A DNA stretch of 64,000 nucleotides from Dicyema japonicum. Its lineage: Eukaryota > Animalia > Dicyemida. The stretch covers positions 640,875 to 704,874 of the forward strand of contig RDEW01000009.1 in assembly GCA_011109175.1 (NCBI GenBank). Direction: 5' to 3'. Positions 1 through 64,000 of the stretch are shown here, piece after piece. Both the position numbers and the translations under genes were made by a program. The number at the start of each line of letters is the position of its first letter. Position 1 is the first letter of the stretch. Under the pieces are notes generated by a model that worked only from the letters and a program-made list of their open reading frames with translations, was not told where the DNA came from and made no database searches.

Positions 1-499
1 TAATTTTCTCGGTATGAAACTAATGAGGTACTTTTAGATCTCCCAGAAAGGGTGAACCTTACTGTCTATGGAACCAATGTAGGTTGGATCCTCCCCGACG
101 TGAATACTTTTCAAATAACTTGGTACGTTGTACAAATTGCTTCAAACGAAACCTCTTTTGCCATGAATTTAACATTGGGTGGAAAATCTCACCATGTCGA
201 CATGAAGGCAAACGTGGAAAAAGCAGGGACCTACGTCATTACAGTGTGGGCGGTTAACGAGGTCGGAAGTTCACTACCGTCTACTACATCCATAGATATT
301 TTTGGTTAGTGCACGTGGGTGACCGTATAGAATATAGTAAAGCCACCATGAAGAATAATACCACAATATATATTGTTGTGGGGTTTATTGGAGTCGTTGC
401 TGCTTTTATAATTACTGGATCATATTTGTTTTAAATCGGAAAAGAAAGTTAATACATTGCAATAGAATTGAATTTCTAAGTGTCCTTGAGATTTCATAG
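1..499 (+). CDS. 3' end of a fibronectin type III-domain type I membrane protein (partial)
   Basis: ORF 52..309 reads as FN3 (YVITVWAVNEVGSSLPS). 26-nt GT-AG introns at 12-37 and 305-330. The next exon encodes a hydrophobic segment (IYIVVGFIGVVAAFIITG); one base is missing near 418, after which IFVLNRKRK follows. Confidence 0.7.
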
Positions 500-645
500 A
501 TTTGACGTATATTCTCTTTATTTTCTGTTAATCATCTTAATAAGAATTAACCACGTCGTATTTTATTATTATTGTTGGCACTTACAGCTTCTTTCATTTT
601 TTGGCTACTCTTTGCCATGTCCCGTATCCTGTCAAAGTCTCTCCG

Positions 646-734
646 ACCTTGATGCGTTTCTCGATTACGCCGTATTTTGTGAAGATTAAATCCTTCCCTA
701 CCTTGATGCGTCTCCTGATTACGCCGTATTTTGT
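646..734. repeat. Short direct repeat, two ~35-bp copies 54 bp apart
   Basis: ACCTTGATGCGT..GATTACGCCGTATTTTGT starts at 646 and at 700. Confidence 0.8.
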
Positions 735-1430
735 AATAATTGGTTAGTTAAGTAACCCCGACCTCACTAACTTGTAAGAGACCAGTGGCTATTAAGTAGG
801 ACGCAGCAAATGCCGTTCATTCCCATAGATCAGACAGTCTGGCATTGTAGACGAACATTGTACTAATTTAGGAGATTATAAAAAATGATTTGCTGTCAAC
901 TCAGAGAGGTTACAAAAGGAACAGACGACATCTTTTACATTGTCCAGTTTGCATACGTACGTCTGTAGAGAGGGGTGGTGCCCACATCGTAGACGAGCCA
1001 GGTTTACCCAGATGCCCTTCGGAAAAGAAGACTCATATTGGTCTATTGGAGGCAAGGGCTGATTTAGTATTTTATTATCACCGAGTCTTCGGATGGTTCT
1101 CGTATAAACATAATCGTGTATCTGTTTCAGACAACCCGAGTCAGGCAATGTCTGCTCATCTTTTTTTACTAGCAATCTAAACATCTGTAGCTTTATCCAA
1201 ACAAAACTGAAGCATGTAACTTCACTTCGTCGGTCACAAAATCTACATAGTCCTCATAGATTAGTTTAACTAAAAGTCCGTTTAGGTAACCAATTCTTTC
1301 CGAACGTCCATCAAAGTAGCTTCCAAACTAATCGCAAAAAGAACCTCCGAAAGTGAATCACCATGAGAGTACCAATACCAGTCGTAAATGTTTCTAAATA
1401 ACTTTTATCCATCTTCAACTTAAGACGAGT
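735..1430 (-). mobile_element. 3' fragment of a non-LTR retrotransposon (Ingi/I-type C-terminal zinc knuckle)
   Basis: ORF 876..1184 has LARLRCGHH...CSFCNLSELTANHFL, a typical ORF2 C-terminal CCHC region. Confidence 0.7.
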
Positions 1431-1564
1431 AAGTAAGTAAGTTATATTATAAAGAAAAAACACTGTAAATTAACGATGGGAGAAGTAATATAAAACGGTA
1501 GGGCATGCCAACGACTTCTAACCCGACAGTCTCAACCAAAAAATTGGTAAACACAGTCATCTCT

Positions 1565-1795
1565 GAAGATATGTGCCAGATACTTTAGTGCGATTTTTGT
1601 AACCTCGAATAAATTTTCGATGTTCCGCCAACCTTGCACATTTTTCCTTCCAACCATAGGGAATTGGCATACGAGGACGAAGATATGTGCCAGATACTTT
1701 AGTGCGATTTTGTAACCTCGAATAAGATTTTCGATAGTTCCGCCAACCTTGCACATTTTTCCTTTTAACCATAGGGGAATTGGCATACGAGGACT
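1565..1795. repeat. Tandem duplication with a ~114-bp unit inside the LINE
   Basis: GAAGATATGTGCCAGATACTTTAGTGCG...GGCATACGAGGAC starts at 1565 and at 1679. Confidence 0.9.
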
Positions 1796-3997
1796 TATCC
1801 CGTAAGCAAGCTTTAGAGCAAAATTTCTTGAAGATAGAGTCTCTTTTTCGAATCGTACCATCCTTCTAAACCGTATAGCATTGCAGGTAGTATTGTAGTG
1901 TTGAAGACATAAACAAAGGTCTTCCGGCTCGAGCTTTTAAATTTTCTAACGCAGTAAAGAGCGTTCGTAGCTTTTTTCTTTCGTATTTTAGCATATTCCA
2001 TAAATTACCTCCCTCGTCAATTAGGAGGCCAAGGTATTTCATAGTCTTCTTCCGAGGTATGTCTTTAACAAGCTCTTTAGGTTAGTTATCCTCCTGCTTC
2101 CAGTTTATCCTCAGCATACCAGACTTCTCACGTGTCACCAAAAGGAAGATTTTATTGCACCACTTTTCAATCTGGTCCATGTACGTTTCCAAACGTTTCT
2201 CAGATACCAAACGGTTTGAAGAAGCATCATAAATTATGACGTCATCAGCGTATATCAAGATTTCTGTACGTGGGTTTTCTGGGGAAGGCAATTCACTCAT
2301 TACAATGTTAAATAATAGAGGACTGAGCACTGAACCCTGAGGTACACTCTTCTCAAACCAAATTTACGAGATTCATAGTTTAAAAAATTAACAATTGTCC
2401 GTCTATCCGAGAGCAAACTTTGTATCCAAAAATAAAGTTCCTTTTCAACACCACATTTCGCAAGACAAATAAAAAAGACCAAGATGCCACACACTGTCGA
2501 AAGCTTTGATATATCAAGGCAGACTGCGGTCAAACACCTTTAGTTTCCAAAGCCTTCACAATTGATGCGTTAACACTGTACAAACAATCTCCACAAGACC
2601 GATCTTTCGAAAACCTTACTGATGCTCCTTTAGTATATCATTACATTCTATATTTCAGAAAGTCTGTTGAATGCAATTCTTTCCATAACTCTTGAGATCG
2701 TTGGTATAAGGTTTATGGGCCTATAACTGGTTGTTAAATACCCAGGTTTCCCAAATTTACGTATCATCCTGACCTCCGTCAATTTCCAATGCGAAGGTAT
2801 ATGACCAAACCTGATACTGCACGTATAGAGTACCTGGGGTGCTTCCTTGAATAAACGAATAGCGATCTAGTCCAAAAGTATCTGGGTGCTTCCTTTCATA
2901 AAGTACCTGGGGTGCTTCCTTGAATAAACGAATAGCGATCTTGTCCTTTCAAAAAGCATTGTCTTTAGTGCATTTTACCGCATTTTCAACTTCTCCCGCA
3001 TTTATAGGGCTGTGACGTAGAGGTAAAGAACTAATTATTTTTCCAGCTTTTCTTTCAGAGAACTGAGGGTCAAGCAAGACAGTCGCTCATCAGGGTTAAC
3101 CTGCTGTATTTTCGAAGAGTTCATTCCCAAACAGGTTAGGAATTTCTTCTAAAGATACCATCATGACATTGCAACAGTGGAATTTCTTTTCTGGATTTAC
3201 GTCCGGTTACTTTATTATAGACTTTCCAAAAGTTTGGGTTTTTTCGATACAATTCGCTGCACTGAGCTATCGAAAAATTATTCTTCTTAACTTTTTCTAA
3301 TCTGCATATTTTTTGCGTGATCATCATAATTTCTTGCTCTATGACCCTCGGTCATGCGGATCAAAACATCGACGTAGTTTTTTTAAGCATTGTTTATTTT
3401 TCAAAAAGACTATAAAATTTTTGGTGTCAATGGAGAATTCCGATTACAAAAATTCCCAAAATGTTCCAAATATATAGCAATGCTTATTCGGTAATGGTCC
3501 CAGTATATACTTGTCAGATCATAGCGTACTAGACAGGCTTGACTTCTAAAGGAGCTAGGTTGAGTTTATGAAGGATTGGTAGATGATCACTACCAATATC
3601 ACCAAGCGTATTCTGTCGTTCCAAAATTGATGAACAGATTCCGATATTAACGCCATTCCCAAATAATCCCAGCCTCTTGGAGAATAGTAATTCGGGGTCA
3701 AGGATATCACAACAGAAAACCCGGAAGACACAGACAAATCTTTCAAAATAAGGCCGTTTCTATTCGTCCCCAGACAACCAAACGAGGTATCTTTGGAGTT
3801 TAAGTCCCCCAAAAGGATCGAGAACGGTGCATTTTCATCATGAAAAAACTTCTCGATAAGATAAGGATACGAAGATAATTTTTTAGAATACATTCCTCCA
3901 ATTTTCATCCTCATATTTTTCATCGTACTTCCAGGGAAACAAACTCACACAATTCTTGGGATTTGATCTTCAGCTTACGAACCCTAAGATTTAGTAT

Positions 3998-4306
3998 AAT
4001 AATAAAAGCCTTTTCACGAGAGTATTTATATCTCCGCATAGGCAGGACACACACTTTATTTAAGTAAAGAACAGTTAATTTTAACTAATCGTAGAACCAA
4101 GGATTGATCTTCACTTCTTTTTTTTTCTTGTGTGGGTCCTTTCCAGACAATCCAGTTCCGTAGTGAGTATCCACTGATGACGGCGTCACTCGTCAATCCC
4201 TTTTAGCATCGTAGATGCGTGGAACTTTTCACCAGGTGAACAGCAGCGAGATTCGAACCCGTAACCTAAGCCACTTAAGCCCGACACCTAACCACTATGC
4301 CACCGT
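3998..4306 (-). mobile_element. tRNA-derived SINE with 13-bp target-site duplication
   Basis: Minus-strand head GGTGGCATAGTGGTTAGG (A box)...GGGTTCGAATC (B box) and a (TAT)n tail. Flanked by TAAGATTTAGTAT at 3985-3997 and 4307-4319. Homologous to 61294-61610. Confidence 0.9.
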
Positions 4307-5639
4307 TAAGATTTAGTATGTAGAACAAAAATGTACTCATTCCTGCAACCGAACCAGACTTCCATTCAATATCAAAGAGAACAATATCAGAACTTCATAC
4401 TTGTAGAACCTTCGCCTCTCCAAAAATGAGGGCCTATAGGTTTCTGACGTAAAGTCCTTTTTCGGCACAAATATAAACCAGCTGTCAACAGCATTTATCA
4501 ATTCCAAGTCTGCAACTGGGCCTTCCACCAGATTAGGAGTACCGACAGTATTTCTTTTGTTCATGTAATTGGAAACAATGTTTGTATAGTCAGAGGCTCT
4601 ATTAGTATCCACGGTCGACACTTTCGCGTCCATTTGGGTTGAAAAATCACACTTTATGGGGTGTGTAGATTTCCTTAAACACTTTCAACAGCCTCAGCTT
4701 TAACCACTTAACTGGTCGAAACATTTTCTTAGTCATGTCTTTTGTTCTTTTTTCAAAGGCAGCCTTTGCTGAAAACAACCATCATACAAGCCAAATTACC
4801 AACTTTCCCGCATTTAATGCATTTCCTTTCACTATCCATAGCCAAACAAGAGTTCAAATTGTGCTCTCCACCGCAAATTAAGCACCTTTCCATTTCCTTG
4901 CAGAAATTCGCAATGTGCCCAAATTTTTGGCATCGGTAGCACCTAGTTACCGGTTTTCTGTAAAATTCAAAACGAACTCTCTGGAACCCAAACACCATCC
5001 CCAGCCTCACTTTTGACGTGGTTTTGAATCTAGACTTTAAAGTTAATTTTCCAACAGGAAGAGAGCGCCCATCCTTCAAAAAACGTTAAAAAAAAAAACC
5101 AGGTCGTAGAGTTTCAATAAAATAAAGATTCAAGTCTTCATCTGAGGCCCAAAAATGGATTCCCTTCACAACAACAGTTGAAGGATATAGGAAGGAAGTG
5201 GTAAAAACATTTCCATCAATACCAAATCGCTCTCAAGCCATAATCATCGACACAATCGTCGATATCTCTATTGAGACAAATTCAAGCGTAAATATGCCTG
5301 AATTCCTTAATGAAATTCGTTCCTTACTGGCTGTCGCTGTGTTTGTTAGTATGTTAAAACGTTTAATCCATCCCAAAGCCATATTTTTATTTTCCAGATT
5401 TACTACAAGAGAATCATAAGCAAGTTAGACGAAACAGCTTGTCCTGATATAACAATGTCATATAGTTCTTTGGTGGGTATTTCAATCCCCTTCTTTGATT
5501 TAGACTTCACTGTCGGTTTACCTTCATTAGCCAATTTTCCTTTTTTGGTTGTTGAAACTTTCCCAACTTTTCCTTTTGTCGAAATTTTGACACACATAAC
5601 GCAATTATTGTATATTATCTCTTCAGACGAGTATCTGCC

Positions 5640-6100
5640 AATAATCATATAATCCTTAGGCAGTCTTGTCAATAAAGTCCTTGAGAACAAGCAGTAGTTT
5701 ATTTTAATAAACCAAAAACCTTCGATAAGTCAACGTTCAGAATTTACATCATTTTCTGTGTTTATGGCATATAGTCGTAAGCCAACGATGACTCTATCAG
5801 ATGTTGACCTTCCTTGTCTAACTCTATTTTAATTCCGCTATAAATATCAGTCAACATAACTTGATACCCGACTCAGTTTTTCGTAGACACGTTAATAGAA
5901 ATATAGGCCTCAGATTCTTGAGTGGCCCTGCAATTTTGCCAGGTTTTATAAAGGCAGTAATATTCCCATTAGGATGCCAACTGGACAATGAATCTTGAAT
6001 ATTTTATTAACATTATTTTTTGACAACATGATTTTTTGGCCGTATCGTCTATTTCAGTAATTCTACGCAAATAATGTCAAAGTCAGCCTCTTAGTTATTA
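5640..6100 (-). mobile_element. RTE-clade RT fragment
   Basis: Minus-strand translation KPGKIAGPLKNLRPIFLLTCLRK and ILNVDLSK, homologous to the RT at 32053..33276. Confidence 0.65.
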
Positions 6101-6126
6101 TTCAAGCGCTTTTTTGAAATTGTGCC

Positions 6127-6445
6127 GCGTGGCGCCATGTGGTGCTTCGTGGCTAATTGGCTGAAGTTTCTGTTTGTTCGTCCGTTCCTCCTCTCTCTTC
6201 CTATTAGAGTGGCGTCATGTGATCCACCTGTTTAGGTGGCGCCGAGTGCAGACCGGCACGAAAAAGGATCATTTGCTCTCCCCCACTCCACTGGAGGGGT
6301 TTCTACAACTGCAAGTATGGACGTCTTACCCATTATGTTGATTCAGGATGGTCTCTGTTTCTGTAGAAGTGAAAACTGGATACACTTAATTAGTTGTTTA
6401 CTTTAACTTCTTTCTCGGTGTATCCGGGGTTAATAAATAATAATT
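6127..6445 (+). mobile_element. Short non-autonomous retroelement, family A (ribozyme-like motif plus LINE-type 3' end)
   Basis: Colinear and highly similar to 23000-23320 and to 58561-58783 (reverse); ends CCGGGGTTAATAAATAATAAT. Confidence 0.85.
6211..6271 (+). ncRNA. Candidate HDV-like ribozyme motif
   Basis: P1 GGCGTC/GGCGCC, P2 TGATCC/GGATCA, P3 ACC/GGT, P4 TGC/GCA, J4/2 CGAAAAA. Confidence 0.55.
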
Positions 6446-7379
6446 TAAGCGCCTATTATTAGATGGTGAGGGTAACTACTCTGCCTAATAGCCCCCTCTA
6501 TGAAGCCATGAACAAATATTTTAAAAATTATCCTAGATACGAGATAACCACATTTTATTTCTGCAGAGCCATCCAGGATTCTGTCCATGTCAGATAGGAC
6601 CTCCCCTGTGTAGGTCTGGAATCACATAGTTTGTTGGGAACTCTCTATTTTTTTCAAATCGTAGACGCTTTATTAAGTGAACAAGGATCTCATTCGAACT
6701 GTGAAAGAGATAAATGTCCATCCCGATTAATTTGTCTGCTAAAGTGGTTAACTATGAGGCCTGCAAGGCGTTTAGTGTCCAACACAAACTGACCGAACTC
6801 GTTCTGTATTTTAAATTAGTTTTAGCTGATCTTCGTTTAAAGATTCGTACAGCCATAAATATTTTTGTACATAAATGAAGTTTTTCATTTTCAACATTTT
6901 TTTCGTTCGGAAAGTCCGGCCTTTATTGTCGAACTCTGTTCCTGATCTGGGGTGGAATTGTATTCCTTAATTTTTAGTTCAGCTTTTCGTTCTGGGTTAC
7001 AGGTTTAGATTCTAGGCCTAATGTCCCGTTGACGGATAGATAATTCATTGACCGTAGAGTTGTAAGCACCTTTGTATTTTACTTTTATTTCTTCTACGGG
7101 TTCCAGCCGTTTCTTTAACGGTCAACGTTAAAAATTGAGTGATTCTTTCACATATGACATGAGGTTTACCGACCACGAAGACTTTATATTCATCCATTTT
7201 CATCTAAGATCTGTCGAGGAAAGCATCATTATTTACCAGTTCTTCAACCACAATTTTTTATTCCTTCTGGCCTAGCATGGTTCACATAAGTTATTCCATA
7301 AAACCTAGGAGTCTTAGCCTGCTGAGTCTTAGCTATTTGTCAATGTTCCTCCATATGAACGAAAGTTCACTAGTAGTAT

Positions 7380-8060
7380 TGTGAATGTTTGTTAACACAC
7401 ACTATAGTGGATTTAGTTGAAAAAATTTATTTCCTCTCATTTATTTTTTCTGCGGCCTTTTCCATAGAAACAAATAATGGGTATTTCAGAAGTCTATCAG
7501 ATATGTTCCAGCAATAAAAATTAGTCTGCAAAGTTGAGATTATATTTCGAATAGATCGAATAAAAATCATCAAGCTCATCTATTGAGGCTGTTAATCTTC
7601 CTGTGTGAAGAGCATACACATTAATGATTGACATAATTGATTTCTTCTTACTTTATCTAATATCCAATTGGATGATAGCAATTCACCCATTAACTTCATT
7701 GCATATATACAGATTGACGTTTAAACTTCCGTTTAGAATTCATCACATATTCTCCAGTTTGAATGTTGACTCTTAAATCTAATGGATTAACTAACTTTTG
7801 CATATGAAAATAACGAAATAAGTTTACAGGCAGTCATTTCACGGGATATTGGGGTATCCACTTCGGCTGTCCGTTATAATATGCTCTTCGCGTTTAGGTC
7901 ACTACCAATTATCGTGTTTTCCAATCTGGTCGGGGCGGTAGCCGTTGGGGCATGACGGTGGAGGGAGTATGTACATATTAGCAACTGTCAATCGGCATTA
8001 GGCTTACATTAGAATCTGCTCTTCAATTTACACTTCAACTGTGCAACCTGAATATACGAA
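7380..8060 (-). mobile_element. Degraded APE endonuclease fragments from two LINE families
   Basis: Minus-strand remnants resembling IINVYA...DFY and VANI...GSDLNAK. Confidence 0.45.
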
Positions 8061-8491
8061 TTTGTTGTATTCATCATCGATTTCCTCGTCCTATCCACAT
8101 GACTAAGACAATATTGGCTTAGTAACAGCAGTAGAATTAAGTCCTATATGGGTCACTTCCTCATTGCGAATAACGACGTTATGTTTTAAGTAGCAATAAA
8201 AGATCTTTCCTCTTAGGGTCTTCCCATACCGAGTCGGCTTCTAGTTCTCTTCGTGGTAACGATTCTTCCTCCAATAAATCCACTGCTCCCTAAAATCAGC
8301 AAAATCTTACCAAAAGGCATTTTCATGATAAAAAATTTCTTTTATGATTGAAAGCTAAGGAAAGTTTGGTCTTCGAATCTCTTTTCCAACACTTAGTTTA
8401 ACTTACAAGTTAGATATTCAGATTAATGAATAATTCATGAAACCAAGAAATTCCAAAATTCTATAAATATGATAACTATCAGTTAGCGGCA

Positions 8492-9866
<1,375 letters not shown>

Positions 9867-10779
9867 ATTAACTAACAAACTTCTAATAAATATTTTTTGG
9901 GGTATTAAAAAATTCACTATCTATTCAAAATTTCACCAATTCATCAGTCAATTAGAAAAATGACGGTTAAGCCAATATATCGCCAATCGAGCACAGAATT
10001 TATTCCCTTGCAAGACATACCGGAAAGTCCTAGTGGGAAATATTGACCTTGTGTTCCAGAAAACTACCTAATACGATTATTGACTTAGCTATACTAAAAG
10101 TTATACGGTTAAATTATTCACTTGGTGCTGCGAAGACGTACAAGAGATTATTTCTTTTTTTCTTATTTCCATCGGACATCTGTATTTCGACAATATTGTG
10201 TGAAAATATGTTAGTGATTATTGCAATTTCACCATATGGAGACTCAAATTTTTGAAGGGTAAAGATGGATTAGTCCCAAAATTTTTCATAACTCTGACAT
10301 TTTTTACAAATATTAATAAATTATAATTACCTTATCACCAGTTTTAAATGAATATTTGTATTGATGTATACCCATTTTTTATTCATTTTTTTAAATATGC
10401 TGAATCCAAATTTGGTGGATTGGATTCAAACTGAAATGACGTTTGTTCTAAATCAATATTATCTAAAAGAAAACCTTTTTGCCCATCTTGACCGGATGCA
10501 TGCTAGTCATCGCAATTTTTATCATTAAGTGATCTTTCACAATCTGAAAAAAATTGTATTAATCTCATTGAAACAACCTATATCTGTATTAATCTCATCG
10601 ACTACGGTGTTTTCACACAAGATGCTGTTGAATCCCTTAATTCCTCGATATTTGTAAATTGGAGTATTGCCTCAAAATAATTTAATTAAAAATTACCTGT
10701 TGATGTATGGGTATACAGATTATAAAAATAAACTGCTTCCTTTATGTTTTTAGTCCAACAACTATTTTCGGACATCATC

Positions 10780-11190
10780 TTAGATGATCCTGTTAAAGAA
10801 AATTGGAGATGAAGGAATCACCTTCCTTACGACTATCTTCAACTTTTTTTAATCAAAACGTAATACCATCAACTTGGAAGCAGGCGTACATTCGCCCAAT
10901 TCTCAAACCAGGGAAACCAAAGGAGGACCAGCGTCATTTAGACCTGTGCCCCTACTCTGATCAATATCAAAAGTCCAGGAAAAACTTGTGCTCACAAAAA
11001 TAAAAGGATTCCTACCGAATATGCCCTTCCAGATTGGCTTTAAAAATGAAAAATTTACGTCCACCCATCTACAAACTTTGACCAACTTCATTCGGGATGA
11101 ATGATCTTGTGATTGTCTGATTGAAGCGTTCGATAATCCCTTGACTCCTTGGATTGTTAGGCCTATTATGAATTTGTTGGACGTTGAAGC
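10780..11190 (+). mobile_element. Ingi-like LINE RT N-terminal fragment
   Basis: VIPSTWKQAYIRPILKPGKP...PFQIGFK. Confidence 0.7.
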
Positions 11191-11619
11191 GATCACATAA
11201 TGCTCTTACATGGGAATTTTAAATTCTGTCCCATTATCAGATTAAAGATATAATGTGATTTTCAGGATCAATTTGCTTTAGTGGAGTCGAAAAACGACAA
11301 ATGTCATATTCTGACACCACTTTCCGAATAATTTCTCTTTTCACGAAAAAATATCTTTGATTGCAATACTGTTCCAATGTGTTGTGTCCACAATGGGTAA
11401 ATTGATAATTTACGTAGCCATTAATTCCATCTTCATGATTATCAGAGATGACAATTTTGTAGTTTCCATTTGTGTCTTTAAGGTATAACCTTTTATTGAT
11501 GGATAAAAAAATTCTTTAAATTTTGAGTTAATCGGTATTTTTTGTTTTGTCATTAGATCAATCCCCTTCTTTTCCAATATTTTCATTATATCATGATATT
11601 CCTGGGTTGTTTTGACAAA

Positions 11620-12170
11620 ACACGAGCCATCAGCTTTCTTTGCCCGATGTTCCTCTCTCGATCCCACACATGTACGTATCGGGGACTTGTCTGGAGAGGT
11701 ACTTTGAGTCACCCCGAAATTTAGTCGCATGAGGATTCCAAAGGAGTCGGTCCGGATCCATGTTCTCCACAAGTCCATCGCTCCGTAATTCTGAACACCC
11801 TCTTCTGCATTTCCTCCACTTTTCTTTTATTTATATAAGATGGAAGGTCCTCACGAAGCGCATGCATATGAGATACATGGCTCGATGTACTGCTTGTATA
11901 TGTTCTTCAATACTGGGTGGGTACCGACCTTCCATATTCCAGGTCTTTAGAATATTAATTTTCCATTCGCATTTTGTGAGAATATTTTCAATATGAGGTG
12001 ATGAACAAAGTGCATATCAAATATCACTCCCAATATCCTCTGACATCTGTTGAAAGGGATATCGTCCATGTCTACCTTCAAGGTGACTGTCCTCTTTCCC
12101 AATCATTTGTCCGAGGTGAAAAGGGAAGTGATTGACTCTTCTGCACTCATCCTAAGCCGGTTTTCTATTA
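11620..12170 (-). mobile_element. Ingi-like LINE post-RT fragment
   Basis: Nucleotide homology to 30715-31000 (CCCTTTCAACAGATGTCA, TCTCATATGCATGCGC). Confidence 0.65.
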
Positions 12171-12185
12171 TCAAAACGTTTAGAC

Positions 12186-13330
12186 CAGAGCTTTTCAAAA
12201 AATAATTCCCGCGGCACACTAATCGTAAAAAAATAATCCACGGCACACATTAAAAAATTAAATTTTTAAGATGTGTAAAACTAAGTACAAAAATTGAGAA
12301 TTTAATGCCCAAATTTTTATTAATAATAAAAATAAAATCTTAATTATTATTGTTTTTGCATATATCATCAATATCAGGTCGAATGGTTGACAAAGCCACC
12401 CGCATTTCAGCATCAATGTTTCTCAAACTTTCACGTTTGTTATATTTCATATTATGCAGCGTAGAAAAACCTGTTTCGCATAAATAGGTCGTTGAGAACT
12501 GTAAAATTATGGTCAGTGCTTGTTTTGATAAACTGGGATATATGTTTCGAATATATATCCAGAATTCTCCAATGTCTAACTCCGTCATCATTAATTTTAA
12601 AGATCGATCATTAAACAGTGCAATAAGTTCTTCATTTTCTTTAACAGATAAGTGTTTTGATTCTGACACAAGAAAAGGATTTCGTATCTAAAAAATATTT
12701 AAAAAATAATAACCCAATCGAATTTTTCAATTTCTAAGTCTGGAAAATAAGCATCCATTTTGTTTTCCAAAATTATTAAATATTCATTAATCAGTCCCTG
12801 TATCGATTCACCATTATATCCTTATTATAATTAAAATATAAAATAAACCATTCGTATTAGGAAACATAGTATAATCGCCATCTAAAACCCTTTTTCTCCA
12901 AAAACTGATTTTCATTTTCAAAGAATTTAATTTGTCCGTCGACGATAAAATAGTCTCAGAACCTCCTTGCATACTTGCAATATTCTCCGACAAAGCACAA
13001 ATCCGACGAGAAACAGTGTTATCTGACAAAGGTATCTTCATTATTTTTTGTTCATATTTATGACCAAACATTGTCCGAGTAATAATACGACAAGCATGGA
13101 TTATCAAGTTTTCGCCAATATTGTGAGGTTTTAGTTGTTTTGCTATCAATTCTGAGATCAGGTATGAACATTTCAATGATTCCTTTGTGTTTACAAAAGT
13201 TTCACTGAACATCATTTGACTAGATCTACGATTCATAGTAAAAACTAAATAATACTTGTGTTGTTTTTTCAAATGGATAAAATAATCCACAGATTTTCGG
13301 AATAGTCCGGATTGGATTTTTTGAGAAGAT
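12186..13330 (-). mobile_element. Buster-type hAT DNA transposon, internally deleted; one terminus retained
   Basis: ORF 12340..12669 has the hAT dimerization motif FSTTYLCETGFS. ORF 12814..13458 has IAKQLKPHNIGENLI and PLSDNTVSRRI. Terminus CAGAGCTTTTCAAA at 12186 is preceded by GTTTAGAC (nnnTAnnn). Subterminal CGGCACAC repeats. Confidence 0.85.
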
Positions 13331-14339
13331 TTATGATCTTGCTCCCATGATCGTGTTGTTGAGGTAGGTGATCGCTTTGTCCAATGAAGGAAAACCATCG
13401 AGGTAACAGTCCTGTAGTAGCTTGCCCGTGATAAGTTGGTACATTTCCCAGTCAGCATTTTTATAATTGTAGCTTCTTTGGATTTTCTTTACACTGGTCG
13501 CTCTCTTGATCTTTATCACAATCGGGTTGTGGTCACTTCTCGTTTCGTATATGACTGACCATGCAATCATCGATGCAAGTGGAGCAGAACAGTTACGTCT
13601 GGTGAAGTAAGCTGGTAATTTTCCCTGAATGGTGTCCTTGTGTTTTTTGAAAGATCATTCAAAATCGTTAGAGTGTCCGTTTGCGAAAGTAGCGATTTTC
13701 CTCTTTTGTCGGCGAGTTGAGAAGACAACCAAAGGGGATGCTTGGCATTCAGGTCCCCGCAGAAGGTAGTCAATCTTGAAAAATTTGGAATATCATAGCC
13801 CTTGGGGCATGAACAAGGAGGAGGAACGTATATGTTTATAAGACATAGACTTCCATTTGTTGTACCCAATGAGACTACGATTACTTCAGTAACCTAATCA
13901 TCTCCAATGCACTGTTTCACCTCTGAGGTGATATCCTTACGTTTCAGATTCTTTCTGAATAGAGTGATTAGGCCTCCGTTTTTTCTATGTTTCTTGTCCA
14001 TCCTAATAGACTTGTAGCCTGGGAATAAAGGAGTAGGATCATTCATTCAGAGTTTAGTTTCTTGGATAGTAGCCACGTCGATCTTCTGATTTGCCAGAAT
14101 TGAACGGAGTTTCCTGATCTTGCCTTTAATCCCATAGTGTTCAATTGGAGAGCAGTAAATTTCCTTTCTCCACGATGGGCTAAGGAATTCCATCGGGAAT
14201 ACGTGGACTTCTTTGAAGCATATCGTCGGGGGTCGACGATGACCCTGGGAGGAGAAGGTCTGATGTTCTTTTTCGGGTAGACATTAGGTGTCCCCTGGGC
14301 GTTTCCAAAACTTGTTTAATCGGTTTACCACATAACGCC
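13331..14339 (-). mobile_element. Ingi/Vingi-like LINE 5' portion (ribozyme-like 5' end plus APE)
   Basis: APE motifs LQLN, IQETK, NIYVPP, GDLNAKH and SDHNP on the minus strand; 5' end GGCGTTATGTGG matches 21912. Confidence 0.8.
14265..14339 (-). ncRNA. Candidate HDV-like ribozyme motif at the LINE 5' end (partly degraded)
   Basis: P1 GGCGTT/AACGCC, P4 GGGGACA/TGTCTACC, J4/2 CGAAAA; P2 and P3 are mismatched. Confidence 0.45.
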
Positions 14340-14456
14340 ACATTAAAATCTTTCCGAGTAGCAACTGTGACATATAACCTAATATTTGAAAACCTACGGA
14401 ATAAGAAATCACAAGTAAGAAAACACCAAATAGGAATAAAAGAAGAAAACTGTCAA

Positions 14457-15203
14457 CTACTTAGGAGCATACTTAACAGCCAGTTTAGCATGATCAAGCC
14501 AATTCTGAAGAGATCCTGAGCATGGAACACGTTTGACGTTGAATCCATCAGGGATCAATTTGTGTTCAGCCCGGAGTTTCTGATACTCACTTCTTAAGAC
14601 TTTCGTAAACCCCCAATATCTTGAAACGGCGATCTACTATCAGATGCAACATTCAAACCATGTGCTTTCCGGCAAATTTATTCTTCGCACGTGTCAAGGC
14701 CTTGGTGATCTGATTGACGTGATGCATTTTCCCCCTCACAGATATTAAAATCTGGCCAATATCGACTCTGGCCGCAGTTCCAATGGGTTTTCCCCAAGCA
14801 TGTCGCATTCCTGTCTGAAGCCTGTCAGCCCCAGCACACGTAAGCATCTTGTTCGTACGAATCACATGGAATGGATGGACATTTATCCTCAAGTGATAAT
14901 TTTCTTTCCCACACTTCTTATCTAAGTATCTGTTTGTAGCAATTCTGGCAGACTCCAATGCTTCTGACGTGATCTGTTCTCGTTCCTTCGAGATTAAGTA
15001 AACGCATAAAGGCAAATCATCAGCTTTCGCCTTTTTCCTTCCACAGTCGTATACTCTCACCTTTGGATCTTAGTTTTAGTTAAAAAAGAAAAGTACCAGG
15101 GACACCTCTGCAGAACCTCGATTTTGGAAATGGTTTATTCTTTTGATATCTAGAGCTTGAAATATGACATAAGCTAATACCATTTTCCTGGTCTTCGTCC
15201 CAT
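14457..15203 (-). CDS. RPL10: 60S ribosomal protein L10 (uL16)
   Basis: [30 protein letters not shown]...[15 protein letters not shown]...YWGFTK; three GT-AG introns of 25, 28 and 25 nt. Confidence 0.97.
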
Positions 15204-15360
15204 CAGTCAATACTTAATAACACAATATAGCGTGAACTAAAACACGTTATAATTTAATTTTTAATTTGAAAATATTTTTTTATTAATTTAATTTATATAT
15301 AATTTATTTATTTACTATTTTAGAACTAATATTGTTGTATTCGTAGTATTTTATTAAGTT

Positions 15361-15640
15361 TGGAGACTGTTCGGGCACGTGCTCAGAATGGACATAAACG
15401 CCCCTGAAAATATAATAATGGACAATTACTTTAACAATGAGAACAAACCATCATTCAGAGGAAGACCCAGAGTCACTCTACCAGTGGCTCTGAACATGGA
15501 TCTTAATGGGATTATAAGAAATCTTAAATCTGCAGAAGACCTAGAAGATCTAAGTACAGATGGGCAAAGCAGAGGGCGATGGAGACGCCTAGTGAAGCAG
15601 ATTGTGAAACGTGTGGCACAAACGGGACCTTAGTTAATAA
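15361..15640 (+). mobile_element. 5'-truncated RTE LINE 3' end upstream of RPL10
   Basis: WRLFGHVLRMD...RGRPRVTLP...RGRWRRLV, followed by an AT tail. Confidence 0.8.
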
Positions 15641-16399
15641 AACGTTCTTTGGTTCTGTGAAAGTTCTTTTTAATAATAATTATTAAATTTCACACAAGTC
15701 TTTTTTTGATTACTTTCATTATAAAATTAGACATCACTTATTAAGACGAATGCCTATTATTAATGAATCTTATTGTTTAAACCACAAGACTACGCTTTTT
15801 ACATTGTCGAACGGGCTTTACCTTCGATAGTCTCCTGTTGGTGTCGTCAATACAAAGGAATGGCTACTGATTCTTCAGGTTATGCAAAGGACAATAAAAA
15901 CACTATGTTCTTCCATGTCACAATCGAAAAATGATCAGTTTTTCTTCAGACATCCGTCCTTCATCGACTTCCTGTTTACCTTATTATTATTAACCCCAGG
16001 CTTACCATTGTAAGTCCAGCACAAACAGTCATATCTAACTAATCCAAGGAAGGAACCAAAGGGAGAACATCTGCTTGTGCCGACCAAATCCATTTTCCAA
16101 TACTTCACTACAAGCTTCCAGTTCCGAAGAGAGGTGGGGAAGTATATCCGCCCTCTTCCATTTTTGTCCCACGTCCTACCGTCGCGGACATCACTTTATT
16201 CTTTAGCGGAATAGTTTTCATAATGCAATTTTCATCAGAGGATTTGGTCAGGGAGAACCTTGATTTAATACTGTTAATAAATTTTTACAAAAGAAAAATC
16301 GGATCTACTAGAAAATATGAAATCACATAATATATTTGTTTTTTAATTATCTATAAACTAAAGATGACCAATCTTATAATGCTTTGAGAGGGCGAATTT

Positions 16400-17150
16400 A
16401 AAATCCCCATAATAATTTAACTGTTGTAATGAATCACTGCGTATTATTTTGGAAAAACTTTTCATCCGCAAAAAAGATGGCAAACCAACAAGAAGACATG
16501 TATAAATGTGAAAAGGTCAACAACTCAAGAAAACGGATGACAATGCTAGCAAGCTCTATATGTTCTGTGAAGAAATGGTCAAAGGAACCCTCATCGTTAT
16601 CAATAAATGTCACTGTAAGTCATGCCTCGTTTCAGGAAAAATGAATTCTCCAATTCCACAGTTGCTATCAGATCACTTGCTCTTGAATCATCAGAGGTTA
16701 CATGAGCTTATTTAAACATAGAATCTAATAAAACTCGTTATTATGATAGCCGAAGCGGCTAGCAAATTTCATTATGCACGTGTATTGAGAAACCAGTTTC
16801 TTATGACAACCACGAAAATTCGATTCGCCTATTTTGCTTTATAAACATATTTTCAGTTGGGGAAAAGATGGTAAGTCGCTCAGATACTTTGTCAAAGAAA
16901 ATATTCACAAGGTTTTTTTAAGGACCATAACAGTTGACTCAAAAAAGACTCCTACAGGCCAAAAAATGTATAAAAAACAACATTGATGTGTCCGACATAC
17001 TGAAAGTTTCTCAACGTACGTCCTTCAAGTCCCCCAAAAAGCATTCAAAAACATACAGCATGGTATAATTTGGAGGACTGCTTCAGTCATTGTCTCTATA
17101 CAACTATGCACATAGCTACTACGAGAAAATTTATTCTATCGCCCTTGGAA
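16400..17150 (+). mobile_element. Possible Tc1/IS630-like remnant
   Basis: Frameshifted pieces resembling RKKPFL...IRLAYFA; heavily degraded. Confidence 0.3.
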
Positions 17151-17264
17151 GTCCAACTCAGTGAGCGTTGAGAAGGGTCCATTAGGCTCAACATTGTTCA
17201 GTCTCGACATCCACCGTGTCACCAGATTTTGTTATACGTCTTAGAACATGTAATACTTATTATT

Positions 17265-18300
17265 ATTATTATTACCCCCAGGATCACTGGGTCAAAGAGA
17301 AAGAAATAAAAGTTCTCATCTAACTAAGTGATCCCAGACCGACAAAGGTGAGGACGAGTCCGGCGGGGTCGAGAATCCTGAACAGCTCTTCTCATTGGAC
17401 ATGGCTTCGGCTCAAAATTTTTGTATGATTGTAGATAATTCGATAGTATTTGGAATAGAGGGCAGCTTGGTAAAACAGCCTCCTTTAATAATTTTCGTTG
17501 TAGTTCAATTAAAAAATTTTCAATAGGTTGGATATTGTGATCTGGTCCAATTAACCTTATTGCAGTCTCCTCGATTGCAGATAATTTCAACATGTGGTAC
17601 TTGGACGAATGAACTATTGGGAGTCAATTAAACAATGTATTTGAATATCTAAGAAGACTAATTCCCAACTGAAGATCTTCGGGCTAACACTGAAACGGCA
17701 AATTGAATGGATTCTATCCTTTCCTCGTTCCGATATATTATTCCCAACGTACAGGCCTCGGAGACTTCAACATACCAGCTTAAATTACTTAACGTCCCCT
17801 TTCAGAGGGGTTAATCAGCAACTCCTTTAAAGCAAAAGAGCGACTTCCAAAGACGGCATTCGCACCTCTAGGAAAACTGAACACACCTAAGGGAAGTTTG
17901 TCTAAGAATACTTCTTCTGAGGGATGCCCAGTTAACCTAAAACTAATCCACATACTCCACATATCTTGTTTTTTATACTCCACGTATCTTGTTTTTGAGA
18001 ATGCAAGATCAAAGTCAAATCGATCAAAGTCCTTTTTCCATTCGCCTACCGAACGTTTTAAAAACGTTAAATTTGATATCCATGGCTAGCGAGGAACAAC
18101 TTCACTTCTTCATTTGCAGGCTGGGCATTTGCTACAATGCAGATCTAAGATTGCTGATTGCTGAGAGATCCAAGGAGAGAGGCGGATAGATCAATGAAGA
18201 AAATGGTAGCAGAACGTAACAGTGAAAAGTGGACGCTCACAGGGATCAGACATATGAATCTGACGTGGAGAGAAAATTAAAGGAGGGTCGAGAAAAGAAA
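17265..18300 (-). mobile_element. LINE 3' portion with (AAT)n tail
   Basis: ORF 17324..17593 ends RSGIT*, followed by the shared 3' UTR and GGGGGTAATAATAATAAT. Confidence 0.65.
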
Positions 18301-18609
18301 AAAATGTGTCCATATGGTCGTTGATATACTAGGAAGGACACAGTTCGATCATCCAAATTTATTCATATACTATGTCGTAAAAATATAGAGACCACAGTGG
18401 ATACAAACTAAATAGACTCGAACCTTTCTGGCTATATAAGTTCTTTTTCCATCAATATTCGGCGACTGATACCCGAGAAGTTTGCTGAAACCTGGGATGG
18501 TATTTGTTGTTCATCATAGGCTGTGAGTTGGGTGATCAAGCGTTTTACATTTATCAAGGAATTGTTGACCGACCATGAGGAAGTGGTGATCTAGAAATTT
18601 CAATATTAT

Positions 18610-18900
18610 TATTATTAAAACCAAAAATCACCGACAAATTAAATAACTACATAGCTGCCAAGTGATTCCGGCTGCCTCGAATAGCCATCTCATTCTTGCT
18701 CGGTGTTCCTCCCGGGTTCCGACGCATTTCCGGATTAGGCGTGGGTTTCTAATTTTTTTGGGGGTAGTAAGGCTCCGGTTTTCCTCACTAATTCCTCAAA
18801 TGGTGTAGGGTTTAGAGGTGTCTGGGAAAACTTTTGTAGAGCCTTACTGGCCATTTTTTGGAATGTATTGATTAAATCTGAGAATAGCAAATTGTCGTAA
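18610..18900 (-). mobile_element. Ingi-like LINE 3' end
   Basis: GAACACCGAGCAAGAATGAGATGG...GCCGGAATCACT, homologous to 47270-47360. Confidence 0.65.
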
Positions 18901-19008
18901 ATGTGATTCCTACTTATTTGGAAACTGTTATTTCTAAGTTAGACAAACTTGAAAATTTCCAAAAATTAAATTTGTAATAAATACTGTTTAAATCAATTTC
19001 ATTAGTTG

Positions 19009-19733
19009 ATGGATTGGAACAGACGTACTCAAACTTATAACGATTATTCATCAAAAAGGAAAATACACGCGGATGAATTTTTGACTAAAAATATTCAAAC
19101 TTTCAGGTTTTTGTAAAACATGTTATACATAGACAAGAAAGAACTTTGAGTTCACTGCCGAAGACCGAATTAATGTCATTTACTTTGTAATCTTAGATAT
19201 CGTCCGTTAAGAAAAAAAAATAAAATTTATAAACGTAATTTCTACCACAAGGACTCCTTGCTATTAAGAAGGTTCACTCCAAGCACAAGAAAAAATCCAA
19301 ATTTAAAAAAAACTGAGAAAATAATTGGAAAACGCAAATTTAGTTCAAATCTCAGTATTTATGTAATAATAGTTCTTAGTAAGTAAATATTAAGTCAAAA
19401 TTTAGGTTTAATCTGCAGTTTTTTGGTCTATGACTTGTTCTTAAGTGATAATGGAAATATTCACAAACAAATATTTTGACTTTTGTTAACGAAAACAGAA
19501 TTATAATAGTTTTCTATAAGAAAACTATCATTCCTGGGTGGATTGAATATAAATCCGAAGTAAATAGCAGATTTATTCTGGGGGATGATAAAACTAAAAT
19601 TGGAAAATTTGGGAAGTCAAACTATTTAATACATTCTCCTCACATTGGAATTAACACGTATGAGTTATTTACAAGTGATGGGGAAAGTAGCAATTATTAC
19701 ATCCAAGATATCGTTAAAATTGATTTTTTGTAG
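19009..19733 (+). CDS. Orphan single-pass (type II-like) membrane protein
   Basis: Open through GT-AG introns of 26, 22 and 27 nt. Basic N-terminus, hydrophobic IYVIIVLSLICSFLVYDLFL, then ORF 19476..19733. One T-run frameshift near 19475. Confidence 0.55.
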
Positions 19734-19889
19734 TTTTAACATCTATAAATTAAAATTTATTTTTTTTCACTTTTAATGTAAAAGTATTAAAAGTATGAAA
19801 ATAACTAAAAATATGAAACTTTATTAAAAACTGTGTTTACTAAAAACATTCATGAAGGCTTGGCACCCTTCCAACGCATAACTATTTTT

Positions 19890-20130
19890 TCCTTCTTAGA
19901 ATAAAATGTGCGTCCTGTCCAAATGGAAGTCTATTAGCTGCCAAAAGAATCATTGGCCTAACTTTGTGTTCGCTCCTCATGAAGTAGTTTTGATAATGGC
20001 AGCTACGCCTCCTAACAGCTACATCTACGGAGCTATGGTCAAATACCTAAAAAACCGCCTTAGATACAAGATAAGTACATGTCTTTTTTGAAAGCCATTC
20101 AGGATTCCCGTCCACGTTGGATAATACTTT
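19890..20130 (+). mobile_element. LINE C-terminal fragment
   Basis: Homologous to 6460-6600 and to 17324..17593 (GCCATTCAGGATTC motif). Confidence 0.5.
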
Positions 20131-20299
20131 CCATGTTGGTTTATTAGTGAAAACATTTATACGCCTTTCTGAAGAGGTTATTTGTTACCGAAAGTAAAAT
20201 AAGATTTTTATTTTTTAAAGGATTAATTTTAAGTTTCATTGTCTTTAAAGAAAACGTAAGAGCTAAAATTCTCTTTTTAGCTCCAAGCATTAAAGGTTG

Positions 20300-20550
20300 A
20301 CTATGGCTACCTGATTGGAGATTTCTATTGCTTCCCTCTGGTGGCGTCATTGGATCCACCTTACTCAGGAGACACCTAATGCCTGGTCGGCATTCAAAAG
20401 GACCGATCTGTTCATTCCACCACCGGGAGATAATTTCGCTTTCTGGCAACGAGTTCCAGACAACAGTCTCTGGATCACTGTGCTTGAGTAAGTGTTCTGC
20501 GGAACGTCACTATCAAAAAATTAGTTTGTTTGTTTTACCCTTGGTCTTAG
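20300..20550 (+). mobile_element. Short non-autonomous retroelement, family B, with ribozyme-like motif at 20343-20404
   Basis: GGCGTC ATT GGATCC ACC TTACTCA GGA GACACC TA ATGCC..GGCAT TCAAAA GGACC; 3' end TTAGTTTGTTTGTTTTACCCTTGGTCTT resembles 27740-27760. Confidence 0.7.
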
Positions 20551-20709
20551 GAATAATTTCATTTAGTCAATTGGTCGGAAAGGTTGAGGTAGTGACGTAC
20601 CTTTATTGAACAGAATGTCAACTTAGCTTTCAATGAACATAGGCATGACAAACTCAGGAGACAGAGTAGCCTATGTGGAGATTAGTTATCGCAAAAAAGA
20701 AAATATTTA

Positions 20710-21808
20710 TTCTTGACGTTTTAATAAATCATCAAAAAATTACTACGTTTTCTCTTACAGTTCGACATAGACTTTGAATTCCCTGAACCAATCTGGTTAG
20801 CTTTTTCGATCCACTTGGCAATATTCACAATACGGAGGACATTATCATTAAAACAGCAACAGAAAACTTCATCCCCCGCAACAGCAATCCTATCAACTCC
20901 ATTATTTTCAACCACGGAATATGCCCCAACGACAGAATGAGGGAATAGTCTTATAACTCTGTTCATAAAGTAACAAGAAGCTCAACCTTAAAAAACCATC
21001 ATCGCACGACGTCACCACACTAGAAGAACCAAGGGACGAATACTGTTGATTCCACCAGGATGACCTGGATATCGCTCAAAAAGATTGCCAAATTCATTCC
21101 ATTTGAAAAAATTCAAGTCTCCACCGGAATCTCCACAGACTATTTTCTGACCATCCTTCAAATCAGAGAAATAATACATCCACGACCGCGAGGGAGATCA
21201 AATCAACATCCACGGTCTCTGACCCACAAATCAACTTCCCTTTACGAATATCATAAGCTCCAAAGTGCCGTCACCACTGAAATCATAAATCACTAATACG
21301 AAGTGGCCAAAGCTTTGAGTCTAGCATCCACGTGGATATCACTTATGTAATCAGAGAAAAGTTCATCGGAACAAGCCAAATTTTTCTGGCGTAAATCAAA
21401 GATCTTGTAAAAACAACGACAAACCTCTAACCTTCCTTCTTCATCACCGACTAGAATTATGTTTTCGCTGTATGCCTTGAGGGAATGCGGAACATGGCTT
21501 AAATAACGGGTAAAATTACGTTGTCGACTTTGAGTAAATAATCGCAGAACTCTCACAGTCAAACACGGCAAATAAACTCCCAGCCGAAATAGCTGAGACT
21601 TTATCAGTGCTTGGTATAAATTCCACACAACGACACGGGGTTGAATGTAGATTACTTTTGATTGCTTTATGAATTTGCCTTCGTCGTATTTGTTTCTTGA
21701 AGTTAGAGAAATTCAATACATGTAAATACTTCCTTCCACGTCCCCTATCACCACTCTGTCATTCAATATCGATACGTCATTAATTGGACTATCGAATACA
21801 CACGACAT
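20710..21808 (-). CDS. WDR55: WD40-repeat ribosome biogenesis factor WDR55/Jip5
   Basis: Spliced minus-strand reading: LHSTPCRCVEF, IILVGDEEG, FSDYISDI, SGDGTLGAYDIRK, KIVCGDSGG..FFKWNEFG and a C-terminal NFFDDL-like motif; needs homopolymer corrections. Confidence 0.8.
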
Positions 21809-21911
21809 CGAAAACGTGAATTATTTGAATTCATTTAAATATTTATAAAATAATTTTAATTAATTAGTCTTTAAGTTTGTTAACAACTTTTAATACCATA
21901 AATTTTAGCGT

Positions 21912-22160
21912 GGCGTTATGTGGCTCACCGATTCTGTAAGTTTTGGTAACGCCCAGAGGGCACCTAATGCTCTTCCAAAGAGAATTATTAAACATCTACC
22001 TCCGAGGAAATTGTCTCCCCGGCGGCACGCTTTATCATCCTCATCTACCCGGAAGGAACCCATAGCCCACCGAAAGAAACGGACCACGGTTCTTCAACTA
22101 AATATCAATGGAGTAAGAGGAAAGATATTGGAACTGCGTTCTCTCCTGGCGAAGCCATGT
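21912..22160 (+). mobile_element. Ingi/Vingi-like LINE 5' end (ribozyme-like motif 21912-21982 plus APE start)
   Basis: P1 GGCGTT/AACGCC, P3 ACC/GGT, P4 GAGGGCA/TGCTCTT, CCAAA, CTC/GAG; then VLQLNINGVRGKILEL. Confidence 0.75.
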
Positions 22161-22183
22161 CCCAAAACGTTCTTCCAGAATTT

Positions 22184-22940
22184 TCATACTTGAAAAAGAT
22201 TTTCGGGAACTAGATCCTTTGGATCAATTCCTTGAATACTCTCGAGCAGCTCCCGAAAGTTATTAGGAACATCCGCCTCGATGACAACACTTTTCGAATT
22301 AATAACATCTGATATAGATCCAGGAGTTACAAGCCTCCGATAAGACTTCCAGAATGTTGGGTTCTTGGTTTCCAACCTTCCTGCTTCAATCCTCCATTAT
22401 TTATTGACTTGTATAAATAAGAAATCTATAGTCTTCTGAGTAACTCGTATTTTTCTCTTTAGAAATTCTCAGTCCATATAATCCAGACACCGTTTTAACT
22501 TTGTCAGAAGGCGATTTTGTTCTGAAATTTCCCGCTTGATATGGGTAGGGACAGCAGTTTTAGGATCTCCAGAGAAAACAGGTTTTGTATAACAATGTAA
22601 ATACTATTTCATAGTATTCACAATGTTTGGGCTACAAATTTCATAAAACCCCGCAATACATGGCCGACTTTATATTAACACATAAGACTTGTGGAATATG
22701 GGCGCTTCCGATATCTAGAAGAATAGTAGGAGTATCCACATGCGCAATAAGAAGCAAAGACACCAGAAAACACCAAGTTTATTACCACCTGTATACGATA
22801 ATGATTTGGTTCCTTGGGTGTCAAAACCTCGAAGCAAAGAGAGTCGGATAAATGTCTCAATCTTTGTTTATCCTGATCGGTCGTACCACACCCAAAAGCA
22901 ACATGTTTAGAATTAAGATCTCCAACCAAAATATATTTCG
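22184..22940 (-). mobile_element. Jockey-like LINE APE and linker fragment
   Basis: VGDLNSKHVAFGC...TPKEPNHY and KNPTFWKSYRR; homologous to 43529-44628. Confidence 0.75.
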
Positions 22941-22999
22941 GATAGTCAATAAAAATTGACTGAGATTATCCACAAAATTAATAAGAGTCTGAATTAATT

Positions 23000-23320
23000 A
23001 AGCGCCATGTGGTGCTGCGTGGTTAATTGGTTGAAGTTTTCTGCTTGCTTGTCTGTTCCTCCTCTCTCGTCCTATTAGAGTGGCGTCATGTGATCCACCT
23101 GTCTAGGTGACGCCCAGTGCCAGGGCCGGCATGAAAAAGGATCATTTGCTCTCCCCCAATCCACTGGAGGGGTTTCCACAACTGCATGTAATGGACGTCT
23201 TACCCTTTATGTTGATTCCGGATGGACTCTGTTTCTGTAGAAGTGGAAACTAGATACACTTAATTAGTTGTTTACTTTAACTTCTTTCTCGTGTATCCGG
23301 GGTTTAAAAAAAATAAAAAA
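23000..23320 (+). mobile_element. Family A short retroelement; ribozyme-like motif at 23082-23144 with C-to-T at the putative catalytic position
   Basis: Colinear with 6127-6445. GGCGTC/GACGCC, TGATCC/GGATCA, ACC/GGT, TGCC/GGCA, then TGAAAAA. Confidence 0.85.
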
Positions 23321-24862
23321 AATAAGAGTCTTCGAATACATCCCCATGGAACGCCCGTCGTGTGACTGCGTCCAGTCAATAAACCGATACGTGCTTGTGT
23401 GGGGTCGAAAGAAAGGCATCGGCCAAGATGAGGTCCCTGCAGTGCGTGCTGACATCACGTGATTAGTTAGTTTGTGTAACCGTGGTCTCTGGTGTTATTA
23501 TTATAAATACATTCCCCCAATGGTAATCAACACATCGTCACAGCAAACGTCAACAGAGGTAAATTCAGAATCATTGCTCCGTATGACGTGGGGTCTTCGA
23601 GTGTATAGATTTCGACGATAAAACAGAAATGTTCCCGTCATTCTCTCTGTCTGTATAACTTCCTTTGAGTCTTTAGTTTGCGTAAAAGTCTCGCAAGTAG
23701 AAGCCGCAGATTTTTTCCATAATGATTGGGCCGTCTCTGCTTTAACTTATCACATAGGTCTTTAACCCATCTGATAGGTTGCTCCAGTATTCACACAAAA
23801 TTTTGACTTACTTCTGTTGTTGAAAATCAAGGAAACAGTACATTTTCGAAATATAAAGACAAACGTTCATCTCGGCACTAACTTTCATTATTTTCAACAT
23901 GATAAAAAACTTTTCCAATAAATAGATGTATTTACACTCAGGTCTAGTAGAAGTATATCATTTGCATAAATTAACATTTTTTATTTGAGTGTTTCACAAT
24001 TGGAATGTCACACATGACACAATTAAATAAGGGTTGACTTAATACAGACCCTTGTGGAACCCCTCTTCGATAGTTTATATTCAACGCGTACAAAAGATTC
24101 TATTTCAGAAAGAAAAACCTTCATCCATAAATGTTTCATACTTCCAAAAATTAAAATTAGATATAGTCAAAGCCAGCATGCCAAACGAAATCAAAAGACT
24201 TAAAAATGTCCAGAAATACGGCCGTAAGAGTTCCTTCTGGATTAAAACCGACTTTCCCATCTTCGCAATAATCAATAGAAATTGACTTCTATCACATGGA
24301 AGGAACATGTCAAGAATTCCATGAAGAATTAAATAAACACGATAAAGTCTTCAATAATGGAATTAATGCAGTTTGAAGACTATTAAGACTAATGAATTAT
24401 CCATCAATAGAAATAGTTCGACAAGAAGGCCGAACACAAGCGAGGATGACTCCCCTTAGAGAAAAATTACTTTGTATGCCATGAAGGAAAAATAAAGAGA
24501 ATCCATTCTTGTACATCTGCAAGAGATTACCAAAGACATCTGGAAATTTTAAATCGGAAAAAAAGTCTGAAGAAATTCCAGATGTCTCATTCCCTTTTTA
24601 AAAAAAAATTCATATTTGAAAGATAAAGTTGAGATATAAAAATAACAGAATACTAATTAAAAAATTGAGAAAAACAAAAAAGATAATGTAAAAATTTGAT
24701 ACATTAGAATTATTAAAAAAATTAATATCAATAAAAATAAGAAAGTAAAAACAAAATAATAAAAAATTAAAATAACAAATTGAGCATAAAGTGAACTCAA
24801 TAAAATTAATCAGGGTTGACGAAAATAATTTAATATAGGTAAGTGATAACGTAGAATACGAA

Positions 24863-26214
24863 ATGTCATTATGGGGAAAACTGATAATATGCTGGAGTCT
24901 AAACAAATTAGTGTTAAGTGATTCAACAACAAGGAAAATTTCATCAACACCTTTCACCACTATAAAAAGTTCAAATAATTCTTCTGCTAAGACAGGTTTG
25001 TAAGTTTTAACAACTTATATTTTAGTCAGTAGTACCAAAAACTCAAAATCTAGTTACTCTCAATATACTACAAAAACGAATTCGAATAAAACTACTACTA
25101 CATCGATAACTTTACCAAGCAGTTCGAAGAGAGGTAATTCATCAAAACCACATACTCTTCCAAATTCATCGATTTCTAGTTATTCTACTACCAGGAAAAT
25201 TTCATCAACACCTTTCACCACTATAAAAAGTTCAAATAATTCTTCTGCTAAGACAGGTTTGTAAGTTTTAACAACTTATATTTTAGTCAGTAGTACCAAA
25301 AACTCAAAATCTAGTTACTCTCAATATACTACAAAAACGAATTCGAATAAAACTACTACTACATCGATAACTTTACCAAGCAGTTCGAAGAGAGGTAATT
25401 CATCAAAACCACATACTCTTCCAAATTCATCGATTTCTAGTTATTCTACTACCAGGAAAATTTCATCAACACCTTTCACCACTATAAAAGTTCAAATAAT
25501 TCTTCTGCTAAGACAGGTTTGTAAGTTTTAACAACTTATATTTTAGTCAGTAGTACCAAAAACTCAAAATCTAGTTACTCTCAATATACTACAAAAACGA
25601 ATTCGAATAAAACTACTACTACATCGATAACTTTACCAAGCAGTTCGAAGAGAGGTAATTCATCAAAACCACATACTCTTCCAAATTCATCGATTTCTAG
25701 TTATTCTACTACCAGGAAAATTTCATCAACACCTTTCACCACTATAAAAAGTTCAAATAATTCTTCTGCTAAGACAGGTTTGTAAGTTTTAACAACTTAT
25801 ATTTTAGTCAGTAGTACCAAAAACTCAAAATCTAGTTACTCTCAATATACTACAAAAACGAATTCGAATAAAACTACTACTTCGAACTCTTCTATTTATT
25901 CAAGCTCATCACAATCTTCTACGAATTTTACTACTATTTTTACGCACATACCTACCAACACATCAAGTACCCTAAAAAAGTTAAATACTTCCATTATTTT
26001 TCATACGACAAATTCTACTTATTCTTTAACTTATTTCGAGAATCTTTTATCGTCATCTGATTATCTACTTTCCGAGTTGGATTATTTTAATGTTTCTTTT
26101 TTATCCAGTATATATTATACTGTTTTTGTTATTATCAGTGTTCTAACTTCTTATTCTGTCTCTCTTTATTTTATTTTTGATTATTTAAAAAGTATGCATT
26201 TTAATCATTTTTAG
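24863..26214 (+). CDS. Secreted or membrane-anchored Ser/Thr-rich mucin-like protein with tandem exon repeats
   Basis: Signal-like MSLWGKLIICWSLNKLVLS; 77-aa S/T-rich repeats; hydrophobic C-terminus (FLSSIYYTVFVIISVLTSYSVSLYFIF) and TAG at 26212-26214. One A is missing in unit 3 at ~25485. Confidence 0.75.
24932..25880 (+). repeat. Tandem repeat, ~3.6 copies of 261 bp, each containing a 30-nt intron
   Basis: AGGAAAATTTCATC starts at 24932, 25193, 25454 and 25714; units are nearly identical. Confidence 0.95.
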
Positions 26215-26899
26215 CTTCTTTTACAATTCGTAGAAGCCCTTTTCGTTATTTCGACTTGCCACGTGAAATTGAATAATTTTTTTATGATTTAATTTTTATT
26301 CTTTTTATTTTTATTAACTATTTTTATTTAATCGATATTTTAAAATACTATAATTTTCTGTATCTGTATAATTACTATTATTTCTGTATCTGTTTTTTAG
26401 GAGCCTCATGTGATTGATTCCCAAACAAAGATGTCCAAATATCTTTTTCACTAAAATGAAATAAAATGATATTTCTGCATGTTTTATGCAATGTTTATTT
26501 TTAAATTGCAATTTTATGATTTTCCTACTTATAACAATTAATCATCGTCGACTTTATTTAACATTACTTTTCATTATTCTAACTTTGAACAACTATGTTT
26601 ACGGACGTTATAGCTTCTGCATTTAGCCAGATATCTTTGTTTTTGGTTAAAAAATTGTTATTTTTGTTTATGCTTCAAGTTTGTTTAACAACAATATCGA
26701 CATAAGACTTTTTCCTTTAGCCTTCTTTGCCTCTTCTGCGGTGTATAATGCGTTTCTGCATTCCCGGTGTTAGTTAAAAGGAGTTGATTCACGTGGCGTC
26801 TCATACCAGTGACTTCCTTTCTATTTTCCAAATATTTTGTTCTGATAAGTTATAGTTATTTAATCCGACATTTGTTCCCGAGTTTCCAGGAGTCGACCC

Positions 26900-27470
26900 A
26901 ATATCTAATCCTCATCTCTTGTAAACGTTGACAATAAATCAATAGACTTGGTGCTCAGATGGCTTTGCTTCTCATCATGGTAGGGATTACTCTTACCCTC
27001 CTTCTCATCGTCATTCGCAATTCCCACTGCATCCAGTATTAATACTCTATTTAGTCTACTTAATCGTGACAGTCTGTATATAGGCTTTCACAGGACATTC
27101 TAGCTTCAGGGTCATTAAATTGTGTTTGTAGTACTTTCTGACGATCCCATCTCAAGTCAAAATTACTTGGACTTATAAACTTTCTTTATGAATTAATCCG
27201 AGTTTGCTTGCTAAGAGTTCATACTTGTTTTTCTTCTCGGCTTCGACATGCTTTATCGATTGTTAGGATGTAATTATCACTTTTATTAAATTTATTGTAT
27301 TCATAATTTATCGAATACAACAATGTCCGGTTTGTTGTTCTCAACTTTAGTATCAGTGGCGAGATTGTATCTACGCGTATTTCTACAAATTCGTTGACAA
27401 TCACTGATTGTACTGACTGAGTCTTTAATTTTTTGATTTTTTTATTCCAATTGGCGACATAGATGCAGGT
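26900..27470 (-). mobile_element. R4/NeSL-like RLE retrotransposon 3' region
   Basis: Minus strand VEIRVDT..STDTKVENNKPDIVVFDK, EAEKKNKYELLASKLGLIH, LTWDGIVRKY and KAYIQ (PD..D restriction-like endonuclease). Confidence 0.75.
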
Positions 27471-27543
27471 ATATACTGTTTATTTTTGTGTTTGCTAAAC
27501 TTTTTGATTCTGAGTCAATTCAACGTTAATAGATTTCATGATC

Positions 27544-27770
27544 GCGTGGCGCCATGTGGTGCTACGTGGATAGTTGTATTTTCCTTCCTTCCGATGACGT
27601 CACTGGATCCACCTTCTGAAGAGGCGCCCAATGCCTGGCCGGCATCAAAAGGATCTAACAATTCTTCCCCGGAGACAACGTCGTTACCTGGTGTTAAGTT
27701 CTGGAATGCTGTAACGAGTCAGGATCGAGGAGTTAGTTAGTTTGGTTACCCTTGGTCTTTAGAAATAATT
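27544..27770 (+). mobile_element. Family B short retroelement with ribozyme-like motif at 27596-27656
   Basis: Starts CGCGTGGCGCCATGTGGTGCT like family A. GGATCC/GGATCT, ATGCC/GGCAT, CAAAA. Confidence 0.75.
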
Positions 27771-27799
27771 TTAATTTTTTTTAATTACGAAAATTCTGA

Positions 27800-28420
27800 A
27801 AACAGGAAAACCGAATGAATATTCATCCAAATGCCCTGTCTCTATAACTTGCACTACATAAAAAGTGCTGGAGAGTCTTATTCTGATGCCAATCTACCCT
27901 GCTCCGCCGAAGCCTATGTTCCAGCATTTTGTAAGGAATGGCGATCTACCATGACTTATTTGGATCTGTTTCCCAATTCATCACGGATTTCTTCAACAAG
28001 AATACTCACAAGACGTTCTAATATCATCGACATACAGAAGGCCTTAAACTCTTTCGAGGCCGCTCTTAACTAAGAAGATTTTGATGCTAAATATACATTC
28101 GGACATAAAACTATGGCTGGAAAATTTTATTTCGGGCCGACGTGGAAGAGTTCACGTTTATCGCACTTACTTCATATAGGGTCTCAATAGAATCCCCCTG
28201 TCTTTTTTCTACACAATATGGCAATTTCGAGGTCCATAATACGTTACTTCTATTCTATGCGGACAAACATAGAACTGCCGTTCGTGGTCCAGTCACATAT
28301 TTACAGGATGTATGACGACTACTTTTTGTATGTATCGGTGGCAAAATTTCAGTTCACCAATTTCACTTCAGATAGGAGGTATAAGATTAATTTGAATTAT
28401 TTCTAGGAGATATACGCATC
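27800..28420 (+). mobile_element. Degraded Ingi-like RT fragments
   Basis: IIDIQKALNS (RT motif remnant); GGGCCGACGTGGAAGAGTTCAC resembles 46507-46530. Confidence 0.5.
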
Positions 28421-28895
28421 CCACTCCGAAAATGCCGGAAGATCCTTGGTGTCACTTTAGACTCGTTAATTACGTTTTCTCATAATGCTGAGAAAGTCAT
28501 AACCAGGGGGCTTCGAAAGTAAAATGTCTTAATGGCTATTGCAAAAGAGTCCACTCTCTCCTGTTACCTGCGTGATAATGTATTCGACTTCCTGTACTCC
28601 TTGTGTGAATAAAATTAAGTGACCTATTATTTTTGTGCAATGACCGACATCTAGAAAAATTATCAAGAAAAATCGATTACATCTAAGATGAAATGAAATT
28701 ACGTTAATATGTAGAAAACTAGCGACCTTTAGAAGAACCAAATCGAATCGCTCTTAGTAATCATGCATGTCTACGTCGGATCCTGAAAGTCCAAGGCAAA
28801 TAAAAAGATCACATATTTATCTAAAATAAAACTGTAACATTTAAGTGGCAAAACTTATAAATTCGAAAAAAAAGTTAACATTTAAAACTCAAAAA

Positions 28896-29393
28896 TTACT
28901 TTAAATTTAAACCAGAAAACTTTTGGTATGCAAATGTGAACTTAGGAGGAGGAGGAAATTGTGAGGAAGAGTGAAATTTAAAATTATATTCAAACAATTG
29001 TTGATTTAATTGGGGTTTTCCAATTGTGATTTTTTCGGATGTTGAAAAATCTGGAATCCTATTATTTTTAGTAAATATATCAATCATGTCTTGTTCATAT
29101 TCTACTTGAGCAGGTGTACGTAAACTCAAATGGTCGAATGTTTCCGTAAAATCTGATAAACTGGTAAGTTTTTTCCCAGTGTCTAGTAAATTAAAATCTA
29201 TTAAAGACGACGTAGTTTCTATTCGAATTTCATCGTTAGTTGGAATTTTATTCCTTGAATTTAAATTAGGAACTTCAGTCTTTTCCTTAAAACCATGTCG
29301 TGAAGAGAAATTTGGACGATTTCGTGGAACCTTTGGAGTAATATTTTGCTCTGGTTTCATCGTCAATAAAATTATATTACTGTTCTCATTCAT
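28896..29393 (-). CDS. Intronless orphan ORF, 165 aa
   Basis: ATG-to-TAA open frame flanked by very AT-rich intergenic-like DNA; no recognisable domain. Confidence 0.5.
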   Translation of the reverse strand: MNENSNIILLTMKPEQNITPKVPRNRPNFSSRHGFKEKTEVPNLNSRNKIPTNDEIRIETTSSLIDFNLLDTGKKLTSLSDFTETFDHLSLRTPAQVEYEQDMIDIFTKNNRIPDFSTSEKITIGKPQLNQQLFEYNFKFHSSSQFPPPPKFTFAYQKFSGLNLK

Positions 29394-29699
29394 AAATTTT
29401 TATTTATATCATTTTTAATTATAACTATATAAAATTTAAATATTTTAAAATTCTATTTATTTGGTAGATTGATTAATTTATAATTTCTAAATTTATTAAC
29501 CGGATCTCTTTGGAAATGAAACTCCGGATCAGAACATTGAATAATGAAATAAAGTCCAAAGAGCTCAGGGTCCAGAGGTTGAAGTGGAATCGTGTGCCTA
29601 CAACAGTAAATCGAAATCGTTCTATGGGAGGTGTGGAAAGCTACTCGAAGCGTGAAAAAGGCGATAAAATTTCATTGAGGAAGATTATTTTCAGAGATG

Positions 29700-31030
29700 T
29701 GAACAACTTAATAAAATTCCAAAATTTCACACAAGAAGTTCAGGAAATCGGATACACTATTATCACTCAGAAAACTGAAGAAAGTGTCAGAGCCGCAGTT
29801 CTCAGAGAGATGTGAGGGATACTCTATATTCCGCAAAAAACAACATACTCTTACGGACCAGACAACATTCCGGTTATTCTATTGAAAAATCTTGGAGATG
29901 AGGAAGTTACTTTTATGACGTCGATTTTCAATTATTCGATTAACCAAAATGTGATACCGTTATTATGGACCAGGCACTAAAACGGCCAATACTGAAACCT
30001 GTAAGACCAAAAGATGACCCAGCGTCTTTTAGACAGATATCATTACTACGTTCTATTTCAAAAATCCTGGAGAGGCTTATTCTCAGGAGAATAAAAGAAT
30101 TCTTACCAGAGAGTCCTTTTCAACACGGATTCAAAAAAAATGAGAGAACCACATTTACAGTTACAAACATTGACCGTGTATATTCGAGTCGGATTTGCAA
30201 ACAAGCCAAGCCGAGACATTTAAAACAGTGCTCTGCTCGATCGACATACACAAAGAATTTGACTCAGTGTCGAGAAAAATATTTCAATCAGAGATCCCAG
30301 GGAAGCTCAGGTTTTTGATCACCAACTTCTTAAATGAACGAAGAGAACGTGTATGCCTCGCAGAATCGAAATCCATCTCACGTCTGCTCCCGAACGGAGT
30401 CCATCAATTATCTCCTTCATCCCCTGCTATGTTTAACCTCTTACTGGCCAATCTCCAGACTCTCGAATCTGATAGTGATGTTATACTCTTTTATAATGAT
30501 GATATTGTTTTGGCTACGCGAGATCTGAAGATCCAAAGGCCAAAGAAAGAATACAAATTAACCTGGACCAGCTTAACGCCTGGATAATGAAAAACCGGCT
30601 TATGGTGAATGCAGAGAAGTCGTCTACGCCCCTTTTACCTTGGACAAAATATAAGTTTTGGGTGAAATTAAAAGATTGGAAAAAAAGACAGTCACCTTGA
30701 AGCTAAGCAAGGTCGACATCCCTTTCAACAGATGTCAAAGAATCTTGGTGTGATACTTTGATATGCATCTCTGTCTGACATCACACGTAAAAAACATTCT
30801 TTTGAAATGCGAGAAGAAACTGAACGTATTAAAAAGTTCATCGGGAGTGGTACTCACCCGGTCCTGGTGAACGTATACAGACAGTTCATCGAACAATGTT
30901 TCTCATATGCATGCGCCTCGTGGGACCGTCCATATCTTGGACAAATATGATAAGATCGAGGAAATGCAAAAGAGGGCTTTCAAAGTAACGGAATGCTGGA
31001 TTTGTGGAGATCACCGAACCGGAGTGATGC
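29700..31030 (+). mobile_element. Degenerate Ingi-like LINE (RT and post-RT)
   Basis: SYGPDNIPVILLK, FRQISLLRSISKILERLI, PFQHGFK, SIDIHKEFDSV, YNDDIV. Confidence 0.8.
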
Positions 31031-31737
31031 CTCTGCTACTTTTGTCCTGAACAAAGTTAAAAAGAACTGGATTAACACGAGATGATCAAGTATTTTATTC
31101 GGCTAGAACTATAAAACATCTTTGTTAAACTACTCCTATAATACAATTCGTCCACATGGTCGATGATCATGCTGAAGAAACTCTACCTATTTATTTTATC
31201 AGATAGTCCTTCCCCCGTCACACTTCTTTAAGTAGAGTTAACATGTTCCTGCAAAAATGACTCATAAAAGCGTCAGGAAATTATCACCTAATTGATTGAT
31301 TTGGTTCCTAACATTATTTGATATCAGAAAGATCAGTTTAACTTATTTGATATCAATTTGCTAAAAAAATAACGCATATTTTATAATGCAGATTATTATG
31401 CCACAGAATATACTAGTCTTTTCCATTCTCATCTGTTTAAAATCAAACTCATCAGATCGTATAGGTTTTGCATCTCAGTGTTTTTTAAGGTTCCAGATCC
31501 CCATTCAGAACATTGGGACTCGTAAATTCTTAGTTTTAATTTAATTTCTACGCGACCGATTAGCGTTCTATCCCATTGTGGTCAAGACAACTGGAGAAAT
31601 AAGTGGAAAATCGCTTCGCTTCCTAAAGAAACCCGGTGACTTCTCCAGTTGATCTCTGTTGCAATCGTGAGAGGCAATGCAACGTCGATAATGTCGGCAG
31701 TGTCCACTTTGGATGGATGGCTGTGTTAATTAATTAT

Positions 31738-33400
31738 TTATTTGTTGATTACTGAAATAATATAAAAAGTCGGGTCCAGTCTGAGGATATGTCCAAATAG
31801 TCGCCATCTCGATAAAATAACATCGGTGCTGAGTGGTCTGGATTTACATCGTGAATATAGATTTTCATTTGAGATTTTTCTCGGCCAAAAAATTCCAATC
31901 AACATGCGGAGTTGGTTCCTGTGAAAAGTATCTAGCTTCTCTAAATCAATTTTAGAACATGCCCATGTTCCGGAATTGTATAGCAAAATTGGTTTAACAA
32001 ACGTGTCGTATAGTCTGACACGAAGATTCAGTGATACATGTTTTTTCCTTATCTAAATTTGGTACATTTTTTTGAAGTATATGGTAATCAGCATTTTCCT
32101 TCGACAAATATCCTCAGCATCACCTAGCAGTGAGCCGAGTTTTTTGGTATGTCTCCAGCACTCATCGTTCCTTGATTCTGCTCGTTCGACTCGTGTATAA
32201 TCAGTTTTTTTAATGTTTATGCGTAAGTCCCAATTCTTAAAAATACGTTCGGCTTGAAGTAAAATTTGGTCAAGTATTTCTTGGTCGGTAGACACAAAGT
32301 CTACATCATCCGCATAAATTAACTCTGTTATGTCCCGGTATTTAGGACCCATGACATTTCTCAATTCCTTGAGCGCAGCTTCGAGGTAAACAATAAATAT
32401 AATTGTGGACAAGGAATCTCCTTGTGGAGTGCCCATGTTGGTACTGAAACTCTTCGACTGCTTTGTTCCTATTCTCACGGATAGGTCAGTTTCGGAAAGT
32501 AATAAACTTATTAGTCTCAGGCAGTCCTCGTCAAGCAGTTCCTTTAGAACAATCATGAGTTTTTCTCTATTGATGCTGTCAAAAGCCTTCGTTAGATCAA
32601 TTCCTAGGATGTATATTACTTTCGTGTATTTTTGACATATTGATGTGAGCCATCGATGACTCCACACAATATCTGAGGTTGATCTTCCACTTCTAAACTC
32701 ACTTTGACTTAGGGAAAGGTATTTTTCCACTGGCTCTCGTATACGGTTAAGCACTATGATCGATAAGGTTTTCCTGATAACTGACAATAGAATAATAGGT
32801 CTTAGTCTGTCCAACGACCCTTCTTTTTTCCCAGGTTTATGTATTGGAATTAAGACTCCATGTCCCAAAGGAAGTGGACAGTGAAGTTCCATCGACTCAT
32901 TTAAGATATTCGTGATTATATTCCCAACAGTAACCGGGGTATGTTTTAGTAACTCACCTGGAATGCCATCATAACCAGCCGACCGATTTCCCTTTAGATG
33001 CATAAATGCATCGGTTACTTCCTTTATTGTAATTTTGTTTGTAAGGGGTCTCGGATATCCAATAAATTTAGGTACATTCATCCCTTCAGATTTAAACAAC
33101 GACTCGAAGTGTCTAGCAATATAATTTGCTTTATCCTCAGGGTTTTGAAGATATTGACCTTCGTCGTCACAGACTTTTAGTGGTTTCTTTGCAGTTCCTC
33201 GTATAAGTAGTCTAACAGCAGAGAACATTCGTCTTCCATACTGACAGTTTTCGATTTCAGTTGCTTTATCGTCCAAATATTTGTGCCAAAGGATATTTGA
33301 TCGTCTTCTTATCAGATGCGATATTTGATTGCGTTTTCTCCTTAATGCACATTTATTCGAATTTGAACTTCTCAGTTTCGAACGTATTTCTTTAAGAGAA
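31738..33400 (-). mobile_element. RTE-clade retrotransposon reverse transcriptase, nearly intact
   Basis: 407-aa ORF with GYDGIPGELLK, RPIILLS, IDLTKAFDS, GTPQGDSLS and YADD. A single in-frame TAG at 32053-32055 (conserved IW position), then LYNSGTW...RWRLFGHILRL in the same frame. Confidence 0.92.
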
Positions 33401-33420
33401 CTGTATTCAATTATGTTCCC

Positions 33421-33985
33421 TTGTTAAGAGAACTGTATTCTATTATGTTCCCTAATCATAACTTGGTCATTTCTCTCCAAAACTGAGTTTAGGTACCTTT
33501 TTTCCTTGTCTGAGACCTTATTTAATATAACCTCCATACTAGATTACGTTGAATAATTCTCTTAATATTTAGATCGATTATACGCTAATAAACATATGTA
33601 GTTATAACAGGTTTATAAGTATTACTTAAATTTTAATCATTAAGACATTATGTGGTTCATCTGTCCAAGGAGATGACATTCATGCCTGCATACAAAAATG
33701 ATATCTCTCTTTCCTACTCTACTAGAGAGTTTCCACAACAATTGATATTGATGAGAGTGATGCTAGCCTCACACTGGGATCAATAGTTAGTTGAGGACTC
33801 TCTTTTCCTTTAACTCGGTGATCCTGGAAATAAATATTTTAGTTTATTGAACCAAAAAACCACCGTCAAATCCAAAATAATAAAATTCAGGTAATCCCAG
33901 CCTCCCTCAACAGTCTCCGCATCTTTTCTCGGTGTTCGACTGCGTTTCCGATATGGACGGGGTCCGCATACTAGAGTCCTTCGCA
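33421..33985 (-). repeat. Inverted near-identical duplicate of 47210-47784 (LINE 3' end plus promoter and exon 1 of the synaptotagmin-like gene)
   Basis: Reverse complement matches 47210-47784 with a few substitutions and indels, including a 10-bp deletion. Confidence 0.92.
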
Positions 33986-34110
33986 AATGTCGATTTTGTA
34001 ACGGGATAAATCTTCGGATAATAGTTCCCTCTTGATCAGAGATGAGAGGCCACGAACATTGTATGTGGCGATGGAAAACAAGGATTTTACATTTAGACAT
34101 GATAAAGACA
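33986..34110 (-). mobile_element. RTE APE N-terminus
   Basis: SIATYNVRGLSSLIKRELLSEDLSRYKIDIC. Confidence 0.8.
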
Positions 34111-34287
34111 TGAATTTTTCTAGAGAAGAAAAACAGAAGCACGTCACCACTTCAACCAAAATTATAAAAATAAGTGCAAAAGTAATTCCTAATTTAAGGT
34201 CCGAATTTGACAAATCATAATAATTTTTATATTTTATTAAAAGCGAAAATAATATAATTTAAATATTTATTAAATCCACTTTGTGGA

Positions 34288-37200
34288 ATGTTTACTAAGC
34301 GAAAAGACGAATCTAAAAAGGGACCTCATTTAATGTCAAAGGTACTAGATCCGCGCAAGGAAAGTTATTCGAGAATGCGTGCAATGTGCCATTTGATTGG
34401 TTGATTTCCTATTTACTCCAGTTACGAACATTTCCAGTCAAAAAACGAGCTAAAAAAATTTGTAGAAAATTCCCACCGTGAAATATTTTTCATTTTTTAC
34501 GACAATTTCCTCGTCATAGAATCCCTTATGAAACAAAGAGGTCGAATGGAGTTGTTTTAGTGTAGTAAACAAAGCCAACATGGTTGATATGAATTGCGCA
34601 CTTCTCGTCCTCGATGTTTTATTCATTAATTACTTTAAGGTTATCATTGCCTTCCTTCATCCGTTTTTGGGCGGAAGACTTTGGAATTACAATTCTATGA
34701 GTAACCCCTATTTTATTATTAAGTTTCAATCTTCCAAAAACTGACTGCGAGCTCTAATAAATTCAATGTTGCCTTCTCCTTTATTGGTAGTATCGGATTA
34801 GTGGAATTCGGCTATTTCTTAGATGGTTTCAGACCCTAAAGCCCTATACTCCAAAAGACGCTATTGATCTGTTCTCATCTATCGTTTCCTCCGTTAGTCA
34901 TTCCCCCGTCATTGCATTTCGACCCCCTAGTTATATTGTTAATAACTCTCCAGCTTCTATGAAAATTACGTCTTTGCCTATTTTTGGTTCAGTTCCTTCT
35001 CAAACAGGTGATAAGACCCCTGAACAAACAACCATTGAAGTCTTTCGAGCTTTTTTGTATCTTTTATCCCAAGAGGTTGACAATTTTTTCTTATTTCAGG
35101 TAATGAGGGTGGAATGGGGTGATGAAGAGGAAAAGAGGGACGCTTCATTCGAATTCCTTTTTGATAATCTTAACAAGTTTTATTTATCCCAAATATTCTC
35201 CCTCTCAGATTGTAGTATTCTGCACCCTTCTTCAGGTTTTAGAGTGATTGACTTAAAGAGCTCTTAAGTTCTTCTTCTCTGGTTTCAAAGATAAACAACC
35301 TCTCACGGTTCAACATGTTGACTCAGGAAGTTGTAATTCGATGGTTAGCCCACAATCTTAGATTTTCTGTTGACAGACGCTCCTCGCTAAAATGCCCGTA
35401 ATTATTTTGTTTATGTCAGTTTTGGGAATTCGACGATTAATCTATTCGATAACACGGAAACTCCAGATCTTGGTTCTTCCTTTCGTCCCTCAGAAACAGT
35501 GAATGCTTAAATTATTCCAGTCCTCTTCCGGGACCAGTCAACTAATCCACAGCGAAATCAATTTTGTCCGTCGAGCCTTAACAAATGAAGAAAGTGACAA
35601 CCTCACAAAAACTGATGAGAAGAGTACTTTTGTCCAGTCGATCAAATTACGTAGTAATAGTCAATTACATTTTCCAGCAGGTATTATTGACAGTCATTTT
35701 AGGCATTTCACATGCCAATACAATTCGAACAATGTATGCTGTCAGTCCTCAGTTTGTTCAAGGAGTGGCTAATCTCTATTGTATTACGACTTACTATTTT
35801 TAGACTGATAACAATAATCTCCCTGGGTTCTTAGATCTCTCCGTTAAAGTATTGTTTTATTTAACGTAGAATGAGTTTTCCGTAGACCATCAACATTTTT
35901 ACATATATTTTCTGACAAACTCAGCCAACACATTCATAATTCCTCCTTCATCTGACTCTAGCGTTATGGAATTGCAGGTATATTTAGTAATCACCTCACA
36001 GTTGACCGTTTGTAACCGCATTATTGTATTGTACCATTATATCGCTTCCAATCTGCCCCTGTCCCAGAACACATGGTAATCAGAATGCATATAGTTCAGG
36101 GCTCATATCATCAACGTGCTAATGCACATTATATCTACTATTATGCAGAATGCTGAAACCCAACGAAGTAATGATTTGTCCTCGAGTTCAACTTCCAATG
36201 TGGAATGGGTTTTATTTTCCGATAAATTGGCGAACATCCTTTTTGAGGTACAAATAGTTAATGTAGTCTTAGAGTATTTTGGTTTCTATAATTAGAAGTT
36301 CTCTTGCCACATCGATAAACAAAGATTTGTGGAATAGACTCACTCGGTTTCTTTCATCTTTAAATTACTCAGATGCTCTTATTGCTGAATGGTCGGTTAG
36401 GATTTCTTTGATATTTTAGAAAATTATGATGAGTCTGACAAAAGTGCTTGCCCTACATGCTTACAATATTAATTTGTCCTCTCTACCCTTAGATATGATT
36501 TTGGAGAGGAAGGAGAAGATTAAGCAAAGAGCTGGTTTGTTTTTTGACTTAATATAGTCATCAATGAACATCTGAACACTCAGTCTAATGTGGATACTGA
36601 TCTCAACCGAATTTGGGGGAGTCTTTCTGGATTGTGGCTGTACCCAAATTTGTGGAAAGCAGTTCTAGCTTAACCAATGAAAATGGTTCAATTTAATTAT
36701 GCATTTTAGTTGAAACCAGTGTAAAAAAACGAATATCTCAGGTTGTGGAAGAAACACACACAACTGAGACAAATCTCCTAGTCCAGTCTCATTCTGTTCA
36801 AAAACAGATAGTTACTCCAATCTACGAGATTACGGCTTATCTAATGAATTATATTTGAACGAAGAGGATCATTCATTAAACACAGATGAGAATGAACATG
36901 TTGGTGATACGGTTTACACTGTCGAATCTAAAGAAGAGATTGATGGTTTGGTATTTATTCTTACTCTTAGAGGACTTTAATAATGCGGCTTATGAGGATT
37001 TTAGAGATATTGGAAATAAGAGCCCAAACAGTACCATTCATGGTTTTCTGGTAAATTATATAAAGCTGTTCAAAATCGGGATTCTACTTTGGTCTCGGGA
37101 ATTTCAAAGAAGTCTTGTCCCTGGGTGGAATGCCGAAGCGGCAATGAAAATGTGGAAACATATTATTGGAATTATTGGAAATGTTAATGAAATTCCGGAT

Positions 37201-40200
37201 TCTTTTGTCCTCACCAAAGTTTACCTGTTTTTTTCTGGAACTTACTGAAAAGTTCATTTTGGTTGATTTTATTTTTTATTACCAGATACGCAAAAATCAG
37301 GCAATTTCAATTACCAACGTCGAGTCCCTTCCTCGTGCTGATTCTATTCCCCCGATTACCTTTATTATACCGTGGCTTTTTGATGTTTTAGCTCATTTTA
37401 CTCGTAGATGTGCTTTCAGCCAATCGAACAAAAGTCTGCACGTTTACTGGCATTTAAGATAATTTGTTTGATAATGGCAAACACAGCCCGTGACTCACTC
37501 ATTGATACTCAAAAGTTGAACATTTTTTACACAATTCTGCATGATTGTTCTGTTTCCTCCGACATTGTTTTATGTTTTGCTTATGTTAGGATATTGTCGG
37601 TAATTTGGTATACCACGCTCCATTAATTTGTCAATCTATGCTACCAGGACTATCTCTGTTTTATCTTGACCTGTTTGAAGCGTCCATGCAGGTTTTGTCA
37701 GTTTCGACAGGGAACGTTTCGTTAAACCATTTGAATGCTATAAAGACATTGTCTATACTGTTCAATTTCTCAATTGTCTTCTCAAATATCGACGTCCTGA
37801 GTTCACGACAAAACGAATTGGTTCTTGTTCCATGGTCTGATTTTAAAGTTGTTTTTTTTTGGTACAATTTCAAGGAACGGTTAATTCTGTGCATGATTAA
37901 CGAGGCAAAATCTCAGAAGGAAACAAAATCAAAGTAGTTCCACCTTACATGTTAGATGTCTGGCTCTAAACTGTGTTGGGAATATGGTTTACTGTCTTTT
38001 ATGCGATCTCAATACTGACTATATAATCACTGAAGCTGTTGATGTTCTTTTAGCCAACACTAAAGTATTGTTCTTGTAACATCAAGTCGAGCAACATTGA
38101 GGTAATCGACACATCTGTATCACTAATGAGACTGTTGTCTCAAATGGCTTGTAATTTTAAAGGGAAAATGTTGAATCTTCCTCGCAATATTGTAGAGGTT
38201 TGTCTGTTTACGTTTTTATAGTCATTATGTTCCTCCCTGGCTATTTTACCTACAATGATAGAATTGAGCGACAAATCCTTCCAAGTAATACTAGTATTTA
38301 AGATGAGACATATTCTGAACTTATTTTCTGTATTATTGACTGGTGTATGAGCATGCCATTCTCCATGCTTGTTGAGTCATCATTCTTTGATAAAATACTT
38401 CTTACCAATGTTTTTAAGGTCATTGTTAATAATTTATTAAAGGTTCTCATTGGTGCAAATCCCCTTAATAACAGTTCATCTGGATCTGAGAGACAGTCTA
38501 TGGCCGAAGAATTTAATCGTTCAAGTGATCATTCTAATTTTTCTGCTGACAAAGGAATCAAGGTTACTCAGTCTTTTGAAACACTTTCTCTTTCATCAGT
38601 CATTAAATACGTACTATATGTTTTTTATATTTAGGCTATTAATCACATTATCGAGAATTTGTTCATCTTGGACAGAGATTCAGCTCTAGTTTCAATGTCA
38701 AATGAAATTGACGAGACTGGAGACGGTTCTGAGTTGACTACAAAAGTACTGGATATGCCAAATCTCCAGGTTCTTGATTTTAAATATGTAGTTTTTCATA
38801 TCATCTTCGGACAACACAATATTCACGTTTATTAGACTACCAATGGTTTTATAAATGCTTACTGGTAGGATCATGGACTTGCCAAATGTAGAATTATTGT
38901 GAGAAGCCTGAGTGGGAGGCACAGCATCGATTTAGTGGACGGAGATATGCTTATTGATACCTGTCATCATTCTGATATCATGGCTGGTGGAGATAACACA
39001 TTATTGTTTGTTATTTTTGATTATTTTTTAGTAAATCTGCTAGTGTGGGCTCTAATAAACCAAATGATGATGTTTTGACCTCAAATGATGTCAGATCTCC
39101 CAACAAAGTGATTGATTACTTAATATCAGATATTGGAAGAGATTAATGATTCTCTTCCAGAATGCTTTTTTGAGAATAGTGGGAAAATTGATGAACCTGA
39201 TGAATGTAAATGCATTCCGGAAGAGGATTATGAGTACATACGGGAAGCTGTGGATTTATATGCTCAACTAGAACGGGAGTGGGCCTCATCTAACCTTAAA
39301 AAAAGCAGGTTATTCTGATTTGTCTAAGATTAAGACCTTCCAGAATTTCCACCACTCAGACTAACAAGTCAAATTCATGGAATTTTGACACGTGTCGTTC
39401 TTTTATCAATTTACTTGGATATTTCAGATTTCAGAAAAGGTCTATTTTTTAAGATATTAAAGTTGTTCGCTTTATTTGTTGAAAAAGAGTGAAAAACTTA
39501 TCAGAGAGTTGAAGTACCTGGACAGTCAGAAATGGTTGAATATTTGTAGTATTTGCAGTCGGGAAGTATACAAGATAGCAGTTGTGTATGTTGGGGAAGG
39601 ACAGGAGGACAGACAGTGTATTTTATCAAACACTAATGGGAGTGAATGCTTTGATAAATTCGTCTCTTGTCTCGGATGGAAAGTAGAACTTAAATCCCAC
39701 AGCGGATATATGGGGGGACTTTGTCAGCATTACGAAAATTCAGAATTTTCAGCTGCTGTGACATATTATTCTACCTCAACTCTCGAACTAATGTTTCACG
39801 TGTCAACTGAATTGTCGTCCTTCATTTCTGATTTTAATCAACGGGTTGCTATTGATTATGATCTGATAGCTAAGACACATTGGAAATGATGAAGTCCATA
39901 TTGTTTGGTCGGAAAATTGGAGGGATTATAGAAGGAGAATAATTACCACCGACTTTGCTGATGTTATTATCGTTATTTACCCCCTCAAATGCGGTATGTT
40001 CAGAATTCAACTTGATTTAAAACCTGCTTATGTTGTTGGGCTACTTTACTTTGTAGAAAGACATAAACTGTTGGCCTCTTTTTGACGGTGCTATTGTGAA
40101 TCAATACAGTCTTCCTGGACTTGTTCGTGCTGCTGCTATCAATATTAATAGAATTTTGAAGCAATCTAGTCAGTTTTACGTACCTTTGTATTTTGTGAGA

Positions 40201-40323
40201 TTTAATGTGTTTAGTTTTATGGAGAGGGACAATTATTTTGCTAGTATTTTCAAAAATTACTTAGACGATGTCCCCTTTGGAAACTTCTGTTATCAATCTT
40301 TTGAGCCTGGACATTCTATTTGA
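34288..40323 (+). CDS. RALGAPA1: Ral GTPase-activating protein catalytic subunit alpha
   Basis: N-terminus [25 protein letters not shown]...[10 protein letters not shown]; Rap/Ran-GAP domain [42 protein letters not shown]; many mini-introns. Exon map only partly traced. Confidence 0.88.
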
Positions 40324-40479
40324 CCCTTTAATTATTTTTGCTAAGTAGAAAATTGTTTAAATAATTACTTTTTTATAAAACTTTATACGATTATTTTAAA
40401 AAAATCAATCAAAAATGGTTCGAGGTTGAGTTGCCTCTCGCTTTTTTATATACCAAATATATACAAAAAATAGAGTTGC

Positions 40480-40760
40480 AGTCATCTTCAATGATGTGTG
40501 CTAGATTTCCGAGTATTTTGAGGAAAGCGTAGGACGAATTTCCGAGGTTGCCTGAGATTTCTATAGCAAGAGAAACAAATGTTATGATGCTTCGATTAAA
40601 ATTTAATCAGAAATTGAAATCTTTAAGTCAAAGAGACAATGCTTTGAATTAAATCGAAGATTAGAACCCTCTGAGTTCCTAAGTCATGCTATGGACTTTG
40701 ACGAGGGTAACTGTTTGCGATATTGCACGGAAGCACTTGAATGAAGATGTCATAATTTTT
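40480..40760 (+). mobile_element. R4-like element fragment
   Basis: TTTGAATTAAATCGAAGA (FELNRR) matches 61270-61290. Confidence 0.45.
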
Positions 40761-41319
40761 ATTAAGAACTTCACTGGTCTCCACAATTTTAGAGTTGGTT
40801 CTTCACTGGTACCACATACTTCATTCTAAAAAACTGATTCTGTCAATCCTAAGAATTTAAGATTAATCAAATTTATGCCTGGTTTTTGGAAAAAAAACTT
40901 GTCACTAAAATCACTCGCTATGAAGATGTGTTCAATCTCATTTCGGACTGTTAATTTGGGACTAAAAAGCAATATCAAGAAAGTAAAGTCATGATTTTGT
41001 CGATTGTTCAAAGCTGAGATGACTTAGTATCTCCATTCTTTAAAAAGTACACGGAAATTTTCCAAATACAATGTATTTGTATAAATCCACCACTGCCTTC
41101 AATATACCACCAATAAGACACTAAAGAGCATGTTCATTGAGTATAAACACGGATCCCATAAAGCATTCGAAGCCTCAGGGTTAGTAAAATTTGAGTACGA
41201 GATGAGGATGGTCTTCTTTGATGTTCCATGAAAATGATTTAGCCAAAAAAATATTAGCTCTTAACTAGAACTTTTATATTTTTTCCAACTTTTATATTTA
41301 GCTCTTAACTGAAATTCGT

Positions 41320-42190
41320 GCGTCATGTGGTTCGCCTTGTCTGGTGGCGTCAGATACAAGTCAAAAGTGTGCTTGACCACGCCGCAATCAAAAATAACGG
41401 CTCCGGCTTCATCGGTCTGTGTGGTCAAAAAACAATTCGTTTCTTTCATTCAAGGCTAGAAGCCTTAAATACACGTAATTTGAAGAAAAATCCACCCCTC
41501 TTCAAACTCTAGTGAAAGATGATCGTTGTCTATACAGGAAAGCCGTGGGTACTCTGGAACATAGGAAAAACCTCTCGATCCTGTTGAGGCGTACCGGGAT
41601 CACTTATTAGTTGGTTTACTCCTTCTTTCTTGGTGTTCCCTTTTCGGGGTTATTAAATAAATAAGTCAAAAGTGTATCCTAAAAGAACCATTTGTCGACG
41701 ACCATCCAAAGGAGTTCCCCCTGGACGGCACTTCCTACACATCCGTGCACTTTTCCGGTGGAGACTCGTCATGTTAGGAGATGTTGAAATGAATACGGGA
41801 CCAAAAGTTTTAAAGATACTTAGCCTGAACATTAACGGAGTTAGAGGCAAGGCATCCGAACTGAGATTATATTTGGAGAGGAATAAAATTGATATCTGCC
41901 TTTTACAAGAGACCAAGCTTTCTGAGAAATCCACTACTAAATTTACCGGTTTCAATGTATCGAGAGTCAACCGACAATCGGGCCAAGGTGGAGAACTATT
42001 GACCCTCGTCAAGAGAAACATGATGTTCGATAAACACTCCTCCACATTCAGGAATCTAATGGAAGACGCAAACACAGAATTTATTGGGATTTCGGTACAA
42101 AATTCTCTCGGAGCTATTATCATCGCCAACATCTATGTTCCCCCTCCAGGTTCCTGTGCAAAAGGATTTTCTATGGATTTGTCTGCCCTA
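41320..42190 (+). mobile_element. Ingi/L1Tc-like LINE 5' end: split ribozyme motif, 2A-like peptide, APE
   Basis: Motif halves at 41320-41357 and 41674-41690; LVMLGDVEMNTGP at 41765-41803; ILSLNINGVRGK, LLQETK, IANIYVPP. Confidence 0.85.
41371..41662 (+). mobile_element. 5'-truncated LINE 3' end inserted with a 13-bp TSD
   Basis: AAGTCAAAAGTGT at 41358-41370 and 41663-41675; ends GGGATCACTTATTAG...GGGGTTATTAAATAAAT. Confidence 0.88.
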
Positions 42191-42319
42191 GATATGATGG
42201 AAAACGAAACCGAAAACCAAATTTATTCCAAAATAAGTAAGGAGTTATTTTTAGGATATTTAAACGTGTCCGCCTATGTGGCCTGGACACTTCCGATATA
42301 TCCACACTCCATTTAGTTA

Positions 42320-45300
42320 TCTTCTATCGTTGGATCCCATTGATTATTTTCTCTACGATGTTTTTAACAAGAGTTAGAATCATGTCTTCTTCATTACTGA
42401 GAGCATCCCAGAGCCTTTTCCTAAAGCCAACTTTATTGCCGACCTTCTGGTTTTTATCCATGAAAAACATTATTCTTTCTCTTTGGCAAAAGAAAAACCA
42501 TGCTTCGCATCCATATAGCAGTTCCGGTAGGATGATTTTCATGAAGATGAACAAGAAGGTTTCCAGGCTTACAAACAACTTTCTCGTACATAAGAGTACT
42601 TGAAGCGCCTTTTTCCTTCTTAGTCTTATGTCCTTCATGAAGGAACCTTTCCATCTATTGCTATCCCGAGGTAGCGCATTGAGTTTACTTTAGGAATCTC
42701 TAATGAGTAAGGCTGCTTCTGATGCCTCCTTATGCGACTTACTCGTAGAGAGCTGGATTTCTCCGTAGACAATCTCATCAATCTTTTAGTGCACCAGTCC
42801 TGAACTTGTCCAATGAATGACAAGATCCTTTCTCCGAAAGAGTTGATTTGGTAGATGTATTTGTGATCAGAGTATCATCGACGTATATCAATAGTTTTGT
42901 GTTTATATCCGGGGGAGTTAGAAAATCTGATAGGAATATGTTGAATAGCAGAGGGATCAGGACGGAACCCTGTGGAACTCCCCTCTTCAGTATGATGTCT
43001 TTCGACATATGTGCTTCAACACGTACTTGAGAAATCCGTCCTGTTAGGAAATCCCTTATCCAGATGAGAAGTTTCTTTTGGATCTGAGCAGCTGCTAGCC
43101 TTGATAGGAGTGCTTCATGCCACACACTATCGAAAGCCTTGGACAGATCCAAACATACCAGGTTGACTAGTCTTTTGACTTCCAGAACTTCCAGACCTCT
43201 CAATACGTTGAATGCATCTGGTAGATACAGTCCGTGCATGATTCTCCTGGTCTGAAGTCTTATTGTTCTGCGAGGAGGAAACCACTCTCTTCTATGTGGT
43301 CGTTAAGCCTTCTGAAGATAATTCGTTCGATAATCTTGGAGATCGAACAGATGAGACTTATTGGCCTATAGCCGAGAGGGTCCCTCCTCGATTTTCCCGG
43401 TTTCAGTATCATTCTGACAATGGAAGATTTCCAGCGTTTTGGGACATGACCATGATGAATGCTTGCATTGAATAAATTCTTCAGTATGGGAAATAGAGCC
43501 TCTGGGGCTTCCTTGAACAATCTTATGCTTAGATGGTCGAGTCCAGGAGCGTTAGCCTTGCTTTCATGATTGCAGTCATGACTTCATCCGTAGTTATTTT
43601 CATTTCAGTATCCTTAAGATCGTCCAAACAGTAGGTTAAAATTTCACGTGAAGAATCTAACGTCTCCCTCGGAATAAGCTCCATCGGGTTGACCCCCTGA
43701 ATACGGTCCAGTTGTTTCTTAAAAGTATCTGAGGCTTCTTCCATAGAACATAGTCCACCTTCTGGCTTGGTCAAGGAGATTTTTATGTCATTCCTTTTCT
43801 GGCTAGTTATTCTTTTGTAGAACTTCCAGAACGAGGAGTCTTTGGTGTTTAGTTTGCTTTCCTCTGCCCTCAAACATTGTTCTTAAGATAGTATTGTTCC
43901 TTCTTCAATGGCTTTCTTGATTATCTTCAATTGTCCGGTCAATGCAATCCGGTCTATCCAGTCCACACATCTTCTGAGTTTGGTCCTCAGGCGATTCCTT
44001 TCATTGATCAAAAATAATGTGGAACGCGAAAGACTGATGCTCTTTTCATAATTGGTACTTGAAGATCTTTTCCTTGCATAAAGCATTAAGTATGTCTCCA
44101 TCATGATGGAGAGTTCATTATCTATGATGTTGATTTCACTTCGGGAATAATCTTTATCTTCCAGTCTTTGAGGTTTCTTGATATGTACCTTCTGTAGTGT
44201 TCCCAGTTTATTCTTGTTAGGTCGTAACCTGTAAACACAGAGTCCATGTAGTCTGGAGCTAGGTTCAATAACATCTCTTGGGGTATATGATCACTCCCGA
44301 TGTCCCACATGATCATCGGCTTTTCTACATAATTGTAGAGTGGTGGTGACACCAGGAACACCCCAAGCATGTCTCCTCCGTAGTGCGAGTAATGATTCGG
44401 TTTTTCCGATGTCAAAATCTCAAATCCAGTTTTATCACTCAATTTCCTTAGTCTGATTCCATCATCGTTAGTACCGAGGCATCCATATTCAATGTTTTTG
44501 GCATTTAGATCACCCACTAGGATAGACATATCATTTCTTGTGAAGAATTCTTCAATTTCTGTGGAACACTTTCTAAGGTCTTTTGAATACATTCCACCGA
44601 CGTGAATCCAACTGCCGCAGCATCTCACCTGACGGAAACAAATTCGCAGTGTGTATTCATAATAATTTTTGGCTCACGTATCTGTAGAACTTCACTGGTA
44701 GAACAATGTTGTTCCAGTACCAGCTACTGCACCTTCGACCCATGGAATTTCTATAAAATTGAATCCCTCGATCATTGTGTTGTTGGTCATTTTCACTTTG
44801 GTCTCGTTGACCACCAGGATTTCAATCTTGGTGGACGATAGTAGTAGTGCCAGGTCATGACGACTCTTCTTTAAGGATCGGGCGTTCACCAGCAGTATCT
44901 TCAAGTTTCTTTTCAATTTTCTTGTTGGTGGCCCGGAAACTCCATGGCCAAATCCACCATATTGCATAAATCCATTCCGAGTATGTTACTTAGTTCCTTC
45001 AGTATACATACTATTTCCTTTAGCTCTTTTTTAACACTTTCTGATAACTTTTCCTTCCGTAGCCAGGCCGACTCTCGCGGAGGAGGTGCTGCTTCGTACT
45101 TGTTAGTACTTGGGCCAATTATCCTTTTTTGGGCTGGCGGTTCCAATTTCTTGGTTATAATATCCGTCTGTTTTGGTTCCTGTTGTCGATTCGGGAGTTT
45201 AACTTTCGTCTGGCCTCCATGAATACAGGGCATCCTTTGTATCTTGCGTCGTGTCTTGTTGACCCGCAGTTAACACATTTTCGTTCAAGAGTTGGATCCG

Positions 45301-45826
45301 CATCACACTTGGTGGTGTCGTGTTTTCCCGCGCAACAGAAGCCTTTTTTCTTTCCCGTGCACTGGCATGCAAAGTGGCCGATTTGCTGACAACTGTAGCA
45401 GATTGGTGGTCCTCTTCGCATCTATTCACAAGAAATCTTGTTCGTCCCGATGTAGAAGCCACATCTAATTAGTGATGTAGCTCCGACTTCATTGATCGTG
45501 GCCTTCGCCAATGGCATGGCCTGTGATCCTCTGGTCATTCGGGTAACTTTCGTGACTGAGAGAGCCATCTCCTGAAGGTAGTCCAAGAGGTCGTCCTCCT
45601 TTACCCAGAAGGGGAGGTTCCTGAGGACAATCTCAGACGGTTTTGTTGAGATTGTCTTGAAATGGTGATTGTCATTACCAAAGGGGCAGGTCTCATTCAC
45701 CGCCTCTATAAAGGTGGCCACATGGGAGTTATCCAGGAAATCCAGTCGGAAAGAGCCCGGTCCTCTGTGGCTCATCCTCATAGATCCGTATTGGTCATAG
45801 TATTGTAAAACATTTGCGATTTTAAT
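42320..45826 (-). mobile_element. Near full-length degenerate Jockey-like LINE
   Basis: ORF1 knuckles CYSCQQIGHFACQC and CVNCGSTRH; APE ILLVNARSL, VGDLNAK and GSDH; RT YRPISLI, CLDLSKAFDSVWH, GVPQGS and YVDD. Confidence 0.88.
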
Positions 45827-47400
45827 CCCGTCCATATCGGAATGTGATGGAAAACGTGTTGGTGTCCGGAGATTTTAATGCCAAGCACCCTTCGTGGTAT
45901 GAGAAACAACCTCCAGACATAAGGGGACTTCATATCTCCCAATTAGAAAATCTGTCCACTATGAACTACCCAATTAGGAATACACGATCCCCGTATAATA
46001 CCAAGGATTCGGTTACATCACCGGATATTACGTTATGTTCACCACGGCTTGCTCCGCTTATATGCTGGTCTGTGAACTGACTTACGAAGCGACCATAATC
46101 CCATTCTGATCAAGATCAATTGTACACCAATGACGCGGTCAAAACACATTATTTTTTATGACTATATTAATGCTGACTGGACAAGATTCAGAAGATATGT
46201 GGATTCGGCCCTGCGTCCAGACAAGAATCCTAGAAAGGATAGTTATGATACTCACGCGACATTCCCTCCCGGATGCCAGATTTCAGCATGGTTTTAAAGA
46301 GGGACGATCAACTATCACACACCTACCTACATTAAAGAAGTTCATAGAAAATGGCCTTAACAAAAGACCATGACAGAAAAAGACGATTGTATGCTCAATT
46401 GATATCCAGAAGGCTTTTGACTCAGTTTTGAGGAAAATTATCACGCACAAGATATATTCGTCGAACATTGACGCAAACCTGAAATTGTGGTTGGGAAATT
46501 TCTTGAGTGGCCGACGAGGACGAGTACACTATGGCAATCGATGTTCCGTACCGAGACTATTAGCAAAGGGCGTTCTTCAGGGCTCCCCATTATCTCCTCT
46601 CTTGTTTAACGTTATGATGGATGACTTGCCACTCCCTCAGGGGGACAATGACATATTATTAACGTATGCTGATGATATAGTCATTGCCTCGAGGGATGTG
46701 AGTATTGTGGAGGCAACTGAATAATCTAAGTTTATGGCTTTAGGAAAATCAATTGACTGCTAGCCCGGAAAAGTCGGTGTTGACCCTATTCACGACAAAC
46801 AGAAGACTAGGGAAAGTATCAATTGACGTCACACTGGATGGGAAGATTATCCTTCAAAACAATTACCAGAAAATCATGGGAGTTACCTTTGACACCTTCT
46901 TAACTTTTACAAAACATGTCGAAAATATGTTATTGACTTGTACGAGGAAAATCAACTTCCTGAAGGCGTTCTTGGGAAACCTAAGAGACAAAAAAGGTCT
47001 GAGTAATCTGGAGGTCATATACAAACAGTTCATCGAGGCTACAATAGGATACGCATGTAATATCTGGGGATCTAACCTTTCTGCAACGAATTTGGACAAG
47101 ATATGCAACATTCAAGTGAAGGCAGCAAACCTACTAAGGAAATATTCCAGAGTGAAATTCTGCCAAAGAAACCTAGAAAATATGATAGAGGCGACTGGAA
47201 CAGTGCTTCTGCGAAAGACTCGAGTATGCGGACCCCGTCCATATCGGAAATGTGCAGAAACGCAGTCGGAACACCGAGAAAAGATGCGGAGACTGTTGAG
47301 GGAGGCTGGGATTACCTGAATTTTGTTATTTTGGATTTGACGGTGGTTTTTTGGTTCAATAAACTAAAATATTTATTTCCAGGATCACCGAGTTAAAGGA
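45827..47400 (+). mobile_element. Internally deleted Ingi-like LINE (APE part, RT, 3' end)
   Basis: GDFNAKHPSW, FQHGFKEGRST, IDIQKAFDS, GVLQGSPLSPLLF, YADD; ORF ends LREAGIT*. Confidence 0.85.
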
Positions 47401-47667
47401 AAAGAGAGTCCTCAACTAACTATTGATCCCAGTGTGAGGCTAGCATCACTCTCATCATATCAATTGTTGTGGAAACTCTCTAGTAGAGTAGGAAAGAGAG
47501 ATATCATTTTTGTATGCAGGCATGAATGTCATCTCCTTGGACAGATGAACCACATAATGTCTTAATGATTAAAATTTAAGTAATACTTATAAACCTGTTA
47601 TAACTACATATGTTTATTAGCGTATAATCGATCTAAATATTAAGAGAATTATTCAACGTAATCTAGT

Positions 47668-49050
47668 ATGGAGGTTATATTAAATAAGGTCTCAGACAAG
47701 GAAAAAAGGTACCTAAACTCAGTTTTGGAGAGAAATGACCAAGTTATGATTAGGGAACATAATAGAATACAGTTCTCTTAACAAATTAACTGTAGAAAAC
47801 TTCAGAAAGGATTATTTTTATCAAAAACATTGATTATAAACTTTTCTACGAATACGATATGTTGTGAAATATGCAGGTGGTTCTCCGATTCAAAGAGAAT
47901 GATATATTGTTCGAAATGTGGAATTCTTATTTGCCAAAAGTGCCATCAGAGTATCTCCAAGTCAGGAAATTCTGAGATTTGTCACTGGTGCTACATGTAT
48001 TGCGTGAATGAACATTTTAGAGAATTCAAAAAAATCATGAAATGGCATCATCAATTTAGAAATATTTCATTCCGAAAATTATATTTTGGTATTTTTAGTT
48101 TACGGTAAACGAATAGTTGGAGACAATCTCGTCAGCATGATTGGGGACACTGAGAATGCTAACATTAAAAAGTTGTTTTGAGGGAGGAGTTTAGTGAACA
48201 ATTTTTGAAAAAATATGTTAATAAAATGAAAATGAAAGCTACAAAGAAATATAAGAAAGTTGATTCACAGACAGCTGAAAACGATCAGAACGGAGGCATT
48301 TATTTGAAATTAAAATATGACAAAGATGCAGAAAAACTAAGAATTTACATAAATCAAATCGAGGAACCACCAAGTGGCAAAGTTAGCCAATGGAATGCAG
48401 CCATAATTTTACTCCCCGACGTTGATAATTCAACCAAAGTCAAATTCAAATTAAACGATAAAAATAAAAATTTGCCTGACAAGTTTATTGAAGTTTCAAT
48501 TGTCTAATCAATTTTAAGTATCACGTGGCCGAATATCAAGTAAATTCTATGAGTGTCTTTATTCAATTCACAGCTAAAATGCTATGGAAAAGTCGAATTG
48601 TTTATTCTACAGAGACCCATGTTGCTATGGTAGAAAATAACTTACAGTACTGGGCTCCATTTCAAAAAAATGTAAAAATTAATTACCTAATTTGGGCTAT
48701 TTCGAAATCTCAATATGCTTTAAGATTACGTCTCATGGTATCAATTGAAGAAGAGAAATTTACGATTATCGTAAATTCTCTGTTTGGTATGAAAGAATCA
48801 AAATCAACGTGCTATAAAATTATTTTGTAATATTAACTTAAAATCTAGAACCGCTAACAATTCTATTTTGGAGGGTCAAAGAGATATACTTGGAAAGAAG
48901 TGGATTATTTTTGATGAAAAGTTTAAATTTGGAAATTACCCCAAATATGAGAAAATCGAAGTCGATATTCTCAGAGTGAAGGGAGTGAAAACAGTAATAT
49001 CAAGGGATCTAATTGAATTAAAGAAAAGTCAGGGTTTATTTAATTTATAG
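47668..49050 (+). CDS. Synaptotagmin-like / rabphilin-like Rab effector (Rab-binding helix, Cys-rich zinc finger, tandem C2-like domains)
   Basis: Exon 1 MEVILNKVSDKEKRYLNSVLERNDQVMIREHNRI; 24-nt intron at 47772-47795; CEIC..CSKCGILICQKC..ICHWC; GGIYLKLKYDK C2-like strand; stop at 49050. Confidence 0.75.
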
Positions 49051-49449
49051 AATTAAACCGTCACCAAGTGGTTGTGGGGGAGAATTCAGACAAGTCTTTA
49101 GTTGAGATATTATCAGAAAAGGAAAAATGCGAACTTATCCTTTACTTGAATCCAATAAAGCACTGATACGATTACTAATAAAGTTAAGTTAACAATGATT
49201 TTTAAATTTTCAATTAATTATTGTCGTATGTCATAGCGTCCGGACTGTTGATATTGTCCTGGTTGATAAGTAAATTTTATTATTTGAAATCGCCTTAGAG
49301 TTTTACTAACCCGGACAGTGCCGATTTTCTTCAAAAAATGAAAAAAATTTGAGTCAATAAAGTGATTAAGCGAAAAAAAAGTTTAAAATAGAAAAGGTCC
49401 CTTAGAGTTAAGATTTATGATTAAGGTTTATGGTTAAGATTTGCTAACT

Positions 49450-49760
49450 TAAGAGAAAAAACAACCGATTAGATGTATCCAGTTTCCAAGGTCGCAGAAG
49501 CAGATACCTTCCAACGTCACACACAAGTACATTCAGAATCAGCGGAAAGGGAAGAAAGTATCAAGTATTTGACGTTTTGTGAACTCCTCCAATGGGGTGA
49601 GATATAAAATAGATTCTTATTTGTGCTATCCTGGCACTGTGAGACACCTGAGAAGGGAGGAAGATATGACGTCACTCAATTAGAACCAGAGAAGATAAAG
49701 AACTGCGGAAAGTAAGTGAAACCTTAGACCAAGTAGACAGTAAGAAGAATCAAAACAGGA
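49450..49760 (-). mobile_element. Diverged family A copy with a degenerate ribozyme-like motif at 49613-49673
   Basis: Minus strand GACGTC ATA TCTT...GTGC/GCAC AAAT AAGA; CCCCATTGGAGGAGTTCACAA and GGAAACTGGATACATCTAAT resemble family A. Confidence 0.55.
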
Positions 49761-51289
49761 TTAGTGTAATTTATTTATTTAAACCTCAAAACCACCAAGA
49801 AAGGCTAAACCTACACCCACTAATTAGGTGAGTCCAGCCTCCAACATCTACAGAACTCTTCATGAATGTTCCACCAGCGACCCAACTGCCTCCCCCCCCT
49901 CCGTAAGTTCATTCTTTTGTGTCTGGAGAGGAATTTTATCGGAGTGCATTTCTTTATGGTCGAAATGAATTCCTCTGCATGTGACATCCTTTCTCTAAAT
50001 GGGTTTCCTAGCTCCTTGAGGAAACATTTCTCAACTTCGCCTCCTCTGAAAGGATTTTGTAATAGAATATATTTTTTAGAGTCCCACCGAGAAAGAAAAA
50101 CACAAATAATGTCAAAAAGTTACGTGATCCTAGTTCCACAATCAGCTGTCCCATCAAACGTCTGTGGAACTCCATTGTCTTCACTACAGGACAAAGGTGC
50201 CTTCTCATTACTGTAGAGAAATTCGATTAGAACTTTTGCCTTTGATAAGGATAGGCGATGCAGGTTTTCATCTTCCCTACAGACACGGAGAATCCGGATC
50301 CACATTTACGGGCTTCAGTAAGTAGAAGGACGGTTAATGATTCATTTTGTTGCCTCAACATACAAATAGTTATCCGATAAAAAAAGTTGATTCTGTCGAG
50401 TTATTGTCTTCACGCAACAAAGGCATACTCTACAGCCAGAACGATCGTTTGTTGGTAGACTGTTGCAATAGAGTCATCCAAATTGAAAGAGGTCTTCTGA
50501 GCATATGTACGTTCAGGTAGAATTTAACAACCTGTCATAGTCACTCAAAAAACTGAAGGAGATCTTGTTATAGGTATTTGAACAGATCCAATGAAAATTC
50601 CATATTTTTCGTTGTAACAAGTATCTCATGTGAAAAGTGTGCATGTAAATTTTGTGGCCGATATCGAAAGGAGTTTGTCTATCAACCAATCGTAGACACT
50701 ATTCACTTTCAACTGGGCGTTAGAAGTTGCGACTAACGACGTCGATTAAGTGCTGCGATGATTATAACATCCGCGTAGGAAAGTAACAAGGAGTCTTAGT
50801 TTTTGTCTGTTGGCATGTCGTGAAGGAATAGTTTTAAAAGTGTCAAGAGAGTGGAGAACCCGAGACACTCAATTTGCTAGTATTAAGTCATCTTGATCTG
50901 AGATAGCAACAGTTAACTTTTCCACATCTTGAGTGTTTGCCAACTACAGCTTAAGTTTGGGTGTATCTTTGAGGCAAAAATATTCCCAATGAGTTATTTC
51001 CTTAGAACAGTGTCGAATTTTTTATTAATGTAAATGGAGACTATCGTCATACGTATGTGAGGTGGAGTAGCATTAAACCTATTGGAAATTAATTGTGACA
51101 GCGTTAATAAGTGTGTTGTGGTCGATTTTTCAGAACAATTGTTAGAATGATATTCAATTATGATTATAATAAATATTAGATATTAAACTTATCACCGAAT
51201 TCCTGGACCTCTCCTCTTTTATCCCCAGTGATCCTGGGGATAATAAATAATAATTTATCTTTCTATTGAAAAAAATAACTAAACTTGCT

Positions 51290-51600
51290 AGGTCTAGTAT
51301 CAATCTTTGGTATCTGGATGACGCAGTTCTTGGAAGTCCCCTTTACTGTCTTTTGAGATCTGTAAATTTTGCTCTCTGCTTTTTCGAGATGGCCATGCTT
51401 CTCATAAGATTTGATGGCATTAAAGTCCACTCTTCTTTGGATGTCTCAGTTCCGGCTTACCTTTCGTATCTCTTAGTTTCTTATTTCGTGGTCAGGAAGA
51501 TCTACATTCCTTTCCTGAATTTTCAACTGACTCGGTTCGGCTATTACCTGGACCCTTGACTAAACATCATTCCCCTCTAAAAGATTCGCAGCAGAGCCTG
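51290..51600 (+). mobile_element. CRE-clade RT fragment
   Basis: NLWYLDDAVLG and LLIRFDGIKVHSSLDVSVPAYLS resemble CRE WYLDD and LPVRxGGLG motifs. Confidence 0.55.
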
Positions 51601-52399
51601 AATCATGTTGTATGTCAGAGATTTTTCGAATTTGGATTGACTATTTTAGTTAGTCTTTTAAGTGTTTGTAAATAAAATAAATCAGAAAAAATATTCAATA
51701 CGACCACGCTCCAATAAAACCCCAACCAACCGTGAGGCACCATCTGTTTTTAGAACAGTTTTTTTAATAAATCATTGTAAACCATTTTTAAATTGGAGAA
51801 AAGACAAAATTTGCTGTTCTTCATTCCGGCTGAAAATGATATGCATCTACGTTGTTTCCTATTAGACGAGTGAATCCGTAATCAGCGATACTTGTCTACA
51901 GGGAATCAGACGCAACCAAAAGAATTGTTAAGAACATGGATAGGTTTCTTTTCAACGATTATTTAGCGTAACTGTTTTTTACTTTTGAAATAAAGTGCGT
52001 TCCTTGCACATGCGGGGTTAGTTGTATGTTGCCTGGTTGACGATTGGTTTGGAAAAACAATGCTTTGTTGAAAATCAATGAGACAAATAGTTTCATTTGT
52101 AGGGGAACTTGAGTCATATAGCTACAACTAAAATATTGCTGTAAAAAGATAGAACAGCAAAGATGTAGTTTCCGAATTGTTCAAGGGAATGAATCCGAAT
52201 TGACTGATAAAGGGATATCAAACTTAATAGGGTTGAAAACAAAGCCGTATAGAAGGGTTCTGTCGATTCATAAAAATAACGATCTTGTAAAATCATTATT
52301 TAAAATTTGCCTCGAATCACAGCATCAAATTAAAAATAGGCTTTGGTTATAAACTTCATAGACAGAATACGCATATTATTAAAGTAAAAAACGGTTATA

Positions 52400-52610
52400 A
52401 TAACTAATCGTAGAAAGGGAACTAACGAATGTTCTTCACTTCTTGTTGTGTGTGAGTCTAGTAGACAATCCGGTTTCACAGTAAAGTGTTCACTGATGAC
52501 GCGTCACTAGTCAATCCAAACCATCGCAGATGCGTGGAACCTTCAGCCGAAATGTAGAGCAATGATATTCGAACTCGTAACAATCAGGATTTTGTCCGGC
52601 ACTTATGCTT
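52400..52610 (-). mobile_element. Degenerate tRNA-SINE copy
   Basis: CACTGATGACGCGTCACTAGTCAATCC...GATGCGTGGAACC...ATTCGAACTCGTAAC, homologous to 4173-4265. Confidence 0.75.
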
Positions 52611-53447
52611 TTATTGATTCGGTCTATAATTACAATGTGTCTTATGGATGCACTTTTGAAAGAAATCAATCATTAAAAGCACAATTCTAATTATGCAATA
52701 ATAATCATTTAGGCCATCTCCGGACGGACAATCCTCATCTGTATTCCCTCATTCAATAAGTTTATAAAATTGGGCTGCCAGAATAGGTTGGAACCAAAAT
52801 ATTTATATATATTTAATCTTTATTAAAGATATAAAGGTGAAGGGGATAAAACTAATCAATATTGCAACATATGTATAGAAGACGGGGTTGACATAATGTG
52901 GTTCAGAAAACGAAAAAAACACGTCCGAACAAGCCCAAAAATTTATTGCTCAAATCAAACATTTATTCAACTTTTTTTGCGATAACCTCGGATATACCTG
53001 TTTTATCCAGTTCCACGGTCGAAGTGAAACGTATCCATTCTCAGGATTCATATCCGCCATTATGGTAACTTGACCTTTTTGGATCCCGGCTAAGCAGGTG
53101 GATCCAATGACATCTCTAAGAAATAAAAAAGATAAAGAACAGTGAGGATGTCTTCTACCAGACCACTGTTAAATCGAAAAAACTAACTAAGTGATCCCGA
53201 CGAATGGCTTTTATCTTTGCTCGGTGTTGATCACTTGAGCCTACACAAGATCGCTGCGGGCGGGCACTTCCTTCTTGGCGTTGGTGTCCTTTCTCATTTT
53301 TTTTCAATTAGTGTCTCCAAGGGCGTCAGTGATTTGATATTTTCCCTTTGTATACCTAAATAATATACCTAAAATTTAACTTGAATAATAAAAACTAAAT
53401 ATTTTATATTAATAATTTATTTAAATTTCGCTTCTTAAATTATTTAG

Positions 53448-55990
53448 ATGAACAAATTTGTAGGAAATTATTATTTACAAATTCAAGTTGATAGACTTAT
53501 TTTTGTAGACAAAAAATTTTCCGGGTAGTTGGTTTCATAACTAATAGTCACTATGCGTTTTGTGTTGAGATTACAAACTCCCCATTGTCGTCATTCGACT
53601 GGCACTCCTCATTTGGATTCATGTTTATGTATTTATGATGATTTAATTGTAGTGATTACTACAGATATTTCTAAAGCCTACTCTAACACATTGTATTGTG
53701 GTAAATTGTATCGGGATTTTCCGAGATACCAGTTTTCTCCAATTTCCCTGAATATTTCAATTCCAACTTCATCTATGGAGGTGCCCTCGTAGTCTAAGTT
53801 GTAGATGAACAGGATTGTATTAGAATTTAAATTGAGCCTGCTGTATTCCCAAAATGATGAAACCAACATAAAAAACGTCCATAACGAAATATATAGCAGA
53901 TTTTTTATTGTGGACCAACCCATTGATGAGCCACTGTATGATCGAAGATTAATCATATTTCCGGACTATAATATTATGATTGCTGCTGATATGATTATAC
54001 ACGCAGCATTTCTCGGGATAACTCCCGTCCATTTACTTATATTCATGTTTAGTGCCCCAGTTGACTATTTATTCGACAGACATGAAATTTCATACGGAAG
54101 AATGATTAAGCAAATATTATCGTCATACTGTGCACTGAGTGTGTTGCTAAGGAACGTTCTCTATTCTGATAATCTTAATGATGATGCTTCTTCCATTGGT
54201 GATGGGATTTATGATATTGTAGTTATCGGGGACAAGGTTTTGAAGGCTAACAAAATCATCTCAAAGTTGCAGGTAAGATAATATATTGCATATTCAGGTC
54301 GATAATCCTGAGGAGTCATATTCTCTGATAATAAATTATTCCTCGTATTATTTGGCTATGAGTTATTCACGGTGGAGACATTTGCTGTCACTCACTAGTG
54401 ACAATTGTCGGCGATATTTGAATGAGAAAGCCCACCATAAAAGAGTTTAATGACATTTAACTTGATTAGATGGAATGGCTTATTGAGGACTGTTTTCTGC
54501 AAATTAGGTATGACTATTAATTATCACAGATCCTTTGAGGAATTAACTCAGGGGACAAACTCATTGCATTTGCTGGTAGAACACGTTAAACTGATAAATA
54601 AGCCACCACTTTCATGTTTAGATATTGATTTGATACCAAATATGATTATACTTGAAGAAATATTCATCCCTAGTGGTATTAGGTGTGTTTTAATGCCACA
54701 GAACTATCAGAGAAATTTAACCGAGTCTATCAACCCATTGTTAATCATTGGCAAACTGGTGAAGAACCTGTTAAAAGAAGCATTTGTAACTTCCTGTCAT
54801 TATCTCCAACCGTATCAAACTCAAGTATCCTAGCACACGTGACCTCATTATCCCCACCTGATAGTAAAGAACTACTTGAGGAGTGCAACAGTATATGATT
54901 GAAGCTTATGTTAGTTTTGCTGAGTTGTCACTTACCAAAAATACTTCCATTTGAAAAACAAAACTACAAAGACGTTGATTTCGCTCCTTTTGAATCCATG
55001 TTTCATGGATTTTCATACAAAGCTGCTTGTGTACCAGCATCATTAGTGGATAAAACCTTCTATTCTGGAACATCAGGCACATTTAGTTGTAGCTATCCAT
55101 GGACTGGAAGGTTTTCTTATTTATGATTACAGGATCATGGATGGACATGTCATATTTGCGTGCATATATAGAACTAACCGGAAATAAGGCAGAAAAGGGT
55201 TCATTAGTCTTTCTACCTTGTCGGAGTATCGGTGGAGTAATTTAACTGCTTAATTGTAGGAAGTGAGCTTTATGGATATGGAATTAATAGCCGCGAAAGT
55301 TTGTGACGAAATATTATTTTTTATACAAACCAATCGATTATCCCCATCTCGAATTTCGTTTATTGGTCACTCAATGGGAGCTATAATTGCGAGAATTGTT
55401 GTTGTTCTTCCTTCATTTAGCCACATCTCCCATCTGCTTTACACTTATATATCATTTGCTGGTCCTCATTTGGGAGTCATTCCTCATACTAGTTGGATTG
55501 TGAGCACAGGTTGGTTCATAATTTATTTCAGGCCTCAATTTTATCCAAAGGTTTAAGAAGTCAAAGGCTATATATCAAATGCAGTTAAGAGATGATCCAA
55601 ATCCACGCAAATGCTTGATGTATCGTCTCAGCAATCAACAGGGACTTGCTATGTTCAGATCTGTCATCCTTGTGGCTATCCCTCAGGACAAGTATGTTCC
55701 ACTCCATTCTGCCAGACTTGATCCTCTTCCGTCCAATCTCGCGTCATCTCGTTTATGTAAGATTATTATCAATATCAGCCGGCATATATGAAGAAATGAT
55801 GAGAAATATTATCAACTCATTCACACTCGCATCAGGCCGATGTGTGTTGATACGCTATACTGCGTATAGTCAGGCTTTCGCTGGAGGTTCATTTCTTGAC
55901 TTGGGTCGTACTGCTCATATTGCTGGAGTCGATTGCGAATTATTCATTGAAAAACTTTTTGAAATATTTCTTAATAGATTTTTCAAATAA
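53448..55990 (+). CDS. FAM135A: FAM135 family protein (DUF676 lipase-like domain)
   Basis: C-terminal ISFIGHSMGAII, YISFAGPHLG, QDKYVPLHSAR, GRTAHIAGVDCELFIEK; N-terminus from the ATG at 53448 with a 23-nt intron. Confidence 0.88.
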
Positions 55991-56059
55991 ATTAATTTTT
56001 TTATTTACAATTAATTAATTCAGGGACTTTTAATATGATAAAAAGTTTAAAATATTATT

Positions 56060-56150
56060 ACAGTTAATAATGATGCTGGTTATTTGAGCGAATCTCTCTC
56101 GCCATCCCGAGAGGGAATAGCCACACAGTCAGGGCGGCCGCTGTTGACCT
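56060..56150 (+). mobile_element. CRE-clade extreme 3' end
   Basis: LFERISLAIPRGNSHTV* (QRISxAIQRGN-type motif). Confidence 0.6.
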
Positions 56151-56269
56151 TTTAAAACCCTTGCTGCCATCAAAAGTATAAAAATGATAAAAAAATTTGG
56201 GAAATTTAGTAAATATTTATAAGTATTTTTCCACGTGTCCGACAATAATCGGGTAAAAATTTATAATTT

Positions 56270-56700
56270 TTACAGTTTAATTTGTTAACCCCGGAACCAC
56301 AAGAAAGAGAATAAGAGTTATTTTCAAAATTAAGTGACCCCGGTGTCCATACCAAGTTTCCACTCAGAATCCTAGATTAATTTCCACAAAGGGAAAGGTT
56401 TCTTCTATCTTGTCAGGCTTTTAGATACATTCTGAATTATGTACAAGGGAATGTTCATGAGACTCGCCCATTTTGAGGAAGTCTTGCTGGTATTCCATGA
56501 GGTATTCCATGAATGACGCGTTCAGCGTTTTCCGTAGCAGTGATATGTGAGTCAGCTCAATAATATTCTGTAACACAAAATAAATTTTAGTGTAAGCTAT
56601 ATCAAGTTTTCACTGTCTGAGTGATACATACATCTATCCATATCCGCCATTGCGGGAACAGACTGGCGAACGCTCTGTCTCGCCTCAGTTCTACCGAGAA
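56270..56700 (-). mobile_element. LINE 3' end
   Basis: Minus strand ends GACACCGGGGTCACTTAA...CCGGGGTTAACAAATTAAA. Confidence 0.55.
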
Positions 56701-57059
56701 AGCTCGTAGTACCTACAAAGGTCCTGTAATTTTCTACAATAAGTTTTTGTCACTGAGGGACAAAGCTCTCCTCGTTGACGAACTGGATGTTGTTTCGTCG
56801 TTTGGGTCAGCAATCAAAAGTTGAAGACGTCACAATGAAGTATTCTGGAGTTATCTCAAAGTCATACCTTTCTGGGTCGCAGATTATGATTTACTTCACT
56901 ATACTAAGTGAAGATAACCTGACCACTAGGAAAATTGATCGTTTTGCGAAAGAAGGGAGAAAGCTCCCTGTTGCAAAGATGGCTATCAGTTAGAATGCGT
57001 AAGCAACGTCCCTCATATGCTTGGGACTTGAGATTGGACAAAACAATATTTTTGCTAAT

Positions 57060-57500
57060 GGTTAAAAAACCTGTTGTACGATTCTATAATTCCCAGAACT
57101 TTGAAAATACGTGCAGAAATGTGTATTTTCTTTAATAACGGGACTCGACAGTGCCTTTGATTATTGATACCTTCACTGCGCAGTGTAGAAGTAATTGTAC
57201 GAAGGGACACTGATGTTCCTGTAATATCAAAATCATCAGCCAATTCTTTTCGAGTAATTCTTGGTTTTGTACAAACTATTCTTTTTATTAATGAGCAACA
57301 ACGTTGAGATATTTTCTCTGAACACGTGATCTTGGTCGATTAATAACAGTTCTGTGTTAATTCCATCGGGTAATAGTATTCCGAACAGTACTTTTTGGCA
57401 ATGTCAACAATTTAGAAATCTTTCCATAACTTTTACCTCTTTGGTGGGTCGTTACAACTTGTTGTTTTAGGTCCAAAAATTCTCTTTCCTCACCGACATG
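57060..57500 (-). mobile_element. Tc1-like transposase N-terminal HTH fragment
   Basis: RGKSYGKISKLLTLPKSTVRN and TSVSLRTITSTLRSEG...RVPLLKK. Confidence 0.75.
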
Positions 57501-57679
57501 ATAATTTTAATAACGGGCAAAAAATGAAAGTATAAATGTATTAATCAGAATCTATTAATCAACTATATTACAAAAACTGTTAATCAATCATTTCAACGAA
57601 AAAACGAGGTACCAAAAAATGATCATTGATATCTTATTGAAAGAGAATTTATTTTTAAAATTATAAATAATTAGGACGA

Positions 57680-57965
57680 CAAATGGCCAAGGCGTTCCCT
57701 CTGATAATCGTCATTTCGAGCCTCTGCCTCAACCAGAGTCCCTCCCGTGGCTCACGCCTTTTTGAGACGAGTTTGCTTCCAATGCTGGAGAGAAAGGCGT
57801 CCGTCTTCGCTCTTACGGTTCCAGTTGTCTCCACAGCAATGGGGGTAAAATGGTATTGGTCTCCGAGGGATTTGTATTTACGGATCTTCTTGGCCTCCGT
57901 CTGGTCGGCTGCGTCTCCAGGAGAGTGCGTCGCCGTCAGCGATCTGGCCCCTGAGAAGGTGTCAT
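57680..57965 (-). mobile_element. CRE-clade restriction-like endonuclease 3' end
   Basis: Minus strand EAKKIRKYKSLGDQYHFTPIAVETTG...LRQRLEMTIIRGNALAI*. Confidence 0.8.
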
Positions 57966-58179
57966 ATCTTATTGTCGAAAAAATCCATATTTCTTGGATA
58001 GTGACTTATTTGCCCCACTGTTTATTGTTTTATAGCAAACTCTTAATAATCTGACACTGGGGTATAGGAGACAGAGCCCGGAGATACCATATGGTCAGAG
58101 GGCTCAATTGGACAAAGCGCTCTCGGAGCTGTTTCAGTAACCAGAATCGAACCTGCCGGAGGAGGCTGGAGAACAGCAG

Positions 58180-58420
58180 GTGATATCTTAGACCATTCTT
58201 TTCTGCAAATTGCTTTTTAATCAGAAATATTCGTTGGATTTCGTATTCCGATATTAGTCTTCAATTTTTTCCATATATTTTCTATAGGAATGAGGTCCGG
58301 TGATTGACTTGGCATTTAAGTATATTTATATTGTGATCTTCAATCCATTTTCTAGTCATTTTTGAAGTATGTTTGGGTTATTATATTGGAAATACCCATT
58401 CATTATTTAAAACCAAGAAT
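58180..58420 (-). mobile_element. Tc1-like transposase catalytic C-terminal fragment
   Basis: KHTSKMTRKWI...PSQSPDLIPIENIWKKLK. Confidence 0.8.
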
Positions 58421-58516
58421 CATGTACAAAATAAAGTTATTTATTTACTTTTTCGTTTGATTAAATACAAATGAGTTTTAAAAGTATTTAAATAAAAAAT
58501 AGTTAGAATTAATTAA

Positions 58517-59854
58517 ATGATTGGCCCAATTTTTGTTGTTATCCTTTTACTTTTTAATTACTTTATTTCATTTTTATTATTTTTATTTATTTATTAACCC
58601 CGGATACACCGAGAAAGAAGTTAAAGTAAACAACTAATTAAGTGTATCCAGTTTCCACTTCTACAGAAACAGAGTCCATCCGGAATCAGCATAAAGGGTA
58701 AGACGTTCATTACATGCAGTTGTGGAAACCCCTCCAGTGGAGTGGGGAAGAGCAAATGATTTTTTTTCGTGCTGGCCTGGCACAATTATCCCTTTAAAAA
58801 TGATGATTATTATGGAATCGAATGGAATATTTTTATAGGAAAATACAGTTAAATTAATTTTCACTTTTTACCGATAAATAATATTCTGATTTAGAACTCG
58901 CAGTTAGAGAAGCTATTTTCATTGAAAAATTAAGATTTATTGAAACCCACAATTTACTCTTCAAGCGAGGAAAATTTATGTATGATTGGAATTAATCAGT
59001 TTGCAGACATGGTTAATTTATAAAATATTTTTGTAGACAAAAATAGAAATTAGCAAACCAAACAAATTCAATAATTATTATGATACACTCGACGAAGAAT
59101 TATTTGAAGATTATACAGTGGGAGAAAATGAAAAAAATACCCTAAATCTTTAAATTGGGTAAAACGAAATTGTGTAGCTGGGATAAATAAACAAGGAGGT
59201 TCTTGTGGTTCATGCTATGCCTTTGGAGCAGTTAACGATTGTTTAATGCATTTAGTTAGCTACATTGGAGTCACATTTGGCAATCAAACACAATATACTT
59301 ATATCTATGAGCGAAGAAGATATAATTGATTGTTCAAATAACCATGGGTGTTCTGGAGAAAATGGCCAAAAAGTGTACGAGTATGTTAAAAAACCGAGGA
59401 ATTAATTTTGGAAAACGATATCCATATAAAGGAAAGGTATTTTTTACAAATTATATATAGAAGGGTATATGCAAATATAAGGGTCAATCGGATATTAAAT
59501 TTAATTTGACTGGATATAGAATTCTTAAAAATGGTGATGAAAATACGCTTTTGCGAGTTCTTGTGAATTATGGTCCTGTTACTGTTGCTATAATGGCTCC
59601 TAAGAGCTTTTGCAATTATCAGCGAGGTAGATACAAATGAAACTTTTTAGGATATTTAGTTACAAAGATTATTCGAATTCTAAAAATAACCATTTGATTT
59701 CGGTTGTAGGTTATGGGATTACAAATGGAACAAAGTATTGGCTCTTAAAGAATGGATGGAAAAAAAGATGGGAATGTCTGGCTACATTAAATTGGAACGC
59801 GAAATGAATAACAGCGGAATTCCTCGCCAAGGAATTTTTCCAATAATCGAATAA
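58517..59854 (+). pseudogene. Cathepsin L-like cysteine protease, disrupted
   Basis: Signal MIGPIFVVILLLF; prodomain REAIFIEKLRFIETHN and GINQFAD; QGGSCGSCYAF, NHLISVVGYG, YWLLKNGW. Retroelement in exon 1, CCG in place of CAG at the first acceptor, and an in-frame TAA. Confidence 0.8.
58561..58783 (-). mobile_element. 5'-truncated family A copy with a 5-bp TSD
   Basis: Reverse complement matches 23117-23310; AATTA at 58556-58560 and 58784-58788. Confidence 0.88.
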
Positions 59855-59949
59855 TTTCATCGTTTAATTAAATACTTTTGGTTTAAGGGTAAGAATGTTT
59901 TCACTAATTTATTAGTTTTTTTTAGTTTACTTATATTTTTCAACGGAAG

Positions 59950-60664
59950 AAGGTTTTGCTTATTATTTTACTATAAAAAATTTCTTAACTATTCTGACCA
60001 TCAGTTCTCTCAAAATATGTAGAAATATGACTCTAGACTTGCCTTTTATCCATTTGACCAGTTGAATTGAGTTTTTTACCGATAGACTCGAAAATGGGTT
60101 TCTCTCACAAATTATATCGACTTGAATACTATATATCGGATTCAGTAATCTGGAAAAACTATTTTTCGTCCCCAAAGTCATCGAGTAACACAGAAAATAG
60201 AAAAGATAACATTGTAATGTCGTCGAATTAGATTCTACGCGAATGAGATACTCAAAAATATCCCGAAAGGACTATATAGTTGGTCTTATAGCCAATAATA
60301 AGTTTGCTTCCGGCACAAACTCCGCTCTCGATCGAACTAACGAATTCTTCTCTATTCGGCCATCCCAAAAAGGCTTGAAAGGACGAAAGATTATCGTGAA
60401 TTACAACTGTGTTTTGCTATTTTCCTCTGTGGGCTTAATTACGCATCATTCCAGCACTGAAAAGATATGGTTGAACTTTTATGCATGTTTGAAGACTTGA
60501 TTGAGCATCATAAGGGACATTTTAGTCAGTTTCTTAGTGCCTTGTATTTTGAGTTAAAGGAAATTCCCGAGGATTTGTTTGTTTACATGATACGGGGAGA
60601 AAATTTCATTTATTTGGGTATCAGTAAACTGGTCGTTAATGTCATGGATTCAAACTATCCTTAA
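59950..60664 (+). CDS. AAR2: AAR2-like U5 snRNP assembly factor (5' end unresolved; internal TGA)
   Basis: ELQLCFAIFLCGLNYASFQH*KDMVELLC...LYFELKEIPEDLFVYMIRGENF resembles the AAR2 C-terminal domain; TGA at 60458-60460 sits at a conserved Trp position. Confidence 0.6.
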
Positions 60665-60719
60665 CATTAAAGAAAACTATGTAAATAAACGTTTTTTGTA
60701 CTCAGACTTTTTCCTGCGA

Positions 60720-62345
60720 TTTTGATAAGATTGACGATGAGGATTTCCCATAGTTGTTAATAAAAAAAATAAGAATGATGTAGTCGGTTGTATTGAGGAG
60801 CAAAAGAACTTAAGTTCCAAATTAAGGAAATTAGGGATACTCGAAAAGCAACACCCAAAATTCAGAGGAAGTATGTCAGAGTTAATATCTTGTCAGGACT
60901 AAATTCTGCGATTTATTTTATTACGAAAGATGACCCTCTTCAAGATATTAATGAGATAACCGATATTATTTTTGCAGCACAGTGTGCATATATGGATGGC
61001 TTTAACTGCGAAGGTAAGTGGTTGGAGAACGCTGAGAAAAAATCTCAAAGCTGTCGGCAGAACTAGAACTTGTCAATCGTTTTTCCAGACAGGTTCTCCC
61101 ATGTTTGATAGACAAAAGGTTATGGATGTTTTTTGTTCCTATGGATACAAAAGGGCCAAAAGGGGGATCTTGCCAAGAGTGAAGCTTTACTATGTGACCT
61201 GGTCAGAATTAAGAAGAAGCAAATAACTGTACATTATTCGAGGGAGGACTTACGTAAAGACAACTGCTTTTTTGAATTAAATCGAAGAAGATTAATCGAC
61301 GAAGAGCCGGGTGGCATAGTGGTTAGGTGTCGGGCTAAAGTGACTTAGGTTATAGGTTCGATTCTCGCTGCTGTTCACCTGGTGGAAGGTTCCACGCATC
61401 TACGATGCTAAAAGGGTTTGACGAATGACACCGTCATCAGTGGATACTCACTGCGGAACTGGATTGTCTAGAATGGACCCACACACAAGAAAAAGAAAAA
61501 AGAAGTGAAGATCATTCCTTGGTTTTCTTTACTTAAATAAAGTGTGTGTCCTGCTTATGCGGAGCTATAAATATTATGGCTCTCGTGAAAAGGCTATTAT
61601 TATTATTATTAAGATTTTATCGGAACCTATCAGCAAGCAATGAAATAACGTTATATGGTTTCGATGATGAGGAATGTATGTCGTTCTGGGAACAAGCGTG
61701 GTCTGAAAGAAATGAGATACTCGTGTCATATGACAGTGTTGGTAAAGTAAATACTGGTATAGAGGGCATGTTGCTAGAGTTCACAAATGAATTTATTAAA
61801 TGGCTCCCCGATTGGAAGGCGTGCGGATGCGATGGGTCATACAATTTCTTGATTAAGAAAATGGAATCTTTACATGGCATAATGCGGTTAATCGATTTAT
61901 TAATGTATGCCTAAAATTTGGTTTTATGCTAAAATAACCTATTTAATTCCTAAAAAGGATGATTGTGAGACTCCTAGAGACTTACGTCCTGTGTATGCCA
62001 ACATTATATAAACTTGTTACCAAATGTGTTAATTCCAAACACTCAGATTTTGTGGATTCTTTTGGTCTATTATCTGACAATCAGCTGAGGACGAGGAAAC
62101 ATTGTCAGGGCGCTAAAGAACAGGCCCTTATTAATGAATGCTAAAATAAGGAATATGGAAACGCCCTTTATTCTGCTTGGGTTGATGTGAAGAAGGCCTT
62201 TGATTCTGTTGACCATGAATTTTTAATTCATGTATTGGACTGTTCAGGAAAACCTCGTTGGAATGTTAACTTTGTAGAGACCATAGTCAAGAAGTGGACT
62301 GTAGATCTCTACTTAGATGGAAGAAGAATTGGTTCTGTAAACGTG
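60720..62345 (+). mobile_element. R4/NeSL-like RLE-type retrotransposon, N-terminus and RT (degenerate)
   Basis: FELNRRRFYRNL (after removing the SINE), IKWLPDWKACGCDG, CMPTLYKLVTK, QGAKEQALIN, WVDVKKAFDSVDH. Confidence 0.8.
61294..61610 (+). mobile_element. tRNA-derived SINE inserted in the R4-like element
   Basis: A and B boxes at ~61310-61360, (TAT)n tail, AAGATT at 61288-61293 and 61611-61616. Confidence 0.88.
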
Positions 62346-62349
62346 GGAC

Positions 62350-62620
62350 GTGTATTTTCGCGTGCATGTGGTCTAGCTTCTGCGATGGGTCTGTCGCAAG
62401 CTTCGACAAACGACGCTGAGTCTTTTCTGGGACCTCTACAGCCAGGATTTATTAGGCATGTGTTCTCAATTCGGTTAACCGACTGCTATACTGTTATGCT
62501 GATTTTTCAGCCCGCATTTGTTGTGCATGTATCCTCAATTGCATTAAACGATCACTGTGTTGCTTCATAGTTTCATTTAATCGGGCATTTTTCATTGCAA
62601 TTCTCATTTTTTGAGTGCGA
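62350..62620 (-). other. Possible Helitron-type STPR-like repeat fragment
   Basis: Minus strand QHSDRLMQLRIHAQQMRAE..QYSSRLTELRTHA, a ~23-aa periodic motif. Confidence 0.3.
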
Positions 62621-62679
62621 TCTGTAAAAATAATTTTCTTTTTCCAAAAGGCATCACAAAAAAATTAAATTAATAGCAT

Positions 62680-63060
62680 CTAATGCCGAGTATGAGTGGA
62701 CAAACGAGCATTGAATCGCTGGAAGATGAGACTCCATCCACCCCGATGGATTCTCCTGAATCTCCTTTTCGCAGAGTTGACAACCGTTGAGATCCACTTG
62801 ATCCTGTCACCTGATCGAATCTCAGTGATTAATGCTTTGAGGGACAGCAGATGAGTAGGAACATTTCCCATAGAAGATCGTATGCTAGTTCCATTGGCAT
62901 CATGTAGTCCTGAAGACACACTTCTCACTTCTAATTGGTTTCTATCTTCAATATTCTCTGTAAGACAGCCTCCGGATTTGTTTGTAAACTGGTGAAAACA
63001 GATATACACACCAAAGTGTCGCGTCCCGCCCGGGTTACCCATCCAGTGCTGGTTACATTT
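62680..63060 (-). mobile_element. Possible Tc1/mariner-like remnant
   Basis: WSLIFQRFNAR resembles the FQQDNA motif; otherwise weak. Confidence 0.3.
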
Positions 63061-63171
63061 CACCTGTCAATCGACATATCACCTGTCATTCAATCAATAT
63101 TAATTTGTTTCTAATAAAAAATCAAAGAATTTATTTTTTTAAGTCTATATTTTCTTGACTCTAATCATGTT

Positions 63172-63280
63172 GAATATTTTCAATTCTCCTGATCCTACCT
63201 TATTCTGTGATAAAAAAATTAAATAGAATATTTTCAATTCTCCTGATCCTGCCTTATTCTGTGATAAAAAAATTAAATAA
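63172..63280. repeat. Tandem duplication, 2 copies of ~55 bp
   Basis: GAATATTTTCAATTCTCCTGATCCT.CCTTATTCTGTGATAAAAAAATTAAATA twice. Confidence 0.9.
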
Positions 63281-63399
63281 ACCTCTAATCGGTTGTTTAC
63301 AAAAAAAGTAATTTTACTTGGCTCTTCATATGGAAATTCAAATTTCTAAATTCCAATAAATTAAAAATATACCTATTGCAGATTTACTTTACAAATAGC

Positions 63400-63800
63400 A
63401 TATTTGCTGTAAACATCAATGACAGTAAGAATCCATTTATAGCCAACATTTGAATTATTAAATTGTCTAACATCTATGAGGTCTGCCTGGAATCGTTCAT
63501 TAGGTCTATTGGCAGTTTAAAGGAGTCTTCCGGACAAGCGCGCGTATAATATTCGACTTCTGCAGTTCTTTGGTGAGGACTGTCTTCGCATGTGAGTTAA
63601 AGTTCAATTGCCTATCGAACATTAGCCCAAGAATTGAAGGAGACCTTGTATTTGGACAGGACCAATAAAAATTCTTGGATCTTCTTTAGAACGACGGTCT
63701 GAAGTGAAAAGTGCACATATTCGGCAAAAAATCCATTAGTTGTAGAAGAGCAGATGTGTTTAGAAGGAATAAAATTTCAATGTTTTCAAAATATTTCGTT
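63400..63800 (-). mobile_element. Ingi-like RT C-terminal fragment
   Basis: FTSDRR...SPSILGLMFDRQLNFNSHAK. Confidence 0.6.
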
Positions 63801-64000
63801 AAAACGTGGCTTGAAGAACTTTTTTCCATAACATTTTAATTCATCGCTAAGATGAATGATGATAACATTAAAAAGTTCTGTTGTAATGTAAATTCATCTA
63901 CATTTTCAATAATTTCCCTTGCGCCTACGACGCTGGAATTCTTGAGTCGTCTAGGGAATCGGATTGCGGATTATGAAGTTTCGGTTAATTGAAGCCTGTT

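Follow-up and report, generated by a model that had tools for sequence, protein, structure and literature searches.

The stretch of DNA analysed here, 64 kb in full and referred to below as the window, carries a recurrent motif of 62–78 bases whose helices can be laid out like those of the HDV ribozyme, which raises the question of whether the fold is real and whether it represents an undescribed ribozyme, as a sequence-only reading had suggested, or a part of something already known. We consider that the motif is probably an HDV-like-ribozyme module found at the 5' end both of 2A-type LINEs and of short elements derived from them by internal deletion, and that this module has diverged in this genome.

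Copies of the motif and the covariance search

The eight copies and the deleted ninth near 53060-53115(-) that the sequence-only reading had listed were all located. A covariance model, which that reading had proposed as a check, was built (R1; trained on the window copies c6211, c23082, c20343, c27596 and c49673(-) and on the octopus locus L001) and run over both strands of the whole window with filters off. The five trained window copies score 62–80 bits, and three untrained copies were recovered, namely 41318-41402 (26.7 bits, E 1e-6), 21910-21988 (24.6 bits, E 6e-6) and 14263-14341(-) (23.6 bits, E 1e-5). The deleted copy follows at 15.7 bits, and R1 also matches 58756-58818(-), a 3' remnant within a 5'-truncated short element. 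This search returned no further significant full copies in the window; two decayed relatives reached 9.3 bits, which is not significant (E 0.66). The features are as follows.

6126-6443, plus strand: short non-autonomous element, with further copies at 23002 and 58587
6211-6272, plus strand: motif copy in the high-copy short element (R1, 80.2 bits)
14262-14339, minus strand: sister of the 21912 copy (R1, 23.6 bits, untrained)
20343-20409, plus strand: motif copy of a family of about 150 copies (R1, 76.5 bits)
21912-21985, plus strand: motif copy with a 15-nt L3 (R1, 24.6 bits, untrained)
23082-23145, plus strand: motif in the second short-element copy, 23002-23316 (R1, 79.5 bits)
27596-27657, plus strand: motif copy of a LINE with a reverse transcriptase at 29965-30584 (R1, 66.7 bits)
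33642-33704, plus strand: very decayed relative in a 565-bp repeat, with a twin at 47501-47563(-) (E 0.66)
41320-41370, plus strand: 5' part of a split motif (R1 match, homology)
41371-41675, plus strand: 5'-truncated short element and second target-duplication copy, inserted in the P4 loop of the 41320 motif
41674-41691, plus strand: downstream part of the split motif (3' strand of P4 GTATC, J4/2 C-TAAAA, P2' GAACCAT)
49612-49673, minus strand: decayed motif of a short-element relative (R1, 62.1 bits)
53068-53116, minus strand: copy without P1', P4 and part of the core (R1, 15.7 bits, E 0.005)
58756-58779, minus strand: motif remnant, 3' strand of P4 through P2', which opens the 5'-truncated short element 58587-58779

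The 6211 copy consists of P1 GGCGTC/GGCGCC, P2 GTGATCC/GGATCAT (7/7), P3 ACC/GGT and P4 GTGC/GCAC, with TGTTTA as L3 and GAAAAA after P4, and c23082 differs by a C>T of its own at the final P4 base, where the closing pair is kept as G.U; the consensus of the short-element family, drawn from loose ends, is GGCACGAAAAAGGATCA. One C.A mismatch interrupts P1 in c20343, which has P1.1 as UA/UA in the canonical register and TCAAAA as J4/2. The 27596 copy pairs P2 as TGGATCC/GGATCTA (7/7) and has L3 TTCTGA, with the G kept, and J4/2 CAAAA, whose first C is unpaired; a head half-motif of the same LINE lies at 27543-27576. In c21912, P1 is GGCGTT/AACGCC and P4 GAGGGCA/TGCTCTT, P2 is reduced to CTC/GAG, and an ATG in J1/2 opens a leader ORF, while its sister c14339(-) heads a decayed LINE with an endonuclease at 14133-13789. 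The upstream spacer is kept in c49673(-), and P1 and P2 are mostly broken there under the homology alignment.

The 41320 motif is split. Its 5' part holds P1 GCGTCA/TGGCGT, the 5' strand of P2, P3, L3 TTGTCT, P1.1 UG/CA and the 5' strand of P4 (GATAC), with an ATG at 41325, and its P4 is interrupted by 305 nt flanked by the 13-bp target duplication AAGTCAAAAGTGT (41358-41370 = 41663-41675); the octopus locus is collinear across this gap. The P2 pairing TGGTTC/GAACCA claimed for this copy does form, but only once the insertion (41371-41675) is skipped.

It had been anticipated that standard descriptors would miss the motif, and library models miss it as well: Rfam gave no match at gathering score or at E<=10, over the whole window and in 181-nt stretches, and a conventional HDV descriptor of our own design matches none of the copies. 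The silence of Rfam says little, because the canonical-looking loci L003, L006 and L002, described below, are also missed by it.

The fold and the state of its catalytic core

Every copy tiles as P1-P2-P3-P3'-P1'-P4-P4'-P2', a nested double pseudoknot. In an alignment that was fitted to the model and includes two partly non-homologous rows, 89% of the P1, P3 and P4 cells are paired as against 34–62% with slid partners. P2 scores 67 of 84 as against 24–42 of 84. The shuffle controls overstate the significance of these margins, since the sample is nine copies of this genome, related to each other and falling into about four lineages. RNAalifold recovers P1 and P4 unaided. P2 is perfect at 7 bp in three spellings among intact copies (GTGATCC/GGATCAT, TGGATCC/GGATCTA and GTGGTTC/GAACCAT) and shrinks to only 3–4 bp in c21912 and c14339(-). 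P1 is 5–7 bp long in the window copies and their relatives; the three versions reported from the sequence, GGCGTC/GACGCC, GGCGTT/AACGCC and GCGTC/GGCGT, were verified, the first two amounting to a C-G to U-A change, and the relatives add GATCGTC/GACGATT, GGCTCC/GGAGCC and CGCTGC/GCAGCG. One P1 mismatch occurs in each of c20343 and c27596. The first base, +1, is G in all window copies, and its partner is mostly C but U in c41320 and L007b. P3, as had been noted, is ACC or GCC with GGT, and its CC/GG core is invariant across copies; the observation that P4 sequences are unrelated yet always paired was likewise borne out, with G-C/A-U swaps.

The P1.1 pairing proposed as TG/CA or TA/TA stands only in part: it is found in the canonical register in c41320 (UG/CA) and c20343 (UA/UA), as is a two-pair P1.1 in the relatives L003, L006 and L007b and a single pair in L002; for the short element, L001, c27596, c21912 and c14339 it is either out of register or missing. 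Where the register is canonical, the inner pair is G-C (41320), A-U (20343), C-G (L003, L006, L007b) or U-A (L002). Changes on both strands of P1, P2 and P4, and of the two-pair P1.1 where it forms in register, establish that the HDV-type topology is real, and the motif is an RNA double pseudoknot of this type; topology and covariation were thus upheld, together with the remark that the core is unlike the textbook one.

That core appears to have drifted in this genome. The L3 forms in the window are TGTYTA, TTGTCT, TTACTCA or a 15-nt loop; most copies have the leading U of L3, and the G close to the 3' end of this loop is absent from the short element, c20343, c41320, L001 and c49673, being kept in the window only by c27596 and c21912, whereas L003, L006, L002, L004 and L007b all keep it. 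J4/2 was confirmed as a C followed by an A-run. The C is unpaired in c27596 (CAAAA), c20343 (TCAAAA), c21912 (CCAAA) and the two parts of the 41320 motif (C-TAAAA). The short element (GGCAC-GAAAAA), L001 and c49673 have a single C ahead of the A-run, and it can form the closing pair of P4. Six copies, among them those of the short element, c27596, c20343, c49673 and 53116, have 55–85 conserved bases upstream of the predicted cut. The conserved GT 5' of P1, previously called unexplained, is in part accounted for, since in six copies it belongs to transcribed upstream sequence. A U at -1 is also found in genomic HDV.

In an HDV ribozyme, G25A markedly impairs activity and 6-thio-G25 slows it about 1000-fold (PMC13635239). 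With the L3 G absent and conserved element sequence lying upstream of the would-be cut, efficient cutting is disfavoured in most copies. We would expect cleavage to be weak or nil in the short element, given that it has no L3 G, has its C in the P4 closing pair and extends some 85 nt ahead of the cut site, and to be at best moderate in the LINE master copies. A P1.1 of the TG/CA or TA/TA type is not in itself disqualifying, because there are fast HDV ribozymes with a weak, AU-type P1.1 (U:A with C:U, and U:A with U:U; PMC13635239).

Position in LINEs and in a short retroposon

An endonuclease or reverse transcriptase lies downstream of three copies. The 41320 copy has its ATG at 41325, and the downstream part of this split motif (41674-41691) leads, without a change of frame, to the 2A remnant GDVEMNTGP and then to an endonuclease ORF that runs to 42316; L001 has MWFTF...GDVEQNPGP, with an intact 2A, followed by the endonuclease, and L007b has the same order. 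When the 150 top-ranking relatives of the endonuclease ORF are considered, 71 have a 2A-type NPGP or NPAP, nearly always near the N-terminus. The start codon lies within the fold in the 41320/L001, 21912 and L007b families. Homology between 41320 and L001 begins at or within 3 nt of G1, the flanks being unrelated upstream of about -3, as would be expected if the copies are made from cut RNA.

The short element at 6126-6443 is arranged as a head half-motif GGCGCCATGTGGTGC, a pyrimidine-rich spacer, the full motif, a leader-ORF remnant ICSPPT and an A-rich tail, and the depth ratio suggests that it is present in about 10^4 copies. The best-supported 5' boundary of its family is the head (23002), not G1, and two 5'-truncated copies (58587-58779 and 41371-41675) begin inside P4, not at the predicted cut. 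From their layout, the short elements appear to be internally deleted derivatives of LINEs, and the motif reads as a 5' module that 2A-type LINEs share with the non-autonomous elements derived from them rather than as a free-standing ribozyme.

Related 2A-LINE loci carry canonical-looking HDV-like folds at L003 351-417 (L3 TGCACGT, P1.1 GC/GC), L006 138-216 (L3 TTCACGC), L002 213-283 (L3 TTTACGC) and L007 3086-3160(-) (a G1.U wobble, L3 TTCTCGT). Like the window copies, these four are found directly ahead of the leader-2A-endonuclease ORF or overlap its start, and their helices come in the same order; unlike them, they have a 7-nt L3 of the form U-N-C-A/U-C-G-Y and a G-C or U-A P1.1 in the canonical register. 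The same fold recurs in LINE relatives that show no detectable sequence similarity. L004, L001 and L007b also share sequence with the window copies (GATCC...GGATC and ATGTGGTTCACC).

Competing explanations and known systems

Our preferred reading is that of a LINE layout in which the fold is followed by a leader-2A peptide and then by AP endonuclease and reverse transcriptase. The RNA folds into a P1 of 5–7 bp, a P2 of up to 7 bp crossing it, a P3 with CC/GG, a P4 hairpin that varies between copies and, where it is in register, a P1.1 of two pairs; ancestral or best-kept elements would be cleaved immediately upstream of the G that opens P1, and the cut would free the element RNA from read-through transcripts with a 5'-OH end. 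In the 41320/L001 family the start codon would then lie 5 nt from the new RNA end, within J1/2. With core drift, the LINE-type copies retain the unpaired C before the A-run and some of them the L3 G; the 10^4-copy short element has no L3 G, and its C lies in the closing pair of P4. The copies, the fold and its covariation, the place of the fold in the elements and the canonical HDV-type folds of related 2A-LINEs are observed, and descent from canonical 2A-LINE ribozymes, catalysis and a role in translation are the parts of this scheme that we infer.

The main competitor, which we think unlikely though deserving of attention, is that the motif is a catalytically dead relic, all copies having lost cleavage and the pseudoknot being kept for another job, which could be to protect an uncapped or read-through 5' region, to place the start codon for cap-independent initiation or to serve as a handle for LINE proteins. 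The helices are indeed kept by compensatory changes and the L3 G and free J4/2 C are not, the abundant short element retains the roughly 85 nt that efficient cutting would remove, the ATG sits inside the fold in three families, and several SIDER hallmarks with adequate folds are inactive in vitro (PMC4035085). Complete loss, however, sits poorly with the unpaired C in c27596, c20343, c21912 and the 41320 halves, the L3 G also kept in c27596 and c21912, the start of 41320/L001 homology at G1, and the activity of L1Tc-type ribozymes with a one-pair P1.1 (PMC3185411). A related proposal, possible but doubtful, is that the fold was kept as a non-cutting module, exapted in the short retroposon and in LINE leaders, where a pseudoknot with the start codon in J1/2 would serve cap-independent initiation or recognition by LINE proteins, and where the catalytic G and C would have been selected against, sparing the head from removal; alternatively, the copies may remain able to cleave although the L3 guanine is missing from their core.

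The motif could also be mainly a DNA element, its conserved 5' half GTGRCGTCATGTG, close to the CRE/ATF site TGACGTCA, acting as an internal promoter like Pr77 of L1Tc with RNA pairing secondary. Hardly any variation is seen in CGTCA, in the A at position 7 and at further unpaired positions, TGACGTCA occurs exactly in c27596 and c49673, and promoter and ribozyme of L1Tc reside in the same 77 nt (PMC3185411, PMC5814959); but a protein-binding site leaves unexplained the two-strand changes in P2, P4, P1 and P1.1, 20–50 nt apart, the ATG accounts for part of the invariance, and a putative promoter could coexist with the RNA fold, so that we hold this reading improbable. Least credible, and strongly disfavoured, is the absence of any structure, the copies being homologous repeats whose apparent helices reflect shared ancestry and chance: independent lineages are few, P3 does not vary, P1 or P2 is broken in some copies and the shuffle controls ignore relatedness, but this would have to accommodate three perfect P2 spellings, four Watson-Crick types at the inner P1.1 pair, unrelated yet paired P4 sequences, far lower slid-partner controls and the same fold in dissimilar LINE relatives.

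Among known systems the closest is L1Tc-ingi of trypanosomatids, in which an HDV-like fold with a weak P1.1 likewise heads a LINE whose ORF begins with 2A and then AP endonuclease. L1TcRz/Pr77 precedes 2A and AP endonuclease and is common to NARTc and the SIDERs (PMC3185411, PMC4035085, PMC5814959), and here too the fold is shared with internally deleted partners, as in NARTc and RIME, and with short degenerate elements, as in SIDERs. The description of the motif as a possibly undescribed HDV-like variant therefore did not survive, L1Tc, NARTc and SIDER offering the precedent both for a 2A-LINE 5' module and for a one-pair P1.1 (PMC3185411, PMC4035085); it is not a new class of ribozyme but probably a diverged new member of the known HDV-like LINE ribozymes. 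The ACC/GGU P3 of the window copies is found in L1Tco, whose sequence is printed in a supplement, and the active L1Tco has C at +1 where the window copies have G. The L1Tc fold is exactly the first 77 nt, with proven cleavage and promoter activity, whereas here six copies lie 55–85 nt inside the element, mostly lack the L3 G and are known from sequence. Some SIDERs have two hallmarks in tandem, and some are inactive (PMC3185411, PMC4035085, PMC5814959).

The 5' HDV-like ribozymes of R2, RTE and other non-LTR elements (Eickbush & Eickbush 2010; Ruminski et al. 2011), as cited in PMC5786205, share the topology and the front position, and the roles proposed for them, co-transcript processing and translation start, are those proposed here. 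They fit the standard descriptor, in which P1 has seven base pairs and includes a G.U pair, L3 is seven nucleotides long with a G close to its 3' end, and an unpaired C follows P4; most window copies do not fit it. The fast HDV ribozymes resemble the window copies in a P1.1 that is not two G-C pairs, yet cleave fast, and differ from most of them in retaining G25 and the catalytic C, both shown to be needed (PMC13635239). SINE bodies that arose from 5' regions of RTE and Vingi LINEs likewise combine a LINE 5' region with a 3' tail, but no ribozyme fold is reported inside them, whereas here it is retained mid-element; a 5' ribozyme would truncate anything upstream of it (Kojima 2018, PMC5786205).

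The pairing of an HDV-like ribozyme with 2A and an endonuclease, proven in trypanosome L1Tc, would with these data extend to the genome of a spiralian animal and to a short retroposon of very high abundance, and library models and standard descriptors undercount this ribozyme family in retrotransposons. From the canonical ribozymes of related LINEs to copies in which every helix is retained and core bases are lost, the loci form a natural series in which the function of an HDV fold that no longer has to cut can be studied.

Copies of the motif and support for the fold

The motif, a 62-78-nt HDV-type double pseudoknot, is present at all eight positions at which it had been read from the sequence (6211, 14339(-), 20343, 21912, 23082, 27596, 41320 and 49673(-)) and, in deleted form, near 53116(-), as established by a check of the sequence and by the covariance-model search that had been proposed for it. 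Five of the window copies, together with an octopus relative, formed the training set of the model, R1, whose structure annotation covered P1, P4, and the CC/GG centre of P3; it was run over both strands of the window with filters off. The five training copies scored 62-80 bits, three untrained copies were recovered, and beyond the matches listed here no further significant match was found on either strand of the window.

Matches to R1 other than its training copies
41318-41402, + strand: untrained copy, 26.7 bits
21910-21988, + strand: untrained copy, 24.6 bits
14263-14341, - strand: untrained copy, 23.6 bits
53068-53116, - strand: deleted copy
58756-58818, - strand: motif remnant heading a 5'-truncated short element

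Twin, very decayed relatives of the motif reached an R1 E value of 0.66, which is not significant; each copy of an inverted 565-bp repeat (33421-33985 and 47210-47784, 97% identical) contains strongly decayed sequence related to the motif and to the body of the short element, a high-copy non-autonomous retroposon.

Every copy can be divided, with no base left over, into P1, A, P2, P3, L3, P3', P1', two bases, the P4 hairpin, the A-rich J4/2 join, and P2', and the compensatory changes noted earlier in P1, P2, and P4 are borne out. In intact copies P2 is a 7-bp helix free of mismatches, and it is spelled in three ways.

Spellings of P2
Short element: GTGATCC/GGATCAT
27596: TGGATCC/GGATCTA
41320 and the octopus locus L001: GTGGTTC/GAACCAT

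Across 12 sequences taken together, 67 of 84 P2 pairs form; sliding the partner by 1-3 bases lowers this number to 24-42. P4 is paired in all copies, with sequences unrelated between families and G-C/A-U swaps inside them, and P1 shows one two-sided change in the window, where 21912 and 14339 have U-A in place of C-G, with further spellings in relatives (GATCGTC/GACGATT, GGCTCC/GGAGCC, CGCTGC/GCAGCG). The inner P1.1 pair in the canonical register is C-G, U-A, G-C (41320), or A-U (20343) among copies and relatives, in agreement with the earlier remark that P1.1 covaries. On the R1-fitted alignment, 89% of cells are paired versus 34-62% for slid partners; this alignment is biased toward the model and includes two partly non-homologous rows, and was therefore weighted below the position-based counts. 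RNAalifold recovers P1 and P4 unaided, folding of single sequences yields either P1+P4 or P2+P3+P4, and P3 is invariant and thus uninformative either way. Decay is visible as a single P1 mismatch in 20343 and 27596, a short P2 in 21912 and 14339, and mostly broken helices in 49673. The compensatory changes on both strands led to rejection of the view that a CRE or promoter alone explains the motif.

The 41320 copy at first sight lacks P2' and the 3' strand of P4, which are displaced by an insertion in the P4 loop. The insert, a 5'-truncated short element ending in an A-rich tail, is bracketed by a 13-bp target duplication (41358-41370 and 41663-41675). Both halves of the motif line up in order with the octopus locus on either side of the gap, and the halves, compared separately, together supply P4 GATAC/GTATC, J4/2 C-TAAAA, and P2' GAACCAT.

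Standard descriptors had been expected to miss the motif, and a strict one (P1 of 6-7 bp, P3 of 3 bp, L3 of 5-9 nt, and a P4 of 4 bp or more that ends ahead of an unpaired C) indeed matched none of the copies, 41320 being scanned as ~180 nt joined from both insertion flanks. The relaxed search that had been suggested instead did find true sites, together with false ones, and served as a pointer only. Rfam, applied at the gathering score and at E<=10 to the whole window, two 181-nt stretches, and the related loci, gave no HDV-type match, a negative that carries no weight because canonical-looking relatives were missed too.

Carrier LINEs, relatives, and the short element

Three copies, 14339, 27596, and 41320, are followed downstream by an endonuclease or RT domain. 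The frame after 41320 holds a decayed 2A peptide, GDVEMNTGP, immediately ahead of the endonuclease; a scan of the window for NPGP found no match because this remnant reads NTGP. In an exhaustive profile search of 1.8 billion proteins, the closest protein to the 41320 endonuclease ORF was P0001, encoded at the Octopus sinensis locus L001 (E 4e-52 versus 3e-23 for the next best), and a 2A-type NPGP/NPAP motif occurs in 71 of the best 150 matches, nearly always near the N-terminus. At L001 an intact motif (1496-1561) has an ATG 5 nt past the first G of P1, from which the ORF reads through the fold into GDVEQNPGP and then the endonuclease; a second octopus copy, within L007, has the same arrangement of an ATG in the fold followed by the ORF, and ATG 41325 in the window is in frame with the endonuclease ORF after allowing for a 305-nt offset. 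The fold contains the LINE start codon at window 41325, L001 1501, L007 ~3149 (-), and L003 408. In three families this codon is in J1/2, 5-7 nt past the predicted cut site, and in L003 it lies where J4/2 meets P2', so that a cut RNA would be nearly leaderless.

Loci retrieved via protein matches carry, at the corresponding position, HDV-type folds whose core is of the textbook form. Few such loci were obtained because the homologous-protein search for further copies returned zero matches for the decayed ORF and just 3 for P0001.

Motif sequences at loci retrieved via protein matches
L003, 351-417: P1 GGCTCC/GGAGCC, L3 TGCACGT, P1.1 GC/GC, J4/2 CAAAT; the ATG of the ORF spans J4/2 and P2'
L006, 138-216: L3 TTCACGC, P2 TCCTGCC/GGCAGGA
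L002, 213-283: L3 TTTACGC
L007, 3086-3160, - strand: 7-bp P1 with a G.U base pair, L3 TTCTCGT, 7-bp P4, J4/2 ACAAACA
L004: sequence in common with window copies, namely GATCC, TTTCTGA, and AAAAGGATC

The arrangement matches that of the trypanosomatid L1Tc/ingi LINEs, whose first 77 nt serve both as an HDV-like ribozyme and as a promoter, ahead of a 2A peptide and an AP endonuclease (PMC3185411, PMC4035085, PMC5814959). The L1Tc ribozyme is common to NARTc/RIME and the SIDERs, some SIDERs having tandem hallmarks and some being inactive (PMC3185411, PMC4035085, PMC5814959), and SINE bodies built from LINE 5' parts are known (PMC5786205). A literature search on HDV-like ribozymes and octopus found no linking paper, and one on Vingi and ribozyme gave general papers only.

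The short element (318 bp at 6126-6443; copies at 23002-23316 and 58587-58779) consists of a head, a pyrimidine-rich spacer, a full motif, the leader-ORF remnant ICSPPT, which is also found in P0001, and an A-rich tail. A tRNA-derived SINE head was rejected, as ARAGORN found no match and the head is a half-copy of the 5' part of the motif. Its half-motif head, full motif, leader remnant, and A-rich tail make the short element a LINE partner with an internal deletion. Rough copy numbers, obtained by summing contig depth and comparing it with that of unique DNA, are ~10^4 for the short element, ~150 for the 20343 family, and ~25-30 for the 21912 family; these numbers and the family consensus at loose ends come from runs of one sample (138-187 Mb of contigs at 18-30x unique depth), whose uniform unique depth of ~20x or ~370x identifies them as DNA.

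Core drift and the predicted cut

We rate the motif, from this comparative analysis, as probably a further HDV-like ribozyme-type fold of an already known kind in an L1Tc/ingi-like arrangement. The earlier proposal of a new cutting variant is weakened on three counts. Fast HDV ribozymes with an AU-type or imperfect P1.1 are known (PMC13635239), and P1.1 of the L1Tc ribozyme is a single pair (PMC3185411). The L3 guanine, whose change to A markedly impairs cutting in an HDV ribozyme and whose thio substitution makes cutting ~1000-fold slower (PMC13635239), is absent from the short element (family consensus TGTCTA), 20343, 41320, L001, and 49673, and is kept in 27596 and 21912 only. The C ahead of the A-run is free in 27596, 20343, 21912, and 41320 and can close P4 in the short element, L001, and 49673; in the 23082 copy it is changed to T, with the P4 closing pair preserved as G.U, and since C-to-U at the catalytic position abolishes HDV ribozyme activity (PMC13635239), this copy would be inactive should that C be the catalytic residue.

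Similarity between 41320 and L001 begins within ~3 nt of G1, the first G of P1, with unrelated flanks, a start that would fit copying of a cut RNA. In the short element, 27596, 20343, 49673, and 53116, by contrast, conservation reaches 55-85 nt upstream of G1, and for the short-element family the 5' boundary with the best support, among the top-ranked loose ends listed for the DNA reads, is the head and not G1. Because efficient cutting would strip the head, the RNAs copied in head-bearing families had presumably not been cut. Both 5'-truncated copies start inside P4.

Partial duplicates of the motif's 5' part adjoin the full motif upstream at L007 3160-3185 (-), 6129-6150, and 27543-27576; the octopus copy has GGTTCACCTTCTCGTG immediately 5' of G1, and the window head sequence is GGCGCCATGTGGTGC. 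These half-motifs look like template switching at the RNA 5' end and recall the tandem Pr77 hallmarks of SIDER2.

Octopus likeness and other features of the window

Octopus sinensis is the host of D. japonicum, and 41672-42313 shares 53% protein identity with L001/L007 (contig VCDQ01001009.1), the motif itself being 88% identical at the DNA level; the short element, present in ~10^4 copies in the genome of the window, is absent from the 21 kb surrounding the octopus relative. The likeness may stem from an old transfer between host and parasite, from common spiralian ancestry, or from dicyemid DNA in the octopus assembly.

The window is AT-rich animal DNA (GC 31-41%) with abundant decayed LINE pieces, in a genome of 67.5 Mb, 36.7% GC, 48.9% repeats, and a mean intron of 38 bp (PMC6736024). 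Nested in the decayed LINE that the 14339 copy heads is a DNA-transposon fragment, an ORF at 12343-12669 (-) encoding the C-terminal dimerisation domain of a hAT transposase. At 8743-9291 (+), a gene for a STE20-like protein kinase has introns of just 23-55 nt. Such tiny introns and the depth of the DNA runs, with 36% GC and dense repeats, agree with D. japonicum and led to rejection of an octopus origin for the window. A tandem array at 24917-25881 (period 261 bp, ~3.7 units, 98-99% identical) differs strongly in depth from one DNA run to another, and small tandem duplications lie at 1565-1794 (114-117 bp, 95% identity) and 2825-2946 (49 bp, 96%).

Follow-up and report, generated by a model that had tools for sequence, protein, structure and literature searches.

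A host exon copied into a decaying RTE-type retrotransposon of Dicyema japonicum, possibly by a local template-switch patch

The locus described here lies in a window of 64,000 nt from the genome of Dicyema japonicum (GCA_011109175.1, RDEW01000009.1:640875-704874), with a GC content of ~36% compared to 36.7% for the genome of the species (PMC6736024). On the minus strand it holds two parts of an RTE-type non-LTR retrotransposon, a short 5' remnant and a reverse transcriptase (RT) region. The 5' remnant (33986-34111) was identified by tblastn and translation, and it comprises an ATG at 34111 and the initial ~42 codons of the APE (endonuclease) domain, followed by a TAG just past the junction. 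Positions 34078-33986 match amino acids 1-31 of the relative P0031 and amino acids 11-42 of P0035 in tblastn, and both relatives carry the domains Exo_endo_phos and RVT_1. The match to P0031 resumes only at its residue 351, in the RT, so that ~319 amino acids (~0.96 kb) comprising essentially the whole endonuclease and the linker are missing; the removal of the APE domain had been correctly recognized in a preliminary description of this DNA. The element thus has an RT of the non-LTR type, as judged by RVT_1, and an ORF that opens directly with an APE-type endonuclease, of which only the first ~30 residues survive.

The linker and RT region (32056-33393, minus strand) is an open frame that retains the YADD motif and shows 42-53% identity to 120 relatives. 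Within it, the Pfam domain RVT_1 (E=5e-29) is contained in a 407-aa ORF at 32053-33276(-). This ORF is closed by a premature in-frame TAG (32053-32055) at alignment position 457, a tryptophan in 48 of 48 relatives. Beyond the stop the same frame continues for another 92 conserved residues (31777-32052, with 50-60% identity to 88 relatives in BLASTP), and in tblastn residues 82-616 of the relative P0003 correspond to 33369-31777. Because the TAG sits on an invariant tryptophan column and conserved sequence continues in frame behind it, the 407-aa ORF misses the conserved C-terminus, which amounts to ~170 residues. Homology ends at 31777; the last ~75 amino acids of the relatives were absent past this point in tblastn, and a tail search found no tail there, so that the 3' end of the element is not intact. 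The inferred full length of ~3.2 kb would be compatible with RTE. An 18-nt in-frame GT...AG segment of six codons (32048-32065, minus strand) spans the premature TAG, and on a pure reading of the sequence its removal could in principle drop the stop, but also the invariant tryptophan column.

In an alignment with 48 relatives, with the TAG read as X, the chimera departs from the consensus at 12 of the 125 columns with a conservation of 85% or more. This corresponds to 9.6%, compared to 4.9% for the median of the relatives and 25.7% for the most deviant one. The element shows no frameshift over 1.6 kb. The RTE copy is young yet already broken, and its RT part is most likely a pseudogene. BLASTN found no sister RTE copies at the DNA level in the window. 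A large protein collection yielded 247 relatives of the RT at E<=1e-10, the closest of them about 53-57% identical, and held no near-identical protein and no gene model. The best named relatives of the region 32056-33399(-) are from Octopus sinensis (53-57%) and Elysia marginata (42-48%). Dicyema japonicum is a parasite of the cephalopod kidney, and RT relatives from a cephalopod and a sea slug may provide a lead for the sharing of a LINE lineage between parasite and host.

A compact host gene is located on the plus strand at 47668-49050, and its start (47668-48088) was delineated by frame analysis. From the ATG the native frame reaches a TAA at 47779-47781, and the sole GT before this stop is found at 47772. 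Together with the AG at 47794-47795 it defines a predicted in-frame intron 1 of 24 nt (47772-47795) that separates exon 1 (47668-47771) from exon 2 (47796-48088), and two more predicted introns of 28 nt (48089-48116) and 23 nt (48172-48194) follow. Two longer versions of intron 1 were ruled out: a 34-nt version, ending at the next AG, runs into a stop, and a 63-nt version would remove residues that are covered by a match to the Pfam profile FYVE_2. The predicted lengths agree with the literature, where a median intron length of 22-27 nt and signals reduced to GTa...AG are given for Dicyema japonicum and for myxobolid myxozoans (PMC13644364). Intron 1 opens with GTT, so that not even this weak preference for GTa is present at its donor.

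For the profile searches the exons of the host gene were queried separately and not joined. The translated native sequence 47668-47778, which is exon 1 with the first 7 nt of intron 1, gave a sub-threshold match to positions 2-30 of FYVE_2 (E=0.089, 13.4 bits versus a cut-off of 27.2). FYVE_2 represents the Rab-binding domain of rabphilin and Slp proteins, and the match falls on its N-terminal helix. Exon 2 encodes a putative cross-brace zinc finger and returned weak, generic zinc-finger matches only, including weak PDB hits of the FYVE/PHD/RING type, and no Pfam hit to a C2 domain was obtained in the downstream host ORFs. The label 'synaptotagmin-like', which goes back to the preliminary description, is plausible, but unproven.

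Directly upstream of the host gene, and on the same strand, is a degenerate LINE (45826 to ~47395), here termed LINE-B, in which Pfam recognizes Exo_endo_phos_2 and RVT_1. It consists of APE and RT pieces, an ORF tail and a 3' UTR, with the ORF split among several frames. Its 3' end was set by the similarity to another copy at 18250-18800(-), which fades after ~47395. Further degenerate copies of LINE-B are found at 29965-30923(+) and 11638-12165(-), and one of these copies lies ~0.85 kb beyond the end of the RTE homology at 31777.

The two parts of the RTE element are separated by a segment, 33421-33985(-), that is a copy of 47210-47784(+), with 97.4% identity over 576 columns, gaps included, in a BLASTN search of the window. 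A repeat finder returned the inverted arms 33421-33748/47457-47784 (328 nt, 100% identity) and 33749-33937/47269-47457 (189 nt, 99% identity), and a global alignment agrees with both. The duplication, claimed in the preliminary description and borne out by all three methods, is far beyond chance, and in the BLASTN search it was the sole pair of such kind in the window outside of repeat families. No further local patches were seen in the window, only three small or medium-sized tandem duplications and SINE-like repeats. The former are an array at 24917-25881 with a period of 261 nt and ~3.7 copies at 98-99% identity, a duplication of about 115 nt at 1565-1794 (95% identity) and one with a period of 73 nt at 2825-2946 (96% identity). 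The latter are short interspersed copies at 6132-6443, 23002-23316 and 58574-58783 with 90-93% identity.

At its left edge the segment 47210-47784 is crossed by an unbroken LINE-B ORF (46744-47316, an ORF tail of 191 codons), and at its right edge the host reading frame passes 47784 into the zinc-finger exon. Because it is continuous with both flanks, whereas 33421-33985 interrupts the RTE element, the former is the original and the latter the copy. The donor measures 575 nt and the copy 565 nt, and the two are inverted to each other with their arms 13.3-13.7 kb apart. The copied segment spans a LINE-B tail, host upstream sequence and the whole of exon 1, and ends 13 nt into intron 1. It is unspliced, and its start lies in the non-genic LINE tail. 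Of the 458 nt that precede the host ATG, ~270 nt are host-specific and ~185 nt belong to the ORF tail and 3' UTR of LINE-B. Host upstream DNA is indeed present in what the preliminary description termed a captured promoter, but the first ~185 nt of it are the tail of another LINE.

Six differences, substitutions and indels, distinguish copy and donor in the global alignment. They are located at donor offsets 6, 12, 37 (a deletion of 10 nt), 54 (a 1-nt deletion), 116 (a substitution) and 247 (a 1-nt insertion), all within the first 250 of the 575 nt on the side of the 5' junction, with four of them within 55 nt. Variants specific to the copy are thus both deletions, near 33950, an A at the position equivalent to 47326 and an additional A at 33749. 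In a Monte-Carlo test this clustering near the 5' junction is significant with P=0.007 for the maximum and P=0.0005 for the sum. Such a gradient is the pattern expected if an error-prone polymerase was primed at the 5' junction.

Next to the copy, at 33392-33420(-), a second copy of donor positions 47753-47781 can be read, 29 nt long and with one mismatch. A junction duplication of ~30 bp had been proposed before; it is present, and this second copy, or stutter, is its exact form. In the multiple alignment RTE homology begins only at the lysine codon 33393-33391 directly after the stutter. The residue preceding this lysine is a glutamine in every relative that covers the stretch (about 20 of the 48 aligned), but a leucine in the chimera, and further upstream no ungapped similarity to the relatives is found. 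As the ungapped similarity starts exactly at the lysine, the glutamine is replaced and the sequence upstream is unmatched, the second repeat unit is best read as a stutter copy of the donor. A gapped resemblance to the relative P0016 had prompted a different reading, in which 33420-33392 is native RTE sequence and the end of the host exon would derive from the RTE; this was rejected, as the ungapped homology breaks exactly at the lysine and the shared glutamine is missing. At the 5' junction the motif TGCGAA is common to both sides, corresponding to a microhomology of 3-6 nt if the native RTE sequence is taken from relatives with 40-50% protein identity, and the residues I-C encoded there agree with P0035. 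At the other joints, two of the three junctions, the microhomology is 1-2 nt, the native RTE sequence again being deduced from distant relatives. At least three template switches are thus readable, the 29-nt re-copy included.

We consider this arrangement to be a patch in an RTE copy that was resident and dying, generated by microhomology-mediated template switching or templated insertion as in MMBIR/FoSTeS or synthesis-dependent repair, and assign a probability of about 0.5 to this reading. We infer that the template was DNA, and that the steps occurred in the following order. An RTE copy would already have been resident on the minus strand at ~34150-31777 when a break or gap took out ~0.96 kb, corresponding to virtually the entire endonuclease domain plus the linker. 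The gap would then have been filled from 575 nt on the opposite strand, 13.3 kb away. To this end the free 3' end at the endonuclease stump may have annealed via the 3-6 nt of microhomology, and synthesis would have begun in an error-rich manner before it faithfully copied the LINE-B tail, ~270 nt of host upstream sequence and, from the Rab-effector-like gene, exon 1 with 13 nt of the adjoining intron 1. Subsequently synthesis would have fallen off and re-copied the last 29 nt once, and the new strand would have been joined to the far side of the break at the lysine codon of the RT linker.

A local, DNA-templated patch is favored because the donor is 13.3 kb away and inverted, because the captured piece is unspliced and has a non-genic start, because at least three switches took place and because the differences are crowded at the 5' junction. 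The donor is retained intact at 47210-47784. For a donor chosen independently of the acceptor in a genome of ~67.5 Mb (PMC6736024), the chance of lying within 14 kb would be about 4e-4. Templated insertions that show microhomology and repeated switching are well established as a class of events (PMC8421209, PMC11293582, PMC7954356), and they share with the present locus a nearby inverted donor, short microhomology, more than one switch, a deletion of acceptor sequence and point errors crowded near a junction. The known cases are mainly from human disease, cancer and yeast, while here the event concerns a retrotransposon in the genome of a parasite with ultra-short introns. Against a DNA patch it must be held that only 1-2 nt of microhomology are found at two of the three junctions, and that the sense orientation of the patch with respect to the RTE, together with the template jumping of non-LTR RTs, fits an origin at the RNA level equally well.

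In such an RNA-level scenario the RTE RT would have left the RTE RNA at the linker for a sense transcript that extends through LINE-B into the host gene, and after a single stutter and the copying of 575 nt it would have returned to the RTE RNA at its 5' end. The plus strand indeed carries LINE-B as well as the host gene, and stutter and low microhomology suit end-to-end jumps of an RT. Double jumps between templates have been described for LINE reverse transcription (PMC2104539), as have U6/L1 chimeras (PMC4476161), and these products share with our locus the sense fusion to a LINE 3' part and the scarcity of homology at the joints. They do, however, contain processed cellular RNAs whose source can be any part of the genome, and they show target-site duplications, whereas the capture observed here is unspliced, partly non-genic, only 13 kb away and internal to a LINE whose own 5' end is restored. 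An unspliced piece starting in the ORF tail of another LINE would require a read-through pre-mRNA, and the return jump would have to reach the same RTE RNA ~0.96 kb upstream. Moreover, the RTE 3' end is missing, and the donor distance of 13.3 kb is left unexplained at the same odds if capture and insertion site are independent. Unspliced donor and proximity would favor a DNA over an RNA template, and we regard the RNA-level origin as rather unlikely.

In 3' transduction, read-through of an L1 element carries along its downstream flank. The segment does have the anatomy expected for this process, in that it opens inside the LINE-B ORF, passes the 3' end of LINE-B at ~47395 and extends 390 nt into the flank, a host exon included. 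Accordingly, a 5'-truncated LINE-B with its downstream flank, i.e. host upstream sequence and exon 1, could have retrotransposed into the RTE with a target deletion of ~0.96 kb, and the microhomology at the 5' junction is in line with this. There is, however, neither a poly(A) or simple-repeat tail nor a target-site duplication at the junctions, the insertion is inside another LINE with a large deletion of the target, the source is degenerate and has its ORF scattered over several frames, and the proximity of source and target remains unexplained, so that we hold a transduction to be quite improbable. An artefact of assembly or amplification, with a chimeric molecule built into the consensus, is to be considered as well. 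Chimeras from strand-displacement amplification are typically inverted, local and joined by microhomology, and an inverted nearby donor with microhomology at the junctions resembles them; in addition, small indels account for three of the six differences and might be errors of the consensus. The presence of two junctions plus a stutter, of collinear RTE sequence on both sides and of a 10-nt deletion and substitutions relative to the donor speaks against such an origin, as does the fact that the window contains no N gaps and that a random chimera should not dominate the consensus. We judge an artefact to be improbable.

The patch brings host and RT coding sequences into proximity. The copy of host exon 1 (33434-33537, minus strand) is identical to 47668-47771 and comprises 34 codons and 2 nt, beginning with the ATG at 33537-33535. 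Of the native splice sites only the donor, at 33433, is kept, and an AG at 33402-33401 is supplied by the stutter copy. Host and RT frames are identical and broken only by a TAA at 33426-33424, which would be removed in frame with a candidate GT-AG intron of 33 nt (33401-33433). The predicted fusion would consist of 34 host codons, a split codon and 448 RTE codons, ~483 amino acids in total. Host ATG, 33-nt segment on the native donor and in-frame continuation into the RT had all been described before and are correct as far as the sequence is concerned. Further AGs are found 14, 44 and 63 nt from the donor, and only one falls within 18-35 nt. Because the donor is fixed and there is a single AG in the usable range, spliceability in frame is an accident of ~1/3.

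The preliminary description had interpreted this arrangement as a young chimeric gene that produces a host-driven RT. Here the copied host upstream sequence would act as a promoter, and splicing of 33434 to 33400 would yield a ~483-aa protein with a Rab-binding-type helix and an endonuclease-less RT. Retention of the native donor, the AG at 33 nt, the in-frame join with no stop for 448 codons and the YADD motif can be cited in its favor, as can the ultra-short introns with minimal signals known from this organism (PMC13644364) and found locally with 24, 28 and 23 nt. The candidate intron does, however, exceed all three of these in length. The RT ends on a nonsense codon at the invariant tryptophan column with loss of the conserved C-terminal region, and its deviation at the conserved columns is raised. 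With a copy at most ~1% diverged from its source there was no time for selection, and the large protein collection holds no corresponding entry. With the truncation, the 12 deviating columns out of 125 and a LINE tail in ~185 of the 458 nt upstream, the claim of function lacks support and is to some extent contradicted, and a working gene is the least supported of the rival readings, one that we consider very improbable. The coding capacity is incomplete, as it depends on the predicted 33-nt splice and the RT is cut by the TAG, and any fusion protein would be devoid of the C-terminal third of the polymerase, which is conserved. The locus makes a weak candidate for a new gene. The in-frame arrangement of host exon and RT is most likely an accidental by-product, and a chance template-switch product, the alternative already raised in the preliminary description, fits the anatomy of the junctions best.

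A bolder version would have gene and intron born in one and the same repair event, as part of a genome-wide patching from nearby templates, with the intron made by the stutter from retained donor and duplicated AG, letting the copied host promoter and the Rab-binding exon drive the endonuclease-less RT fragment; this we hold to be just as doubtful as the working gene itself. In the classical AGGT-duplication model an intron is gained by tandem duplication of a segment with splice dinucleotides. The logic here is the same, as a GT from the first copy and an AG from the second, about one period apart, yield a candidate intron. Unlike in that model, the motif is AGT, so that the segment equals the period plus 1 (33 nt versus 32 nt), and the intron is a predicted one. 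Domesticated endonuclease-less RTs such as telomerase and the rvt genes are old, conserved and intact. A likeness to them, an endonuclease-less RT domain with a host-derived N-terminus, exists on paper only, as the RT described here is nonsense-truncated, very young and unconserved.

If the locus represents real DNA, it is a clean and very young multi-step template-switch patch, in which donor, acceptor, stutter and error gradient are all readable within a single window. Its value would then lie in providing a snapshot of the accidental birth of fusions between exons, promoters and domains of transposable elements, and of candidate introns.
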